Shown here: positions 1 through 64,000 of the stretch, piece by piece | How the letters are laid out: each line of letters begins with the position of its first letter | Position numbering within the stretch: position 1 is the stretch's first letter | Source: Bilabrum cf. latius | Lineage: Eukaryota | Length of the DNA: 64,000 nucleotides | NCBI GenBank assembly: GCA_965178125.1 | Contig: OZ237748.1 | Coordinates: forward strand, 248,001-312,000 | Direction of reading: 5' to 3' | Notes under the pieces: model-generated | The model's input: only the letters and a program-made list of their open reading frames with translations | Databases searched by the model: none | Told to the model about the DNA's origin: nothing | Made by a program: the position numbers and the translations under genes

Positions 1-380
1 CAGTTTCATCTACATCCAACAATGGACTGCGGCAAAGGCCCAGACGTGACCCGGGCGCCTCGCCGGCTGTGCGCGGCGCCTAAATGAGTTCCGCTCACAC
101 AAATATGGTCGGCAGCTGCTACCGAAAATCAAGATTCGTTCGTTCGTTCGCTACCGCCTCTTGGAAGGCATTAGTCCGATTGTTCTATCAGTTTGAGATG
201 TGAGGACGTTTGTATCTGTCTTTTTAGTATCTGTACAACTTGGTCAGGCTGACACCGCTCCGCGGCAGCTGTTGTATCCGAGCTACCTATGGTGCGCTGA
301 AATCTGCTCGTGGATTCAATCCATATGAGTATGATTAACATGGTACATAGAATATTAAGGTTAATAATCAAAAATCACAG

Positions 381-3300
381 GGGAGACACACTTCTCACAG
401 CAGCCCTAAATGGCAAAGTGGACGCCCTGAGGGCCTGTCTGGATTCGGGAACGGACATCGAATCCAGAGATGGCGTGAGATTGAGTACCTTGTCCATCTA
501 TTAGATTCCTTTTTGAGTTAGTGTTCTTGTTTACACCATAAGGTCCACGTACAAGCTGTCACGGAGCTCCCAAGTGATGATATCCTCCTTTGGAGACCTG
601 ATGCACGCCATCGATTCGTTGATGAGCTAAATCAGGGGGTGATACGGGGAGGCTGCAGAGGCTGATGTGTACATGATACTCAAATGCACCTCTAGTTCTG
701 CTTCCTCTCCGCGCTTGGCCATCAGCGGATCCTCACCCCCCGCCACCAGGTTGCTCCCTTCCCTCGGGGTCTGCCACCCGCGACTACCCACCAACGGTTT
801 TATATTTCTTGAGTGCATTGCAGGATGGTTGGACAGCTGCATACTATGCGGTATGGAAAGGCGACACCGAGTTGCTGAAGGTGCTCATCGAGAGGGGCGC
901 CAACGTGAACGCTGCCAGAGACGTGAGAGAGAGAGGCTGCCTGCCCCACAGGGCGGGTTGTATGTGGTACCTGTGATATTTGATTTGGCGCGAGAGTTCA
1001 TCATGCTGGCATATCATTGGCTCCTCGTCGATCGAGCCGGGCCGGACCCCCGAGCGAGTGCTCCCCAGTGACTGATGAAGTCTCGAGGGGAGGGGCGATT
1101 TATTCTTGCTTTCTTGTGTATGCGGTCGATTGTATGTTGGTATGATTTGACTTTTCATGTCCTAGAGTATTGGTGCGAGGGTGGTTGGCCATCGCTCAGC
1201 CTCGGCCGGCTGGTCCACCTGGCTTTCGTGCTGGGTGAGGACAGGGGCAGGTGAGTGGTGGCTTGCAGGATGTGGATTCACAGGGATCGTGTCTAGGTTT
1301 TCGAGGCGAATGTTTACAGATTGATCGACTTAATATAGTAGCTATGTCCAAGGTTGGTTGTTGATCGATGACAACTGCCCGGGGGATAACAGGACTGGCC
1401 TGAGCATGGCCTTTGTGACGAGCATTCAGCTCGATCCTCATTCCCTGGCTTGCGCCTCCGATTGGCAGAGTTCAATGATTTTGCACTGATTAGTACATAC
1501 ATAGTATGACAAAGATGTGATTAATTTGAGTCACTAGCCTTTCGGGACATCAACTGCCAGCGAGCCGGCCGCCGCCCGTCCCCGCAGAGGGCCCCTCGGC
1601 TATCTCAGCCCCCAGGCGGATTCAGAGGCCGGGACCGGTCCCTGTCGTGATGGAATGGCTCGATAGGACAATTGGTGTATGTTTGGATTGGTTTTAATTT
1701 TGGTGATTTTGTCCCTCGAGCGGGAATTGATCCGGGAACTACACCCCTTGGACCCAGAGGGACTCCCACCAGTCCCTCCCAAAGCCCCCCACACCCCCAG
1801 CACCCGCCCCATGCCCACACACATCCACACCGACACCCACTCCGATCACACCCCCTGCTCCCCCTACCCCTTGTCTTCCATCCTTTGACCAAAGAATGGA
1901 TACACACCCGTTCATGCGGCATCCATGTATGGGAGGAAAGGCTGCCTTCGACTGCTGCTTGAAAATGGGGGGGACGTGCATGCGGTGAATGAGGTGAGAG
2001 AGAGATAAATATGTTGAAGGAGAGGTTGGTCTTGTGTGTGTCCGTGCTTGTATGTTGGATGGGTGTGTGTGTCTGTTCGGCTTGGGATTACCCCGGGCAG
2101 GGTCAGCTATTCGTTCGCGAACGTTCAGCTGATACTGGCGTGATCCTTTGATCGACCGGCGAGATGTCATTCCGGTTCGAGTCTACTCTGGGGAAAGAGA
2201 GAGATCAGCCTCTGCGCTAGACAAGATTAGCAAAGAAATACAGAAGCAGCCTAAGCCAGTAGCTTTCTTCTCTGGCACGGCCTGCGACGCCAAGATGCGA
2301 CGGCAGCTCAGGGCACAACGACCAGTCCGCAGCTCTGCGCCGCAGCAATGAGTACTATAACGATTTCAATGGCACAAGTTATTTAAGCAGTTTCGGGTCC
2401 GAGACCCGCTGGCAGGTCCCTTCGCGACGCTCCCGCTGCATTAACGGATTGGGGCTTGACACGTGTGTGCGTATTCCGGGCTGTAGGTATGGTATGGTAT
2501 CATGGTTTGGACCCATCGGAGCGATTTTCGGTGTGGGTGGGACCCTACTATATGATTCGACTCCAAATCCGAATTGTCGCATCGGATGGCGATCTATCAC
2601 TGGGAGATTGTTTCGTTTTGGTCTACAGTCCTCCGTTCATGAGCGTGTGGACATTTAATCTTGTATTTCTTTATCCTGTACTCGTACCAGCGCGAAATCT
2701 GAACTCTGTGGAAGCAGCCCATCTCGATCGGGACTGGCTTGTTATGAGCAGCAATGGTTTCATAGTACTGCATGTGTGTTTAGTGTTGGACAGATGCCTT
2801 TGGATTTCTTGGTTTACCTTTGTAGATGGCTCGGAATCTGGCGCTACATCACACTGTCTTTGACTCGATGCCGGACCCCCGCACAAGACCGCGGACACCG
2901 GTGGCAGATGTGCTGCATGGATTCAGGTACTCAAAGACTTGTCAATGGAATGCTTTTAGAGCAAATCATGTTGGCGCATTGGCTTTCAGTACCCTCCGAT
3001 TCAACCGCAGGATGGAGACACTCCCCTTCACAGGGCAGCGTACTATGGCCACACCGCCTGCGCTACTATCCTCATGGAAGCAGGGGCCCGCAGGGACATC
3101 AAGAACAACGTGAGCGTCTGTGAGCTTGCCAAACTGCATCGTAGCATGACTTGATTTCCTTGCTCCCATCATGCTGCCAGATGAATCGAAGAGTACTGTG
3201 AAATTACCCCCCCCTGTGCATCCCCCACACCGCGTGACATGTCATGCGCCCCTTTCCCTCGCTTTTTGGATTGAGCAGAGTGGCAAGCTTCCCGCTGAGT

Positions 3301-3611
3301 AGGCAGACTCTTTTCGTGAGACCATTACCGCTGCTGCGATCCGATCGTTCATTGCATCACGGCCCCGTAGAGCCCTTTGCTGGAGGAGGGCAGTGGAGGC
3401 CAAGAGGGACGCATCGATGGTGTTCCAGGCGGCGAGTGAGGGGCGGCCTTTGGAGCTGGCCAGGAGGCTGAGACTGGGCAAGCTGGCTGGTGGGTTGGAG
3501 ATCAAGGGAATACCAATACATGCCAGTGGGAGCTCTAGGCTGGTGCTTCCACTGGAGGCAGCCAGGCTGGGAGGGCATGATAATTGCGTGAAGCTACTGC
3601 AAGAGGCCTAA
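381..3611 (+). CDS. Host ankyrin-repeat protein, spliced (exons ~381-474, 824-922, 1895-1993, 3011-3109, 3279-3611; first exon not located)
   Basis: GT-AG bounded exons; three are exactly 99 nt and each encodes one ankyrin repeat (DGWTAAYYAVWKGDTELLKVLIERGANVN; NGYTPVHAASMYGRKGCLRLLLENGGDV; DGDTPLHRAAYYGHTACATILMEAGA). Last exon has an in-frame TAG at 3300-3302 and ends at TAA. Confidence 0.85.
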
Positions 3612-3921
3612 GGAGGTCATTAAGTACTTGTTTCTTTTAATTACGATAATAGACACGCAATTGACCCCGTTGGAATATCTGCGGCATGGCCCGCTCCCCC
3701 CCACTACGGTAATAAATAAATTTATTCCCTTCGGTTAAGGTTGATGAATCAACAATAATTACACGATGTCAGAGCTAAAGCTCTTCCACCGTATCCATTC
3801 CTGTAGAGGTTCTCACCTCTACAGTCAAAGTGTCCTCCTTCTCATTCCTCTTCATAAAGCTACTTTATACTACCTCTGTATCCTTCTAACTCTAAAATAT
3901 AAATCTCTATACACTAACGAT

Positions 3922-3969
3922 ATCCACGTTTTGAGAATAATTATATAGTATTACTAGCAAAACGTGGAT
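3922..3969. repeat. V1 intergenic palindrome (ATCCACGTTTTG...CAAAACGTGGAT); related copies at 29629-29676 and, inverted, 36844-36891
   Basis: Direct comparison; 29594-29676 and 36844-36926 form an ~80-bp inverted repeat pair. Confidence 0.85.
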
Positions 3970-4190
3970 GTACCCCTTGATATGATGGGCTAATGGGACT
4001 ATTGCCTATTTATACCGAAAAGTTCCATCACTTTTGAAGAACCATTATTCAACCTTCTTAACTACCTTCATTATACCCCCTTATCCAAGCTTATACCTTC
4101 ACAAATGGAACACACGCGCTTTTTGTTTTTAAATTGTTATAGAGCGTTTAAATTGACTTAAAAAATATATTTATTATAGGTATATACAGA

Positions 4191-4769
4191 ATGAGCTTTT
4201 TAGAACTATTAACCAAAAAATCTATGAGTTTGAGAAAGGAGCTTAGACCATCTAAAACATTTCTTAGAAAAGCTGAGCGGGTCCATTGGGAACGATATAA
4301 TTATCTATGTGATTTGTATGATGATGAGGATGAAATCATTGAATAGATTTTATACCTTGTATTAAAAAAGTATTAGAAAATAAAATTACGGATTATCAAA
4401 TAGGATACGATAGCTAAAATGGGAAAAGTGAAAGAAAACCGATTAACTTATAGTGAAATAGAACATTTAAGATATTATGGAAATAGGAGGAGTATTTAGA
4501 GTTTAATAAATGAGCGGGTTTCACATTCTCCTGAGATTAAAGCAATAATTCAGAACCATAAACAGAAAGTAGAACGTTTTAAGACTATATCAGAGAACAT
4601 AATATATACGCTAACTGATAACAGGTATTGGAAAAATAGAAAAGATAAAACAATTGAACAAACTATTAAAATCAAAGAGGAATTAATAGGTAGAGCGTGG
4701 CACCCTTCAAGATTAGAATGGGTATTGGATAACGAGGAGCGAGACGAGATAGAGGATAATTTTAATTAA
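4191..4769 (+). CDS. V1 hypothetical protein with C-terminal ELIGRAWHPSRL tail
   Basis: 192-aa ATG..TAA frame with four internal TAGs; last ~40 codons nearly identical to the end of the next gene. Confidence 0.75.
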
Positions 4770-4858
4770 TTGAATTTTAATAATATTAATGATTATTTAA
4801 TATTATAGATTGAGTTTAAAAAGGCTTAAATAATATATTAATTATAGGTATATACAGA

Positions 4859-5803
4859 ATGGAAGAATTTAAATGGGAAAACGGAACCTTGAAAGCAACA
4901 CAGCCAATTAATTATTACAGAGCTAGAAAAGGTTATATATTTGAAGGTCAAACCTACTACATAGTCAAAACCAGAAAGCAACTAAAAGATTTACTAACTA
5001 AATATAAGCCCGAAAGAATAGTAACTACATTCATTAAGTATATGAATTATGTATTCAAACATAGGGTGGATTTTAATGAACCTTTAAATACTTGGGATGT
5101 TTCTAATGTTAAGAATATGTGTTGTATGTTTGAAAATTGTAAATCGTTCAATCAACCGCTTGATAATTGGGATGTTTCTAAAGTGGAGAATATGGAAGAA
5201 ATGTTTAGAGATTGTAAATAGTTTAATCAACCATTGGGTAATTGGGATGTTTCTAATGTTAAGAATATGGGTTGTATGTTTGACAATTGTAAATCGTTCA
5301 ATCAACCATTGAATAAATGGAATGTTTCAAATGTTAAGAATATGGGTTGTATGTTTGACAATTGTAAATCGTTCAATCAACCATTGAATAATTGGGATGT
5401 TTCTAATATAAAAGGAATGTATGGTATGTTTTGGGGTTGTTCAACCTTCAATCAACCATTGAATAAATGGAATGTTTCAAATGTAGATATGATGTCTTAT
5501 ATGTTTTATGAGTGTGAAAATTTCAATCAACCTTTGAATAATTGGAATGTTTCAAATGTAGATTCCTTTACTTTTATGTTTGATGATTGTTTTAGTTTTA
5601 ATCATTTGGAGAATGGAATTAAGGATGAACGAGTTGATTATTCCACGACATTAATCCCATCATTAGAAGAGCGGAAAGATGAAACAATTGAACAAACTAA
5701 AAAAATCAAAGAGGAATTAATAGGTAGAGCGTGGCACCCTTCAAGATTAGATTGGGTATTGGATAACGAGGAGCGAGACGAGATAGAGGATAATTTTAAT
5801 TAA
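4859..5803 (+). CDS. DUF285/PARCEL-type repeat protein
   Basis: Repeated FNQPLNNWDVSNVKNMxxMF units; ORFs 4859-5221 and 5234-5803 joined by TAG (DCK*FNQPL). Confidence 0.85.
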
Positions 5804-5842
5804 GTTTTATTATAATAATTATTTTATTTTTAATTATTATAT

Positions 5843-6112
5843 ATGAAGTTATACACAGCGAAGGTTTATTTTTATGATGATGATTATAAAAATGTTGAAG
5901 ATACAGTTGAAACAAAAATATTTAAATCTTTTGAGAAGGCAAAAGAATACGCAAGAAAATTAATATACGATTGGGTTGATGAGCATTATGAAATAAATGA
6001 CTATGAAAATTTTGATTTGGATAAATCAATTGAAAGTAAATGGAATGAAGCTAATTTTAGAAACCAGAAATTTGATTATGAAATAGAGGAAGAAAACGTA
6101 GAGGATAGTTAA
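5843..6112 (+). CDS. V1 hypothetical protein
   Basis: ATG..TAA 89 aa with TATATA upstream. Confidence 0.6.
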   Translation: MKLYTAKVYFYDDDYKNVEDTVETKIFKSFEKAKEYARKLIYDWVDEHYEINDYENFDLDKSIESKWNEANFRNQKFDYEIEEENVEDS

Positions 6113-6148
6113 ATTTTAATAATATTATTATTATTATTAAAATATAGT

Positions 6149-6565
6149 TTAATCTTTTGAGACGATAAAATCATCTAAAGCCTTTTTGATAAGTTCATTC
6201 TTTTGTTTTTCAAGTTGTTTATTTAACTCTTCTTTCTCTTTTCTAATTATAAGATTAATAGCCACAGAATCGTGTAAATCTTCACTTAAATATTTGAGTG
6301 AATTATTATTTAACCTTTCTAATATTCTATACGGTTGAACGAAGTAAGACAAATAATCAATTTCTTCAAATTCACTTGTAATTCTTTTTTTAAGGCTGTG
6401 ATTGATGTTTGGGTCAGTGTCAAGGTCCATATATTGAAAATGCTTTAACATTGATGGTTTGTGCTTCTCAACATAAATATATACGATTGACATAAAAGTG
6501 GAAGGGCTTTTATTTTTTAAAAGTTTCTCTACATTAACGCTAGATAACAGGAACTTAACAAACAT
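6149..6565 (-). CDS. V1 hypothetical protein
   Basis: ATG..TAA 138 aa. Confidence 0.6.
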   Translation of the reverse strand: MFVKFLLSSVNVEKLLKNKSPSTFMSIVYIYVEKHKPSMLKHFQYMDLDTDPNINHSLKKRITSEFEEIDYLSYFVQPYRILERLNNNSLKYLSEDLHDSVAINLIIRKEKEELNKQLEKQKNELIKKALDDFIVSKD

Positions 6566-6669
6566 TTTATACTATAAATAATTATTTTATTTTAATTTAT
6601 TAAACACTTTATTAATATATTTTTTAGTTTAAAAAAAATAAAATAAAAAACATTATATGTATATACAAA

Positions 6670-7017
6670 ATGGATTTTAGAGCAATTTTTACAGATAAGA
6701 GTATAAGCAGAATATTAAAAATAGTTAGAGGGAAAATTAAAAGAATTTGTGATATACAAATACCGCTCTTATTAGGGGTAGCTTTGAAGAAGAGAACAGG
6801 CATAATCACGCTTGAGATTATTAAATATGAATTGATGTATAGAATACCTTTACCGGCAGTGTAGAATGATTTAATCCATTTTTCATCTTAGGATTATCAT
6901 AATGGCATAATAATAAGGGGATTAATGGAATCAGAAATAGCACGAGAAATAGAAAGAGTTGAAATGTAGTTTAAAAAAAATAAAAAAAATATAAGTTTAG
7001 TATATAATTATGTCTGA
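6670..7017 (+). CDS. V1 hypothetical protein
   Basis: Open with TAG=Gln to TGA; end depends on homopolymer runs. Confidence 0.45.
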
Positions 7018-8325
7018 TAAATTAGATTTAAAAATATAGATGTCATAGAATCTTGCCGGAAGGATAAAATGTAAGTGGCGCGATTTTGGAAAAGTCATAT
7101 GTGAAAATCTTACAAGTAAGATAAATGGAAATGAAATTATATTAAGACAATTTGATGAACAGCATAAAGATGGAAAAATTGAATTATCATTTACAACAGA
7201 TTATAAGGCAAACCAAATAATAGATATGCTTAAAGACTTAAGTGAAAAAAGACAGCATATTATCTTAGAACACGCAAAATACCAGCTGAGGCGAAGAAAT
7301 ATAGAACAATAGGAAGAAGCACACGAAGACCGACCAGAAGAAGACCATGACACTCCCGAAAGTGATAATGATTGTAATAGTAATGGCGATGATGATAGCG
7401 AAAATGATAGTAATAGTGATGATGATAGTAATAGTTGAACTCTGCTGCGAATCAATGAGTGCTCCTTCTACATGCCCAATGGCCAAATCACGGACCCGCT
7501 CCCACAGTTGGGGCAGTTCCATAAAAAAAACAAACAGGACGTCCCTGCGCCCGTCCCGCGCCCTCTCCCCCCCACGAGGGACAGTCCGCCCCGAATCGAC
7601 TGGTTCTCCTCAGTCGCGTCTCGCGCATGCTATACCACACTCGCCACAAATGTACACGCTACCCCAATCCTTGCATCGTCTGCGCCTCCAGGCTCGCTCC
7701 GATGCCTCCCCTTCTAGTCCTGCCCCATTCTGATCTGCTGTCTCCCTACGCACCCGTACGTCTCAGCCTTCGCCAGAAATCCTACTGCCTTGTGGTCTGG
7801 CCCCACTCGGCTGCCTCCGCTGCCCCTCCCTCCCCATGGGCCTCCACGCTCCCGAGCCCTACTGGCTTGCTCGGGCCTGTCCGTGCCCCTTCGTCGTCCC
7901 CGCCACGCGTCTGGTTAACCGCGCTCGGGGCATCCCGATCCTCCCCTTTCCTCCGTTCATCTTGGAATCCCCCTCTCCGTCGCCTCCCCCGGTGCCACCC
8001 GACCCCTTGGTGGGCCGCCGCCCGTCCACCCTGTCACCTCCGCCAAGCTCCCCCGTCTGCTCCTGTCCCCCTCTCACCTGGCCCCCTCGCTGTCACCTCC
8101 CGCCGTTGTTGTCCTCCACCTGCACGTGCGCTGCTGCTGTACCCTCCCCGTCGGAGCCCCCATCGCTGTCTCACAGCCCTCAATCCCAATGTCTGATGAC
8201 ACAGATAAGATGATGATAGCGATTGTGATAACAATGACAATAACCAACAACAAGAATCTAGAATTTGTTCTGCTAGATGTCCTAGAATTACAGCTTCTCA
8301 ACTAAGAAGATTACTTTTTGGTTAA
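7010..8325 (+). pseudogene. V1 hypothetical protein with D/N/S-rich tract, interrupted by a solo Ngaro repeat
   Basis: Removing 7436-8208 restores the frame ...DSNS|DDDSDC... to TAA. Confidence 0.7.
7436..8208 (-). mobile_element. Solo A-B terminal-repeat remnant of the Ngaro-B family
   Basis: Near-identical to 39809-40580; starts TGAACTCTG, ends ACACAGATAA; no target-site duplication. Confidence 0.9.
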
Positions 8326-8383
8326 TAGAATTTAAAAAGATAGTTTAAAAAAAAATTAAAAAATATCTAGTAATTATATACAA

Positions 8384-8755
8384 ATGGAACAATTACAAAA
8401 AGTAATAAACACAAGGTCTAAATTAAAAAATGAGTTTTTAGATATCGTTGATGATTTCAAGAAAACTAATCGTGAATTAGAACAAAAGTTAAAGCAACTT
8501 AAAATAAAAGAGACGGAATTAAAAAATAAAGTGAATAGTAAATTAATCGCTTTAAATGTGGAATATAAAGAGGTAAGCAAAAAGAAAACAGAAGCTGTAG
8601 CCCCTTATATGAAAAGTTTAAAAGAATTAAAGGGGCGAATGGATGGACTCACTAAGAAAGAAAAATTAAAGCTGGTTGATATCCATTAGGAGATAAGAGA
8701 AACGAAGGAGCAAATTAAAGTGAATGAAGCTATTGATAGGCTTTTTAACCCGTGA
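8384..8755 (+). CDS. V1 coiled-coil hypothetical protein
   Basis: K/E/L-rich frame read through one TAG to TGA. Confidence 0.6.
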
Positions 8756-8795
8756 ATAATTAATTTATAAATATTAAAACTATTTAATATATATA

Positions 8796-9950
8796 ATGAG
8801 TAAGAGAGGTAGAAAAAAAGAGGATGAGATAAACGATTAGTCATTTGGATTTAATACCAAAAGCTTAACAAAAGATTTAATGAAACCAGTAAAGGAACCA
8901 AAAGGATAGAATTATATAAAATATTATAAACCGACAGAGGCTAATTTAATATAGCAGGCTGATTTACTTTATTTACCTTACGCAACTGATAAGGATTCAA
9001 AATATTTGTTAGTGGTTATAGACACTAGCGGGTTAGGTTTAGATTTTGAGGCTTTAGAGAGTAGAAGCGCGGAAGATATAGTAAAAGCATTTAAAAGGAT
9101 ATATAAAAGGAAGTATTTAAATATTCCAAAAATGATAAGAACGGATAAGGGGGGTGAATTTGATAATGGAGATTTTAGGGAGTATTTAAAGGAGAATAAT
9201 ATAGAACATATTTTTTCAAGAGTGGGTCGTAAATCTTAGATGGCGTTAGTGGAAAGATTAAATGAGGAGATAGGGACAGCGATATTTTATTATTTGAATT
9301 CACAGGAGATAAAAACAGGGACAACGATAACGACTTGGAGGCATTTAATACCAAAGCTGAGGGAGATATTAAATTAGCGTTATAAATCCAGATAGGAAAA
9401 GTTGAATGAGAAAAGGGAGAAATTACCATTTAAACCGCCTAGATGTCAGGGTAATACGTGTGATATATTAAATGAGGGGGAATATGTGAGGATAGCTTAT
9501 GATTATCCTAGAAGTATAGAGGGGATAAAGGAGATTGGAAAGTTTAGAGCGGGTGATATTAAGTATTCTATTAAACCTTATAAGATAGAAAGAGTAATAA
9601 TAAAGCCGGATTACCCACCATTATATAAAATTGAGGATATACCATATACATATTTTAATAGAAATTAGCTATTAATAGCGTCTAAACCATATGATAATAA
9701 AGCTTAGGATATATTTATAATTGAAAAAATAATTAGAAAGAATAAAAATAATACTTACCGTGTTAAATGGAAAGATTCAATTACAGATGAGGCTACAAAG
9801 AATAAATATAAAAAGTAGATAGATAAAATAATAAGAATAATAAAATCAGGAGATGGAGATGTGAAGTATTTGATAAAATGGAAACCTACGACAGAACCGG
9901 CGTCAAATATATCAAAGACAATGAAAGATTTATTTAATAAAAAGAAATGA
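8796..9950 (+). CDS. rve (DDE) integrase with C-terminal chromodomain-like repeats
   Basis: QADLLYL (D), IRTDKGGEF (D), ALVERLN (E); C-terminal IEKII..YRVKWK and IDKII..YLIKWK; continuous only with TAG=Gln. Confidence 0.9.
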
Positions 9951-9995
9951 ATATTATTATTAATAAATTTAATAATAAAAATTTGAGTTTATTAT

Positions 9996-10613
9996 TTAAA
10001 CTCTATAGGTTAAACCATAAATTGACATAACCATCTAACTAAGATTTTCAAATGTGTTATAGACTGAATATTCTTTTGGATTGAAACTTTTTAAAAACTC
10101 AGCCCTTGAATGACGCGCTATTTCTTTATCTTCTTTTGATAATTTCTCCTAAACACTCATAAATAATTTATCACTTGGAACGGCTACACATACACTGCTT
10201 ACTTTGAAAATTTCCGTTGCTAGGTCAAAATCTGAAGTTAAAAATACGGCTCTGTGTTTCGGTTTTTGTAGCCAATTTTCTTTTACTTTTTCAATGCTAT
10301 TTTTCATAAGTTCAAATTTTAAAAGCTTAGCAGTGGATAAATCACCCCTAGCTTCTGCGTCATTCAAATGAACAACCTATTTTGTATCTGCGTTGACCTT
10401 TAATACTTCATCCAAATCAACCAATAGGATATTAGGGTCTATAGATGTTAAAGATTTATTTAATTCTGTTTTACCACCTTTACGTGGAAGAACTAAACAT
10501 AATTTTTTACGGTTAGCTAGTGAAGTCCAAAAGTCCCAACACCAACACCCCATATAACCCAATGGAACCAAAACCCCGCCTACCGTGCTTGCTGTTGCTA
10601 CTAACTCTGCCAT
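9996..10613 (-). CDS. P-loop NTPase/kinase-like protein with hydrophobic N-terminus
   Basis: LCLVLPRKGGKT Walker A-like and LLVDLD motifs; homologous to V2 54218-54856. Confidence 0.65.
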
Positions 10614-10657
10614 TATATATATCTATAGAAAACAAAATTATTACTATCTATAGACTA

Positions 10658-12664
10658 TTATTTTAATAAACGTAGTTTTTCAAAATGTTGGTGAAGAATT
10701 GCTTTAATTTTATCTTTTACATTCTCGTGTTGCTTACCTTTTCCACCGGCTACATTAAAAAATTCTTCTTTTATTTGTCCTCCTTTATGCTTACCACATC
10801 CACAACTACCGCCACCACTCTATTTTTTAATTTTCTATTCAATAATTAAATTAATTGCTTTCATTAACATATTATAGGGGTCTTGTCCTTTTCCTATAAT
10901 CTATTTAAAGCTCCATAATGGTTTCCCTTCTGTATTAAATCCCCTGTCCTACAAAAACTGCTTTGCTTCACGTATTTTTACTCTGTTGTCTTGTGTATTT
11001 GGTAAATTTGCTTCTCTTACATATCTTCTTATAGTTCCCATACTTAAAGAAGGCTCCAATATACCGGATCTTATTTTTGTAAGTATGGTTTGTAAAATAG
11101 GTTTAGTTGCCCCTTCTATTGGTGTAAATCCGTTTTCAATTAACCTTCGTTTTATTGCTGCCGCTGTGCCTCTACCACTTATTGATTTGCCTATACGTTT
11201 AGCCATATCTCCCGGTGTTTGTGATGGGGGTAATTGTGGGGGGCTTGATTCCGGCTGTGCTATTCCATCTGTTGGTTCTTCATCTGGTGCTGCTCGTTTT
11301 GTATTTCTTGTCGCTGCTTCATCTCTATCTCTTTTCTCTTGTTCTTCTATAGCTTTTTGTCTTTCTGTCCGTTCTTTTTCCGCTTCATCCGCCCTTCTCT
11401 GTTGTGCCGTTCCTTTTCCTTCATCATCTGGTTGTGCTTGTGATGGTGTTTCATCTAATGGGTCCCTGCTTTCATCTGTTTTAATTCCTGCGGGTGTTTT
11501 AGGTGCCTCTGATGAACCAAATAATCCGTTATATAGCATATTGGAAAAAGCACCGATGCCCGATTTTTCCGGTGATGCTTTGGTTGGTTGTAATGCCGGT
11601 TGCTATAATAAACCTTGAGGATTAGGGCTGTCAAAATCAACCCGCCGTGCTACTTGTTCAGGTGCTTGAGATTCTGAAGGTGGTTCTGGTGCTGGTTGTG
11701 CCGGTGGATTAAATAATGCTTCACTTGGTTTTATTGTGCCTTGTTTAACATCTTGTGCCCATTTTATCGCTTTATCTTTTGTTAATTGTGGAGATATTTT
11801 TAATCCTGATTTTCTTAAAGCTTTAGTTATACTTTTCCCCTTGGTTCCTTTTTTACTATTGATAGCCTTCTATAATGCTTCTATTTGTGCGGGTGTATAT
11901 ACAGCTGGGGTATTTGGTGCTTGTTGTGGTGCTGGTGTTGCTTCTTGTTGTGCTTCCTGTTGTGCTGGTGCTTCTTGTGTGGGTGCTCCTTGTGCTGGTT
12001 CTTGTTGTGCTGGTTCTTGTGTTTGTGCTTGTGGCGGGTTTAAAACGTTCTAAACTAAATCTTTTATTGCTTCAGCCTTTAAACTGCTTACTGCTCGTCC
12101 GTCTGGTGCTCTAATTCCGGCAAATTGTAAAGCATTTCTTAATTCGGTTGTATTATATTTACTCATATCACTGGGTAATTGTTCTAATAGCGCATCTCTT
12201 TTTGCTTTAGTTGTGGAAAATAATCTCATATTGATATTTTTAATTCCATCAAAAACTTTTTTTTTATCACTTGCTGGACCAACAACACCCCTAATATTAA
12301 TATTGTTAATAGTGTCTACAACTTGACGTATTAATGTATCGGGTAAATCTGGATTCCTATTAATAAATGATTGGAGATTTTCAATTTGAAATATTGGTAA
12401 TTCTGATTTAGCGGTCATAAGTTTAATATTATTAATAATATTTTCTATGCCTTGCTGTTGTTGCTGTCTTTCAATCCTTACATCAATAGGGACATAATTA
12501 GCCCGTAAAAAAGCATTGTCTCTTAGAGTTTGTCGTTTTGCTAGGGCTTCATCTTCTTCTTGTTGTATCATTAATTTTATTTGGGGGTCGTTTTCAATTC
12601 TCAACTGATCCGCTCTTTTTGACATAATCCCTTTAAGTAAATCATTAATTGTATTGTTGGACAT
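10658..12664 (-). CDS. Large putative virion core protein (P/Q/A-rich, C-terminal GG motifs)
   Basis: 668-aa frame with TAG=Gln; SGGG/KGG/AGG motifs resemble protease sites; positional counterpart at 55866-57308. Confidence 0.6.
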
Positions 12665-12746
12665 TGTATATATATATTATTAAGGATGTAATTAATAATT
12701 TATAAACTAAAGAGATTTTCGTTCAATTGGTTGGCTGTCTTTCAAC

Positions 12747-13136
12747 TTAAAACTGAATTTCTTTATCCATAAGCCCGTGAGCTTTAATTTTGGCGTTTGC
12801 TTCCTTCATACTTAAACCTCTACTTCTAAAGAATTTTAATAATTTATCCCTTTTTAGTTGTTTAGCACTACGGGGTTTTTTAGTTTTAGGGGCTTTACTT
12901 GAACTTTTCTTTTTACTACCTGCTAAAACGGTTAAACTTCCAGCTAAATAATTAGGACTACCTCCGATAACGTTTAAATCCCCGCCTTTAACTTTGCCTT
13001 TCTAGGTTGCGTTTATAATTTGGTTTGTGGTATCTTGGATTAATTTATTAATTTCATCTTTGTAATTGTTTTTATCAATTCCAAGAAAATGTAAAGCTTT
13101 GTTTGTCATTCCATCTACTGATTTAGAAACATCCAT
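12747..13136 (-). CDS. Small basic putative core/DNA-condensing protein
   Basis: VKGG, VIGG, YLAG, VLAG motifs followed by K/R-rich tail ...GLSMKEANAKIKAHGL; homologous tail in 57348-57791. Confidence 0.65.
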
Positions 13137-13467
13137 ATTGTTATATATAATGGGTATATATTATTTGTAATTTATCCATACTTATATTATATAATGAAAA
13201 TAAATAAAACGACACAACCATATTTTAATGAATACGAGAACGATATATTTGATGATGTAAATTTTAAAAAGGGGGCTAATCTATTTTTAAATGGTTCTTA
13301 TGCTATTCCTTATTATTCATTATTTGCTAGTGATATAGATTTATATCAGAGAGTAGAACCAGAATATATTAATGCTTTAATAAGATTTGTAAAGGTTTTT
13401 ATAACTTAGGTTAATTTTATTGAGGTTAAAGCCGGTAATAAGAAATACAAAACTATTAAATCTTTCA

Positions 13468-16400
13468 TATCTGATGCTATTCAGTGTCAGTTGGATGTCT
13501 CTTTCAGTCAAGGTTTGGCAAGTCAACAGACATGGCAGTGACAAGGCCGTCCGACGCTTGGTGGAACGGCGCAGTCGCTGCGAAAATCTGCCCAGGGAGT
13601 GGTGGGTGGGTAACAACAAGCAAAGCTCGTGGACCGACCTGTCTCCCTCAGTGTCGAGACAACTCTGGACAAGCAGGAAACTCCGATGAGTGGTCGGTGG
13701 CGCCGCGCAACCGCTCAGCGGAACATGCAAGAGACCCTGATCACAGTGTCGCATCAGAGTCGAACGCTTCGCGTTAGGTATCTGATGCTATTCAGTGTCA
13801 GTTGGATGTCTCTTTCAGTCAAGGTTTGGCAAGTCAACAGACATGGCAGTGACAAGGCCGTCCGACGCTTGGTGGAACGGCGCAGTCGCTGCGAAAATCT
13901 GCCAAATCTGCCAAATCTTGTGTGTTGGTGATGATGTCCAAGGATCGTCCAGATGTCGTTGGATTCATCACGTGAAAGGCGGCTCGGTTGGGACCATGCA
14001 TCGCTGTCTTCATCACTGTCACAGTCGACAGACACAGTCTCATCAGAGCAAGACGCCTTATCGTCGACGAGCACGTTCGGTTTTTGAACATGCGAGGCAC
14101 CTATCTGCATGGCCCTGCAAGGTGCGGTTGCAAGTGCCGTTGATAGCATGTTCGACCTAGCGGCAACCTGAGCATCAGCTGCAGGTGCCGCGGCGTGCAG
14201 CTCCGCAATAGCAGGCTGCTCCATCGTGCCAGCGGCAGCCTGAGCATCAGCTGCAGGTGCCGCGGCGGGCAGCTCCGCAGCAGCGGGCTGCTCCATCTTG
14301 CCAGCGGCAACCTGAGCATCAGCTGCAGGTGCCGCGGCGTGCAGCTCCGCATCCGCGGGCTGCTCCATCTTGCCAGCGGCAACCTGAGCATCAGCTGCAG
14401 GTGCCGCGGCGTGCAGCTCCGCAGCAGCGGGCTGCTCCATCTTGCCAGCGGCAACCTGAGCATCAGCTGCAGGTGCCGCGGCGTGCAGCTCCGCAGCAGC
14501 GGGCTGCTCCATCTTGCCAGCGGCAACCTGAGCATCAGCTGCAGGTGCCGCGGCGTGCAGCTCCGCAGCAGCGGGCTGCTCCGTCTTGCCAGCGGCAACC
14601 TGAGCATCAGCTGCAGGTGCCGCGGCGGGCAGCTCCGCAGCAGCGGGCTGCTCCATCTTGCCAGCGGCAACCTGAGCATCAGCTGCAGGTGCCGCGGCGT
14701 GCAGCTCCGCATCAGCGGGCTGCTCCATCTTGCCAGCGGCAACCTGAGCATCAGCTGCAGGTGCCACGGCGTGCAGCTCCGCAACGGTGGGCTGCGCCAG
14801 CTTGCCAGCGGCAACCTAGGCATCAGCAGTTCGTGCCTCAGGTGTCGGGCCAGGAGGCAAGGAGTCGTGTTGGGCGCGCGATGCGATTCCAAGTGGCCTG
14901 GAAGTCACTATGCTGCGTCGTAGGCGCGGGCAGTATGCGGTGACAGGCACAACATTGCAATGGCGTGCTCCGGGACAGAGCTTGAGCAACGAGCGGGCAT
15001 GCTGAGTCCGCCAACTGTTACCGGTTGGGTGCCGCCTACGGTACGCATCCCATTTGCAACTCGTCAAGACAAATGAAGCAGCGTCCGTGCTACTACCAGC
15101 GGCAACCTGAGCATCAGCTGCAGGTGCCGCGGCGTGCAGCTCCGCATCAGCGGGCTGCTCCATCTTGCCAGCGGCAACCTGAGCATCAGCTGCAGGTGCC
15201 GCGGCGGGCAGCTCCGTAGCAGCGGGCTGCTCCATCTTGCCAGCGGCAACCTGAGCATCAGCTGCAGGTGCCGCGGCGTGCAGCTCCGCATCAGCGGGCT
15301 GCTCCATCTTGCCAGCGGCAACCTGAGCATCAGCTGCAGGTGCCGCGGCGTGCAGCTCCGCATCAGCGGGCTGCTCCATCTTGCCAGCGGCAACCTGAGC
15401 ATCAGCTGCAGGTGCCGCGGCGTGCAGCTCCGCAATAGCAGGCTGCTCCATCGTGCCAGCGGCAGCCTGAGCATCAGCTGCAGGTGCCGCGGCGTGCAGC
15501 TCCGTAGCAGCGGGCTGCTCCATCTTGCCAGCGGCAACCTGAGCATCAGCTGCAGGTGCCGCGGCGTGCAGCTCCGCAGCAGCGGGCTGCTCCATCTTGC
15601 CAGCGGCAACCTGAGCATCAGCTGCAGGTGCCGCGGCGTGCAGCTCCGCATCAGCGGGCTGCTCCATCTTGCCAGCGGCAACCTGAGCATCAGCTGCAGG
15701 TGCCGCGGCGTGCAGCTCCGCATCAGCGGGCTGCTCCATCTTGCCAGCGGCAACCTGAGCATCAGCTGCAGGTGCCGCGGCGTGCAGCTCCGCATCAGCG
15801 GGCTGCTCCATCTTGCCAGCGGCAACCTGAGCATCAGCTGCAGGTGCCGCGGCGTGCAGCTCCGCATCCGCGGGCTGCTCCATCTTGCCAGCGGCAACCT
15901 GAGCATCAGCTGCAGGTGCCGCGGCGTGCAGCTCCGCAGCAGCGGGCTGCTCCATCGTGCCAGCGGCAACCTGAGCATCAGCTGCAGGTGCCGCGGCGTG
16001 CAGCTCCGCAGCAGCGGGCTGCTCCATCTTGCCAGCGGCAACCTGAGCATCAGCTGCAGGTGCCGCGGCGTGCAGCTCCGCAGCAGCGGGCTGCTCCATC
16101 GTGCCAGCGGCAACCTGAGCATCAGCTGCAGGTGCCGCGGCGTGCAGCTCCGCATCAGCGGGCTGCTCCATCGTGCCAGCGGCAACCTGAGCATCAGCTG
16201 CAGGTGCCGCGGCGTGCAGCTCCGCATCCGCGGGCTGCTCCATCTTGCCAGCGGCAACCTGAGCATCAGCTGCAGGTGCCGCGGCATGCAGCTCCGCATC
16301 CGCGGGCTGCTCCATCTTGCCAGCGGCAACCTGAGCATCAGCTGCAGGTGCCGCGGCGTGCAGCTCCGCATCAGCGGGCTGCTCCATCTTGCCAGCGGCA

Positions 16401-16860
16401 ACCTGAGCATCAGCTGCAGGTGCCGCGGCGTGCAGCTCCGCAGCAGCGGGCTGCTCCATCGTGCCAGCGGCAACCTGAGCATCAGCTGCAGGTGCCGCGG
16501 CGTGCAGCTCCGCATCAGCGGGCTGCTCCATCTTGCCAGCGGCAACCTGAGCATCAGCTGCAGGTGCCGCGGCGTGCAGCTCCGCATCAGCGGGCTGCTC
16601 CATCTTGCCAGCGGCAACCTGAGCATCAGCTGCAGGTGCCGCGGCGTGCAGCTCCGCATCAGCGGGCTGCTCCATCTTGCCAGCGGCAACCTGAGCAACA
16701 AGCAAAGCTCGTGGACCGACCTGTCTCCCTCAGTGTCGAGACAACTCTGAACAAGCAGGAAACTCCGATGAGTGGTCGGTGGCGCCGCGCAACCGCTCAG
16801 CGGAACATGCAAGAGACCCTGATCACAGTGTCGCATCAGAGTCGAACGCTTCGCGTTAGG
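13468..16860 (-). mobile_element. Non-autonomous Ngaro-like element (family C)
   Basis: Split direct repeats B 13468-13592 = 13779-13903 and A 13614-13778 = 16696-16860; TATCT present at both ends and at the internal junction; no RT or YR. Confidence 0.85.
14160..16696. repeat. 72-bp tandem repeats in two blocks (~14160-14820, ~15096-16696) encoding ADAQVAAGKMEQPADAELHAAAPA on the minus strand
   Basis: About 9 + 22 near-identical head-to-tail units with no spacers; minus frame 13754-16705 is continuous with TAG=Gln. Confidence 0.95.
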
Positions 16861-18028
16861 TATCTACACCCGTTAAAACCATATACAAATAGATTTATTC
16901 AGGAGAAAATCCATATTTAAAAGTTGATTTCTGGGCTTTTGATGGGAAATTTATAGATGAAATTAGCATAATTTATCATATAAGTGATTATGAAATAGAT
17001 TAGAACGAGGTTAAGGATGGATTAATTAAGGATGTAGATAAATATTATGGTTCTAATAATTTTAAAGTATTAAAAAGATTAAAAGATTTATTTAAATTGA
17101 GAGGAGAAAAAAATAACGAAAAGCGGGTTAATGAATTAATTGATAAAGAAGCCTTAGGATATTTATATTCTATAAGAATGAGATTAGAAAGTATGTTAAG
17201 AATAAAAGGATATCAAAAGGAAAAGAATAAATCATTTTAGAGCCTTAAAGGATTAATGAGAAAATCACTTGGAGAAGTAGAAATTATTAAAAAACACTTT
17301 TCTAAGTATTCTAAAGGTAATATTAACAGCATTATAAGGTGGATTGACCAATACATTAACAGGAAAACAAGAGCAGAAATTAAAAATATAATTATGTCAT
17401 TATAACTTTTTTTGTGATAATGACTAGAACAAGCTACCAACTGAAATTTTTAAACACGGATAAATGAATAATATTTTTTATTGAATTAATATATATAATG
17501 TTATCTTTACAATACACACAAAATAGCCATATTGTAGCTATTCAAAAATACAAAAGAACAGAACAAAACCGCTTTATTTACTACGACCCAAACGCAAATG
17601 ACATTCAACACGTCAAAGCAGAAGAAATAACCGACGATGTATTAAAATCATATTATGGAGAAAGCAGGGTAAGATATAATGTTGATAAAGACAAGAAAAG
17701 GGAACAATTACATAAACTATTACAAGACGAATATATACGCTCAGTATAGGAATTTATAATAAAAGATAAAAGCCACTATTTACCTTTTCCTATGCTTTAC
17801 CCTTAGGGGCGTGAATATGTGCGATTATTTGGTAAAAGTGGTAGCGGTAAAAGTCATTTAGCCTTACATTACATACGGATGTATAAAGGATTAAAATATA
17901 AAAATATGTATGTCATATCACCTATTCAAGACCCAAAATATAAGAGAGAAGGGGCATCATTCATAGATATTGATGATTTAGTTAAAGAAAATGAAAATTC
18001 AATTTATTGATCCTAACGCCGGATGGGG

Positions 18029-18642
18029 ATCTATCACTGCGAGATTGTTTCGTCTTGGTCTACAGTCCTCGCTACGATGTTTGACTCTCATGGCGGTGGC
18101 GTATTGCCACCTTTGAAGACACGCGTGTGTCTAGTGACCGACCTGGCTCTATCTCCAGGTCATGTGCTAGTGGTCGGGCAGCCCTGGTATGGGCTGCCGA
18201 GTCACCATGCCTCACGGCTCTGCCAAGACTTGGATTGTCTTGGCGAAGCGGTTACAACCGCTAACAGCGTGAAGCAACAGCCTAGTATCGATTCACTGCC
18301 AGTCAGTGCTTGCCCCGCCGTTACCAGCTGGTCCGAACGGGCTCCCTAAGCGGGCATGCGAACGGAAACCGGCTGTGCAAATCAGCTCTTGTTCAAAACA
18401 TCAAGCAGTGGGAATCACCTCCTATGGAGTTGCCCCTGCCTGTCTTCCCAGTGTGTATTGCCACATAATGACAATTATTACTGAGAATATCGGGGCACAG
18501 CTGTAGAACACAGGTGCCACCGAAATTCCGAACAAGTGAGAGCCTCACATCTGTGCTCGGACTTGCGACCAATACTACACAATCTCTCCGATCTAAATCA
18601 CTTCGTAACGTGCCTCCGTACCTACGGCACACAACTGACGGG
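18029..18642. mobile_element. Unclassified ~614-bp insertion inside repeat A1 of element D
   Basis: Absent from A2 (GGATGGGG|TTCGG); GGG at both ends; first ~50 bp resemble host intron sequence 2584-2633. Confidence 0.65.
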
Positions 18643-18798
18643 TTCGGTGTTGATGCCAGAGTGGGAGCGCGTGAACGTCTCGTTGGGTTCCGATGGCGGT
18701 TGCGACCGGGAAGGTGCGACCAAGCCAACGGATTGCTTGCGATGACGCGCATACCCTCTCTGTGTTCAGGAGAGGGGCGGAGATTGGGTAATTTTTGC

Positions 18799-19323
18799 CA
18801 CAACGCCGACGGCCCAGCCAAGTTCTCCATCCAAGCCGCAGAGCCCATCGCAGTCCATTGCAGAGCCGGACGATGGGCAGTCACAGGCAGCAGGTTCTGC
18901 GGCGTGCGAGCCTTCGTGGCGTGGGCAGCAGCGAGCCACGCCCCAACTGCAGGCGCAGACGAAGACTACGCCCGGTAGCTGGCGCTCAGCTGCCCCACGT
19001 CAGGGCCAGTCTTCGTGGCGAACACGAAGCCGATCGTCAAGGCGCAGGTCGTACGGGCGCTCCGCAGCTTCTGCTCACGAGAAGTTGCAGGAGCGGTGCA
19101 CGGACATTCCATCCGCATCGCGGCAGTGATGTGTTTGGACCGTGCTGGGGTCGCCTTCGAGGTCATTAGGCGATTCGGCAGATGGAAGTCGGCATCTGCA
19201 TGCGAGGTGTACTTGCGGGGCGTCAGGGAAGGCTTGCCTCCTCTGGAGCTCGGCGGCAGGAGCCTCGATTTGAACAGGCCAGTGTGGGTGCTGGCCAGCG
19301 CGCTGCGGCTGAACTTGGAGTGA
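18799..19323 (+). pseudogene. C-terminal fragment of tyrosine recombinase
   Basis: RFCGVR, GHSIRI, GRWKS, EVYLR motifs; N-terminal catalytic Arg region missing. Confidence 0.85.
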
Positions 19324-21150
19324 GCCACACAGCCGCAGCGTACAAGACATGGCGGTAAGATTTGGCGGAGTAGTGCACGTGCTCTTCCCAGCCCCGGTCA
19401 GTCCGGTCAAGGGTCGCGCACAGGCACAGCTTTGTCAGGTCTTGCCATGTCTGATTGTTAACGAGACTAGGTTGCGCGTACACTCTGGCATCATGATCCT
19501 AACGCCGGATGGGGTTCGGTGTTGATGCCAGAGTGGGAGCGCGTGAACGTCTCGTTGGGTTCCGATGGCGGTTGCGACCGGGAAGGTGCGACCAAGCCAA
19601 CGGATTGCTTGCGATGACGCGCATACCCTCTCTGTGTTCAGGAGAGGGGCGGAGATTGGGTAATTTTTGCCCACCCTCCCAACCCCCTCCTCCTCGGCGG
19701 AGTAGTGCACGTGCTCTTCCCAGCCCCGGTCAGTCCGGTCAAGGGTCGCGCACAGGCACAGCTTTGTCAGGTCTTGCCATGTCTGATTGTTAACGAGACT
19801 AGGTTGCGCGTACACTCTGGCATCAAAAGAAAAAATGGCTTATTATAAAAAAATGAAATTAGAATTTAAATATAAAAAAATTAAACTAATGAGAGAAAAC
19901 CCCTTAGATGTTGTTATTGAAGCCGAACGTAAAATAGAGGGATTAAAACCCGATAAAGATTTAATAGAAAAAGGTTTTAAATTAAATGTTGAATTTTTCA
20001 AAAAATTAACCGCTGAACCTAATTTATTTATTGTAGATGATTACGAAGGTTTTAAAAAAAGGAACCAGAAGGCAAAGGCTTATTTTTTATTGGAAATCCT
20101 AGCAACTACAGGGAGGCACACAGCAAGTAGTGTTTTAGACATCGCCCACAAAATAAGCGACGGTATGAAAACAAGAACCATAATGAACGAAATAACCACC
20201 CATATTATTTATAAAACAATCACCGCGACCAGTTTAAAATATATATTAGAAACTGTCTTAAATTTTGATGCTCCTACTAGAAAAAGAATTAAAAAAACCC
20301 TTCATTCTCTCCCTCTATTTGGTTATGTTGCTATTGAACTCTGCTGCGAATCAATGAGTGCTCCTTCTACATGCCCAATGGCCAAATCACGGATCCACTC
20401 CCACAGTTGGAGTAGTTCCATAAAAAAAAGAAAAGATGCCCCCCCTTCCCTGGGACAGTCCGCCCCGAATCGACTGAGCCGCTCAGTCTCGTCTCGCGCA
20501 TGCTAAACCACACTCGTCACTAATGTACACGTTACCTCTGTTCTTGCACCGTCCGCGCCTCCAGGCTCGCCCCGGTGCCTCCCTGTCTATTCCAACCCCA
20601 TTCTGATCTGCTGTCACCCCCGCGCCCTTGCGTGTCAGCCCTCGTCAGAAATCCTGCTGCCTCGTGGTCTGGATCCACTTGGCTGCGCCCGCTTCCCCTC
20701 CCTACCCGATGGGCCTCCACGCTCCCGAGCCCGCTGGCTTGCTCGGGCCTGTCAGTGCCCCTTCGTCGTCCCCGCCACGCGCCTGGTACCGCGCTCAGGG
20801 CCTCCCTTCCTCCCTATCCTCCGTTCATCTTGGAATCCTTCTCCTCTCCTCGGCCTTGCCCTCCTCGGCCGACCTCGCCCCTGTTGCCCGTCGCCTCCTC
20901 CACCCCCCACCCCCACCCCACCCGCCCTGTCCTGGCCCGTTTCCCTCCTCCTTCCGTCGCTGCTGTCCTCCCCCTGCCTGCACCCTACCGCTTTATCCCT
21001 CCCCAGCGGAGCCCTCACTGCCGTCTCACAGACCTCAATCCCAATGTCTTGACGACACAGATAATGAACTCTGCTGCGAATCAATGAGTGCTCCTTCTAC
21101 ATGCCCAATGGCCAAATCACGGATCCACTCCCACAGTTGGAGTAGTTCCA

Positions 21151-22314
21151 TTACTTTCCAATACTTGCAGCAGTTGCGGCGTGGTCCAGCGCGGCCGTCC
21201 ACACCCGTGTCGGCTGCGTGAGGTCGACCGAGGCGGCCAGGGGCAGCGGGCGCAACGCGAAGATGCTCTCGTTCCGGTACCGGCGGGCCGCGGCCAGTGT
21301 CTTCCAGGCCCCTGCGCGCATGATCGTGTCGTCCGAGCATCCCTGCCTGCTCAGCGTGGTGATGGCCGTGACGCGCAAGGAGTGCCCCGACAGGCGCAGC
21401 TCGGGCCGGCCGCAGCAGCGACGAAGCTCCGCAATGACGGTTGTGGCTCCACATTGCGCTGGTGCGAACAGGTACGCTGGTCCGGTTGCCGGGCGGTGCT
21501 CGAGGAAACGGCGCAGAGTCGCCACCGATGCGATGCCATGTGCTGCCCGCAAGTACTCGAGCAGGATGCGGACGCCGCAGAACCGGGCGCCATGCGGCTG
21601 CCCGCCCACGTACCGCACCGGACTTGCGCTGCTGAGCATCAGGGAGCGCGTGTCCCGCGACTTGTTCGGGCCCAACAGGATCTCGATGGAAGTGACAGCG
21701 CCGTCCGAGTCCACGCCCACGACCAGGTGGCCCCGGGCCATCCCGCGCTGTTCGTCACCCACGGTCGCCTGAGCGATCTCGCCTAAGCGGGCCGCGCTGA
21801 AGAACGCCACGGCTGCTGCCGTGCGGGCGGCGTGTGCCTGGCTACCCCGAGGTTGCGCAGTGAACCACACTGCGAGGCGCTGCAGCTCGGCAGGAGGTTT
21901 GCGTCCGGAGGCCCCTTTGGCTGCCACTGGGCCCCCTGGTGCCGCAGCTCTGGCCATGTGGGTGGCGAAGTACGACAGCAGCGAGCGCAGCCGCTTGGAT
22001 TGACCACCCGGCAGGCCGTGCAGCACGACGAATGCCCTGAAGACGTTGCTGACGTAGGAACGCAGAGTTGGTCCCCCAATCGAGCCGGAGCGGTCCTCGC
22101 CGCGCCAGACGGCGTACCGGCAACATGCGATGTCGAGCGCCCGCTGTGCCCTCAATGGGTCCTCGTAGCCTGCGCATGGGTCTTCGTCGTCCCCCCGGGC
22201 GCGACGGAATTGCTCGAATCCGCGGAGGGCTGAAGCCCCTGAAGCCAAACCCTTAGCTCCACCGCCCGAGAGCGCCCGAACCGTTGCATACATGTCCAGA
22301 TCCACCGCGGACAC
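21151..22314 (-). CDS. Ngaro-A tyrosine recombinase (ORF3; start uncertain)
   Basis: AARLGEI, GHSLRV, GAWK, RRY catalytic motifs; overlaps the 3' end of ORF2. Confidence 0.92.
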   Translation of the reverse strand: MSAVDLDMYATVRALSGGGAKGLASGASALRGFEQFRRARGDDEDPCAGYEDPLRAQRALDIACCRYAVWRGEDRSGSIGGPTLRSYVSNVFRAFVVLHGLPGGQSKRLRSLLSYFATHMARAAAPGGPVAAKGASGRKPPAELQRLAVWFTAQPRGSQAHAARTAAAVAFFSAARLGEIAQATVGDEQRGMARGHLVVGVDSDGAVTSIEILLGPNKSRDTRSLMLSSASPVRYVGGQPHGARFCGVRILLEYLRAAHGIASVATLRRFLEHRPATGPAYLFAPAQCGATTVIAELRRCCGRPELRLSGHSLRVTAITTLSRQGCSDDTIMRAGAWKTLAAARRYRNESIFALRPLPLAASVDLTQPTRVWTAALDHAATAASIGK

Positions 22315-25300
22315 CGCACCCGCTCCACCGTCTCGCCCCAGCGGAGGTAGCGGCGATGCGAGAAGTTCCGAGAGAGAGCGTCTGCCACAAAGTTGGCCTT
22401 GCTGCTCACGTGCTGCGAGAAGAGCTGAAAGTCATGGCGTGTCACGGTAGTGAACAACGGCCCCAACAGTCTGTTGAGGCACAAGCGACGCGCGGAGCCC
22501 TTGCGGACAGACGTACACACAGGCAAATTGTCCCCGTACACGGTCACATTCCGGCCAGCCAGCTCCGGCGCCCACCGCTGCACCAGGAGCACCACAGCCG
22601 CCAGTTCTGCCTGAGGCATCTGACTGGGACCCACGGGCCGTGGCCAGAAGCCCTGGACCAGGCGCCGGCCCCGATGACGATCAGCAGGAGTGCCGTAGAG
22701 CTATAGCGTGCCCCCAAATCCGTCCTTGCTAGCGTCCACGTACAGCACAGCCCGCGGCCCCCTGTGAGGAGACGTTGGGAAACGACGTGAGCGATTGGCT
22801 TGCACACTAGCTCGCAGCGTTCGCAGGGTGTCGAGGATTGGCCTGTCGAGGTGATGAGGTCCGCCCCGTAGCGGCATCCGATGCTGGGCACACTGCAGTA
22901 GCCCAAGCTGGGGCTTCAGGCACACCAGAGCGCCCGCTGCGAACCCCAGCTCCCCGATGACCGACTTGAACTCCAACGACGTGGCGACCGACCCGGCCGC
23001 GATGATGGATGTCAAGCGCGCCACCAGGGCCTCTTGCTTGGCCTGCGGGAGGGAAATTCGCATGGCAGCGAGGTCCAACTCGTAGCCGAGGTAGGTGAGT
23101 ACTGAGCGAGGACGCTCCCCGCGCGCCTTTGACCGCGAGATGGGAAATCCCAAGTACTCAGCCTCCGACATGAGCTGGGCCGTCAGCCATGGAGCTCGGG
23201 GCGCGGCGGCAAGAAGCAGCTGGTCGTCGCTGAAGACAGTCGTTGCACACGGTGCTCTCGAGGGCGTGAAGCTGCTGCGCTCGCGAAACCGGCGGTTAAA
23301 GGCAGTGCTGGTGAGGCAGGCCCACCCAGGCGAGGACGCCGAGCCCATGCTGAGAACGGCGTAGAGAGCCGCTCGGTCCCCCGTCTTGGACCACATGTGA
23401 CACGCGTCCTCCAGCCGAAGCTTGAGCGAAAAGAACCACTTGGAGAAGTCGATGGCGGCGCCATGCATGGCCACGCCCGCCGGGAGCCGGCGGCGGAACC
23501 GCACCGCCGCTTTCATGACCACGGTGATGTCGTCGAGCAAGCATGGCGTGTACTGTCGATAGTCCACGAAGCCGTTCACGCCCTTCCCCCTTGAGGAACT
23601 CACGCGAGCGGACGCGTCCACAATGGCACGAAACTGCCCCGCCGCCTTCTTGGCGATGTAGCTGGTGAACGAGATGCGTGAAGGCGGCACGTCGTGCGTA
23701 TCCAAGGGCACGATCCAGCCCGCACGAACAGCGGCGCCATGCGCCAGCTCTGCATGTATACGAGTGGCTGCATCCGAGTAGCGTGTCTGTTCCACCGTCA
23801 CGTCACGTGGGCTGCCCGCGCCGGGGTCGGTGCATAGTGGGAACCCGTACCGGATGCCAGCCAAGGCTGCCTCGTACAGCGAGAGCGCCTGCCAAGCGAC
23901 TGGCCCCTGAGGCTCGGGTGTAGGACAGCGCACGCCAAAGAAGGACTCCAGACGACGCAGGCGGGCATCGGTGCAGCGGGGCCCCCTCACGCAACCGCGG
24001 GCGACAGCCACATCGGCGAGTGGAGAGAGGAGCAGTCGGTGCCTGGCAAACTCGGCGGCAGGTGCCGATGACACACGCCGCAGTGGAGCAGAAGTGAAGT
24101 CAGCCAGGCGGGTGGAGGGGACGTCCTCGGCTGTCCGTGCCAATGGCAGTGGCGGCTCTGCAGCGGTGGTGTGCGACGTCCGTTGCAGCACACGAGGGAG
24201 CACGCATCTCCGCCACCGGGCCCGATCACGGCGGGCCTGTTCCTGCACGGACGGATCCAGCAGGGCCGGGACTGGCTTAAGTCGGCGGGAAGAGTCAGCG
24301 ATGGATGCAGAGAGACCAGCAGCCGTGAGAAGGGAAGCTGACTCAGGGATGGCCATGCAGGTGGTGGCGAGGTCGTCTGCCCCAGCCGCTGCCGCACCCG
24401 CTGCCTCCTCGCTGACCTGCTCTGCCTCCACGCCTGCCACGCACACTGCCTCCTCGCTGACCTGCTCGGCCGCCACGCCTGCCACGCACACTGCCTCCTC
24501 GCTGACCTGCGCTGCCTCCACGCCTGCCACGCACACTGCCTCCTCGCTGACCTGCTCTGTCGCCACGCCTGCCACGCACACTGCCTCCTCGCTGACCTGC
24601 TCTATCGCCACGCCTGCCACGCACACTGCCTCCTCGCTGACCTGCTCTGTCACCACGCCTGCCACGCACACTGCCTCCTCGCTGACCTGCTCTGTCGCCA
24701 CGCCTGCCACGCACCCTGCCTCCTCGCTGACCTGCTCTGTCGCCACGCCTGCCACGCACACTGCCTCCTCGCTGACCTGCTCTGTCGCCACGCCTGCCAC
24801 GCACACTGCCTCCTCGCTGACCTGCTCTGTCACCACGCCTGCCACGCACACTGCCTCCTCGCTGACCTGCTCTGCCGCCACGCCTGCCTCGCGCCCTGCC
24901 TCCTCGCTGACCTGCTCTGCCTCCACGCCTGCCACGCACACTGTCTCCTCGCTGACCTGCGCTGCCTCCACGCCATCCACGCACACTGTCTCCTCGCTGA
25001 CCTGCTCTGCCGCCACGCCTGCCACGCACACTGCCTCCTCGCTGACCTGCTCTGCCTCCACGCCTGCCACGCACACTGCCTCCTCGCTGACCTGCTCTGC
25101 CTCCACGCCTGCCACGCGCACTGCCTCCGCGCTGACCGGCGCTGCCTCCACGCCTGCCACGCACACTGCCGCCGCGCGGACCTGCTCGGCCGCCACCGCA
25201 GCCGCACGTAAGGCCGCCGGCGTGGCCGGTGCTGCCGTCACAGCTGCCGCAGGCCCGGGCGCCTCCGTGACAGGCGCCGCCTCCGCCGTGTCCACAGCGC

Positions 25301-26309
25301 CAACTGCACGCCCGCACTGACCGGCCCGCTGGGCACGCGACCACAACGGTGGCATTTTCCAAGATGACCAGGAGCGCCCCCGACAGTGGGACGCATGGGG
25401 GCGGCGTGGCGGCCTATAGGGCCGCCGCCGCACCTCAGCCCCGCCAAGCTGAGGTCTACAGATCTGCCCGGTGGGCAGACTGGGTCCCTCCTTCCCTCCA
25501 GCCCCCTCCTCCGTGGGAGCCAGAGTGAGCTTCGCCTCTCCAGTGAGGCTAGCTGCCGTGAATCGCAACGAGGCACTGTCAGGTGCCTGCTGCAGGGGAA
25601 TCGATCCTGTCACTCCCCAAGCCGCGTCCCGCAGTGCAGCCTCCTCCAAGTGCTGCCTGCCGGGCCCCCAGCCCGCCGCTGTGGCCCTCCAGTTCCAAGT
25701 GACCGGTGCTGCCGACCACTGTGTCGATTCCCCCCCCCAACTGCCCCCCCAGCTCCACGCCGGTCCCCACGACCGACGGCCCGGCCACCCCCCCCCACCC
25801 ACGCTCCACCGCAGGTCTCCCCACGGAGTGGCCGAGGCCCCCCACCACCGGAGCGCTGCCGCACCCAGGACGGGGAGACGGCCACCAGGCCGCCCCCCCC
25901 GCCCAGCTACGACTGGCGCCCCCCCGGGCCGCCGCGTCACCGTCCCCTCCGGCACCGTCCTCGTGGCGTCCCCCCGCTGCCCCCCCGCCGCCATCACTGC
26001 CCTGCCATGCACAACTCCCGCAGCGCCGGCCGCCCCCACCCCGGCAACCCCGAGCACCGCGTCCTCTGGCCGCGCCCCACCCGCAACCGCCCGCACCTCC
26101 GCCTCCGCCATGCCTCTTCCCGCAGCCGCCGACCCTCGCGCCCCTCCCCCGGTTCCCACCGCAACCACGACGTCCTCCTCCACCCCCCCCGTCCTCCAAG
26201 CCGCCGCCCCGCGGCGGATGCTGACGCGCTTCCCGCGCCTGCATCGCCTCCGGTGACGGCGGGCAAGGCCACGCCGAGCATGAGTGCCCAGCGCGGCCCC
26301 CTTGGCTAG
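22152..26309 (-). CDS. Ngaro-A ORF2: repeat region, reverse transcriptase and RNase H
   Basis: [33 protein letters not shown]; RNase H YVDAS, AELAAV, YGDN, ADALSR; TAG at 22701 aligns with Gln in Ngaro-B; in frame with ORF1. Confidence 0.92.
24400..25200. repeat. 45-bp tandem repeat in ORF2 ([15 protein letters not shown])
   Basis: About 17 units visible. Confidence 0.9.
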
Positions 26310-26312
26310 TCA
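26267..26312 (-). promoter_or_regulatory. Putative stop-codon readthrough signal: UGA-CUAG plus stem-loop
   Basis: TGA CTAGCCAAGGG GGCCGCGCTGGGCA CTCA TGCTCGGCGTGGCC: 14-bp stem including G-U pairs; conserved in Ngaro-B. Confidence 0.75.
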
Positions 26313-28289
26313 GTCGCCAAAGATGGACCGCCAGTCGCGGTCGAGGTTGGGGGTGCCGTCTGCCCGGCGCCGCGACGTGCCGGGTTCGGCATCGATGTCG
26401 GCCACGCGCCGCATGCACTCGACCAGCAGACCGGGAGTCCCGTGCACCGTGGAGAAGGGGGCCAGGAGGCGCGTGAGGTCCGTGGACGGCAACGCCGCGG
26501 AGGCAGGATCGCGCCACCAGCGACTGCCCGCCGCCCACTCCGCACAGCTTCGGAGCCGATCTCCCGCCCGCAGCACATTTTGGCCGGGGGTGAGCTCCGT
26601 GCTCGCCGCGGTGTCGAACACCCAGCACATCACCTGCTCTGGCACCGAGGCCGCCTGCCCCGTGGGAGTGGTGGTCCCGATGGTTGCAACCATCCTGGCC
26701 AGGGCGCGTGATCGTGTCCACAGCTCTGCCACCGTGCCAAGGTCCGGCATGACCAGGTCTCGGGTAGGGCCGGCGCCCGGCTGGGAGGCGTGGCCGATGA
26801 GGGTGCGCCGCATCGCCAGGGCTTGACAGGACCGGTGCAGCCAGATGGACTGCACCACCGCCGCGAGCCGGCTCGCGCCCCTGCCCGGCCCGGTCCGCAG
26901 CAACCCAATGGTTGCGAATGGCTCTCTGCGCTGCAGCGAGGCCTGCAGGGCGGTCACCGCGGTGACAAAGGAAGCCAGGGCGGCCTTGCCCGCTGCCGGG
27001 GCCTTCAGTGCCCGCACAGCCGCCTTACCACCGCAGATCGCGTCCACCATGGTAGCCAGCACGTCGGAGAAGGTGGCGGGGCATCGCAGAGGCTCCAGGG
27101 TGAGCAGCTTCAGGTCATGTTCCAAGGCCATTCGGAGGAAGGCGCGAACCCCCTCCCGCACGAGGAGGCTGTCCGGGGCAGGGGCCGAGCCTGTCGCGTC
27201 AATCATAGCCGCAGTCGCGTGGGCGAAGGAGGTGCCTGGGGTGGAGCTCGAGGAGGCAGGGGGCAGACCAGCCGTGACCGAGTACAGGGGGGGGGCAGCG
27301 TCGGTTGCAACCGTCTCACCGGGGGGAGCGGCCGCCGTGGGCCGGGGGAATGCGGTGGATTCTCCCATGGCCACGAGAAGCGGCAGGACTGCGCCGCCCT
27401 CCAGTGGGCGTGTGCGGTACAGGTCCACGCTCTTCCTAGCCAGCTCCTTGACTGCGTCCTGCGGGGCCAGTGCCGCGAGCATGTGGAGTAGACCGAGCGG
27501 GGAGGATGCGCTGGCCGCGTACTTGAGCCCGCGAAGGATGACCTCAGCCCAGAGCGCCGGAGCTGCCACCTGCAGCCTGGCCTAGATACGGCTGGCTGCC
27601 TCTGCGAAGGTGGCACGATGAACGTCGGGAATTGCCGGCAAAGGTCCGCACAGCTCGGGCAGCGCGCTCACATGGATGGACTGCAAGAAGTCCACCAGGA
27701 GGGCGCACGCGTTGGCCAGCACGGAGCGAAGTGGGCCGCGCCCAATCGCAGAACCCCCAGAATGGCCCAGAGCTGCAGCCTCGTCGTCGTCGGCTTGTCC
27801 CAGAGGGATCCCGGCCAGTGATGCGGCATCAGCACCCGTGGCGGCCTCCTCGGCCAGCTGCATGTCCTTGCAGGCGGAATCGAGCTTCGTGGACAGCTTG
27901 GGGAAGTTCGTGTTAGTCACAATCAAAAATGCTGTGATGTAATCACGAATCACTTGCTGTAAGCGTTCGAATTCGGCAGGTCCTAGGCGATCGGGATTGA
28001 TAGGTGCGAGCGCCACGGTGAGGTCCTCCAGTCGGCGCTGAGTCCATTCCGGCGCGCGAAGGCATCGAGGCGTGGCGTCCCCAGAAGACGTATTTGGTCG
28101 ACCAGCAGGTGATGCAGCCGCACCAGATGCGTCGTCCATCGCCTCTTGCAGCCAGGCCACCGTGAATGGTCCCTCTAAGGATTTCGTCGGCGCCAAGATT
28201 AGACGTAAGGCCTCACCAGCGCGTCCGCGGCGCAGCGCAACTTTGACCGGAACGATATACTCAGAGAATCCTGTGGCTGCAGAGGCCAT
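26310..28289 (-). CDS. Ngaro-A ORF1 (gag-like by position)
   Basis: ATG just inside A1; one internal TAG; ends SIFGD-TGA; homologous to 45650-47632. Confidence 0.8.
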
Positions 28290-28968
28290 AGCTGCGGGAC
28301 AGTCCGCCCCGAATCGACTGAGCCGCTCAGTCTCGTCTCGCGCATGCTAAACCACACTCGTCACTAATGTACACGTTACCTCTGTTCTTGCACCGTCCGC
28401 GCCTCCAGGCTCGCCCCGGTGCCTCCCTGTCTATTCCAACCCCATTCTGATCTGCTGTCACCCCCGCGCCCTTGCGTGTCAGCCCTCGTCAGAAATCCTG
28501 CTGCCTCGTGGTCTGGATCCACTTGGCTGCGCCCGCTTCCCCTCCCTACCCGATGGGCCTCCACGCTCCCGAGCCCGCTGGCTTGCTCGGGCCTGTCAGT
28601 GCCCCTTCGTCGTCCCCGCCACGCGCCTGGTACCGCGCTCAGGGCCTCCCTTCCTCCCTATCCTCCGTTCATCTTGGAATCCTTCTCCTCTCCTCGGCCT
28701 TGCCCTCCTCGGCCGACCTCGCCCCTGTTGCCCGTCGCCTCCTCCACCCCCCACCCCCACCCCACCCGCCCTGTCCTGGCCCGTTTCCCTCCTCCTTCCG
28801 TCGCTGCTGTCCTCCCCCTGCCTGCACCCTACCGCTTTATCCCTCCCCAGCGGAGCCCTCACTGCCGTCTCACAGACCTCAATCCCAATGTCTTGACGAC
28901 ACAGATAATAATGTAGATAACAATTATGTAGTTAGCACAAAAAAAATATTTCTCTATTGAATATATAA

Positions 28969-29544
28969 ATGAACATTAACGACTTAAACCAAATTGTTAA
29001 AACCCCTTTATCTCCTTTAGAAATACAAAAATTAGGATTACATAATTTAAAGTATAAACCCCGAATTGTTATTTATGACGACATAATTAAAAATACAGCC
29101 TCTATAAATGATATCTTTTTAGGCTATGACGGCGTAATTATTTATTATCCAAATAAAAAAACAGGCATTCATTCAACATATGGTCATTATACAGCCCTTA
29201 CTAAAGACCAGAAGAGAAAAACAATCTATTTTTTTGATAGCTACGGCGAAAAACCCGACCAATAGAAACCATTAATGAATAGAGACGAATTATATGAAGG
29301 CGAAGGAGAAGAAAATACTTTAGTTAAATATTTATTGAATCAAAAATTAGACGGCTGGACAATAGATTATAATAATAAACCTATTTAGAGTTATGCGAAT
29401 GAAAGCGCTACTTGTGGAAGATGGGCATTATTAAGAACCGCTTTCTCTACATTAACAAATGATCAGTTCGTGGATGATATGTTTAAAATATCGTAGCAAA
29501 TGTCCCTTAGTCCCGATCAACTAGTAGCCCTAATTTTACATTGA
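28969..29544 (+). CDS. Adenain/Ulp1-like virion maturation cysteine protease
   Basis: GHYTAL (H), FFDSYG (D), I*SYANESATCGRW (Q, C); the oxyanion Gln is TAG at 29386. Confidence 0.92.
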
Positions 29545-29882
29545 TTACTACGACCATTTAATTTAGACCCTAGAAATTTATTAAATAGTTTCAATATAAC
29601 CGCTATATTAAATCTATACGATGACAATATCCACAAATTGCGAATAATTATATAGTATTTCTAGCAAAACGTGGATGTAGGGGGTCAAGTGAAGGTGAAA
29701 TGAAGATATGAACCCTTTTAATAAAAATAGTTCCATCGTTTTAGAAGGGCGATTTTTCATCCTTCTAAATTCAATCTAAAAAATTCAATAAAATATAAAA
29801 GTGAAGGATAAAATTTAAAGAACACAATCTAACAAGGTTTATTATAAAAAAATTATTTGTATAGCATTAATATATAAATAAA

Positions 29883-30833
29883 ATGAGTTTTAGCGATGAA
29901 TACGTGAGATTGAATATAGTTAGTTCAACCGTCCCCCACAATTAGATGAGATAGGCGGTTGTAAATGAAACACGTGAAAATTTAATTTTAAGTCAGAGTG
30001 AGAATTATTTAACGGCAGTTGAAGAGATGGATTTAAATAAATTTTTGCTTCCATTATATAAGCCAGAATATCAAGATAGTAGCGGTAAAACCTACCTAAA
30101 ATTTACTTTAGAAAATAGAACATCAAGTGCTAAATTAGGAGATTATATAACTATTGCTAGCAAACCACAATTTTATTATTCTTATTAGGATATCGTAAAT
30201 GATTTTAATCAAGAATTAATAAGAATTTGTGGTCTTGTGTCCATACCTTCGTAGGATATACCAAAATTAAAATTTGAAAATAATAAATGGAGCCTAGCAA
30301 CAACTGCTAATTTTAGAGATAATTATTTTTTATATTTAAATTTTGAAGCTTTCGCTTTGTTTGATAAGTTTGAGTATGAAGGAATAAGCCCAACCCCTAA
30401 TGATTTATTCGCTAGACTTAGTTATAATAATGTAGATGTAGGAGATTATATTTTTATGGCTAGACAGACTAATTTAAATTCTTGGTGTCCTGTTAAATCT
30501 ATTATTGTAGAAAGTGATATCCCAGTTAATAAAGAACTCGTGACCACCAAATCATCAACCGGCGGGTCTATTGCGGTCAACAAATCACCAGTTTTAACCA
30601 GCTACCCATATAACCCGAATGATAGCTCCCCGTTAGAGAATATAATTTATGTATCAAATCCTTATCGTTGGTATTCAATGATGAAAGACAGAAGCTTTAA
30701 GAGTGTATCAATGTCATTTTATTGGGTGGATAAATAGAATGAGAAATACCCTATAATGAATTATAACGGGGGAGAGGCTCATATTAAATAGGTATTTAAG
30801 AAATAGACCGATAATCTGAGTTCAGATTTATAA
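29883..30833 (+). CDS. Minor capsid protein (penton)
   Basis: 316 aa between protease and MCP; VKSIIVESDIPV..E and LTSY..YRW motifs; homolog at 62199. Confidence 0.75.
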
Positions 30834-30906
30834 ATTAATTATAGAAGTAGATAAAATAAGTTTAGATATAAAATTTTTTATATCTATAGTGTATATATAA
30901 AAAAAA

Positions 30907-32778
30907 ATGGCTCAACAAATGGTTTAGAATTTACCAGTAAGCGTTAAGGCTCCTAAAAGCCTTCAAATGATAACCCCCGAAGATGCTAGTTTAGGGACAG
31001 AACTAGGCGTTCAAAAATACACCCGCCGAGAAATTAGGCCATCATCTAATCAGTCTAACTCTCTTCTTCCCCTTTCGTTCCCCGTTAATCCTACTAGTAA
31101 AACCGTATCTAGATTTATTCGTCTTCGTCATCGTATGACAGTTAGGCTTCAACTTGAAGAAGCAGTCGCGGATGGTAATGATGCTTGGGCGTATCTTCAA
31201 TCTAGATTCGGAACGAATTCATTACCTACTTTTAAGATGATTCAAAATGGTGTTTTAACAATTAATGGATAGCCTTTTACAGTAAAAGTTTATGAATGGG
31301 CGGAACCTACGGAAGTTATGAACAGTGAAGAAACCTTATCCACAATCTCACCTGTTGGACGACCGGATACTGTAGCAGATTATCTTGAAGTAAGTGATTC
31401 ACTCAAGAATCCTTTAGCTTGGGGTTAGGATGTTGGATATAGTGCCGGTGATAGCTTTAGTTATCGTGGAGCATATGGAAATGCTTTTAAGACTGTAAGT
31501 GCTGATTTTGTCGCGGATAATAGAAATCAAATTGATTGGACTATTGATTTTCAAGAAGCTATACCACTTAAAGGGGCTGATGTTGACGTGAATGCTAAAT
31601 ATTTCACCGGTGTAAGAAGCCTTCAAGTTGATTTAGATTATCACGTAAACGCCATTCAAAGACTGTGTAAGGCTAGTTTTACCAAAGATAACGGTTCTAT
31701 TAATAAAATAACGGCTTAGTCAATTGTAGGAGAAACAAACACGACCCTTTTAGTTGATGAGGTTGAATTTTAGAGTGGATACGCCCCCCCTACTCGTTGT
31801 TTGTATAATATGCCTACAATTAAATTTTAGTCTTAGGCGCCTGTCCCTGTAGCTAAATCTACCAGTGAAAAAGACTTAACTTCTTTTGATTATCAATTAT
31901 CCCGTGAAAATGGTATTCCTAGTGCTGTTATGGTATGTGCCCGCCTTGTTGGTTGTGATGATAACCCTAACTGGGCTAATAGAACTTTACCTATTAGAAG
32001 AATAGGTTTCTCACTAAATGGAAGTGCTGAGGAATTAGGAGCCGTAGATAATCCACACGAATTATATAGAATTAGTAGGAAAAACGGATATGCTCTCCCT
32101 CCTTCATCCTTTTATGGTTCATCAATTGATGGAAGTGATGGAAACCGCGGAACTGGTTGCTATATGATTTTAAAACCTTCAGATGTTGCTACTCTTGCCG
32201 GTGTTCAATCCAATGTAAATACTGGATTTAATCTTAAAGTTAATCTTCAATGCTTTAACCCTTACAACAAGTATTCAACAACTGCTGATGAGGATAAATA
32301 CGAGATAAAAGTATGGATGTTTTATGATAATGTTCTTGTGAATGATAACGGCGTCTATACTGAAGCTGGCGCCCTTATTGAGCCTTCTAAAGTGCTATCT
32401 GAACTTTCTAAACGTGGTGATGCTGAAAGTGGTTCTAAAGGTTTCAAACCTGTATTTGAGGATTTAGATAATTACGCTAATGTGATGGGTGGTAAAGGTC
32501 GTTTCTGGTCTAAGATTGGACGGGCTTTTTCAAATGGATGGGATAAGGCTAAAGATTGGGTAAAAAGTGCGTAGGCTAAGAATCTAGCTAAACAAATAAG
32601 AAATAGTGAATTACTTAGTGGAGTTGCTGGAGATAGTAGCCTTGTCGGTAAAGCGGCTTCACACTTTGGGTATGGAAAGAGCGGTGGAGAATTAAACAGA
32701 ATCGGGGGTAAATTGTAGGCTCGTGGAGGTGCCGCGATGAAGAGCTCAGATTTAGAAGCTTTACTGTCAACGTCTTAA
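30907..32778 (+). CDS. Virophage-type major capsid protein
   Basis: 623 aa with TAG=Gln; ELYRISRKNG motif, beta-rich; C-terminal MGG site followed by an amphipathic helix; position after penton. Confidence 0.82.
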
Positions 32779-32876
32779 ATTCTAAATCATACACCACTAA
32801 TCTATAGCCGCCTTTAAGTGTTAAACCGCTAAAAATGAGGGCTTAAATATATATTAATATACTAATATATACAAAA

Positions 32877-33674
32877 ATGGCGGACTACTCTAAAGGATAT
32901 ATTTATCGTATTGATTCAGAGCACTGCGAACATCCATATATTGGATCATCAACGGACACAAAAGAACGAAGGCACTATGGACACAAGCTTGATTATAGGT
33001 TATATAGTGAGAATAAAGCATCTAAGTATGTTTCAAGTTTTGAAGTTATGAAATATGGAGATACTAAGATATCTATCATTGAAAACTTCCCCTGTGAAAA
33101 TAAGAAACAATTAGAAGAGCGAGAGGGGTATTGGTAGCGAAAAATAAAATGTGTAAATAAATATGTAGCAGGTAGAAGTAAGAAGCAATATAGACAGGAA
33201 GAAAAACAGAAGATTAAGGAGGCAAAAAGAAAGCACTATGTAGAGAATAAGGAGAAAATAATTCAAAAGTGTAAAGAGTATGTAGCGAATCATAAAGAGG
33301 AGACAGCAGAAAGAAAAAGGAAATGGGCTGAAGATAATAAAGAACGACTACGAGAAAAGCGGAAACAATACGCGAAGGAGAACGCAGATAAGATTAAAGC
33401 ATATAAGATAAAATATAGAGAAAGATATAATGAACTACAAAGAGAAAAGCGAAGATAGAAGAGAGAAGCTGAAGGAAAAGAACCGATAAAGAAATTAACA
33501 CCTGAGGAAAAGAAAGCTAGAAAAAAAGCTTAGAATAATAAAGAGGTAATCTGTGAGTTTTGTGGTGCTAAGTCTAACGTAGGACATATAAGAAGACACC
33601 AAAGAGCGAAAAATTGTCAAGCGATACAAAAGAAATTAAAAGAGCACAAGCTAAGCAATTCATTAATCCTTTAA
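32877..33674 (+). CDS. GIY-YIG endonuclease with C-terminal zinc finger
   Basis: GYIYRI..PYIGSS, LEEREGYW, CEFCG...HIRRH. Confidence 0.88.
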
Positions 33675-33732
33675 GCTATATAATGACGTTTAAAAATACT
33701 TAAATATATATTAACTAACTAATATATACCAA

Positions 33733-34710
33733 ATGAACGGAGTAAAAAATCCTAAATAGTTAAAATTATTAGAAAAACACGATTCTAATATTATTACTAA
33801 AATTGACGGTGTGGATGTTATAATCATTACAAATGAAGAAGAAGTTAGAGATATAACTAAGGAATTAAAAACACGAAATAAAATGTAGCTGCTGTCGTTA
33901 ATCTTTTCAACTTATAACTGTATCATCTAGAAGGTAAATAAATTCAGAGATGAAGATAAAACTAAACAAACAGGACGTCCCTGCGCCCGTCCCGCGCCCT
34001 CTCCCCCCCACGAGGGACAGTCCGCCCCGAATCGACTGGTTCTCCTCAGTCGCGTCTCGCGCATGCTATACCACACTCGCCACAAATGTACACGCTACCC
34101 CAATCCTTGCATCGTCTGCGCCTCCAGGCTCGCTCCGATGCCTCCCCTTCTAGTCCTGCCCCATTCTGATCTGCTGTCTCCCTACGCACCCGTACGTCTC
34201 AGCCTTCGCCAGAAATCCTACTGCCTTGTGGTCTGGCCCCACCCGGCTGCCTCCGCTGCCCCTCCCTCCCCATGGGCCTCCACGCTCCCGAGCCCTACTG
34301 GCTTGCTCGGGCCTGTCCGTGCCCCTTCGTCGTCCCCGCCACGCGTCTGGTTAACCGCGCTCGGGGCATCCCGATCCTCCCCTTTCCTCCGTTCATCTTG
34401 GAATCCCCCTCTCCGTCGCCTCCCCCGGTGCCACCCGACCCCTTGGTGGGCCGCCGCCCGTCCACCCTGTCACCTCCGCCAAGCTCCCCCGTCTGCTCCT
34501 GTCCCCCTCTCACCTGGCCCCCTCGCTGTCATCTCCCGCCGTTGTTGTCCTCCACCTGCACGTGCGCTGCTGCTGTACCCTCCCCGTCGGAGCCCCCATC
34601 GCTGTCTCACAGCCCTCAATCCCAATGTCTGATGACACAGATAAGTAATATATTATGTGGCTAAATGTTTATTAGAAGGAGAACCCATAAAGATACATAG
34701 ATTAAAATAA
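33733..34710 (+). pseudogene. Hypothetical protein interrupted by a truncated solo Ngaro-B repeat
   Basis: Rejoins as DKTK|VIYYVAK; paralog of 34761-35021. Confidence 0.65.
33964..34644 (-). mobile_element. Solo Ngaro-B A repeat plus spacer (B repeat lost)
   Basis: Near-identical to ~39900-40580. Confidence 0.9.
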
Positions 34711-34760
34711 TTATTATTTTAAGTTTAACATTTATTATATATTAATTAACTAATATATAT

Positions 34761-35021
34761 ATGGATAAACCAAGCAAAGAAGACGTGTTGATAAAAACAA
34801 AAATTGATAATGTTGAAATAAATACTTTTGTGAATAAGAAAGAGGTAAACAATATAATAAAAGAGATGGAAAAAATGGATAAAGAAGAATTATACTATAT
34901 GAAATTATCCACATACAGATGTATAATCTAGTATGATAAAAAAAGTTGTGATGATGTAATTATATTACATTCTATAGCTAAATCATTATTAAAAAATGAA
35001 CCTATTGAAATGATACAGTAA
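34761..35021 (+). CDS. Hypothetical protein, tandem paralog of the preceding gene
   Basis: STYRCIIQ...AKSLLKNEPI versus STYNCIIQ...AKCLLEGEPI. Confidence 0.65.
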
Positions 35022-35087
35022 ATAAAATTTTCATAAATTTATTTATTTAACTTAATTAAATAAGTATTTGGTGTGGTTTTATGGTCT

Positions 35088-35175
35088 GGTTCATACTTTT
35101 GAAAGTAGGTTCACACTTTTGAAAGTAGGTTCACACTTTTGAAAGTAGGTTCATACTTTTTGAAGTAGGTTCATA
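35088..35175. repeat. 20-bp tandem repeat GGTTCAYACTTTTGAAAGTA (~4.5 copies)
   Basis: Seen directly, between convergent genes. Confidence 0.9.
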
Positions 35176-35238
35176 TTTTATAAATTATTGTCTAACTAGT
35201 CTAATAAATTAATATTTTAATAATATTAATTATTATAA

Positions 35239-36045
35239 TCACTTATATTTTTTTAATCCCGCCTATATGCCTTTTTCACCAAAACTATGTCTTAATGTGG
35301 GCTCCTTTCTCGTCTTCCAATCACTCCCTACTGCCTTTTCACTCATCATATATAAATCCCCACTATTTAATCTTATTATTCTTGGTTCACTAATTGCCTT
35401 ACTATTCTTAAACCACCACCAAGCCATCGGCTCATCCACACCACCAACTGGCACACATACAACACGTCGCCTTTCACTATCTCCGTGAAATCCTATCATC
35501 GTGCGGGTCAAATCATAATAATTATTACCTTCAATTATATAATTAACTCTTTTGGAATTACTTTTAACCCTATCCATTCCCATTTTTATATATTTCTCTA
35601 CTCTCTTCTTTACTCCCTTCATCATTTTCAATTTATTCACATTATAAACTCGTCCTTGTCCCTTTTCATAATCTTCTTTCTATTCATAATCATTCATAAA
35701 TACTAAATTATGACGGGCATTTTTATTTAACACCCTTCCCCTCCTTCTATCAAAATATTTTTTGTCCCACTCTAACCCCTTCAACTCGTCAAAGACTTTT
35801 TTAATTTTCTTTTTCCCATAAAATCCCCTTACTATTAATACTCTAGCCCCTAATTCTTCATCAATATCTTCATCTAAATTCATCATTTTACATTTATAAC
35901 CTTTTTCTTCGCATACTTCCATCATTCCATTTAAATCTTCATTTTTGAACCCTTCCCCCTTCATCAACCTTTTCCCCAACATTTCCATACCTATATGATT
36001 CTCTCCAGCGTCTCCAAATGTTAATGAAAACCTCTATTTGTCCAT
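35239..36045 (-). CDS. 2OG-Fe(II) oxygenase (AlkB-like)
   Basis: TFGDAGENH.GM, EGNNYY, IGFHGD (HxD), GDLYMMSEKAVG, LRH; fragments joined by TAG. Confidence 0.78.
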
Positions 36046-36150
36046 ATTTATATATAATATGTATAGTAATTAATTTTTAAGCTCGTTTTTTAAGAAATAT
36101 CGCGGTTAAAATGACTTAAAGATAATTTTATATACTAATTATATAATAGA

Positions 36151-36702
36151 ATGTGTAAAAAGTGTATTGAACGAATAAAGGAACATACCGGTGATATAAA
36201 ATGGATGGACATTTAGAAGAAATTAATTTATATTGGTTCAACCGTGATTCAAGGTGATAAATTGGGTAATTGTATTTGTGGGCACGAGATACGAACCGAG
36301 CACAAAATAGAGCATCCACCAAGTGGATATGTATTTAATGTGGGTTCCAGCTGTATAAAGTAGATGATAAAGGATAAAGAAAATGAAATTCGTAAAAAAT
36401 GCTTATATTAGAGGTGTGGCATTTGTAAAAAAAATGTAGCTAGAGACCGATTTAAAAAGCATTGTGAAGGTATAAGGCATAATGAATTAGAAAAGAAATA
36501 GAAGGATTTAGAAGAGAAAAGGAAGAATGAAAAAAGATGTGAAGTGTGTTTTTGTAGAATGAATAAAGATGATTGGAGGACGACCTGCAAGTCTTGTTTT
36601 ACGATGGCAAAATATGGAAAAAAGGCGTGTAAAAAATGTAAAGTGTCTAGAATAAAAGATATGAGATATTCAATTTGTTATAAATGTTATATTGAAAAAT
36701 AA
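36151..36702 (+). CDS. Cys-rich zinc-finger protein
   Basis: CICGH..VGSSC and several CxxC; homolog at 50107-50637. Confidence 0.75.
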
Positions 36703-37000
36703 TAATTAGATATTAATGATAAAATTAATATTTAACATAATGATGATGGAAGTTAGAAGGGGCTATATTACAACCTTCTAAAGTGATTGAACTTTTGGGC
36801 TAGAAATACATGTATATTCTTATCACCATCATAAAATTACGATATCCACGTTTTGCTAGAAATACTATATAATTATTCGCAATTTGTGGATATTGTCATC
36901 GTATAGATTTAATATAGCGGTTATATGAAAAATATTTATTGTATTCTAGGGCCTTTATTTGATGGTATCATTATATATTAATAAGAAAATTAATATGTAA

Positions 37001-37765
37001 TTAAAAATCTCCTAGAGCATTATTTATCTATTCTCTAAAAGCTTCTTCATCATCGGGTTCATCTTCTGGCTTCTTGACATTACGTTTATTGTCCCTGTCT
37101 TTCTTCTTCTTATTCCTCTTTTTGGTTTTTTTGGCTCTCAATGGCTTTTCTTCTTCTGGTTCCTCTACTTCCTCGGGTATAAATTGACCGTATGACAAAT
37201 TTATATATTTGATGGCTTTGTCCTTCTTTTTAATTGTCATTATGGGGTCTTTACTCTCAAAATTTCCTGTATAATAAATCGGGGGCTCACTAGAAAACAT
37301 ATAAATGTATGGAACAAATGGATTTTTGGCGCTGTCGGTCTTCATATCAGGGGTTAGATACAAACCATTTAATTCGTCTTCATCCACTAGTTCAAATTTA
37401 TCTTCTACGGTATTATTAAAAAATATCCCTTTATGATCCTAACGCCGGATGGGGTTCGGTGTTGATGCCAGAGTGGGAGCGCGTGAACGTCTCGTTGGGT
37501 TCCGATGGCGGTTGCGACCGGGAAGGTGCGACCAAGCCAACGGATTGCTTGCGATGACGCGCATACCCTCTCTGTGTTCAGGAGAGGGGCGGAGATTGGG
37601 TAATTCTTGCCATGTCTGATTGTTAACGAGACTAGGTTGCGCGTACACTCTGGCATCAAAAGTTTTAAAGAAGAATTGATTAATATATTTCTTGGCTTTC
37701 TTTACGGCTCCTTCTTCTAAAAGTTCCATTAATTCACTAGGTTCATAACTTTGAAAATTTGACAT
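37001..37765 (-). CDS. Hypothetical protein carrying an in-frame 225-bp Ngaro-D remnant
   Basis: Frame stays open across the insert with TAG=Gln; ends at TAA. Confidence 0.65.
37434..37658 (+). mobile_element. Mini solo A-B remnant of family D
   Basis: Matches 19494-19665 fused to the end of B; starts TGATCCTAAC, ends CTGGCATCA. Confidence 0.9.
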
Positions 37766-37857
37766 CCTATATATATAATTAAATAATATAATCTTTAAGT
37801 CATTTTAAACGCGTTTAATTGGCTTAAAAATTAAATTTCTATAGTATATATAGGTAA

Positions 37858-38202
37858 ATGGTAAAATCAAGTGATGTTCGTATAGTGAAAACCCAGCTTA
37901 TTAAAAATAAAAAGCCCGTGTTCAGTTTTATATTTCCAAAAAGAGATACAGATGATGGATATAACGAGCTTGAAATGACAACCATATTAAAGGCATACAT
38001 TAAAAGGCTACTACAGCAAAAACCCCATCTAAAAAATTATGATGGATATATTAGTTCTCTTTATGCTGTTGGTTGGAGAACAGGGGCCCCGTTTAAATTA
38101 AGTAGTGATGTTAGTTTATTTAATCCATCCTCCCGCTATGTCTTCTTAAGTGATGAACCGGTTAAAAAGTTCGTATTATTTGTATCCGCTCCTAATCCAT
38201 AA
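37858..38202 (+). CDS. Hypothetical protein upstream of pPolB
   Basis: ATG..TAA 114 aa with the shared promoter motif. Confidence 0.6.
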   Translation: MVKSSDVRIVKTQLIKNKKPVFSFIFPKRDTDDGYNELEMTTILKAYIKRLLQQKPHLKNYDGYISSLYAVGWRTGAPFKLSSDVSLFNPSSRYVFLSDEPVKKFVLFVSAPNP

Positions 38203-38280
38203 TTACATTTTATAATTTAAACTTTATAAATTGTGTTTAAAATGGCTTAAAAAATATATAATACTATAGTATATAAGAAA

Positions 38281-39777
38281 ATGAATTATACAAATGTATT
38301 AAAGCAATTGAATATATGTTTTGGTAAGGCATATGACAACCCGATAAAAAGCATAAAATATTTAGAAAAGGTTTTTAATAATAAACCTATCACCACTAAG
38401 AATATATATAAATTGGTTCAAGGTTTGAAAATAGATATAGAAATTAGAGAGAAAACCGATATTAAGGTCTATAATCTTAGTAAATAGAAAGATAGTTTTA
38501 AAAGGGTTTGTTTAGAATATAAAGATGGAATGTTTAAAGCCGTCCAGAGGATGAAGCCATTATTTACCCGATGCTATAAATCTATGGTTGTTAAATTAAC
38601 CGATAAAGCGGAAATATTGGAAGATAATAAATATAGAGTTGAAAGCTTAATGGATTATCACACTAAAAAATATTATTTAAAATATACAATTCATAAATGT
38701 CCCGAGAATGAGGATATTAAAGAATGGTCCTTGAGGTTAAGCGTAGCCAGTGATGAATTACACGACGATAACCCATCCTTAAACATTATGAAATATGGAA
38801 TCAGACAAACAGCCTTACATTTTTTTACAATGTTTAATATGATGACAGAAAGCCCACCGGAAATAACCCCAGAAGAGGCGGTATTTATTGAAGGAGCAAC
38901 ACGAGGAGGCATTCAATACCATCAAAAAGGACAATACGATGAATTTATCACCTATGATATAAACAGTCATTACCCTTTTATTATGTCATCTAGTTCATTA
39001 TTACCATATGGAAAACCTATTTATAAAAAAATGGAAAATATCCAAATAACAAAGAATAACGAAATAGGAATTTATAAATGTAAAGTAAGTAGGGGAAAAT
39101 GCGAACCAAAATTATTTAATATGTTTAAAGTATTTGAAAATGAATTTACATATTATGTTTTTACAGATATGAATATATTTATTAAATATGGTTATGAAAT
39201 TGAAATGTCTAATGATAAATTTAATTTTATGACCTATGACAGATATATTAAGGGGGAAACCCTATTTAGTAATTATGTTTAGATGTTTTATAAATTAAAA
39301 GAAAAATCATATCTAGCAAAAGAAATATTAAATTCATTATGGGGTAAATTATGTAGTTCTAAAAAAAAAATTATTACATCAAATGATAAAAATATTAATA
39401 TTGACAAATTTAATATTGACAGAATTGAAATGAACGAAGAAGGGGATGATTTTATTTATCATCTAAAATATAAGGTTCCTTTTAAATATAGTTGGGGTAA
39501 AATAAAGCCGTGGATATTGAGTTATTCAAGATCTAAGATAATGAAAAAAGTTAATAGTAAGAACATACAGCACGTTGTAAGAATTCATACCGACAGTATA
39601 ACATTTAGTAAAAGATTAAATTTAAAAATAAGTAAAGATTTAGGAGGTTATAAAATAGAATAGGCGAATCAAAAGAATCAAAAAATGATTCTTTACGGGT
39701 AGAATGATTTAGTAATTGTAAATGAAGAGAACGAAATAATAAAAAGAAAAGGTAAGAAGACGGGGTTTATTTTTTAA
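38281..39777 (+). CDS. polB: Short protein-primed-type family B DNA polymerase
   Basis: TRGG, YDINSHYP, KEILNSLWGK, IHTDS; 498 aa with TAG=Gln. Confidence 0.88.
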
Positions 39778-40666
39778 ATATATAAATAAATATTAAATAT
39801 ATAAAATGTGAACTCTGCTGCGAATCAATGAGTCCTCCTTCTACATGCCCAATGGCCAAATCACGGACCCGCTCCCACAGTTGGGGCAGTTCCATAAAAA
39901 AACAAACAGGACGTCCCTGCGCCCGTCCCGCGCCCTCTCCCCCCCACGAGGGACAGTCCGCCCCGAATCGACTGGTTCTCCTCAGTCGCGTCTCGCGCAT
40001 GCTATACCACACTCGCCACAAATGTACACGCTACCCCAATCCTTGCATCGTCTGCGCCTCCAGGCTCGCTCCGATGCCTCCCCTTCTAGTCCTGCCCCAT
40101 TCTGATCTGCTGTCTCCCTACGCACCCGTACGTCTCAGCCTTCGCCAGAAATCCTACTGCCTTGTGGTCTGGCCCCACTCGGCTGCCTCCGCTGCCCCTC
40201 CCTCCCCATGGGCCTCCACGCTCCCGAGCCCTACTGGCTTGCTCGGGCCTGTCCGTGCCCCTTCGTCGTCCCCGCCACGCGTCTGGTTAACCGCGCTCGG
40301 GGCATCCCGATCCTCCCCTTTCCTCCGTTCATCTTGGAATCCCCCTCTCCGTCGCCTCCCCCGGTGCCACCCGACCCCTTGGTGGGCCGCCGCCCGTCCA
40401 CCCTGTCACCTCCGCCAAGCTCCCCCGTCTGCTCCTGTCCCCCTCTCACCTGGCCCCCTCGCTGTCACCTCCCGCCGTTGTTGTCCTCCACCTGCACGTG
40501 CGCTGCTGCTGTACCCTCCCCGTCGGAGCCCCCATCGCTGTCTCACAGCCCTCAATCCCAATGTCTGATGACACAGATAATGAACTCTGCTGCGAATCAA
40601 TGAGTCCTCCTTCTACATGCCCAATGGCCAAATCACGGACCCGCTCCCACAGTTGGGGCAGTTCCA

Positions 40667-41830
40667 TTACTTTCCAATACTTGCAGCAGTTGCAGCGTGG
40701 TCCAGCGCTGCCGTCCACACCCGTGTCGGCTGAGTGAGGTCAACCGAGGAGGGGAGTGGCAGGGGCCGAAGCGCGAAGATGTTCTCGTTCCGGTAGCGGC
40801 GGGCTGCCACCAGAGTCTTCCAGGCACCCGCGCGCATGATGGTGTCGTCCGAGCAGCCCTGCCTACTCAGTGTGGTGATGGCCGTCACGCGCAGGGAGTG
40901 GCCCGACAGGTGCAACTGGGGCCGACCGCAGCACCGGCGAAACTCCGCGATCACTGTAGCCGCCCCGCATCGGGCTGGTGCGAACAGGTACGCTGGTCCA
41001 GTCGATGGGCGGTGCTCGAGGAATCGGCGTAGAGCCGCCACCGATGCGATGCCATGTGCGGCGCGCAGGTACTCCAGCAAGATGCGGACACCGCAAAAGC
41101 GGGCGCCGTGGGGCTGGCCACCGACGTACCGCACCGGACGGACGCTGCTCAGCATCAGGGAGCGCGTGTCCCGCGACTTGTTGGGTCCCAGCAGGATCTC
41201 GATGGAGCTGACGGCACCGTCCGAGTCCACGCCCACCACCAGGTGGCCCCGTGCCATCCCGCGCTGCTCGTCACCCACAGTCGCCTGGGCGATTTCGCCC
41301 AGACGTGCGGCGCTGAAGAAGGCTACAGCCGCTGCCGTGCGAGCCGCGTGCTCCTAGGGTCCCCGTGGCCGTGCGGTGAACCACACAGCGAGCCGATGCA
41401 GGTCAGCCGGGTGCTTGCGCCCAGAGGCGGCCTTGGAGGCCACCGGGCCGCCCGGTGCCGCTGCCCTGGCCATGTGGGTGGCGAAGTACGACAGCAACGA
41501 GCGCAGACGCTTGGACTGGCCACCCGGCAGGCCGTGCAAGATCACGAACGCCCTGAACACGGTGCTGACGTATGAGCGCAGAGTCGGTCCACCGATCGTG
41601 CCCGTGCGGTCCTCGCCGCGCCACACCGCGTACCTGCAGCACGCGATGTCGAGCGCCCGTTGCGCCCTCAGTGGGTCCTCGTAGCCTGCACACGGGTCCT
41701 CGGCTTCCCCGCGGTCCCGACGGAATTGTTCGAATCCACGGAGGGCTGTAGCCCCTGAAGCCAGACCTTTAGCGCCACCGCCCGAGAGCGCCCGAACCGT
41801 TGCATACACGTCCAGATCCACGGCGGACAC
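40667..41830 (-). CDS. Ngaro-B tyrosine recombinase
   Basis: Collinear with the Ngaro-A YR; TAG at 41354 aligns with Gln. Confidence 0.92.
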
Positions 41831-44800
41831 CGCGCCCGCTCCACCGTCTCGCCCCAGCGGAGGTAATGGCGAGGCGAGAAGTTCCGAGAGAGAGCGTCCG
41901 CCACGAAGTTGGCCTTGCTGCTCACGTGCTGCGAGAAGAGCTGGAAGTCATGGCGTGTCACGGTAGTGAACAACGGCCCCAACAGTCTGTTGAGGCACAG
42001 GCGGCGTGCAGAGCCCTTGCGAAGAGAAGTACACACAGGCAGATTGTCCCCGTACACGGTCACGTTCCTGCCCGCGAGCTCCGGTGCCCACCGCTGCACG
42101 AGGAGCACCACGGCCGCCAACTCGGCTTGCGGCATCTGACTGGGGCCCACAGTGCGTGGCCAGAATCCCTGGACGAGGCGCCGGCCGCGATGACTATCGC
42201 CCGGAGTGCCGTACAGCTGCAGTGTCCCCCCGAACCCTTCCTTGCTGGCGTCCACGTACATCACTGCCCGAGGTCCCCGATGTGGGGACGTGGGGAACCG
42301 GCGTGAGCGGTTGGCCTGCACGCTGGCACGCAGGGTCCTGAGTGTGTCGAGGATCGGCCGGTCCAGCTGGTGAGGGCCCCCCCGCAGCGGCATGCGGTGC
42401 TGGGCACACTGCAGGAGCCCGAGCTGGGGCTTCAGGCACACCAATGCCCCCGCTGCAAACCCCAACTCTCCGATGACGGACTTGAACTCCAACGACGTGG
42501 ACACCGCCCCGGCCTCGATGATGGATGTCAAGCGCTTCACCAGAGCCTCCTACTTGGCCTGCGGCAGGGCGATCCGCAGTGCGGCGAGGTCCAGCTCGTA
42601 CCCGAGGTAGGTGAGCACGGAGCGGGGATGTTCCCCACGCGCCTTGGACCGTGAGATGGGGAAGCCCAGGTACTCAGCCTCGGACATGAGCTGAGCCGTC
42701 ATCCATGGGGCCCGGGGTGCGGCAGCGAGAAGCAGCTGGTCGTCGCTGAAGACGGTGGTTGCACACGGCGCGCGCGGGAGGGCGAAGCTGCAACGCTCAC
42801 GGAATCTGCGGTTGAAGGCGGTGCTGGTTAGACAGGCCCACCCCGGCGAGGACGCCGAGCCCATGCTGAGGACAGCGTAGAGAGCTGCCCGGTCCCCCGT
42901 CTTGGACCACATGTGACACGCGTCCGCCAGCCGAAGCTTGAGCGAGAAGAACCACTTGGAGAAGTCAATGGCGGCACCATGCATCGCCACCCCTGCTGGA
43001 AGCTAGCGGTGGAACTTCACGGCCTCCTTCATGACCACGGTGATGTCGTCGAGCAAGCACGGCGTGTACTGCCGGTAGTCCACAAAGCCATTCACGCCCT
43101 TCCCCGTGGTGGAGCTCTCGCGGGCGGACGCGTCCACGATGGCGCGATACTGCCCTGCGGCCTTCTTGGCGATGTAGCTGGTGAACGAGATGCGAGATGG
43201 CGGCACCTCGTGCTCGGCCAGTGGCACGATCCAGCCGGCACGGACAGCGGCACCGTGCGCCAGCTCAGCATGAGTGCGCGTGGCAGCGTCTGAGTAGCGT
43301 GTCTGCTCCACCGCCGCGTCCCGTGGACTGCCCGCGCCGGGGTCAGTGCAGAGTGGGAAGCCGTAGCGGATGCCGGCCACGGCCGCCTCATACAGAGACA
43401 GCGCCTGCCAAGCCGCCGGTCCCCGAGGTTCCGTCGGGGGACAGCGCACGCCGAAGAAGGACTCCAACCGGCGCAGACGAGCGCCCGTGCAGCGGTGGCC
43501 CCGGACAGAGCCGCGGGCGATGGCCACGTCAGCCATCGGGTCGAGGAGCAGTCGGTGTCTGGCGAACTCAGCAGCCGGAGCTGAGGACACGCGGCGCAGC
43601 GGCGCGGAGGTGAAGTCGGCCAAGCGGGTGGAGGGGATGTCCTCGGCCGTCCTGGCTGTGGGAAGCGGCGGCTCCGCAGCAGCGGCGGCAGCCATGCGGT
43701 GCAGCACTCGAGGCAGCGTGGAGCGTTGCCACGTTGCCCGGTCGCGACGTGCACGGTCCTGCACAGCAGGGTCCAGCAGAGAGGGCACCGGCTTCAAGCG
43801 GCGGGAGGAGCTAGCGATCGTCGCGGAGAGGCCGGCTGCCGTCAGGTGTGCCTGGGATGAGGCAGGACCCGTCCTGGTGATGGCTAAGTCCGAGGCGAGA
43901 TCCGACCGTGCTGTCTGCCCGACCGCGCGTCCCTGCCGGGGCGCCACGCGAGCCCCACCAGCATGGCTGACACCGCCCGCCATGATCTCCTGCCTGCTCT
44001 CGACTCCTCCACCACGGCTGACACCGTCCTCCACGATCTCCTGCCTGCTCTCGACTCCTCCACCACGGCTGACACCGCCCTCCACGATCTCCTGCCTGCT
44101 CTCGACTCCTCCACCACGGCTGACACCGCTCTCCACGATCTCCTGCCTGCTCTCGACTCCTCCACCACGGCTGACACCGCCCTCCACGATCTCCTGCCTG
44201 CTCTCGACTCCTCCACCACGGCTGACACCGTCCTCCACGATCTCCTGCCTGCTCTCGACACCTCCACCACGGCTGACACCGTCCTCCACGATCTCCTGCC
44301 TGCTCTCGACTCCTCCACCACGGCTGACACCGCTCGCCACGATCGCCTGCCTGCTCTCGACTCCTCCACCACGGCTGACCCCGCCCTCCACGATCTCCTG
44401 CCTGCTCTCGACTCCTCCACCACGGCTGACACCGTCCTCCACGATCCCCTGCCTGCTCTCGACTCCTCCACCACGGCTGACACCGTCCTGCACGATCTCC
44501 TGCCTGCTCTCGACTCCTCCACCACGGCTGACACCGTCCTCCACGATCCCCTGCCTGCTCGCGACTCCTCCACCACGGCTGACACCGTCCTCCACGATCG
44601 CCTGCCTGCTCTCGACGCCGCCAGTGCCGCTGATATGGTCCGCCCCGACCGCATCACGTGCACCCCTGCGGTTCGCCGCGGAGTTGGTGGCGGCAAGTGC
44701 ACGATGGCCGGCCCGGTGGGCCCGTGACCATAACGTCGGCAATTTCCAAGATGACCAGAAGCGCCCCCTGGCTTGGGGCGCCGTTGCATTGCGTGGCGGT

Positions 44801-45649
44801 CTGTACGACCGCCCCCGCACCTCAGCCCCTCCGTGCCGAGGTCTACAGATCTGCCCGGTGGGCAGACTGGGTCCCTCCTTCCCTCCCGCCCCATCCTCCG
44901 TTGGGGCACGAGTGAGCTTCGCCTCTCCAGTGAGGCTAGCTGCCGCAAATTGCAACGAGGCACCCGAGGGCACCTGCTGCGCGGGAGTCGATCCTGTCAC
45001 TCCCCAAGCCGCGTCCTGCAGTGCAGCATCCTCCCCGTGCTGCCCGCCGAGCCCCCAGCCCCCCGCTGTGGCCCTCCCATTCCACGTGACCGGTGCTGCC
45101 GGCCACCACGTCGATCCAAATGTCAAACTGCCCCCCCCAGCCCCAGGTCTGTCCCCACGGACCCTGCCCAGGCCATCCCCCCCATCGCCAGCACCCACCG
45201 GCGCCATCCCCCGCAGGGGCTGCACCCCCCCACGGTGCACCCCACGGAGATGGCCAGCCGCGACCCCACCGGCGCGCGGCTGCACCCAGGACGGGGAGAC
45301 GGCCACATGGCCGCCACCCCGCCGCCCGTGCATCCCGCGTGCGCCCTGCCACCCGCTCCACCGGCGCCCCGTCAGCGCACCCCATCATCTCGCCGTCCGC
45401 CGCCCCCCCGGCGGCCCTCCGCACCTCGCTGCCCGCCCGCACCACCACCGCTGCCGCCGGTCCCGCCGCCACCCCGGCGTCCATCCCCCCCGCCCCTGCC
45501 GCCCGCGACGCCCGCGCCCTCACCGCCACCTCCCCGGCCGCCGCCGCCACCCGGCGGATGCCAGCGCCCGTCCTACTCCGGCATCGCCTCTGGTGGCGAC
45601 GGCGGAGGCCGTGCCGAGCGTGAACACCCAGCGCGGCCCCCTTGGCTAG
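41668..45649 (-). CDS. Ngaro-B ORF2 RT/RNase H, with an apparent 1-nt frameshift at the C8 run 45131-45138
   Basis: Same RT/RNase H motifs as family A; homology switches frame at WGWGG|SLTFG. Confidence 0.85.
43963..44620. repeat. 51-bp tandem repeat in ORF2 (GGGVESRQEIVEDGVSR)
   Basis: About 13 units. Confidence 0.9.
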
Positions 45650-45652
45650 TCA
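45604..45652 (-). promoter_or_regulatory. Putative UGA-CUAG readthrough signal plus stem-loop (Ngaro-B)
   Basis: TGA CTAGCCAA GGGGGCCGCGCTGGGTG TTCA CGCTCGGCACGGCCTCC. Confidence 0.75.
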
Positions 45653-47632
45653 GTCACCGAAGATGGACCGCCAGTCGCGATCCACATTGGGGGTGCCGTC
45701 GGCGCGGCGCCGCGACGTGTCCGGTTCCGCATCGATGTCGGCCACTCGCTGCATGCACTCGACCAGCAGTCCAGGGACACCGTTCACGGTGTCGAAGGGG
45801 GCCAGGAGCCGGGTCAGACCGGCGTGAGGCAGCGGAGAGGTGGCCGGGTCACGCCACCAGCGGCTGCCCGCTGCCCACGCCGCGCAGCTGCGGAGGCGAT
45901 CACCCGCGCGCAGCACGTTCTAGCCGGGGGTGAGCTCGGAGCCCGCCGCGGTGTCATACACCCAGCACATCACCTGCTCCGGGACCGAGGTGGCCTGCCG
46001 GAGGGGAGTGGTGGTCCCCACCGTCGCGACCATCCTTGCCATGGAGCTCGAGCGGGCCCACAGGTCACCCACCGTGCCCAGCTCCGGCGTGGCCAGGTCA
46101 CGGCTGCGAGGGGCGCCTGGCTGCGAGGCGTGCCCGATGAGCGTGCGCCGCATGGCCAGGGCTTGGCACGACCGATGCACCCAGATGCCCTGCACGACTG
46201 CTGCCAGCTTGCCCGAGCCGCTGCCTGCCCCCGCCCGGAGCAGCCCGATGGTGGCGTACGGTTCACGCCGCTGCAGGGCGGACCCCAGGGCTGTCACCGC
46301 GGTGACGAAGGAGGCCAGGGCTGCCTTGCCCGCAGATGGGGCATTCAGGGCGCGCTCGCCGGCCTTGCCACCACACACCGCGTCCACCATGGCAGCCAGG
46401 ACGTCAGCGAACTAGGCAGGGCAGCGCAGGGGCTCCAGCGTGAGCAGCCTGAGGTCGTGCTCCAGAGCCGCACGAAGGAAAGTGCGGACCCCCTCGCGCA
46501 CGAGGCGGCTGTCTGGGGGCGGCGCGGCCCCCGTGGCGTCGATCAGTGCGGCCGTCGTGTGAGCCAGCGAGGTGCCTGTGGGGGAGCTAGAGGGTTCAGG
46601 GACGGAGCCAGCCGTGACCGTGTACGTGGGGGGACAAGCGTCGGTTGCAACCGTCTCACCGGGGGGTTGGGCCGCCGTGGGCCGGGGGAACGCCGCCGCC
46701 TCGCCCATAGCGACGAGGAGCGGTAAGACGGAGCCGCCCTCCAGCGGGCGCTTGCGGTACAGGTCAGTGGCCTGCTGAGCCAGCTCCTGGATGGCGTCGC
46801 GTGGGGCCATAGCTGCCAGCATGTGGAACAGACCGAGCGGGGCTGCGGGGCCGGCGGAGTACTTCAAGCCGCGCAGAATGACCTCAGCCCAGAGTGCCGG
46901 GACTCCGGTCTACAGGCGAGTCTGGAGCCGGCGGGCCGCCTCGGCGAACTCGGCACGATGGACGTCAGGTAGCGGCGGCAGGGGCCCACTCAGGGCGGGC
47001 AGCGAGCCCACGTCGATGACCAGCAGGAAGTCACTCATCAGCGCCGCGGCATTGGCCAGCACGGAACGAGCGGGCCCGCGCCCAAGTGCATGCCCCGCCG
47101 ACTTGCCCAGAGCCACAGCCTCATCGTCATCCGCTTGGCCCAGCGGGATCCCATCCAAAGAGCCGGCGTCCGCGTCCGCCACGGCGTCCGCCTTGGGCAG
47201 CTGAATGTCCTCACAGATAGAGTCGAGGCGCGTGGACAGCAGCGGAAAATTTGCATGCGTCACGGTCAGGAATGAAGTAACGTAGTCCCGAATCTCCGTC
47301 TGCAGGGCTTCGAATTCCGCGGACCCCAGGCTTTCGGGATCGATGGAGGCCAGCGCGATGGTCATGTCGCCAAGTCGGCGAGTCGCCCAGCGGTCATCCC
47401 AGAGGCAACGAGGCTCCGCGTCCCCAGACGATTTACTCGAGCGAGCAGCAGTCGAATCAGCTGGAGCAGCTGCGTCTGGCACTGCGGTTTGCAGCCACTT
47501 CACTGTCAACGGACCGGACAAGTCTTGCAACGGGGCCAGGATTAGCCGAAATGCCTCACCAGCCCGCCCTGTGCGGAGTGCAACCTGTACAGGGGCAACA
47601 TATTCAGCCATTCCCGTAGCTGCAGAAGACAT
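45650..47632 (-). CDS. Ngaro-B ORF1 (gag-like by position)
   Basis: Single frame with three TAGs; ends SIFGD-TGA. Confidence 0.8.
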
Positions 47633-48929
47633 AGCTGCGGACAGTCCGCCCCGAATCGACTGGTTCTCCTCAGTCGCGTCTCGCGCATGCTATACCACAC
47701 TCGCCACAAATGTACACGCTACCCCAATCCTTGCATCGTCTGCGCCTCCAGGCTCGCTCCGATGCCTCCCCTTCTAGTCCTGCCCCATTCCGATCTGCTG
47801 TCTCCCTACGCACCCGTACGTCTCAGCCTTCGCCAGAAATCCTGCTGCCTTGTGGTCTGGCCCCACTCGGCTGCCTCCGCTGCCCCTCCCTCCCCATGGG
47901 CCTCCACGCTCCCGAGCCCTACTGGCTTGCTCGGGCCTGTCCGTGCCCCTTCGTCGTCCCCGCCACGCGTCTGGTTAACCGCGCTCGGGGCATCCCGATC
48001 CTCCCCTTTCCTCCGTTCATCTTGGAATCCCCCTCTCCGTCGCCTCCCCCGGTTCCACCCGACCCCTTGGTGGGCCGCCGCCCGTCCACCCTGTCACTTC
48101 CGCCAAGCTCCCCCGTCTGCTCCTGCCCACCTCACCTGGCCCCATCGCTGTCACCTCCCGCCGTTGTTGTCCTCCACCTGCACGTGCGCTGCTGCTGTAC
48201 CCTCCCCGTCGGAGCCCCCATCGCCGTCTCACAGCCCTCAATCCCAATGTCTGATGACACAGATAATATTTTGATTAATTTTTTTGACTTACCGTTCATT
48301 TTATTGACCACTTAACGGGATATCACAAAAAGACTTAACCACTTGACGAGATATTTTAAAATAACTAATAATAAATATGACCGCCCCAAATTGCGGAAAT
48401 ATATTTACTTAACATATCTCTTTTTTTATTACTTGTCAATCTATACTTAAATAATTGAATATTTAAATATAACTAGAAGGAGATATTAATCACTTTATAA
48501 AGTCTTTGATATGTCATCTCTTCAAAACTTCAAATATAAGGGTATCCCCTTAAAATACATCCTTTAATCTATCGCCCCAAATTGTATCTCCAGATATGAC
48601 CGCCCCAAATTGTATCTCCAGATATGACCGCCCCAAATTGCGGAAATATATAAGTATCAAGAAAATTATGTTTGCAATTCTGGGCGCTCACCCGTATTCA
48701 ATTTTACATATTCACTAACTCATACCACTTGAAGTGGTCCATTTGATCTTGTGTTCATATTTAGAATGTCCTTTAACTTGTATCAATGTATTGAGTACTT
48801 CTTCTAACTAGTCCTTAACAAATGATTTTGTCTTATGATATGTCTTGGTAGTCTTCACCTATTTAATAACTAATTTACAAGTCTTACCGACAATATACTA
48901 AGTTAATAAATCTTGTATCATAATATATT

Positions 48930-49337
48930 ATGTATGAGATAATTATTGATGGATTCAAATATAAACCCTCTACTCGTAGAAATAAGAAATATGATGTATT
49001 CAAAAATGGTAAGTATATCACTAGCTTTGGTGATGCACGATATGCTCAATACTTTGATTTGATTGGTAAGTATGGAGATAATAACCATATTGACCCTAAA
49101 AGACGACGCCTATACTACCGAAGACACGGGAAGACTACCGATACTAATAGCTCAAAATATCACAGTCATAAAATCTTATGGGGAAGTGATAATGCTATTA
49201 AGGACTACTTAACAAAACTAGCCAATGGAGTATTAGATGTAAAAAGGTATGTTAAAGGGGATACTTTGGAAAAATGGTTAGATGACTATAGGTCTAAAGT
49301 GGACGCAAGACTCAAGTATTTGAAAATACTGGATTAA
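48930..49337 (+). CDS. DUF5754-like basic protein
   Basis: KKYDV..SFGDARY..KRRRLYYRRH..SHKILW pattern. Confidence 0.65.
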   Translation: MYEIIIDGFKYKPSTRRNKKYDVFKNGKYITSFGDARYAQYFDLIGKYGDNNHIDPKRRRLYYRRHGKTTDTNSSKYHSHKILWGSDNAIKDYLTKLANGVLDVKRYVKGDTLEKWLDDYRSKVDARLKYLKILD

Positions 49338-49368
49338 ACTATTAAATTAAATACATTTAATAATATAA

Positions 49369-49998
49369 TTATGTGGATGTCTTAGCCTAATATTCTTTGT
49401 CTCTTTTCTCTTTGGCTCTAAGTCTTCTTCTTTCATTCATTTTGTCTTTGTTCCTTTGATAATATTCTTGTTTTTGCTTTTTTATTTTGTCTTTATTCTT
49501 TTCTAAGTATTTCCTTCTCTTGTCTTTATCTTTGAAGTAATTGGTTCGTTTCATTCTACAAATTTTCTATTTATTTACTTCATTATATTCTTTGAGATAC
49601 TACTTAATCTTGCTTTTGTTCTTCTGTCTATACATTTTATTTAGTGTACTCAATTTATCTTTATTGTCTTCACGATACTCTTTTTTGGTCCTACCAGCTA
49701 TGCACTTATTCACACACTTATTACTTCGTATATGTCCACCTTCTATTTTCTTTAATTCTTCTTTGTTCTTGCATGGGCAATTCTCGACTAATTCTATTCT
49801 TACATCTCCTAAATCATAAATATCAAATGATGAGACAAACCCTTTGTATTTTGTTCCGTTCTACTTGTAATACTTATAATCTTTCGTATGTCCTCCTTTT
49901 CTTTGACTTAAAGTCTAACAAGTAGAACCGTAATAGACTTTTGAAGTGTCATTAAGTGAATATAACTTGTAAATCTTAGCTTTAGAGTAGTCAGGCAT
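49369..49998 (-). CDS. GIY-YIG endonuclease
   Basis: MPDYSKAKIYKL..YYGST; homologous to 32877-33674. Confidence 0.85.
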
Positions 49999-50106
49999 TG
50001 TTTTATATTGGTTTATATTGTTATTAGTTGTTTTATCTTTAAGTTGCTTTTATGACACTAATTAGACTTAAAAATAATATATTATTATAGTATATACTAT
50101 ATTATA

Positions 50107-50637
50107 ATGTGCTATAAGTGCAAAAATTTCATAATCAATAAGCTAAATATTACAGACTGGGATAAGATAGCCCCTTTATTAGTCCCTGATGGTAAGAGAA
50201 AGAACGAATAGAAGTGTATCTGTTCACATCCTATTAAAACAGTCTTTCTTGTAAAATATCCACCTACTGGAGATATATTTGATTTAGGTTCTGAATGTAT
50301 TAATAACACTTTTAACTCTGATCATAAAGTCTACAAATACTGTATGTATAAGACTTGTGATGTATGTAATAAACAAGTAAAGAGAAGTAGCTGGAAAAGT
50401 CATATTAAATCCATTAAACACGAATTAAATAAAGACATATTAAAAGATAAGAGTAGATGCACTGATTGCGATGAGTTCATTGAAAAACATAAATATAAAA
50501 AGACTTGTCTTAGTTGTTATAATAAAAAGAGGAAATACTCACAATGTAAGAAATGTGAAAAGTATCTTATTAAACCAGGAGCCACTTTCTGGTTTTGTTA
50601 TGACTGTAACTAGAAGAGAAAGAAATATAAGAAATAA
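50107..50637 (+). CDS. Cys-rich zinc-finger protein
   Basis: CICSH..LGSEC and several CxxC. Confidence 0.75.
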
Positions 50638-50677
50638 TGTTTAATTTACGCCAACATATTATATCGTCTTTATATAT

Positions 50678-50911
50678 ATGTACGACTTGAAAATTATAAT
50701 GTCTCCCAAGTTTTTAAAAGCTTGTAAAAATAATAAAGTTATTGAAAAGGCTATAAAAGCTATAGAGGACAATTTAAAAGATGAAATTAAATTATGTTTT
50801 GATGGCAATGAGTGGGATATGTCAAATGGATCATAGACTCTTTTTTATAATCTTCAAAGTAAAGAAGAACGAGAAGAAATATTAAAGAAAAATGGAACAA
50901 TTACAGCATAA
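50678..50911 (+). CDS. Small hypothetical protein
   Basis: ATG after TATATA, one TAG, TAA stop. Confidence 0.45.
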
Positions 50912-50997
50912 ACAACTAGAAGAAATAACAGAAGACAATATGTTATAAAATCGTTTAATTAACGCCAAAATTTATATCTACTATATATATAGTAAAT

Positions 50998-52653
50998 ATG
51001 ACTAATAAAGGCAAGACATACACTAGAGGTAAAATATCTTACACGTATGGTGATGAACCGACAAAAAATCAAAAAGATAGTGATAATTTAGAAGCCACTA
51101 TTAAGGGACTACTTGATAAAGGATTTGAAGAGGTACCAACTACCAAAGCAAGTATTAAAAAAATACCTTTATATTCTTATGTATCTTATGTAAGTAATAT
51201 CAAGGGAAAGCCACTATTTAGAAGAGGTGGAGTAATTAACTCAATATAGAAGGATGGAGACTATTTCACTTTATATAACTTAGTGAGTCGTGTTCATTTT
51301 AGCGTTCAATAGTCTAACCTAGTTCGTCTTTTTTATAAGATGACTAAAGCTTAGACGAAAAAACTTAATAAACCAACCGGTAAGTTAATTGAAGTAGAAG
51401 ATGAGGACGACAAAGACAAATTTAATTATAAACCAATATTAAAGAAACTATATTATGAAGAAGGTAATGTAGTTAGTCGTGATGCGTTATATGACCTAGC
51501 TAGACAAAAAGATAAACGTATTAAAAGACGACAAGTAGAAAAGTGGTTAAATAACTAGATGCTCCACCAATTGACCAAAAAACGACCTAAACAGTCAGCA
51601 GTAAGTTCTTTTGTACCTACTAAGCCTTTCTCAATTTACGCATTGGACTTAATAGACATGCAAAAGTATTCAGACACTAATGACGGCTATAATTGGATAT
51701 TACATATAATGGATATATTCACAAAATACCTATGGAGTATTTCATTAAAAGATAAGACATTAGTTAATATAATTCGTGAGATGAAGAAACTATTTAAGAA
51801 ACCTAATTGGAGAAAACCGACTGTTATGTTAAGTGATAATGAGTTTAATAAAGAGGCATATATTAAATTTATGAATGACAATGACATAAAACCACTATTC
51901 ACCATCGCAGGAAATCCATAGTCTAATGGTGCAGTTGAAAGACTTAATAGGACTATAAAAGAATAGATTAGAAAAGACTTTGCTATTAAGAATGACAGTG
52001 ATGGTGTTTGGCATACGTCATTATAGAGACTAGTAAGAGCATATAATAAGAGAAAACACAACACTATAGGAATGTCTCCACTAGAAGCAATGAAACCCGA
52101 AAATTTAGAAGTAGTTAGATCTAGAATTGAAAATAAGAAATTATCCAATAATTTCGACGGGAATGATAAAGATCTTAATGTAGGGGATAGAGTTAGAGTA
52201 TTACTTGAGAAGAACAAGTTTAAAGGAAATTTATTTAATTGGTCTAGAGAAGTCTTCACTGTTAGATAGAAGACCAAACCAAGAAATCCTAAGTAGAGGA
52301 TTAAATATAAAGTAATGGACAAAGAGGGAGAACCTCTTACTGGATTCTTTAATGCTTCACAGTTATAGAAAATAGACAATGTAGAACACGAAGATAAGGT
52401 AAATGATGACATAGACAAGGAAAGTGAAGAGCCTGAAATTGATAATGTTGAAGGTTTAGAAGTAGAACCAGACACAATAGAGAAGTTTTTAGATAAAAGA
52501 CAAAATAAAGATAGACTTATTGAATACTTAGTCAAATATAAGGGATATTCTAATAAGTTTAATGAATGGATTACCCGTAAGAAATTAGAATAGGATTATG
52601 GGAAAGACCAAATACGACCACTTGCGAAAGACTATTCTGATAGATAGAGATAA
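50998..52653 (+). CDS. rve integrase with N-terminal extension and C-terminal chromodomain
   Basis: ALDLIDM, LSDNEF, P*SNGAVERLNRTIK; EYLVKYKGY...NEW. Confidence 0.92.
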
Positions 52654-52883
52654 TTAATCTAGTAATATACTTTATGGCATAATACCAGCGCCCCAAATTG
52701 CGATAATATATTAGGATATTAAGATATATTTCCGCAATTCTGGGCGCGTAGGTGTATTGATTTTTATAATTATGTCATTTTATGTTAGCCAGTGTTTAGA
52801 TACGACTTTTAAAATAATAATTTTTTCTAGTATTTACCATATTTATATAAAACAAAGTCAAAGAAATTATTTATAATAAGTAT

Positions 52884-53564
52884 ATGGAATTGTTAAATAT
52901 AACAAGATACAAAAATAAAGACCTTCTAAAAAGAGTAGTCAAGTTAAGTGAAAAGTACAAGTGGTCTCGTGATGACTTAAAAATGTTATGGATTAACAAG
53001 CATTATTCAAGTTTATAGGGTGAAATAGATGATGAAGGGGACGAGATAGCAACTATAAATTTAGTGAGACAACCGTCTAAAATAGAACCTATCTAGTTAA
53101 AACCTCCACAATTAGAACGACAATAGGCTATATTGGAAGATGTTGAATTAGATAGCGAAGACATAGAGGATAATAAAGAGGAAGACTATTTGAATGATAC
53201 ATATAGTGATACAAGTAGTGAAGTAGTGAGTGAAGTCATTGAAGAGAAACCAATTAAAGAGAAACCAAAACCAAAAATCAATATTAGTGATCTTACAGTG
53301 AGTGATAAACCTGAATATGTTTATTGTGTAGAGATTAATGATACAAAGGTATATTTTAACAAAAAGAATACATAGACTTATCCTGATGCTTTAAGAAGAG
53401 GTAAATCACACGCTGATAAAATGAGAAAGCGAGTATTAGGACATCTTCATTTTGATGAGACCGATATGTATGACAGCAACTTATGGTATGCTAAAGTGTG
53501 CTGGGGTGATAGTGATAAAATTCATGATAACTTTACAAAGTTTAAAAATATCTTATTAAAATGA
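52884..53564 (+). CDS. V2 hypothetical acidic protein
   Basis: Continuous with TAG=Gln to TGA. Confidence 0.6.
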
Positions 53565-53583
53565 CCACTATATATATAGGTAA

Positions 53584-54090
53584 ATGAAAAACACAATTTG
53601 GAAGTTTTTAAATGAATACTTTGATGTCTTTAGTTTAATACTTAAAATACGAGACGAAAACCCTAGTGATGTCATAAGTACTATAATAGCAATGTATGAA
53701 GAGAGCGAAATAGAAGACCCAAAAGAGATCCATAAACATATGAGTGAAATACGTCATAACTTGGAACTTAGATTTAAAACAAAGTATGTTGAAGTCCTAA
53801 GCACCGATCACGATGACAAAGCAGAAAGCTATCTCCATCTTAATAATATATTATGTAATATTGAAGGAGAGCAATATGTGGAGGATAGCAAAATCAAGAT
53901 GTCCGAGAAAAAACAAGTATTTATAAAGACTTACGGTGATGTGGATAAATTCAACGAGACTGTCCAAGAGATGGAACAAGAAGACGAAAAGACTAAAACA
54001 GGAGTAGAAAAAGAAATAGATCAAAAGTTAAGTCTATTATGTAATACTTCTAAACAACCAGACAATATTTGTCTAGATTATAAATTGTAA
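53584..54090 (+). CDS. V2 hypothetical protein
   Basis: ATG..TAA 168 aa. Confidence 0.6.
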   Translation: MKNTIWKFLNEYFDVFSLILKIRDENPSDVISTIIAMYEESEIEDPKEIHKHMSEIRHNLELRFKTKYVEVLSTDHDDKAESYLHLNNILCNIEGEQYVEDSKIKMSEKKQVFIKTYGDVDKFNETVQEMEQEDEKTKTGVEKEIDQKLSLLCNTSKQPDNICLDYKL

Positions 54091-54217
54091 TATCAGTATG
54101 TATTTTAATTATAAAAATACAAATTGACAGGTTAGATACGACCGCCCCAAATTGCGGATATATTATAGCTATTCAAGATATATTTTCGCAATTCTGGGCG
54201 CGTAGGCGTATTGACTT

Positions 54218-54856
54218 TTATATGGAATAGCCAAGGTCTAGAGTCGAACGAAGCTTATCGTGAAGCTATTCGTAAGTATTATAAATGTAATAGCTAGAAG
54301 GGTTCAACTCTTTGATATATGAGTTACGGTCTTCTAACATAGACTTCTATTTATCTACTTTCTAATTCTTTAAAGTCTTCTAGAATAGTGAATTAGATGG
54401 AAGACATACAACTATACTTTCTTTTTTAAATAACTCATTAGCTAGACTTAACTCTTTAGTAAAGAATATTACTCTCTTCTCGCTACCTTCATTCAACCAG
54501 TTATCTTTTACCCATTGAAGGGCTTCTTTACTGGCTTTTCTATTAAGTATATTATAATTACCCCAATCACTTTTTAACTTACATTCGTCTAGTTTCATAA
54601 GTAATTCGGGCTCCTAGACATATACTCCTAGAGTACTATCTAAATCAACAAGTAAACAGTCTTTAGAACTAGACCGTAATATTTGACAAGCGGTAGACTT
54701 ACCACTACCTTCAGGCACACAGATACATATTTTTTTACGTTTATGTAAAGGTTTATCCCATAACCACTACCAACAAGACATACCACCAGAGTATGCTAGA
54801 GGTAGTAAGACACTTAAACCTCCTACAACGACACTGCTTGAACTGATTCCATCCAT
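54218..54856 (-). CDS. P-loop NTPase/kinase-like protein with hydrophobic N-terminus
   Basis: ICICVPEGSGKST and LLVDLD; homolog of 9996-10613. Confidence 0.7.
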
Positions 54857-54899
54857 TTTATTATATTAATAAAAAAGATATTTCTATAATTAAACTCAA

Positions 54900-55622
54900 T
54901 TATCCTGTTAAGAAAATACAAGGTACGACTTTATATTCTACTCCATTAGCATCAGTAGAAGTACCACTTGAAAAGTCTTCATCTACTAGAGCTTTTGCTA
55001 CAATAGTCTAATCAACAGAGACTGGTTGAGGATTAGGCGCGTAGACATATCCACTATCAGAACTATTAATTAAGTAATCACCCGCACTTACATCTCCTCC
55101 ATTTTTATTTACTTTCACAGCTCCATCACCTAAAGATGCTACAAGTACTTTACCATCATCATGGTGTTCTCCTACATATACTCCAAAAGGTGGTGAATGT
55201 TGAGATGCTTGACTTACGACATATTCATTAGTTGTGGGTCCTTTATTAACTACACTATCAAGAGTAACCACTGACCCAATACCAGCTGGTAAACTAGAAG
55301 CAACATCACTACAAGATGCAACATGTGTACCGGTAAATGATAAGAAGTTGGTTGCTGTCATAGTACTGGTTTGAGTTCCATCACCTGCGACATTAATTGA
55401 GATAGATGCACCTGCTGATGCTGAGTTTTTACCTATTCTCCATGTGAAAGACTTAGCATCTTCATTAGTACCACTCATAATATAGGGTAGTGATTGACCA
55501 TTGAAGTTAAGTCCAAAGTTAGCGGCTCCATCAAAGCCTTCTGCTTTAATTGATTCTACTTCAATAGACTTACTCTTTAATTCATATTCATTTTTGTTTA
55601 AGAGATTGTATATTCCTGCCAT
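54900..55622 (-). CDS. Putative short fibre/spike with intramolecular-chaperone-like C-terminal domain
   Basis: SFTGTH..LGDGAVKV..GDYLINSS..GY..TIVAK pattern recalled from viral fibre C-termini. Confidence 0.55.
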
Positions 55623-55865
55623 TACTTATATTATATTAGCTAGACTAGATATTTTTTTTTTAAATTACGAGATTTTAAAAAGTTAGTAGTATAAGATATA
55701 GTATAATACTAGCGCCCCAAATTGCGATAATATATTAGGATATTAAGATATATTTCCGCAATTCTGGGCGCGTAGGCGTATTGATTTTTATAATTTAGTC
55801 ATTTTTAATATAGCCACCTCTTACAATGTAATATTTTTAAATTAAAATATTATAGTATATACCAT

Positions 55866-57308
55866 TTAAAGACTTCTTAATCTTGAATCTAACCAAGATA
55901 TTAGAGTATCAAGTCTCTTATTAAGACCTGAACCTTCACCAGTCTTACTTTCACTTGCTCCACTAGATGATTGACCTTGTGCTTCTTGTTCTTGTTCTTC
56001 CCGTTCTTGTGCTGCTCGTGCTGCTCTTGTTCTTGCTTCTTGACCTTTACCAAGATCTTCACCTGCATCGCTTGCTACAAATTCTCCATCTGGTTGTCTT
56101 TCTAATAGTGTCCCTTCTGTCTCATCATCTAAAGGTTCATTACCTCTTGCTATCTATTCAGCAGCTTCATTCATTACATCACTTAATGCGGCTTCTCTTC
56201 GTAAGTCTGGATCTTTTTCCTTAGCTCGTCTAAGTCTTTCTTTAAGTGGAGTTCCTGACGGTTCTGCACGACTAAATGGGTTTGGTTGTCTTTTTCTTAG
56301 TGATAATTGTCTTTCAATATCTTTCTTTGCGTCATCAAACTTGATTCTATTTAAATTTACAAATCTAGTTTTACTGTCAAGTCCCGATTGTCTTCCAGTC
56401 TTAATATCTTGAAATAAGCTCTATAAATCATAATACTACATATCATCTATTGGCACACCATCATATTCATCACCTAATAGTGCTTTAAGTCTATCTTTTA
56501 GTACTGGTGCTTTAGATGTGGCTTTTGTTTTATAAATATCATTTATTGCTTCCATTCTTTTATTAAGTACATCTCTTTTTAGTTTAACTCGATCAGTTTG
56601 GCTTCGTAATCGTTCCAAAGCATAGCCTTTTGACTTTTTATCTCTTAATCTTTCTAATAGAGGTACTATTTGTGTTCCTTTTGCTCTTTGTCTAACTTTT
56701 ACAAGTCTTGATGCCATTGAATTAAGTTGAGCCTTAGAGAGACCATTTAAAGTTGAATCACTTACACCTCTCTCTTTAAGAAACTTCTTCAACTAGTCTA
56801 CTGTTAAGTCATTCTCTAAGTCTTTGACATCTTTAGGTAAATTGTCTATCTCTTCTGCTTCAATAAATAAGTTATTTAATGCGTCGTTAAGTTTTGACTC
56901 AGCTTTACCTTTTTGAAATAGAGTATTAGATGAGTTCATATATGGAATATTCTATATCATCTTAGCAATAGCTTCAGCATCTTCATCAAGTAGTTCATTA
57001 TCTTTGGCTAGTCTTACAACTTGATCAATATCAGCTACTTTATACTTTTTACCTTTCTTGCTATTCTCTTTAACTCTTTTTAAAGTCCTTTTCATAAGAT
57101 TTGCTATTCTTTTTAATTTTCTCTTTTCTTCTAATGGCATAAAGTCCTCTTCTAATTGAATCTTTTGTTTTCGTTTAGCTTCTCCTATAGCTGCTCTTAT
57201 GGCTCTCTCTTCGTTTCTTACCTTTCGTCTTGCTTGACTTGTAGGGGCTCTACTTTCCACAAGTCCATCGAGTAAGTCTTCCAATACTGCTGTTCTTTTT
57301 TTAGACAT
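55866..57308 (-). CDS. Large charged putative core protein
   Basis: 480-aa frame with TAG=Gln; syntenic with 10658-12664. Confidence 0.6.
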
Positions 57309-57347
57309 CGTATAATTATATTATGATAATAGATAATATTATTAAAT

Positions 57348-57791
57348 TTACATACCATTTTCTTTTAATATTTTACTTGCTTCTCCTAGACTTACGCCAT
57401 ACTTCTTCATTACCGCACTCACTAATTTACCTCTTGCTTTAGCTTTTGGATTAGGTTTCCTCTTACGCTTAGCCTTTCCAAGTCCTACAGTCTTAAGTGC
57501 AGCATCAAGAGGGATACCAACTTCAGGGGCTACAAACTTAAGACCTGTTCGTATTGCCTTTCCTACATTACTTTTAATACCTTTTTTAATTGTTCGCCCT
57601 ACTTTCTTGAATTTTCTACCTACTTTTTTAAAAAAACGTCCAACTTTTGAACCACCTTGAACACCATTCATTTGATAGTCTTCAAATAATTCAAGTAGTT
57701 TTTGCTTAAATTCGTCTTTTAAATTGTTGACTTTGGCATTAGAGGGTGATTTACCTAGTTGCTATAGTCTTTGTCTTATGAAATCGTCCAT
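57348..57791 (-). CDS. Basic core protein with an amphipathic helix after a GG site
   Basis: VQGG|SKVGRFFKKVGRKFKKVG; tail VSAVMKKYGVSLGEASKILKENGM. Confidence 0.7.
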
Positions 57792-57825
57792 TATAATAAA
57801 GAACTATAATATTTCTTATTAATAT

Positions 57826-58644
57826 ATGGTTAAATTAACAAAGTAGTAGCTAAAGTATTATTCACGATTTGATAATAAGATATTCAAGTCTTTTAAAATA
57901 AATAGAAGTGATATTTATTTAAATGGTTCATATTCATTTACTCATAATATGCTTTCACTTTGGGCTGGAGACATAGACCTATACTCTCCCGTTAAATTGT
58001 CTGATGTCAATAGTGTTATAAATGAATTAAAGACCTTAAGAGGTAGTAGATTAATACATATTTATAACGTTGAATATGATGATAATGGCGTCTCTTTAGA
58101 TACATTTCTTGATACTAATAGACCTAAAATATTAAAATCTTTAAAATAGTAGAATAATCCTATGATATTCGTTGAAAGTTGGGTCTATACTGGATATATT
58201 GAAGAGGTTAGTATATTATATGATATTGGAGGTAAGATATTGAAAATGAAGCCTAAACAAGTAGCAGATAGGATGATAGATGACATAAAAGACTTACAAA
58301 AAGAACGAAAATATTTCAAGATATTAAAAAGACTAGATGTTATATATGACGAATTAGGGCAAAAGAAGAAACAGGAAGAGATTGAACAACTTATAAAGAA
58401 TCCCGATGTAGGCTTTCTTTACTTGACTATTACAAGATTAAAAAGTTTATTACTTCCAACAGTTCCATTTAAATTAAAAAATAGAGTTATTGATAGACTT
58501 AAGAATGATGTACGTAAATTAGGACTTATTAAACCAGTATATCAATACTTTAATACGTTCAATAGTAAAGATGTAAGTATTATAATTAAATATTTAGAAG
58601 ACTAGCTCAATAAAAGGGTCGTTAAATTAGTTTCACATAATTGA
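57826..58644 (+). CDS. Nucleotidyltransferase-like protein (intact)
   Basis: YLNGSY...AGDIDLY; downstream IEEVSILY; helical C-terminus. Confidence 0.7.
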
Positions 58645-58838
58645 ATACACCTAAGCGCCCAGAATTGCAGACATAATTCTCTTGATACTTATATATTTCC
58701 GCAATTTGGGGCGCCCTATTTTGTGAGATTTTTATTAGATTGACCCGAAAATGTAAAACCTCTAACAGCCTACGCGCCCAGAATTGCACAAATATATCTT
58801 GAATAGCTATAATATTACCGCAATTTGGGGCGGTCGTC

Positions 58839-59360
58839 TCACCAGTCACTATAAAATAGCTCGTCAATGTCTTCTTCGTTAAGTTTATTAACTTTTTCTG
58901 TCGGATGGAGGGGATTATCTGGTCGTATGTCATGTAAATAGCACTTAAGTCTGAAAAATTTTAGATATTCATAAATTAACTACATATGAAAAAAGTCTTT
59001 TTTAAATAACCTTTCCCACTCAACGAATTGATTAAATTGGTCCTTACATTGGTTAATTTTCATTGAATTAGCATAGTCAAAGTTGAATGTTTTTAAGTGA
59101 TCAAAAGAAGACGATACATATCCGTTATCATTTAACGTAAAGTCCATATCATAATAGTACTTTTTACTGCAATTGATAATACATTCTCTATACTTACGAG
59201 CAATTAGAAGACAAGTTATATAATTAGTATAGCAATCTACTCTATCAGTTGTCATCATATTACGCTACTCTTCTGCTTTCTTATAGTACTAATTAACTTT
59301 ACATGAGTACTTATAAAATGATTTAATATATCTTTTTGAAATTAGAAGTTTGTGATCCAT
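58839..59360 (-). CDS. V2 hypothetical protein
   Basis: 173 aa with TAG=Gln. Confidence 0.55.
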
Positions 59361-59505
59361 TATTCTATATATTTATATGATATTTTAATCATATTCTTAA
59401 GACTGTGCACTCTAAAATGAATATTTGAAATGGCTACTTCTCACAATATACCTTTTGAACCCACTAATTATTAGAAAAATAATAAATATTAACATATAGT
59501 ATATA

Positions 59506-60573
59506 ATGTCATTATCATACGATGAAATACCAAATAGTCATTTAGTTGCTTTAAGAGAATACAAACACAAGAAGAGGAACAAAAGCGTCTTTTTTAGTGA
59601 AGATGTAGGGGAAAAAGTCATAACTCCAGAAGATATAAGTGATGATTTACTTGAAGAGTACTATGGAAAGAGAGCAATTAAATATGAGAAGAATAAAAAA
59701 GCATTACGTGAAGAGATGTGTAAGTTAGTGAATGGAAATAAAAAACTAGTTAGAAAGACTAACGAGTTAAGAATAGATGATAAGAGTTAGTTTGAAATAG
59801 TCCCATTCTTTGATGATGAGACCAAAAGACAAATACACTATTTAAGTGGTTAGGCTGGTGCTGGTAAGTCTTATATTGCTAAGTCTTTACTCAAGTATTA
59901 TCATATGTTCATTCCAAAGAAGAGGGTTTTAGTCATTACACCAGTACAGGAAACAAATCCAACTTATTTAAAATATGGTAATTTTATTGATATTGATAAA
60001 TTAGTAGCAGTAGATAGAAACGATAGTTATGATGACTTAATGAGGAAATATAAAGAAGAAAAGATATTCTTTAGGTAGGAAAAGAAGTCATTAGAACCTC
60101 ATGAATTAATTAAAAGAGAGATAGAGATAGAAAGAATGAAACCAACAAGTAAAGACAAGACAAAGGCATCATTTACCACTACTCCATTGTATGAAGAATG
60201 GGCAAAATAGGGTCCTTCTGTGGTGGTATTTGATGATTATGAAGCCTTAAACGGGGATAAAAAGTAGAGGGCGTTATTCTTAATTAAGCGTATAGGTGAA
60301 GTTGGAAGACATAGCTCAACAAATATGATAGTTATAAGTCATTTAACGAATGATTATGCGAATACTAGGTCAATAGTCATGGAAAGTCATAATATTATTT
60401 TATTTAAGAGAAATTTATGGAAATTTAGCAAATATTTAATGAAAGCATATTTGGGATTTGATGCAAGTCTTATCAATCGTGTTTATAAATTGTTTGGAGA
60501 AGGTAATAGATGGCTATGTATTAATAAGACTTATAATTTTATCACTTGTCCTAAATAGATGTTCGTATATTAA
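59506..60573 (+). CDS. A32-like packaging ATPase (intact)
   Basis: G*AGAGKS, VVFDDYE, VGRH, VISH. Confidence 0.92.
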
Positions 60574-60592
60574 TTTTCTTAGTATTAAGTAT

Positions 60593-61141
60593 ATGGATAT
60601 AACCACTGCATTAAGTCCTGAAGAGGTACAAAGACTATACTTTACATTTACAAAGTAGCATATACCAGTTATAATGTATGAAGAAATAAGTGATACTAAT
60701 AACATCAGACAATTTCTAGATGAAAATCCTTTATTTGTCCTTTATTATCCTAACTTAGTAGAAGGAGCAACAATGAGCGGTCATTATACTGCGGTCATAT
60801 TTAATAAATCAAAGAATACTCTTTATTTTTGGGATAGTTATGGTCAATTACCTGATACTCATATTCCAGTCGTAGGAGGAGTCATAGACCCATAGAAGCT
60901 ATATGATAGAAGTAGTCTTCTAATAGATCACGTATTAGATGCTGGTATTAATGTTGACTATTCAAATCAAAAGAATCAACTTATATCTAATAACTCTGCC
61001 ACATGCGGGAGGTGGTCAGTGCTCAGACTTCTCTTTCATAATTTAACGAATGATTAGTTTAATAGTCAATTAAAGAAGGCTTTTAAAAAGTATGGAGGAG
61101 GACTAGATAATGATGAACTTATTACTTTGATAATTAGTTAA
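60593..61141 (+). CDS. Maturation cysteine protease
   Basis: GHYTAV, FWDSYG, NQLISNNSATCGRW. Confidence 0.92.
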
Positions 61142-61347
61142 TATGACATATACCATAAATTTTTAGATATTGAAAATTGATATCTATAAGGTGGCCATAT
61201 TAAAAAGACTAAAATATAAAAATGAATACGGGTGAGCGCCCAGAATTGCGGAAATATATCTTAATATCCTAATATATTATCGCAATTTGGGGCGCTGGTA
61301 TTATACTATATCTTAAGATACTAAAAAAAAAATGTCTTTGAAGTCAA

Positions 61348-62013
61348 TCAAAATCCACGGAAAGTCTGTCCAACGTATTGTCCTCCAAACACAAGAGCTG
61401 CACCAAAAGCAACTTTCATCGTCTCAAAGACAAAATTGAGTATCGATGGCTCCGCGTTTCTCATCACCATCAACCAAATGGTAGGAACACCATCCCGTAA
61501 GAGGTGCAGGAGATGGTCTAACACGAAACAAATCCCTAGGTTGTCCCCGAAACGACATCCAGCCATACGAGCAAGGTACTCGAAGAAGGTGTAAGAGGTT
61601 AGGAATACGATCACCAGTACTCCAATGAAAACTAAGACTAGAGCAATCCTCATAAGTCCTATCAGTAAGTCCCCGCCACGATACCACAACCACCAGAGAT
61701 GAGCCTTGATCGTGTTGCCTTTCGTGGACTTTATCTCGTGCTCGGTCCTCCGCATCTCTTCTTTCGCCTTCTTCGCATAGCTCTGTTTAATACGATTGAT
61801 CCGGTACTTCATCTCGTCCACATCGTCTGCTTGGTCAAGAATCAATTTCTCACATTCCTCCGTCGTCAGTTCATCATCCCGTTTATCTTCAACAGGGGCA
61901 TTCTGTTGATTCTCAGCAGTTCCACCAGAACCATCGTCATATGACCCAATTATTTTCCTTCTTCTAGATTGAGACGGTTGACGGGATCGTGAATTGGACC
62001 GGCCAGAGGACAT
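61348..62013 (-). CDS. Predicted membrane protein of atypically high GC content
   Basis: 221 aa; SR-rich N-terminus, coiled coil, hydrophobic helices; flanked by V2 palindromes. Confidence 0.7.
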   Translation of the reverse strand: MSSGRSNSRSRQPSQSRRRKIIGSYDDGSGGTAENQQNAPVEDKRDDELTTEECEKLILDQADDVDEMKYRINRIKQSYAKKAKEEMRRTEHEIKSTKGNTIKAHLWWLWYRGGDLLIGLMRIALVLVFIGVLVIVFLTSYTFFEYLARMAGCRFGDNLGICFVLDHLLHLLRDGVPTIWLMVMRNAEPSILNFVFETMKVAFGAALVFGGQYVGQTFRGF

Positions 62014-62198
62014 TTTGACCCTATTTTGTGTGAATGGTGGCTAATCAATCCGATCGCAATAAATAAGATTTTTTCAAATATCACATAACTCAATACACCT
62101 ACGCGCCCAGAATTGCGGAAATATATCTTAAATAGCTATAATATTACCGCAATTCTGGGGCATTAGACAAGACTTATTTTCTTGATAAATGTTATAGA

Positions 62199-63125
62199 AT
62201 GGTAGAGATTCAAGAACCAGATATCTTTTATATTAACTCATAGGATACTATAACATCTATTGGTACTAATAGACCAGTATCAATACATGAACAGCGTCAA
62301 GGTAATATCTTGACAAATTCACAAAACTACTTATTATCACTTGACCGATGGACTCTTAAATGTCGTATTCCTTTATTTGTAGCAAGTAAAGAAGTAAAGA
62401 ATAGCGATAATTAGTCAATTTATAAGATGTCGTTTGTGAAGAAGAGTGATGGAACTACTTACACTCGTAATATTGTCTTAACCAAGTCGTTATATTATAG
62501 TCTTAAGACCTTATCTAATGAATTTAATAATACTCTTAGTGATTTATGTGGAGATGCTAGTATTCCAACTGATAGTATAGTATTTGAATATCACGGTAAG
62601 ACTAAAACTTTTAGTTTCACCCGTTTAGCGGCTTTTACAAGTGCGTGGACTTTAAGTTTTAACTTTCCTTTATTCTCTATATTTGAGACATTTGAATATG
62701 ATGATGAAGGTAAAGACATTAAAAGTGATACTTATATAAATCTTTTAGATGGATACAATGAATAGAGTGCTTCTACCTTAGATTAGTTTCCTACTATGGA
62801 GTATATTCAAATTATTAGTCCATCTCTTCCAATACTTCCAGAATTTACGCCATCATATAAAAGTACATCTAGTACAGAGATACAAAGTGAAAATATCTTA
62901 AGTGATTTCAAGATAGACAATACAACAGGAACGAGTTTTATTAAAATAAACTTTAGTAGTGGAGGAAATCATAGATGGCAATAGTTCTATAGATCAGCAT
63001 TTAATAGTTATAGTATAGTACCGTATTTTAGAGATACTTTTGGAAACTTATACGAAATACCCTTTACTTTTGGACAAGGACTTAATATAAAAGCTCTATT
63101 TAAAAGTAAAAAGTTAATAACTTAA
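62199..63125 (+). CDS. Minor capsid protein (penton)
   Basis: Homologous to 29883-30833 (IHEQRQGNILTNSQNYLLSL; LPILPE; LSDF). Confidence 0.75.
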
Positions 63126-63167
63126 AGTAAAAAATAAATAAATATCTTTAGTCTTAATATATTTATA

Positions 63168-64000
63168 ATGTCTGATATGGATAATGTACCTGTAGCAGCA
63201 CAAAGCAAAGTCGTAGATGACGTCTCAGAACTACCAGTAACTCAAATAGCTGACGAAAAACTTAACTTTGTAGGTGATAGTCAAGCTATTACTTTAGGAA
63301 CTACCCTTGGATACTCTTCCAAGTTCCAAAACCACTATGAACCAGATGGTGGTAACTCTAGCGCAACTAATGCATTTAGAAGTAATTACACTTTCGTCGT
63401 GCCATCAAATCAAGGAATGACTGACAGTAATCCCCGTCTAAGAGTTTCATTCGACTTATACGTTTATGATAGTAAGAACAATGGAGCAGTAGCTCAAACT
63501 GATATCGTCAATAAGGTAGCCCCTTCTACATTTATGGTAAATTCAATGATCACAAGTTCCACAGTTAAAATGGGAGACTTATCTCGTAGTTCATCACCTT
63601 ATCAATTAGTCAATTTAATAGCTAGAAGTCTTGACCGTGCCACTCTAGCACAAATAAGTCCTGTCTTTTAGGCTGATAACACTTGGGAATTTAATACTGC
63701 CGCAAATGGTCTTGCTAAGTCTGTCCTTCAATGGGGTGTAAATGATGATAGTATTATGGAAGCTCGCGGTCCTGGTAAGAATTATCGCGCAACACTTGAA
63801 AAAGTGGATGCTAATACTCCAATACCTAATAACAATGTAACTCCAACTCAAGACTATATCAAATTACATATTGAAATCTCTGAAGCACTTCTTGCACGTC
63901 CTTTCCAATATATGATGGGTGGTAATGCTAGACCTTTTGTTGATCATCCACAATTAAATGTTAATTTACAAATGAGAAATAACTTAATTGATAAGATGTT
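63168..64000 (+). CDS. Major capsid protein, N-terminal part (truncated by the window)
   Basis: Follows penton; similar to the V1 MCP start (TLGTTLG versus SLGTELG); frame open to the window end. Confidence 0.75.

Follow-up and report, generated by a model that had tools for sequence, protein, structure and literature searches.

Evidence that TAG is read as glutamine in two virophages and in the Ngaro retrotransposons inserted among them in Bilabrum cf. latius

We analysed a window of 64,000 nt from Bilabrum cf. latius (GCA_965178125.1, contig OZ237748.1, positions 248,001-312,000 of the forward strand), which holds two divergent, AT-rich, mavirus-like virophages, V1 (3612-39808) and V2 (48269-64000), split by GC-rich Ngaro retrotransposons (Table 1). 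The window is best explained as part of the nuclear chromosome of a protist, in which the virophages adjoin a host ankyrin gene and Ngaros have inserted repeatedly into the virophages. In frame translations, ankyrin repeats lie near 361-475, 820-930, 1890-1995, 3009-3107 and 3420-3608, and this region belongs to a multi-copy family detected in the runs of four organisms.

Table 1. Features of the analysed window (positions within the window)
Feature	Position	Strand	Description
Host-type ankyrin-repeat gene fragment	1-3611	+	short exons, ~1-kb introns; ends on TAA 3609-3611
Virophage V1	3612-39808		AT-rich, mavirus-like; ~21 kb without insertions; GC ~0.29-0.34
Solo Ngaro-B-type terminal repeat within V1	7435-8208		99.7% identity to 39809-40580
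V1 rve integrase with chromodomain	8796-9950	+	384 aa, 9 TAG; Pfam rve 1.5e-11, Chromo 3.7e-5
V1 packaging ATPase	17498-20334	+	coding pieces 17498-18010 and 19787-20334
Ngaro-A	20332-28910	-	ORF1 26310-28445; ORF2 (RT/RNase H) 22152-26183; ORF3 (tyrosine recombinase) 21151-22314
V1 cysteine protease	28969-29544	+	191 aa, 3 TAG
V1 penton (minor capsid)	29883-30833	+	316 aa, 7 TAG; Pfam V18-19, Sputnik minor capsid, 5.6e-9, exceeds cut-off
V1 major capsid protein (MCP)	30907-32778	+	623 aa, 9 TAG; match to mavirus MCP 6g45, E 8.8e-6
Second solo Ngaro-B-type repeat within V1	33956-34645		99.4% identity to 7521-8209 and 39894-40580
V1 putative protein-primed DNA polymerase B	38281-39777	+	498 aa, 4 TAG
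Ngaro-B	39809-48268	-	ORF1 45650-47866; ORF2 41668-45333; ORF3 40667-41830
Virophage V2	48269-64000		AT-rich; continues past window end
V2 rve integrase with chromodomain	50998-52653	+	551 aa, 12 TAG; Pfam rve and Chromo
V2 packaging ATPase	59506-60573	+	355 aa, 6 TAG; weak AAA-type Pfam matches
V2 cysteine protease	60461-61141	+	3 TAG; aligned with V1 protease
V2 penton	62199-63125	+	308 aa, 5 TAG; aligns to V1 penton; tblastn matches L026 and L028
V2 major capsid protein, N-terminal 277 aa	63168-63998	+	truncated by window end; aligns to V1 MCP; tblastn matches L027-L029

V1 and V2 have a common core gene order (integrase, p205, p668, p129, p208, ATPase, protease, penton and MCP), and their proteins are roughly 20-38% identical over locally aligned stretches. 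V1 carries 62 in-frame TAGs across its 16 listed ORFs and V2 59 across 17. The V1 ATPase gene is interrupted by a GC-rich insertion (~18010-19790); its product contains a visible Walker-A stretch (GKSGSGKS) and gives tblastn matches to the ATPase regions of IMG/VR loci. The putative V1 polymerase B had no Pfam match; DxxSxYP, KxxxNSxxG and TDS-like motifs were recognised by eye in its translation, and tblastn matched it to two loci (L027 and L029).

The two Ngaros share 77-84% DNA identity. The A repeats of Ngaro-A (20452-21065 and 28296-28909) share 100% identity, pointing to a recent insertion. Its B repeats (20332-20421 and 21062-21151) agree at 89 of 90 positions, those of Ngaro-B at 87 of 87. 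Pfam identified Phage_integrase in Ngaro-A (7.4e-7), together with weak RVT_1 and RT_RNaseH matches. In-frame TAGs occur at 28431, 28347, 27582 and 22701 in Ngaro-A, whose RNase H region contains one despite the identical A repeats, and at eight positions in Ngaro-B.

We measured how much of 36,600 AT-rich bases is covered by ATG-initiated ORFs of at least 100 aa. Cover was 0.327 under the standard code, 0.759 with TAG as sense, 0.352 with TGA as sense and 0.516 with TAA as sense, and the ORFs of at least 300 aa numbered 0, 10, 1 and 1, respectively; TAG and TGA are equally common trinucleotides in this DNA (1313 and 1317). TAG is present in 29 of the 33 virophage ORFs (121 TAGs in 9015 codons), makes up ~1.3% of codons in both V1 and V2 and about one third of their Gln codons, and is evenly spread along the ORFs (KS p=0.65). 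The preliminary description of this DNA had stated that all genes end in TAA or TGA. As a count this is true (23 TAA, 9 TGA, one open end), but it is circular, following from the ORF definition. A non-circular form of the claim holds: in frame against the two other frames, TAA occurs 0 versus 366 and 665 times and TGA 0 versus 152 and 459 times (TAG, 120 versus 270 and 214), and homologous V1 and V2 genes stop at corresponding positions, each with TAA or TGA. The virophage genes use TAG as a sense codon and end on TAA and TGA.

The identity of the inserted residue emerges from comparison with relatives. Set against 149 homologues, the V2 integrase has TAG at three of the four Gln-dominant family columns and a normal Gln codon at the fourth (hypergeometric P=2.9e-5). 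These TAGs (51556, 51919 and 52366, coordinates verified) face Q in 121/148, 83/149 and 92/140 homologues, and BLOSUM62 sums are 8.8 for Q, 1.4 for K and 0.7 for E. In the V1 protease, the TAG at 29386-29388 (codon verified), nine residues before the Cys of SATCGRW, lies opposite a CAA Gln codon in V2, as previously described, and its column is near-invariant (Q in 20 of 22 IMG/VR relatives); this residue may be the oxyanion-hole Gln, as proposed earlier. The pairing is reciprocal, since the V2 protease TAG at 61055-61057 (LTNDxF) lies opposite CAG in V1.

The IMG/VR relatives (loci L026-L059, found with a protease alignment as query) were compared with all virophage proteins of the window and use the standard code: the 21,618 residues aligned included a single stop. 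Across 60 TAG columns, Q had a share of 0.128, the highest of all residues, against a background of 0.035 and a share of 0.170 at true CAA/CAG columns, with BLOSUM62 sums of 17.4 for Q, 3.1 for E and -1.9 for K. A capsid relative, P0154, 87% identical to the V1 MCP, has Q, Q, Q and T at four TAG sites, the Qs facing TAGs 31828, 31834 and 32572 (codons verified). P0154 begins at the position of the V1 MCP TTG codon right after TAG289, just where gene calling under the standard code would place a start, and the Qs in P0154 therefore probably reflect genuine Gln codons. Furthermore, TAG-rich virophage genes use CAA and CAG sparingly (rho -0.39, p=0.028). The ORF cover, the integrase columns, P0154 and the protease column strongly support the earlier proposal that both virophages read TAG as Gln and use TAA and TGA as stops.

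Some comparisons did not return Gln. The ATPase relative P0153, 80% identical, has H, E and D at three TAG sites; none of seven V1 integrase TAG columns was among the Gln-dominant family columns; and in V1-V2 protein pairs Q stands opposite TAG at only 5 of 58 positions. The prediction that standard-code pipelines would turn such genes into pseudogenes stood in part: P0153 and P0154 are public fragments with ends at TAG sites of the window genes, but a public protein collection already holds the exact V2 ATPase and a V2 integrase copy differing by one residue, both full-length with Q at each TAG site.

The alignment of Ngaro-A with Ngaro-B contains 10 sites with TAG (12 TAG codons). We recovered the six TAG/Gln sites described previously (RIxAR/RLQTR, RLQV/RLxT, TPGQN/TPGxN, AKQE/AKxE, GTLxL/GTLQL and GSQA/GPxE, with x for TAG), at which the partner is CAG four times and CAA twice, as well as the two TAGs opposite Arg (CGG) and Thr (ACC); Gln thus faces TAG at 6 of the 8 sites with a non-TAG partner. 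Two further sites, absent from that account, have TAG in both copies. They sit inside the terminal repeat and may lie upstream of the true ORF1 start. The Ngaro ORFs have no in-frame TGA or TAA in 4787 codons, their dN/dS between copies (0.26, 0.28 and 0.07 at dS 0.6-0.75) indicates purifying selection, and TAG accounts for ~7% of Gln codons in these GC-rich elements. The claim that Ngaros also read TAG as Gln, with TAA and TGA as stops, is well supported by the Gln partners, the selection and the missing TGA and TAA.

With TAG read as Gln in all the mobile elements, we consider it likely that the cell itself decodes UAG and that its parasites have drifted into the host code; that no element carries a tRNA favours the cell as decoder. 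The cell would read UAG with a CUA-anticodon tRNA-Gln, and its release factor would no longer recognise UAG, whereupon CAA or CAG to TAG would become a silent change and virophages and Ngaros could drift into the cell's code. Because retrotransposons and integrated virophages need translation by what the cell provides, we infer that the host's own genes share the code and that the host supplies the decoding machinery; any helper giant virus would have to cope with the same code. The host ankyrin exon had been reported to contain a TAG, which we could not reproduce: no TAG was found in the five recognisable exon stretches (frame translations), and the single TAG in the last-exon frame, 3300-3302 (verified, like the TAA stop), sits ~120 nt upstream of the start of ankyrin homology and is probably intronic. 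At the Ngaro rate only ~0.3 TAGs are expected in these exons, so their absence is uninformative either way. The tRNA-Gln(CUA) proposed as a search target was likewise not found, the 64-kb window yielding neither a tRNA nor any other Rfam family.

It is unlikely that the recoding is viral: in a standard-code host, a helper giant virus would bring a suppressor tRNA-Gln(CUA), perhaps with release-factor control, and the virophages and resident Ngaros would depend on giant-virus infection for full translation. Such a system would parallel, in a eukaryote, the TAG=Gln 'code 15' phages. The window has no host codon that shows TAG as sense, and the decoder must come from outside the virophages, neither of which has a tRNA; alternative codes also improve the annotation of giant-virus MAGs (PMC13524828). 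Moreover, Cafeteria Ngaros favour virophage DNA, 91% of type 1 Ngaros being located in virophage elements (PMC8547959). The Ngaros here may be specialised parasites of virophages; if their translation takes place with a helper virus present, they would not be fully independent witnesses for the host. Against a viral origin, the Ngaros are retrotransposons of a GC-rich, host-like type, and TAG read-through is required for their RT and RNase H. Two lineages as divergent as V1 and V2 show the same TAG frequency, and TAG pervades the virophage ORFs, integrase included, with no restriction to a late-gene block, whereas in many recoded phages recoding is confined to that block. To our knowledge, no eukaryotic virus has a genetic code of its own.

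Alternatively, the virophages may be truly recoded while the Ngaro TAGs are nonsense mutations in decaying copies, silent about the code; we regard this as improbable. C-to-T change at CAG is the commonest stop route in these GC-rich ORFs (138 CAG codons), and the TAGs are just 12, two of them possibly outside the true ORF. One-step nonsense mutation would, however, yield TAG in only ~60% of cases, giving P ~0.006 for 10 all-TAG sites, or ~0.02 (0.6^8, our own arithmetic) for the eight left without the shared pair. Decay also conflicts with the low dN/dS, with the two CAA partners, which are two steps from TAG, and with the identical A repeats of Ngaro-A.

There is little to recommend the idea that TAG is ambiguous or context-dependent, Gln inside genes and stop for some of them, or that it encodes another residue. 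TAG may occasionally terminate, because in 6 of 28 TAG-containing ORFs the last TAG precedes the TAA or TGA stop by only 1-8 codons (the V2 integrase ends DRxR-stop and the V2 ATPase PKxMFVY-stop), and P0153 terminates exactly before ATPase TAG351; in some close relatives, TAG sites are occupied by H, E, D or T. Yet chance alone would put a TAG among the last eight codons of ~3.3 of 32 ORFs (our own estimate from the TAG rate), against which six is no significant excess. The uniform TAG positions, the TAG-TAG doublets within the V2 ORF 57826-58644, and Gln ranking first by a wide margin in three independent data sets likewise argue against ambiguity.

That the genes are dead, or the stops assembly errors, as premature stops proved to be in endogenous virophages and polinton-like viruses elsewhere (PMC8547959, PMC10120064), can be rejected for practical purposes: all 121 in-frame stops are TAG versus ~24% expected from one-step mutation (a partly circular figure, the ORFs being defined as free of TAA and TGA), the non-circular TGA-as-sense control agrees, TAGs occupy conserved Gln columns, and contigs from an independent run match several window stretches with zero differences.

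Integrated viruses with their host's variant code are already known: in Streblomastix strix, endogenous viruses of the polinton-like type follow the host's TAA/TAG=Gln code (PMC10120064).

The ORF-cover control, the frame counts and the matching ends of homologous genes together indicate that TAA and TGA terminate translation in V1 and V2, the two AT-rich mavirus-like virophages of the window, and that TAG does not. The trinucleotides TAG and TGA are nearly equally frequent in the AT-rich DNA (1313 and 1317). When ATG-start ORFs of at least 100 aa were collected over 36,600 AT-rich bases, a test independent of how the genes are drawn, the standard code covered a fraction of 0.327 of the DNA and gave no ORF of at least 300 aa. 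Reading TAG as sense raised the covered fraction to 0.759, with 10 ORFs of that length; the values were 0.352 with TGA as sense and 0.516 with TAA as sense, with a single such ORF each.

At least one TAG is present in 29 of the 33 virophage ORFs called with TAG read through, and 121 of their 9015 codons are TAG. These are evenly spread along the ORFs (KS p=0.65) and make up about 1.3% of the codons in V1 and likewise in V2. Over the 32 closed ORFs, the reading frame and then each of the two alternative frames contained 120, 270 and 214 TAG; the corresponding counts were 0, 152 and 459 for TGA and 0, 366 and 665 for TAA. TAA is the main stop, ending 23 of 32 ORFs. All six V1/V2 gene pairs compared stop on TAA or TGA; the aligned ends coincide in the protease pair (TGA in V1, TAA in V2) and the p205/p212 pair and differ by a few residues in the others. 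We dropped as a statistic that every in-frame stop is TAG, because it is partly circular, the ORFs being defined as free of TAA and TGA. In one V2 ORF, listed in the table below, two TAGs follow each other directly in two places, residues 7-8 and 108-109.

Judging from the alignments, the residue inserted at TAG would be glutamine. We searched the V2 integrase, which has 12 TAGs, with X at each of them against 1.84 billion representative proteins and aligned 149 homologues (28-41% identity, 359 well-occupied columns). Four columns are Gln-dominated, and V2 has TAG at three of them and an ordinary Gln codon at the fourth (hypergeometric P=2.9e-5). At the three TAG columns, Q is found in 121/148, 83/149 and 92/140 homologues, and one of these columns aligns with the Q in NPQSQ of the retroviral integrase 4pa1. 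No TAG column of this protein is dominated by a residue other than Gln, and BLOSUM62 sums over its TAG columns were 8.8 for Q, 1.4 for K and 0.7 for E.

An independent data set consisted of 34 IMG/VR loci of protease relatives. The preliminary description had noted that a protease Gln, putatively of the oxyanion hole, is encoded by TAG in V1 and by CAA in V2, and the two codons do align. At the column of the V1 TAG (29386-29388), 20 of 22 relatives have Q; aligned from V2, 22 of 23 do. It is the sole conserved-Gln column of the protease family. Over the 60 TAG columns covered by the IMG/VR loci, the column-weighted share of Q was 0.128, the highest of all residues, compared with 0.035 for the background, 0.170 at CAA/CAG columns and 0.012-0.057 at K, E, S, L or Y columns; the BLOSUM62 sums were 17.4 for Q, 3.1 for E and -1.9 for K. 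These relatives are themselves on the standard code, with 1 stop in 21,618 aligned residues.

Closer relatives were found in a public protein collection. P0154, which matches the V1 major capsid protein (MCP) over its C-terminal half at 87% identity, has Q, Q, Q and T at four TAG sites. It starts with M where V1 has TTG, ten codons past TAG289 of V1; such a start fits a standard-code gene caller, and its Qs are therefore most likely real Gln codons. P0153, 80% identical to the V2 ATPase, is counter-evidence, with H, E and D at three TAG sites and its end right before the fourth. Furthermore, TAG-rich genes are poor in CAA/CAG (rho -0.39, p=0.028), and including TAG brings the Gln share of residues from 2.75% to 4.1%. 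Pairwise alignments of V1 and V2, which are too diverged to name the residue, had Q at 5 of 58 TAG pairs. None of the 7 TAG columns of the V1 integrase was Gln-dominant, the empirical likelihood with both integrases pooled was flat, and the FNIP/DUF285 repeat protein has its only TAG at a position that varies among the repeats, the others having S, T or N there. Considering all these results, we regard it as nearly certain that TAG encodes glutamine in both virophages, which with TAA and TGA as stops corresponds to NCBI table 15.

The window alternates between AT-rich blocks of about 29-34% GC, which are the two virophage genomes, and GC-rich blocks of about 58-68% GC. The genes common to V1 and V2 are those for a chromodomain-bearing rve integrase, a putative packaging ATPase of the AAA type, a putative cysteine protease, a penton and an MCP. 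The order of these core genes is identical. The two virophages are only distantly related, their proteins being about 20-38% identical across aligned stretches. The Pfam score of rve is above its cut-off in both virophages, and the V1 penton matches Pfam V18-19 (the Sputnik V18/19 family) at 35.7 bits, with a cut-off of 27 bits. The V1 MCP matches the solved mavirus MCP 6g45 with an E-value of 8.8e-6, which makes it only remotely mavirus-like, and the V2 penton and MCP align to their V1 counterparts. AAA-type Pfam scores of the packaging ATPase are under their cut-offs. For the protease, no sequence match was obtained in Pfam, nor in PDB as a single sequence or a profile; its 34 relatives lie on IMG/VR viral contigs, with conserved His, Asp and Cys columns. 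The putative pPolB was assigned from motifs recognised by eye and from tblastn matches at two IMG/VR loci, and this assignment is weaker than that of rve.

No relative was found for the V1 MCP in a word-indexed protein search at near lengths or in IMG/VR, for the V2 ATPase alignment in IMG/VR, or for the V1 MCP and V2 ATPase alignments among JGI metagenome contigs. In the integrase-anchored IMG/VR loci (L001-L025), matches were restricted to the integrase and GIY-YIG.

We found no terminal inverted repeats joining the left end of V1 (3400-4300) to 39700-39830 or to 48268-48950, and the right end of V2 falls outside the window. The virophage ends may be hidden by the insertion of the retrotransposon Ngaro-B, which sits exactly between the V1 pPolB stop and a 660-bp non-coding stretch leading into V2. 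We recognised no host DNA between the two virophages (39778-39808 and 48269-48930); one may lie within the other, or they may be joined at their ends. An intergenic element of 60-90 nt precedes several genes on either strand, with 80-92% identity among copies and an own version in each virophage; these elements are probably promoters that differ between V1 and V2. V1 p192 and the neighbouring DUF285/FNIP-repeat gene have in common a 170-bp C-terminal module, 92% identical.

Features of the window, with positions on the forward strand
Feature	Position	Strand	Details
Host-type ankyrin-repeat gene	1-3611		short exons; stop TAA 3609-3611
V1	3612-39808		interrupted by five GC-rich insertions
C-terminal module, p192 and DUF285/FNIP-repeat gene	4641-4807, 5675-5841
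Intergenic element, V1	3906-3972, 29613-29679, 36844-36907
Solo repeats	7435-8208, 33956-34645
GC-rich block in V1	13614-16865
72-bp-unit array	14159-16697		35 copies
170-bp direct repeats	13614-13783, 16696-16865		99.4% identical
Second insertion type in V1	18010-19790
ORF in second insertion type	18472-19323
160-180-bp repeats	18640-18799, 19512-19671		100% identical
Third copy of 160-180-bp repeat	37452-37612		within V1 ORF 37001-37765
Ngaro-A	20332-28910	minus	three ORFs; split direct repeats A1-[ORFs]-B1A2B2
ORF2 tandem array, Ngaro-A	24401-25196		45 bp x 17.7
Ngaro-B	39809-48268	minus	three ORFs; split direct repeats A1-[ORFs]-B1A2B2
ORF2 tandem array, Ngaro-B	43958-44623		51 bp x 13.1
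V2	48269-64000		continues past window end
Intergenic element, V2	48629-48703, 54134-54220, 58639-58713, 61211-61294
V2 ORF with TAG-TAG doublets	57826-58644

Besides the Ngaros, V1 holds other GC-rich insertions. One block consists largely of an array of the 72-bp unit, which reads MEQPADAELHAAAPAADAQVAAGK on the minus strand; the array is flanked by the 170-bp direct repeats. A second insertion type splits the V1 ATPase gene. Its ORF ends in a motif that by eye resembles a tyrosine-recombinase C-terminus (HxxR ... Y), with no Pfam match.

Ngaro-A and Ngaro-B, the two GC-rich retrotransposons, appear to follow the same code. Their A repeats (614-631 nt) are 100% identical in Ngaro-A and 98.6% in Ngaro-B, and their B repeats match at 89/90 and 87/87 positions, respectively. 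ORF3 is a tyrosine recombinase (Pfam Phage_integrase at 29.5 and 29.3 bits, cut-off 27.1 bits), and the matches to reverse transcriptase and RNase H are weak, both being under their cut-offs (RVT_1 at 16.5-20.1 bits, RT_RNaseH at about 18 bits). No usable taxonomy came from searching the ESM Atlas with the recombinase. In both Ngaros, the putative RT region of ORF2 is preceded by a tandem array that keeps the reading frame, with units that differ between the two.

The TAG alignments between the Ngaros given in the preliminary description proved exact, the partner codon being CAG at four sites, CAA at two, and ACC and CGG at one each; two further sites have TAG in both copies. The 4787 Ngaro codons comprise 12 TAG, 138 CAG and 25 CAA, with no in-frame TGA or TAA, and the TAGs lie within the putative RT and RNase H regions or ahead of them. 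Since a one-step nonsense mutation would yield TAG about 60% of the time, the restriction to TAG has a P of about 0.006 over ten sites, or about 0.02 without the two shared TAGs, which are inside the terminal repeat and may lie upstream of the true ORF start. Moreover, ORF1-3 show purifying selection between the copies (dN/dS 0.26, 0.28 and 0.07 at dS 0.6-0.75). Purifying selection, TAG as the only in-frame stop-type codon and the identical A repeats of Ngaro-A make decay of the elements an unlikely explanation, even though the sample is small, and we believe that TAG very probably encodes glutamine in the Ngaros as well.

The shared code had originally been proposed for virophages, retrotransposons and host alike. 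It held for the virophages and, more weakly, for the Ngaros; for the host we infer it, as the weak part of the finding, and consider it likely. The reasoning is that retrotransposons and integrated virophages lacking a tRNA of their own depend on the contents of the cell for translation; within the 64,000-nt window, ARAGORN detected no tRNA and Rfam neither a tRNA nor any other family. The flanking host DNA (54% GC) contains introns, and the ankyrin gene at the left edge did not bear out the claim that a host ankyrin exon contains TAG. Its five recognisable ankyrin exon stretches hold none, and the sole TAG that is in frame with the last exon (3300-3302) is about 120 nt upstream of the start of ankyrin homology. 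Contigs of four coded sequencing runs, compared with positions 1-13600, showed that the ankyrin region belongs to a multi-copy family. A GCC-TAG-GGA in a contig end beside an ankyrin repeat is out of frame with the ankyrin frame of the window and was rejected as evidence.

The same runs bear on the distribution of the elements. A Ngaro-B-type repeat (7465-8211) is present without differences in contigs of X5, X6 and X8, sequencing runs labelled as three other organisms. X6 also holds V1-like DNA at about 82% identity, and V1 DNA has no cover in X5 and X8. The repeat and the V1-like DNA in other runs indicate that the elements are common to several closely related sources.

As the main alternative, the TAG decoder could be supplied by a helper giant virus, as a eukaryotic analogue of the TAG=Gln phages. 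We find this unlikely: the Ngaros resemble host elements, almost all virophage genes contain TAG, and the trait is common to two distantly related virophage lineages and absent from their nearest IMG/VR relatives. Quite unlikely, too, is a host on the standard code with a helper encoding tRNA-Gln(CUA), the integrated virophages and the Ngaros parasitising them being translationally locked until its arrival; if true, no eukaryotic virus system before it would have shown a virus-owned recoding of the code-15 style.

Whichever the decoder, two distantly related virophage lineages in the TAG=Gln code imply a giant virus-virophage-host system on that code: either the protist in which a giant virus replicates is recoded, or a decoder comes from the virus side. 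In metagenomes, the shared code could help to link candidate helper viruses with this host. The finding is relevant to research on virophages, on giant viruses and on the evolution of the genetic code.

Our literature search retrieved no virophage or Ngaro described under a non-standard or variant code. The public protein collection contains the exact V2 ATPase and a copy of the V2 integrase with one residue different, both with Q at every TAG site; these full-length entries indicate that an automatic gene caller had already chosen the TAG = Gln reading. Other relatives (P0153 and P0154) are stored as fragments with ends at TAG sites. Annotators should be aware that the collection mixes TAG-ended fragments with full-length Q-at-TAG versions.

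Among known systems, code 15 phages (crAss-like, Lak) have the same single change from TAG to Gln in a mobile genome. Such phages usually carry their own suppressor tRNA, and their recoding is concentrated in late genes. Unlike them, the elements of the window lack a tRNA and have TAG in nearly every gene. As for nuclear codes, UAG is reassigned alone in Iotanema. The same is true of phyllopharyngean ciliates (PMC11687900). Both resemble the window in that UAG is reassigned and the meaning of UAA is kept, although at the host level of the window we infer the change; no link of these codes to virophages or Ngaros is reported.

A 2026 catalogue tried alternative codes on giant-virus MAGs and found that some annotate better, which would suggest giant-virus systems in variant-code hosts, all confirmed giant-virus isolates being from standard-code hosts (PMC13524828). 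These MAGs are metagenomic bins without a known host, and the highlighted case uses code 6 (PMC13524828). The element described here, in contrast, lies in a chromosome beside a host gene, in a window without giant-virus sequence.

The closest architecture is that of the Cafeteria burkhardae EMALEs with nested Ngaros (Hackl et al. 2021, PMC8547959). There, too, AT-rich virophages in a nuclear genome are interrupted by GC-rich Ngaros with the arrangement A1-[ORFs]-B1A2B2 and solo AB repeats (PMC8547959). The Cafeteria Ngaros have a Gag-like ORF, one for RT/RNase H and one for a tyrosine recombinase, and the EMALE genes for rve integrase, ATPase, cysteine protease, penton, MCP and pPolB match those of V1 and V2, among which ATPase, protease and pPolB are putative (PMC8547959). 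The Ngaros of the window are larger, 8.5 kb versus about 6 kb (PMC8547959). In the main text of that study, the ORFs are called intact and the genetic code is nowhere mentioned (PMC8547959), which suggests annotation under the standard code, whereas 29 of the 33 ORFs in the window need TAG = Gln. The virophage-Ngaro association, termed 'unique' in Cafeteria (PMC8547959), is now found in a second genetic background.

With respect to the code, the nearest precedent is Streblomastix strix, whose polinton-like endogenous viruses follow the TAA/TAG=Gln code of their host (Bellas et al. 2023, PMC10120064). Its authors took this sharing as a sign of long association (PMC10120064). Integrated viruses sharing a variant host code are therefore already known. 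Both cases involve integrated small dsDNA viruses on a variant code, which in Streblomastix is the host's own (PMC10120064). They differ in that Streblomastix reads both TAA and TAG as Gln (genetic code table 6), whereas in the window TAG alone is reassigned and TAA is the main stop. Likewise, the Streblomastix elements belong to a metamonad polinton-like MCP group, whereas those described here are mavirus-type virophages with nested Ngaros.

Follow-up and report, generated by a model that had tools for sequence, protein, structure and literature searches.

A mavirus-like virophage in a protist chromosome (V1) has very probably been invaded repeatedly, and recently, by its host's own Ngaro-type retrotransposons. 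Seven insertions were listed in the preliminary description of the window, the whole stretch of 64,000 nucleotides analysed here. Self-BLAST, junctions and repeat comparison confirmed them to within a few bases, the one placed at 33964 moving to 33956 (Table 1). With a GC content of 0.57-0.68, they stand out from the surrounding virophage DNA at 0.30 and from the flank at 0.525. All seven had been said to lie in or to bound V1. This holds, with the qualification that E2 sits on the boundary between V1 and a second virophage, V2, and is assignable to neither; it starts 30 nt past the stop of the V1 polymerase-like gene. The four families counted earlier were reduced to two lineages, A/B with about 80% identity (80-84% at the nucleotide level by self-BLAST) and C/D with about 72%.

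Table 1. Positions of virophage genes, insertions and their parts in the window.
Feature	Position	Strand	Remarks
Host-like flank	1..3905		GC 0.525
Virophage V1	3906..39808	+	net 20,426 bp, GC 0.30, minus six internal insertions
Solo A-x-B repeat, family A	7436..8208	-	773 bp; 2 differences from E2 A2-x-B2
V1 rve-chromo integrase	8796-9950		
Element C	13468..16865	-	non-autonomous, split direct repeats
C repeat B	13468-13592 = 13779-13903		125 nt
C repeat A	13614-13783 = 16696-16865		170 nt
V1 ATPase piece 1	17498..18007	+	aligns to V2 ATPase residues 1-175
Element D	18008..19825	+	non-autonomous, A1-internal-B1-A2-x-B2
Segment breaking A1 repeat of D	18029..18639	+	611 bp, GC 0.53
D repeat B	19364-19493 = 19696-19825		130 nt
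D repeat A	19494-19671		178 nt
V1 ATPase piece 2	19826..20334	+	aligns to V2 ATPase residues 178-328
E1, family B	20335..28908	-	full length, 8,574 bp; splits V1 ATPase
E1 tyrosine recombinase ORF	21151-22293	-	
E1 RT/RNase H ORF	22152-26111	-	contains 45-bp array, 17.7 copies
E1 gag-like ORF	26310-28445	-	
V1 ATPase piece 3	28909..28960	+	last 17 codons + stop; resembles V2 C-terminus
V1 cysteine-protease-like gene	28969-29544		
V1 penton	29883-30833		
V1 MCP	30907-32778		
V1 GIY-YIG gene	32877-33674		
Solo repeat, family A	33956..34644	-	A + spacer x, without 87-nt B; 4 differences from E2
Solo repeat, family D	37434..37658	+	225 bp; whole 178-nt A + last 54 nt of B
V1 polymerase-B-like gene	38281-39777		
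E2, family A	39809..48266	-	full length, 8,458 bp; intergenic, V1/V2 junction
E2 tyrosine recombinase ORF	40667-41473 or longer	-	
E2 RT/RNase H ORF	41668-45333	-	contains 51-bp array, 13.1 copies
E2 gag-like ORF	45650-47788	-	
Virophage V2	48267..64000	+	GC 0.315, insertion-free, 15.7 kb, runs past window end
V2 rve-chromo integrase	50998-52653		
V2 ATPase	59506-60573		
V2 protease-like gene	60461-61141		
V2 penton	62199-63125		
V2 MCP start	63168-		

By its predicted genes, the DNA that received the insertions is mavirus-like virophage DNA. The V1 MCP matched the mavirus MCP 6g45 (E=1.2e-5) and, weakly, Pfam MCP_V20_C (E=0.008). The V1 penton matched Pfam V18-19 at 35.7 bits (cut-off 27), the V2 penton being 24% identical to it. 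Both integrases exceeded the rve cut-off of 32.6 bits (V1 44.9, V2 33.2), and the chromodomain was above its cut-off of 25.1 in V2 (30.3 bits) and below it in V1 (24.0 bits). AAA-type Pfam matches of the ATPase stayed under the cut-off (25.2 vs 27.5), a Walker A motif being present, and the protease showed a weak match to Peptidase_C57 (E=0.006). The polymerase-like gene, which matched no Pfam family, showed by eye motifs resembling DxxSLYP and DTDS. An FtsK/HerA-type identity of the ATPase and a protein-primed type B polymerase, both expected of a mavirus-like virophage, thus stay putative. No long inverted repeat bounding V1, and with it no TIR/target-site-duplication signature of a virophage, was found in the window; because TIRs were not found, V1 and V2 cannot be given definite limits, and the right end of V2 falls beyond the window. 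Repeats of 170-225 nt at 3906, 29553 and 36745, 71-77% alike, are positioned between genes. A promoter-like motif is common to the upstream DNA of many genes and is the sole hint of giant-virus dependence.

The Ngaro-type nature of E1 and E2, proposed earlier, was supported by their repeat architecture and by their predicted enzymes. In plus-strand coordinates, E2 is built as [a87-x55-b630][a87]...[b628], and E1 has the same repeat order with b = 613 nt; read along the minus strand, which is the coding one, both give A1-ORFs-B1-A2-x-B2, the Ngaro layout. The tyrosine recombinases (YR) matched PF00589 (Phage_integrase) with 28.0 bits in E1 and 28.4 bits in E2 (cut-off 27.1), and their motifs SGHSLRV, AGAW and RRY line up with HxxR, W and Y of Cre, albeit at weak E values of 0.006-0.05. 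The RT ORF scored below the curated cut-offs for both RVT_1 (20.5 bits, cut-off 29.6) and RT_RNaseH (18.2 bits, cut-off 24.8). Among its 1,038 relatives at E<=1e-3, drawn from 1.84 billion representative proteins, RVT_1 was found in 13 of 14 sampled and RT_RNaseH as well in three, and the motifs FSDD and DAS...E...D...D are visible in the RT/RNase H translation. None of the relatives bore a family name. The closest relative in this set, fragments of 94-99% identity set aside, was 35% identical, and these elements without close relatives bear out the earlier claim of an independent case. The gag-like ORFs (711 and 712 aa), placed upstream of RT, matched no family in Pfam.

Elements C and D would likewise be Ngaro-type, judged from repeat layout alone; an RT or YR ORF is absent from both. 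Their repeats follow the order of E1 and E2, with A of 170 and 178 nt, B of 125 and 130 nt, and a spacer x of 21 and 24 nt in C and D, respectively. The repeat blocks of the two elements are identical at 283 of 394 aligned positions (alignment score 302 vs 208 +/- 9 for 100 shuffles), and the lineage holds in common the end-to-end junction GCATCA(T)GAT(A)CCTAACGC. The interior of C consists of a 72-bp unit repeated in tandem 35 times, and TATCT occurs at each of its ends and once at its internal junction. In D, the first 42 nt of the segment that breaks repeat A1, together with the preceding 9 nt, reappear in the host flank (2583-2633 vs 18020-18070 of D; 94% identity over 51 nt). The earlier statement that the flank is free of insertions has to be qualified by this D-like fragment. 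For V2 the same statement was borne out over 48267-64000, where neither BLASTN nor TBLASTX matched any of the insertions and no GC island resembling one was found.

We consider the insertions to be true because their excision in silico restores ORFs, which was the case for five of the six lying in or beside ORFs. Removal of 13468-16860 (C) yielded an ORF of 272 aa, equal in length to the V2 homologue at 57826-58644. Removal of the solo repeat at 7436-8208, which sits within the acidic tail of the gene starting at 7010, yielded a 180-aa acidic-tail ORF, and that of the family D solo a minus-strand ORF of 179 aa. The ATPase was indeed hit twice, as first described: D splits it after codon 170, E1 splits it a second time, and excision of E1 lets the reading frame of piece 2 continue into piece 3. 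No recognisable ORF was restored by excising the solo at 33956-34644. Restoration was exact; for three insertions there was no target duplication, and for C there was a shared 5-nt core, TATCT. In total, five of the seven insertions lie within genes, and three V1 genes are interrupted in addition to the ATPase, the others being intact ORFs of normal length. Identical repeat copies assemble poorly, and GC-rich repeats might have been misjoined into AT-rich contigs. Such an artefact is hardly credible here: a misjoin would not break ORFs at single-base precision in five places with frames resuming exactly, and the split repeats of every element are complete and in order.

Since the paired repeats are 98.6-100% identical, the insertions appear to be recent. 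No difference was observed in E1 (613/613 and 87/87 identical) or in D (0/160+130), one in C (1/170 in A, 0/125 in B) and nine in E2 (A1 vs A2 9/630, B1 vs B2 0/87). Lineage A/B, whose two full-length copies encode RT/RNase H, a Cre-like YR and a gag-like ORF, is autonomous and is also represented by two solos. Lineage C/D comprises one solo and two elements that are internally deleted or rearranged; its members must be moved in trans because the enzymes are not encoded. In the mechanism that we propose, the YR may have inserted, by recombination, a circular DNA copy with its ends joined as at the internal B1/A2 junction, and recombination between A1 and A2 after insertion may have produced the solos. 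When the two terminal repeats of an LTR retrotransposon or endogenous retrovirus recombine, a single one stays behind as a solo LTR. This analogy was made by Hackl et al. (2021, eLife, PMC8547959). Unlike a solo LTR, the unit here is A-x-B and derives from split repeats; B is missing from one copy, and another, a remnant of 225 bp, makes a virophage ORF longer without shifting its frame (minus-strand gene 37001-37765, still open with 254 aa, against 179 aa without it).

An insertion bias towards AT-rich virophage DNA, or a greater tolerance of insertions there, might account for the pile-up in V1, along with selection that was relaxed after the first disabling insertion. If insertions were spread uniformly over the 40 kb that remain without them, finding all seven in V1 would have P=0.009, and six out of six in V1 against V2 P=0.03; both values are post hoc, come from one window and treat events that are not independent. 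The visible flank, at 3.9 kb, is too short to reveal a preference for virophage over host DNA: 0.68 of seven insertions would be expected in it by chance (P(0)=0.49). Targeting may not be involved at all: V1 could be an old or dead copy in which neutral insertions persist, whereas insertions into host genes or an active virophage such as V2 are purged, the density being partly due to ascertainment. We take this possibility seriously, at somewhat below an even chance. V1 is disabled, the V2 ORFs within the window are all intact and insertion-free, the solo repeats imply time enough for post-insertion recombination, and the flank is too short for a contrast with host DNA; in Cafeteria, Ngaro types 3 and 4 are mostly found in host DNA (PMC8547959). 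On the other hand, the intact state of the uninterrupted V1 ORFs and the near-identity of the paired repeats argue that V1 is not ancient and that the insertions came in quick succession. Random insertion at seven per 20 kb would moreover imply a very high genome-wide load, and in Cafeteria a preference for endogenous mavirus-like elements (EMALEs) does exist among Ngaros of type 1 (91%) and type 2a (82%; PMC8547959).

Hitch-hiking in virions had also been suggested, meaning that the retrotransposons entered a replicating or packaging virophage genome and reached the chromosome as passengers. Hackl et al. pose this as an open question (PMC8547959), and an intergenic insertion such as E2 would, taken alone, leave a virophage functional. 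Our data make it very unlikely for the V1 copy, however, since the packaging ATPase is broken at two sites and the 20.4 kb of V1 have grown by 15.5 kb through its six internal insertions, with another 8.5 kb from E2; the locus now spans about 36 kb (44 kb counting E2). The GC contrast (57-68% vs 30%) and the near-identical repeats fit recent insertion into a resident copy. Host-type DNA, too, contains a D-like fragment, and the neighbouring V2 is without any insertion.

Repeated invasion of a resident virophage by Ngaro-type elements finds its closest parallel in Cafeteria, the one genus, as far as is known, from which such parasitism has been described. In Cafeteria burkhardae, about one in four EMALEs is interrupted by Ngaros, and the main text gives one case of two adjacent Ngaros (PMC8547959). 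The likeness extends to GC-rich YR retrotransposons of the form A1-ORFs-B1A2B2, encoding gag-like, RT/RNase H and YR proteins and lying in AT-rich endogenous virophages, as well as to solo AB repeats inside virophages and the presence of several element types together (PMC8547959). There are also differences. The full-length elements measure 8.5-8.6 kb, compared with about 6-7 kb in Cafeteria; five of seven insertions are genic, whereas Cafeteria Ngaros favour intergenic DNA; and the two enzyme-less derivatives have no counterpart in the Cafeteria text (PMC8547959). As the preliminary description held, the present case is denser than the main-text account of Cafeteria, with seven insertions in one 20-kb virophage vs at most two adjacent (PMC8547959). 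The flank has 52.5% GC, the Cafeteria host genome being termed high-GC, and TAG=Gln in host, elements and virophages is unlike Cafeteria (PMC8547959).

With the Ngaro superfamily of the order DIRS, as characterized in PMC8547959 after Poulter & Goodwin 2005 and Wicker et al. 2007, the elements share split direct repeats, a YR replacing the DDE integrase, RT/RNase H, the order ORF1-RT/RH-YR and, for three insertions, exact excision without target duplication. They depart from it in the 45- and 51-bp tandem arrays in ORF2 and in the 5-nt core that flanks C and recurs at its internal junction. Endogenous viral DNA of Halocafeteria seosinensis contains nested MULE and LINE elements, Ngaro being stated as absent (bioRxiv 10.64898/2026.07.28.741278), and RT-bearing GC-rich elements are nested in cryptophyte PLVs (PMC12220804). 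There, too, GC-rich mobile elements of the host lie in core genes or spacers of AT-rich integrated viral genomes, but they belong to different transposon classes, and no variant code is reported for them (bioRxiv 10.64898/2026.07.28.741278, PMC12220804). A second system, with a different genetic code and no close sequence relatives found, suggests that the association is recurrent or old and not a Cafeteria oddity. For targeting tests the locus provides full-length elements that look intact, derivatives that lack enzymes and have a junction in common, solo repeats, and a crossover core defined to exactly 5 nt.

The host had been called recoded, which we can confirm with the reassignment limited to TAG. 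The 8,599 codons of 32 virophage ORFs include 117 in-frame TAG but not one TAA or TGA. TAG in the Ngaro ORFs stood opposite CAG or CAA of the other copy in 6 of 8 informative cases, and that of the V2 integrase motif NP-TAG-SNG opposite the Q of NPQSQ in PDB integrase 4pa1. A second integrase alignment (7z0h) placed the V2 motif TAG opposite R, not Q, and alignments between V1 and V2 gave no clear TAG meaning. From the sequence, host, retrotransposons and both virophages are predicted to read TAG as glutamine, while TAA and TGA stay stops. A standard-code host could not support gene expression of such TAG-rich virophages, which bears on host range and on the interplay of code and virus, and we regard the recoded virophages as a fresher point than the nested insertions. 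One may go further and suppose that every level of the nesting, by extension also an unseen giant virus acting as helper, is adapted to a UAG=Gln code with UAA/UGA as stops, which would make these the first variant-code virophages known, and that the Ngaro lineages are virophage specialists that home via the gag-like protein or the YR, knock out packaging genes and brake virophage spread; taken as a whole, this combination is speculative and rather unlikely. Standard-code gene callers would fragment such elements, which may be systematically missed. RT fragments in the database stop exactly at TAG codons of the RT.

By repeat layout and protein domains, the region represents a new, extreme case of an already known nested parasitism, in which Ngaro-type retrotransposons sit in an endogenous virophage. 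The preliminary description, which had proposed nested Ngaro-type insertions in a virophage of a recoded host, was right in this respect, but not in distributing them over four families. By composition, three kinds of DNA were distinguished in the window: a host-like flank (1-3905, GC 0.525), AT-rich DNA from 3906 to the end (GC 0.30-0.32) and seven GC-rich blocks (0.57-0.68), all embedded in the first half of the AT-rich DNA. Long ORFs were almost absent from the AT-rich DNA when the standard code was applied. Once TAG was taken as sense, with TAA and TGA as stops, it resolved into a compact, non-overlapping gene set. By its genes this DNA is virophage-like.

In V1, the virophage carrying the insertions (3906-39808), a 623-aa protein (30907-32778) matched the mavirus major capsid protein (MCP; PDB 6g45, E=1.2e-5), and the preceding gene matched the Sputnik V18/19 penton family (35.7 bits vs a Pfam cut-off of 27). 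No relative of the MCP was found in viral contigs or phage records, and a word-indexed protein search was empty as well. V1 and the neighbouring virophage V2 (48267-64000, cut by the window end) both encoded an rve integrase with chromodomain, an ATPase, a protease-like protein and a GIY-YIG protein, and had in common the gene order P-loop protein (minus), large protein (minus), 272-aa protein, ATPase, protease, penton and MCP. Since their proteins were only 24-35% identical, they are two different virophages, arranged head to tail.

The window showed no terminal inverted repeats (TIRs) for V1 or V2, and the border between them could be placed only to within about 106 nt around the full-length retrotransposon E2. 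Three repeats in V1 were considered as TIRs, in which case the polymerase gene, solo D and E2 would have belonged to V2. We rejected them, as they are 71-77% alike, present in three copies and intergenic, like the 8-9 repeats of V2. They are copies of a 170-225-nt element that contains a palindrome, the third being inverted and lying between 34-nt direct repeats (36702-36735 and 36967-37000). The V2 repeats, 70-180 nt long, in both orientations and mostly directly downstream of genes, may be hairpin-type 3'-end signals. Some genes of each virophage are further preceded by a promoter-like motif, in which G-N-CTTAAA stands about 25 nt ahead of a TATATA directly before the ATG; this suggests a putative common transcription system. 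These motifs tie the genes at 37001-39777 to V1 genes, yet are present on two V2 genes too. The adjoining V1 genes 4191-4769 and 4859-5803, the latter a DUF285 repeat protein (E=5e-92), have a 43-aa C-terminus in common (93% identity).

As to the recoding, the preliminary description was correct, with the change limited to TAG: this codon alone is read as sense, in virophages and retrotransposons alike, and probably encodes glutamine. In 32 virophage ORFs (8,599 codons), TAG occurred in frame 117 times, TAA and TGA never; the stops of 38 virophage ORFs were TAA (26) and TGA (12). Translation table 6, where TAA and TAG both encode Gln, was dropped, since TAA bounds the gene cores and never occurs inside them. 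Counting TAG as Gln raised glutamine in the virophage ORFs from 2.6% to 4.0%. With TAG masked, the motif NP-X-SNG-x-VER of the V2 integrase aligned with NPQSQ of the retroviral-type integrase 4pa1; the TAG of this motif stood opposite R in the Ty1 integrase (7z0h), and the V1 integrase carried a TAG at the matching place. The GC-rich retrotransposon ORFs contained in-frame TAG as well. In six of eight informative cases, TAG in one Ngaro copy corresponded to CAG or CAA in the other, CAA, for which two changes are needed, being found twice. No other stops or frameshifts were present in the retrotransposon ORFs, which points to TAG being a sense codon and not a product of decay. Moreover, public protein fragments 94-99% identical to the reverse transcriptase (RT) break off precisely at the two TAG codons of its gene. 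The V1-V2 alignments, where TAG stood opposite K (8), S (8), A (6), D (5), L (5), Q (5) and others, were too divergent to read the codon. Recoded virophages are the more novel by-product of this analysis. None of the literature searched, as far as its accessible parts go, describes a virophage that uses a variant code, although absence is not thereby proven.

The insertions are real, precise and recent. Their boundaries were taken from self-BLAST and junction read-outs, which agreed to within 8 nt with the seven positions previously proposed. Removal of element D joined ATPase codon 170 in frame to the next codon, and the pieces on either side aligned to the V2 ATPase at residues 1-175 and 178-328. 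Removal of the full-length element E1 extended the ATPase frame by 17 codons to a stop, with an ending resembling that of V2. The ATPase was indeed hit twice, as had been noticed before, and both excisions kept the frame. When element C was removed with one TATCT kept, a 272-aa ORF was obtained, exactly the length of its V2 homologue. This pentanucleotide was found at both ends of C (13468-13472 and 16861-16865), once at its internal B1|A2 junction (13779-13783) and once in the restored target. It looks as if C had inserted by conservative recombination, in which a circular copy would have crossed over with the target at a common 5-nt core.

The solos, single repeat units left without the element interior, were less uniform. 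Removal of solo A restored a 180-aa ORF. Solo D is in frame and without stops, so that the gene at 37001-37765 (minus) stays open with 75 extra codons (254 vs 179 aa). The truncated solo was without its B part, and its excision restored nothing. E2 lies 30 nt past the stop of the polymerase-like gene. The remaining V1 genes are intact. Paired repeats differed at no position in E1 and D, at one in C and at nine in E2, and solos differed from their full-length relatives at 1-4 positions. The hits are thus young and close together in time.

Coordinates of the insertions and of other features in the window
Feature	Position	Strand	Length
Solo A	7436-8208	minus	773 bp
Element C	13468-16865	minus	3,398 bp
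Element D	18008-19825	plus	1,818 bp
E1	20335-28908	minus	8,574 bp
Truncated solo	33956-34644	minus	689 bp
Solo D	37434-37658	plus	225 bp
E2	39809-48266	minus	8,458 bp
TAG-reading example genes	50998-52653, 30907-32778, 41668-45333		
V1 intergenic element	3906-4074, 29553-29776, 36745-36966		
V2 intergenic repeats	48375-48404, 48620-48712, 52660-52782, 54134-54222, 55684-55869, 58633-58713, 58765-58840, 61138-61315, 62081-62161		
Promoter-like motif	upstream of 4191, 4859, 32877, 35239(-), 36151, 37001(-), 37858, 38281, 49369(-), 50107		

E1 (family B) and E2 (family A) each contained three minus-strand ORFs. The first (711 or 712 aa) had no family match and is gag-like by position; the RT ORF (1,319 aa in E1, 1,221 aa in E2) weakly matched RVT_1 and RT_RNaseH. 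The third matched Phage_integrase just over the cut-off, and this tyrosine recombinase (YR) aligned to the catalytic motifs HxxR, W and Y of Cre. Read on the coding strand, the repeats are arranged as A1-ORFs-B1-A2-x-B2, which Hackl et al. describe as the hallmark of Ngaro elements (PMC8547959). Identity between the two elements was 84% over 4 kb and 77% over another 2.7 kb, and about 80% between their A-x-B units (614/772 positions). Among 1.84 billion representative proteins, the RT had 1,038 relatives at E<=1e-3, with RVT_1 present in 13 of 14 sampled. A word-indexed protein search with the RT was empty, no relative was found in metagenome contigs, and the 24-nt A/B terminus was not matched exactly by any metagenome, viral or prokaryote-genome contig. 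Part of E2 with its flanks was found in 16 sequencing runs from 9 studies, with no RNA run among those listed. Both RT ORFs carry an in-frame tandem array in their N-terminal part (E1: 45 bp x 17.7 copies, 24401-25196; E2: 51 bp x 13.1 copies, 43958-44623).

C and D encode neither RT nor YR; inside C lie 35 tandem copies of a 72-bp unit (14159-16697). As judged from their sequence, both elements must be mobilised by a partner lying outside the window. Their repeat order is that of E1 and E2, and the modules of C and D are close in size (A 170/178 nt, B 125/130 nt, x 21/24 nt). Between C and D, the B1-A2-x-B2 blocks were identical at 283 of 394 aligned positions (score 302 vs 208 +/- 9 in 100 shuffles), and the internal junctions are nearly one word, GCATCA(T)GAT(A)CCTAACGC. 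Repeat order, module sizes, aligned blocks and junction word thus place C and D in one lineage distinct from A/B. Rather than four families, two lineages (A/B and C/D) with two subfamilies each better describe the insertions.

The A1 repeat of D is interrupted by a 611-bp segment (18029-18639) of host-like GC (0.53), possibly an additional nested insertion, possibly a stretch that template switching had captured. Across the left junction of this segment, a 51-nt block (18020-18070) was 94% identical to 2583-2633 in the flank. Since neither Rfam nor tRNA scanning of the complete window gave a match, the block is not a known RNA gene. The earlier statement that the host flank is free of insertions holds for full insertions in its 3,905 bp, but not for this D-like fragment.

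The closest system is that of the endogenous mavirus-like elements (EMALEs) of Cafeteria burkhardae, and its logic is the same as here, as far as the main text of the report goes (PMC8547959). There, four Ngaro types are described, about one quarter of EMALEs are interrupted, solo AB repeats occur in EMALEs, a preference for EMALEs is seen in types 1 and 2a, and insertions tend towards intergenic DNA. Compared with that text, the elements in V1 are larger, their density in one virophage is far higher and the hits are mostly genic; derivatives lacking enzymes, a solo that is in frame and the variant code are further differences. In the related bicosoecid Halocafeteria seosinensis, Ngaros are reported to be absent, with MULE and LINE elements in virophages instead (bioRxiv 10.64898/2026.07.28.741278), and cryptophyte polinton-like viruses (PLVs) carry other RT elements (PMC12220804).

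For the concentration in V1, the preliminary description had suggested targeting of AT-rich virophage DNA or hitch-hiking in virions. No insertion sequence matched the V2 part in the window by BLASTN or TBLASTX, and V2 was correctly said to be free of them. Taking non-insertion lengths (V1 20,426 bp, V2 15,734 bp, flank 3,905 bp), uniform insertion would place all seven in V1 with P=0.009, six of six in V1 rather than V2 with P=0.03 and none in V2 with P=0.03, values that are post hoc, as one window was picked for looking odd and the insertion events are not independent. For the flank, 0.68 hits were expected (P(0)=0.49). The window has no bearing on virophage versus host DNA. The contrast between V1 and V2 may stem from selection, V1 being dead after the first hit while V2 looks intact. 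That the insertions of this V1 copy travelled in virions is unlikely, given its broken ATPase and the near doubling of the locus in size. The GC around each of the seven sites is 0.23-0.34, but the same is true of all surrounding virophage DNA. Both D-family insertions lie between TTTA(T) and AAAG, which, from two cases, is no more than a hint.

A GC scan of V2 flagged only two stretches, neither matching an insertion: a 150-bp interval at 55951, and the minus-strand gene 61348-62013. This gene, with a GC of about 0.47, markedly above its neighbours, and zero TAG codons, may have been recently acquired.

Follow-up and report, generated by a model that had tools for sequence, protein, structure and literature searches.

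Introduction

One described class of stop-codon readthrough signal consists of UGA-CUA or UGA-CGG followed, after a spacer of 7–9 nt, by an RNA stem (PMC3159437). In the alphavirus and plant-virus signals analysed by Firth et al. (2011; PMC3159437), the UGA is followed by CUA, a single long-range stem of at least 12 bp begins 7–9 nt after the stop, conservation is raised for about 100–150 nt on the 3' side of the stop and the polymerase lies downstream in frame. Readthrough at UGA-CUAG is known in mammalian genes as well as in alphaviruses (PMC4132726), and the vertebrate genes OPRL1, OPRK1, AQP4, MAPK10 and MDH1 carry this seven-nucleotide sequence ahead of extensions that are mostly short (13 residues in MAPK10) and that are mostly reported without a required 3' structure (Loughran et al., 2014; PMC4132726). 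Among retroelements, murine leukaemia virus makes its polymerase fusion by readthrough of the gag stop, which is UAG, with a compact pseudoknot 8 nt downstream (PMC3159437). In the LTR element Tca2 of Candida albicans, gag and pol occupy one frame with a UGA between them and a predicted 3' pseudoknot, and the junction alone is reported to give no readthrough in yeast and to contain a minor promoter (PMC2194720). As far as element type is concerned, the closest described systems are the Ngaro retrotransposons of Cafeteria burkhardae (Hackl et al., 2021; PMC8547959), which comprise 80 elements of four types, are about 6 kb long and GC-rich, have the arrangement A1-[ORFs]-B1A2B2, encode ORF1, a reverse transcriptase with RNase H and a tyrosine recombinase, and are embedded in virophage-like AT-rich DNA, near solo AB repeats. 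The main text of that paper contains no mention of an ORF1–ORF2 recoding signal or of a variant code, and the term 'genetic code' does not occur in it (PMC8547959).

In the 64,000-nt stretch of DNA analysed here (the window), two copies of a Ngaro-like retrotransposon, A and B, have an ORF1 that ends in UGA-CUAG with a hairpin shortly downstream, and readthrough of this stop, giving an ORF1–ORF2 fusion, is with a little better than even probability the best single explanation of the arrangement. To our knowledge, how tyrosine-recombinase retrotransposons set the ratio of structural protein to enzyme is not known. A full-text literature search, with subscription journals outside its coverage, found no title or abstract linking Ngaro, DIRS or tyrosine-recombinase retrotransposons with stop-codon readthrough.

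The candidate signal at the present locus shares with the alphavirus and plant-virus signals the UGA followed by CUA and the position and minimum length of the stem; an in-frame downstream polymerase is seen in copy A, and raised conservation 3' of the stop is suggested by the comparison of the two copies. Unlike them, it has two adjacent local hairpins instead of one long-range stem, the 370 codons after its stop form an unconstrained G-rich linker, and it belongs to a tyrosine-recombinase retrotransposon in a protist-like genome in which UAG is sense. Its UGA-CUAG is identical to that of the vertebrate genes, whereas its extension would amount to about 1385 codons and would carry enzymatic domains. 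The proposal resembles murine leukaemia virus in that a polymerase fusion of a retroelement would be made by reading through the stop of the upstream gene, with a structure at a similar distance. The signal is, however, not of the gammaretrovirus type, which combines UAG and a compact 3' pseudoknot: here UGA is the stop, UAG is sense and nested hairpins are predicted. Tca2 shares the single frame, the intervening UGA and the predicted 3' structure; by analogy with it, a signature resembling readthrough need not mean simple readthrough, and we take Tca2 as a warning and not as a confirming model. The Cafeteria elements agree with the present ones in composition, repeat layout, gene content and surroundings, and differ from them in size, the present copies being 8.5 kb long with tandem arrays, and in the use of TAG as a sense codon here.

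The retrotransposon and its genomic setting

AT-rich DNA of about 30% G+C alternates in the window with islands of 65–71% G+C, and two of these islands are the related retroelements, copy A (28909–20332) and copy B (48268 to about 39809), both on the minus strand, about 8.5 kb long and containing tandem arrays (Table 1). The AT-rich DNA around them is virophage-like: one ORF matches the Sputnik V18/19 penton protein (E = 5.6e-9), the ORF next to it gives a weak match to the major capsid protein V20, and two rve integrases with chromodomains are encoded in the same surroundings. This arrangement is the one described for C. burkhardae (PMC8547959).

Split direct repeats in the Ngaro order A1-[ORFs]-B1-A2-B2 were found in both copies. 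In copy B, A1 and A2 are 98.4% identical and B1 and B2 are 100% identical; copy A is young, because its A1 and A2 are identical throughout. The tyrosine recombinase matches Phage_integrase with 29.1 and 28.6 bits, above the Pfam cut-off of 27.1, and no Pfam match to rve was obtained in the ORFs of the element. The RVT_1 matches of 16.3 bits (A) and 24.8 bits (B) lie below the curated Pfam cut-off of 29.6, as does the RT_RNaseH match of 21.9 bits with respect to its cut-off of 24.8; the reverse transcriptase/RNase H region is under strong purifying selection. The evidence supports the identity of the element as a tyrosine-recombinase retrotransposon whose repeats follow the Ngaro layout. ORF1 encodes an orphan protein that can be called Gag-like by position only, and no protease domain was found in the element. 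Substitutions in ORF1 and ORF2 between A and B are biased to third codon positions, and dN/dS is 0.14 in the last 120 codons of ORF1, 0.09 in the region preceding the reverse transcriptase and 0.06 in the reverse transcriptase core.

The preliminary description had treated A and B as two families. At 75% nucleotide identity in the 5' half and 84.6% in the 3' half, the sequences instead identify them as two diverged copies of one family, and they do not count as independent examples of the signal.

Table 1. Coordinates of the features discussed, given on the forward strand of the window as position 1 to 64,000.
Feature	Copy	Position	Strand	Remarks
A1 repeat	A	28296..28909	-	100% identical to A2 (20452-21065) over 614 nt
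B1 and B2 repeats	A	21062-21151 (B1); 20332-20421 (B2)	-	B1 matches B2
ORF1	A	26313..28289	-	659 aa from ATG 28289; upstream ATG 28445 would give 711 aa
ORF1 stop UGA	A	26310..26312	-	CTAG at 26309-26306
CUAG and short spacer, CUAGCCAAG	A	26301..26309	-	Invariant between A and B
SL1	A	26265..26300	-	16 consecutive bp including 5 G.U; 4-nt loop CUCA; 9 nt after stop
SL2	A	26201..26262	-	About 62 nt; directly 3' of SL1
G-rich structured spacer	A	25197..26200	-	ORF1 frame without TGA, TAA or TAG; in-frame ATGs at 26111 and 25355
Conserved block in G-rich spacer	A	25380..25740	-	82% identity; three identical runs (49, 36 and 29 nt); codon periodicity absent
Tandem array	A	24401..25196	-	45 nt x 17.7; ORF2 frame; strongly coding-like codon usage
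ORF2, constrained part (pre-RT region, reverse transcriptase, RNase H)	A	22155..24329	-	Pfam matches below cut-off; dN/dS 0.06-0.09
ORF3, tyrosine recombinase	A	21151..22431	-	-1 frame; overlaps end of ORF2
Readthrough-like signal	B	45604..45652	-	UGA 45652-45650; CUAG 45649-45646; 8-nt spacer; SL1 45641-45604
SL2	B	45600-45543	-	
G8 run	B	45131..45138	-	G7 in copy A, from 25750; one extra G

The frame of ORF3 has no conserved AUG, and a search of the ORF2/ORF3 overlap for a slippery heptamer found none. A scheme of serial recoding on one RNA may be envisaged, in which readthrough at the UGA-CUAG/stem-loop would be followed by a non-canonical shift into the tyrosine-recombinase frame and the G-rich 1.1 kb would act both as translated linker and as cis-acting RNA. 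We consider this scheme improbable; if it were true, the DIRS/Ngaro order would have its first described recoding programme.

TAG as a sense codon

The in-frame stop triplets inside ORF1, ORF2 and ORF3 of both copies are all TAG, with no TGA and no TAA among them, and the ORF2 of copy A contains one, at 22703. When eight TAG sites are compared with the other copy, CAG or CAA is found at six, and ACC and CGG are found at the remaining two. The virophage-like genes are also rich in in-frame TAG (nine in an integrase of 390 codons and 12 in one of 564 codons), TGA is absent in frame inside long ORFs, and 30 ORFs of the AT-rich DNA end in TAA (22) or TGA (eight). TAG is a sense codon in the DNA of the window, and its meaning is most likely glutamine. 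UAG is therefore unusable as a leaky stop in this DNA, as had been proposed at the outset from the same sequence. A search for tRNA genes in the window found none, and hence no UAG-reading tRNA. Decoding of UGA as selenocysteine or as an ordinary sense codon was rejected, since ordinary ORFs here end in UGA.

Stop codon and its 3' context

On the minus strand, copy A reads ...UUU GGC GAC UGA CUA GCC AAG and then enters the hairpin, and copy B reads alike at 45652. The context GAC-UGA-CUAG is thus common to both copies, in agreement with the TGA-CTAG reported at both ORF1 ends in the preliminary description. None of the 12 columns formed by the stop and the short spacer varies between A and B, whereas neighbouring third codon positions differ at 36%, and the stop with its CUAG lies within a run of 29 nt that is identical in the two copies (26315–26287 in copy A).

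It may be argued that UGA-CUAG is fortuitous here and that the hairpins act in cis, as RNA or as DNA, in processes other than translation, such as packaging, dimerisation, template switching in the course of reverse transcription or formation of an RNA 3' end for an ORF1-only message, or that they simply follow from the extreme G+C content. We regard this as highly improbable. It would agree with the frequency of TGACTAG, which occurs three times in the window against 5.3 expected and so is not enriched (two of the three occurrences are at ORF1 stops); it is difficult to reconcile with the invariance of the stop context and short spacer beside third positions that differ so often, and it would leave the expression of the reverse transcriptase unexplained.

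Two other ways of passing the stop were considered. A -1 frameshift at SL1 was rejected, since a slippery heptamer is lacking and both ORFs already use one frame, and a splice removing the stop was set aside, with no convincing donor seen by eye just upstream.

Two adjacent hairpins downstream of the stop

A hairpin with a 4-nt loop shortly after the stop had been noted in both copies, and it was recovered here as SL1, with 16–17 bp beginning 8–9 nt after the stop. The stem of copy B, which begins 8 nt after the stop and ends in the loop UUCA, is divided into 8 + 8 bp by one C.A mismatch. SL1 is followed by a second hairpin, SL2, after a gap of 2–3 nt. The folding z-scores are -3.0 (A) and -3.05 (B) for SL1 alone, and -4.6 (A) and -3.9 (B) for SL1 together with SL2. 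No other uninterrupted stem in the 8578-nt sense RNA of copy A is as long as SL1, and in the stability of 44-nt folds SL1 ranks second of 2845 windows in copy A and second of 2806 in copy B. SL1 is assigned to the sense transcript because the antisense RNA of copy A has only one stem of at least 11 bp, and it is strand-specific through its five G.U pairs. On the other side, seven of the eight most stable local folds of copy A fall in the G-rich spacer, and because this spacer is dense in structure a hairpin near the stop is less improbable than the rank suggests. SL1 and SL2 are predicted as nested hairpins only. The 4-nt loop of SL1 is too small for a loop-based pseudoknot.

The stems are conserved more than the loops: 11 of 72 stem columns are variable, in comparison with 12 of 28 loop and unpaired columns (Fisher p = 0.007), and ten of the 11 stem changes keep the pairing. 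When the 36 pairs are compared between A and B, one has changed on both sides, eight have changed on one side without loss of pairing, and one no longer pairs in copy B. The double-sided change, from A-U to G-C, is located at the loop-closing pair, and a one-sided change from C-G to U-G accompanies it; the compensatory change from CA/TG to TG/CG described earlier is therefore real, but only one of its two pairs is double-sided, while the other has changed on one side. SL2 has 20 consensus pairs, of which five show one-sided changes and none is broken. The combined folding and covariation analysis that had been recommended thus yields, with two copies, a stable and conserved fold and a single double-sided pair, and a shuffle control for covariation gave 261 of 500, which with two sequences is uninformative. 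The covariation in SL1 and SL2 is suggestive only.

These observations bear again on a role of the hairpins outside translation. The density of stable folds across the G-rich spacer is what such a role would lead one to expect, as is the result of an Rfam search over 20000–29200, in which there was no match at E <= 1; the stronger conservation of stems than of loops, the changes that preserve pairing and the presence of the structure on the sense RNA only argue against that alternative.

Reading frame after the stop

It had been stated that ORF2 continues in the frame of ORF1 directly after the TGA. This is the case in copy A, in which the ORF1 frame is open from 26309 to the ORF2 TGA at 22154, that is, for about 1385 codons with one sense TAG, and contains the reverse transcriptase and RNase H. 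It does not extend to copy B, in which, with TAG as Gln, the ORF1 frame stays open for only 275 codons and the reverse transcriptase is found in the +1 frame. The 371 codons from the stop to the tandem array of copy A include no TGA, TAA or TAG, whereas the other two frames have four and two TGA/TAA triplets; a stop-free frame of this length arises in 3.6% of dinucleotide shuffles (P(0) = 0.036). Codon usage also favours the through frame in copy A, with a score of -0.5 in comparison with -61 and -41 for the other frames (P about 0.006), a preference that partly restates the absence of stops. The codon usage of the through frame is already similar to that of ORF1 directly after SL2 in both copies.

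In copy B the coding-like frame, as judged by codon usage, moves from the ORF1 frame to the reverse transcriptase (+1) frame at the G8 run, with P about 0.02 for the favoured frame before the run and about 0.07 after it, and the alignment with copy A puts the shift at the one extra G of this run. This pattern is the one expected from a one-base slip in a formerly continuous frame, which could be either a real mutation in the older copy or a homopolymer error. The net length differences between conserved anchors of A and B are -81, +33, +1 and -6, three of the four being multiples of three, and the periods of the tandem arrays, 45 nt in A and 51 nt in B, are both multiples of three.

The reverse possibility, that the shared frame of copy A is the accident of assembly, with its nine G-runs of 6–9 nt unreliable and a frameshift perhaps needed as in copy B, is extremely unlikely. 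The sole frame difference between the copies does sit at the G7/G8 homopolymer, and the Cafeteria study describes substitutions and indels where such regions were assembled from long reads (PMC8547959). Nevertheless, copy A has none of the three stop triplets in frame 0 across any of its G-runs, this frame shows better codon usage than the other two, and no slippery site is found ahead of SL1.

The G-rich spacer and the expression of ORF2

The region of about 1.1 kb after the stop does not evolve as the genes do. Substitutions between A and B amount to 0.16–0.25 at all three codon positions, with no third-position bias. Over the 36 codons that follow the stop dN/dS reaches 0.50, and over the conserved 360-nt block 0.67; the synonymous divergence is depressed to 0.27–0.39, in comparison with 0.65–1.15 in the genes. 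The G content is 46–47% in the spacer and 32–33% in the coding parts; G-runs of 6–9 nt number nine in A and six in B, as against none to two in the genes, and there are three (A) and five (B) G4 motifs, as against none in four coding regions. From this substitution pattern and composition, the spacer appears to be constrained as nucleic acid, and if it is translated it would be a loosely constrained linker. The block at 25740–25380 is predicted to fold as a multi-hairpin RNA (z = -3.4) and shows three double-sided changes. Strong coding potential resumes only near 25350, beside the ATG at 25355 in copy A.

These features also lend weight to the main rival of readthrough, in which ORF2 would be a separate cistron: ribosomes would terminate at the UGA, and ORF2 would be started anew at the AUG at 26111 in A and 45484 in B, or at 25355 in A, whether by reinitiation, by ribosomes that enter internally on the structured, G-rich RNA or from a subgenomic transcript made at an internal promoter. 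The function of SL1, SL2 and the conserved block would then lie in this initiation, in RNA packaging or in RNA stability, and the shared frame would be coincidental. We judge this account possible but not likely. Bicistronic LINE elements that use reinitiation offer a precedent for it. ATG-started ORFs of 1319 aa in A (from 26111) and 1221 aa in B (from 45333, in the reverse transcriptase frame) do exist, and the ATGs at 26111 and 45484 lie in frame 165–198 nt downstream of the stop and 58–89 nt past SL2. Separate initiation would agree with a spacer that shows conservation at synonymous sites without constraint on the protein, with the folded block and its double-sided changes, and with a coding potential that becomes strong only beside an ATG; in addition, copy B need not then be counted as broken. 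Further precedents are the promoter at the Tca2 junction (PMC2194720) and the Ngaro variants without ORF1 that persist in the host DNA of C. burkhardae (PMC8547959).

The same account requires, however, that three coincidences have come together: a shared frame (one in three), the CUAG context, for which we estimate a chance of roughly 0.003 at the local base composition, and a top-ranked hairpin at 8–9 nt. The candidate ATGs are not clearly homologous between the copies, the ATG at 25355 in A being TTG in B and the alignment being poor around 26111 and 45484, and no ATG conserved between A and B was found just upstream of the reverse transcriptase domain. The ORF1-like codon usage of the through frame immediately after SL2 in both copies also speaks against a separate start, and reinitiation past an ORF of 659 codons would itself require a special mechanism.

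Readthrough is favoured over these alternatives because it accounts for most of the features together: the UGA-CUAG, the invariant spacer, the stem-loop, the shared and open frame of the young copy A and the coding-like phase of the spacer in both copies. It also agrees with the classes of signal already published (PMC3159437, PMC4132726). In the mechanism that we propose, the CUAG on the 3' side of the ORF1 UGA and the SL1–SL2 stem-loops, beginning 8–9 nt downstream, would lead some of the ribosomes on the Ngaro RNA to decode this UGA as sense. These ribosomes would then pass in frame through the poorly constrained G-rich linker and the acidic tandem-repeat region, and would finally reach the reverse transcriptase and RNase H. 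The product would be an ORF1–ORF2 fusion of low abundance, a device for setting a ratio similar to that of Gag and Gag-Pol. The motif, its spacing, the conserved hairpins and the open frame of copy A with its coding-like codon usage can be read directly from the sequence; we infer from them that readthrough occurs with stimulation by the hairpins and that the fusion serves as the functional source of reverse transcriptase. Programmed readthrough in a tyrosine-recombinase retrotransposon, as first suggested for this locus, fits with the signal, the hairpin and the frame of copy A; it fits less well with copy B and with the weak protein constraint after the stop.

If readthrough is confirmed, a recoding device of alphaviruses, plant viruses, vertebrate genes and retroviruses would be extended to another order of retroelements. 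It would also be placed in a protist-like genome in which UAG no longer serves as a stop, and would offer a natural experiment on the adaptation of readthrough signals to an altered set of stop codons. Annotation would also be affected, with ORF1 and ORF2 forming one gene product and not two.

Relatives of the encoded proteins

Word-index protein searches with ORF1 and with the reverse transcriptase–RNase H region each gave no relative at E <= 0.001 among the 8000 candidates listed, alignments of ORF1 and of the reverse transcriptase found no relatives in bacterial and archaeal genome contigs, and ORF1 gave only sub-threshold leads against the protein atlas, the best scoring 0.87. An exhaustive search of representative proteins with the 1200-aa ORF that follows the UGA found 108 proteins. 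For none of these 108 does the best-scoring stretch fall in residues 1–275 of the query; matches from about residue 276 overlap the end of the G-rich spacer and run on into the repeat array, and the close matches, with 88–95% identity, are fragments of 102–290 aa from the reverse transcriptase–RNase H part.

Genetic code and genomic setting

Across the whole window, in-frame TAG is a sense codon, in the genes of the AT-rich virophage-like DNA and in the ORFs of the two GC-rich, minus-strand Ngaro-like retrotransposons (copies A and B) alike, and at six of eight TAG sites the opposite Ngaro copy carries CAG or CAA. The ORFs terminate in TAA (22) or TGA (8). The code change would be a reassignment of UAG only, with UAG probably being read as Gln. 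No tRNA gene was found within the 64-kb window.

The AT-rich DNA resembles virophage or polinton DNA and contains a homologue of the Sputnik V18/19 penton (E = 5.6e-9), adjoined by an ORF with a weak match to MCP V20. Also encoded there are two chromodomain-containing rve integrases, a DUF285 repeat protein (E = 5e-94) and an AAA-like ATPase, the match of which lies below the cut-off. This DNA is the insertion site of both Ngaro copies and of the solo AB-type repeats, between which no internal genes are present.

Positions of the features in the window
Feature	Position	Strand	Remark
Virophage-/polinton-like stretches	29883-32778, 8778-9947, 50998-52650, 59506-60570, 4820-5800	+	
In-frame TAG, virophage-like genes (examples)	8778-9947, 50998-52650	+
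In-frame TAG, Ngaro ORFs (examples)	27584, 22703, 46912, 46414, 45922	-
Conserved 360-nt block in post-stop spacer	A 25380-25740; B 44767-45127	-
Stablest 44-nt fold in A and in B	A 25863-25906; B 45285-45328	-	By predicted energy
G run	B 45131-45138; A from 25750	-	G8 in B, G7 in A
ORF2-end/ORF3 overlap region	A 22155-22483; equivalent in copy B	-
Tandem array	24401-25196	-	Period 45 nt, 17.7 copies
Tandem array	43958-44623	-	Period 51 nt, 13.1 copies
Tandem array	14159-16697		Period 72 nt, 35.2 copies
Solo AB-type repeats	7436-8227; 34014-34652		~79% identity to copy A's A repeat
Tyrosine-recombinase-like stretch	18886-19305	+	Third in window

Features of the Ngaro copies

In the spacer after the ORF1 stop, a 360-nt block is more conserved between copies A and B than ORF1 itself and includes stretches of 49, 36 and 29 nt that are the same in both; the comparison of A with B reveals no codon periodicity in it. 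The predicted fold of the block comprises several hairpins (z = -3.4) with three double-sided changes, and internal ribosome entry, promoter or packaging element are candidate roles. Of all 44-nt folds in each element, the most stable (-35.4 kcal/mol in A and -33.0 kcal/mol in B) is a further conserved hairpin, located in the spacer around 400 nt past the stop. The one-base homopolymer difference at the G run is the sole frame break of copy B between ORF1 and the reverse transcriptase (RT), and no other frameshifts were found in its ORF1, RT-RNase H region or ORF3.

ORF3, encoding the tyrosine recombinase, lies in the -1 frame and overlaps the end of ORF2, the start of the overlap being marked by the longest identical runs between A and B (55 and 38 nt). 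In copy A, ORF3 has its first ATG at 22293, which copy B lacks, and a search for an X XXY YYZ slippery site at the overlap found none.

The three tandem arrays are mutually unrelated, and every period is a multiple of three. Those with periods of 45 and 51 nt encode acidic repeats on the N-terminal side of ORF2, and the 72-nt array occupies a separate GC-rich island. The distant third tyrosine-recombinase-like stretch, which shares 32% identity across 140 aa with the Ngaro recombinase, lies within another GC-rich island.
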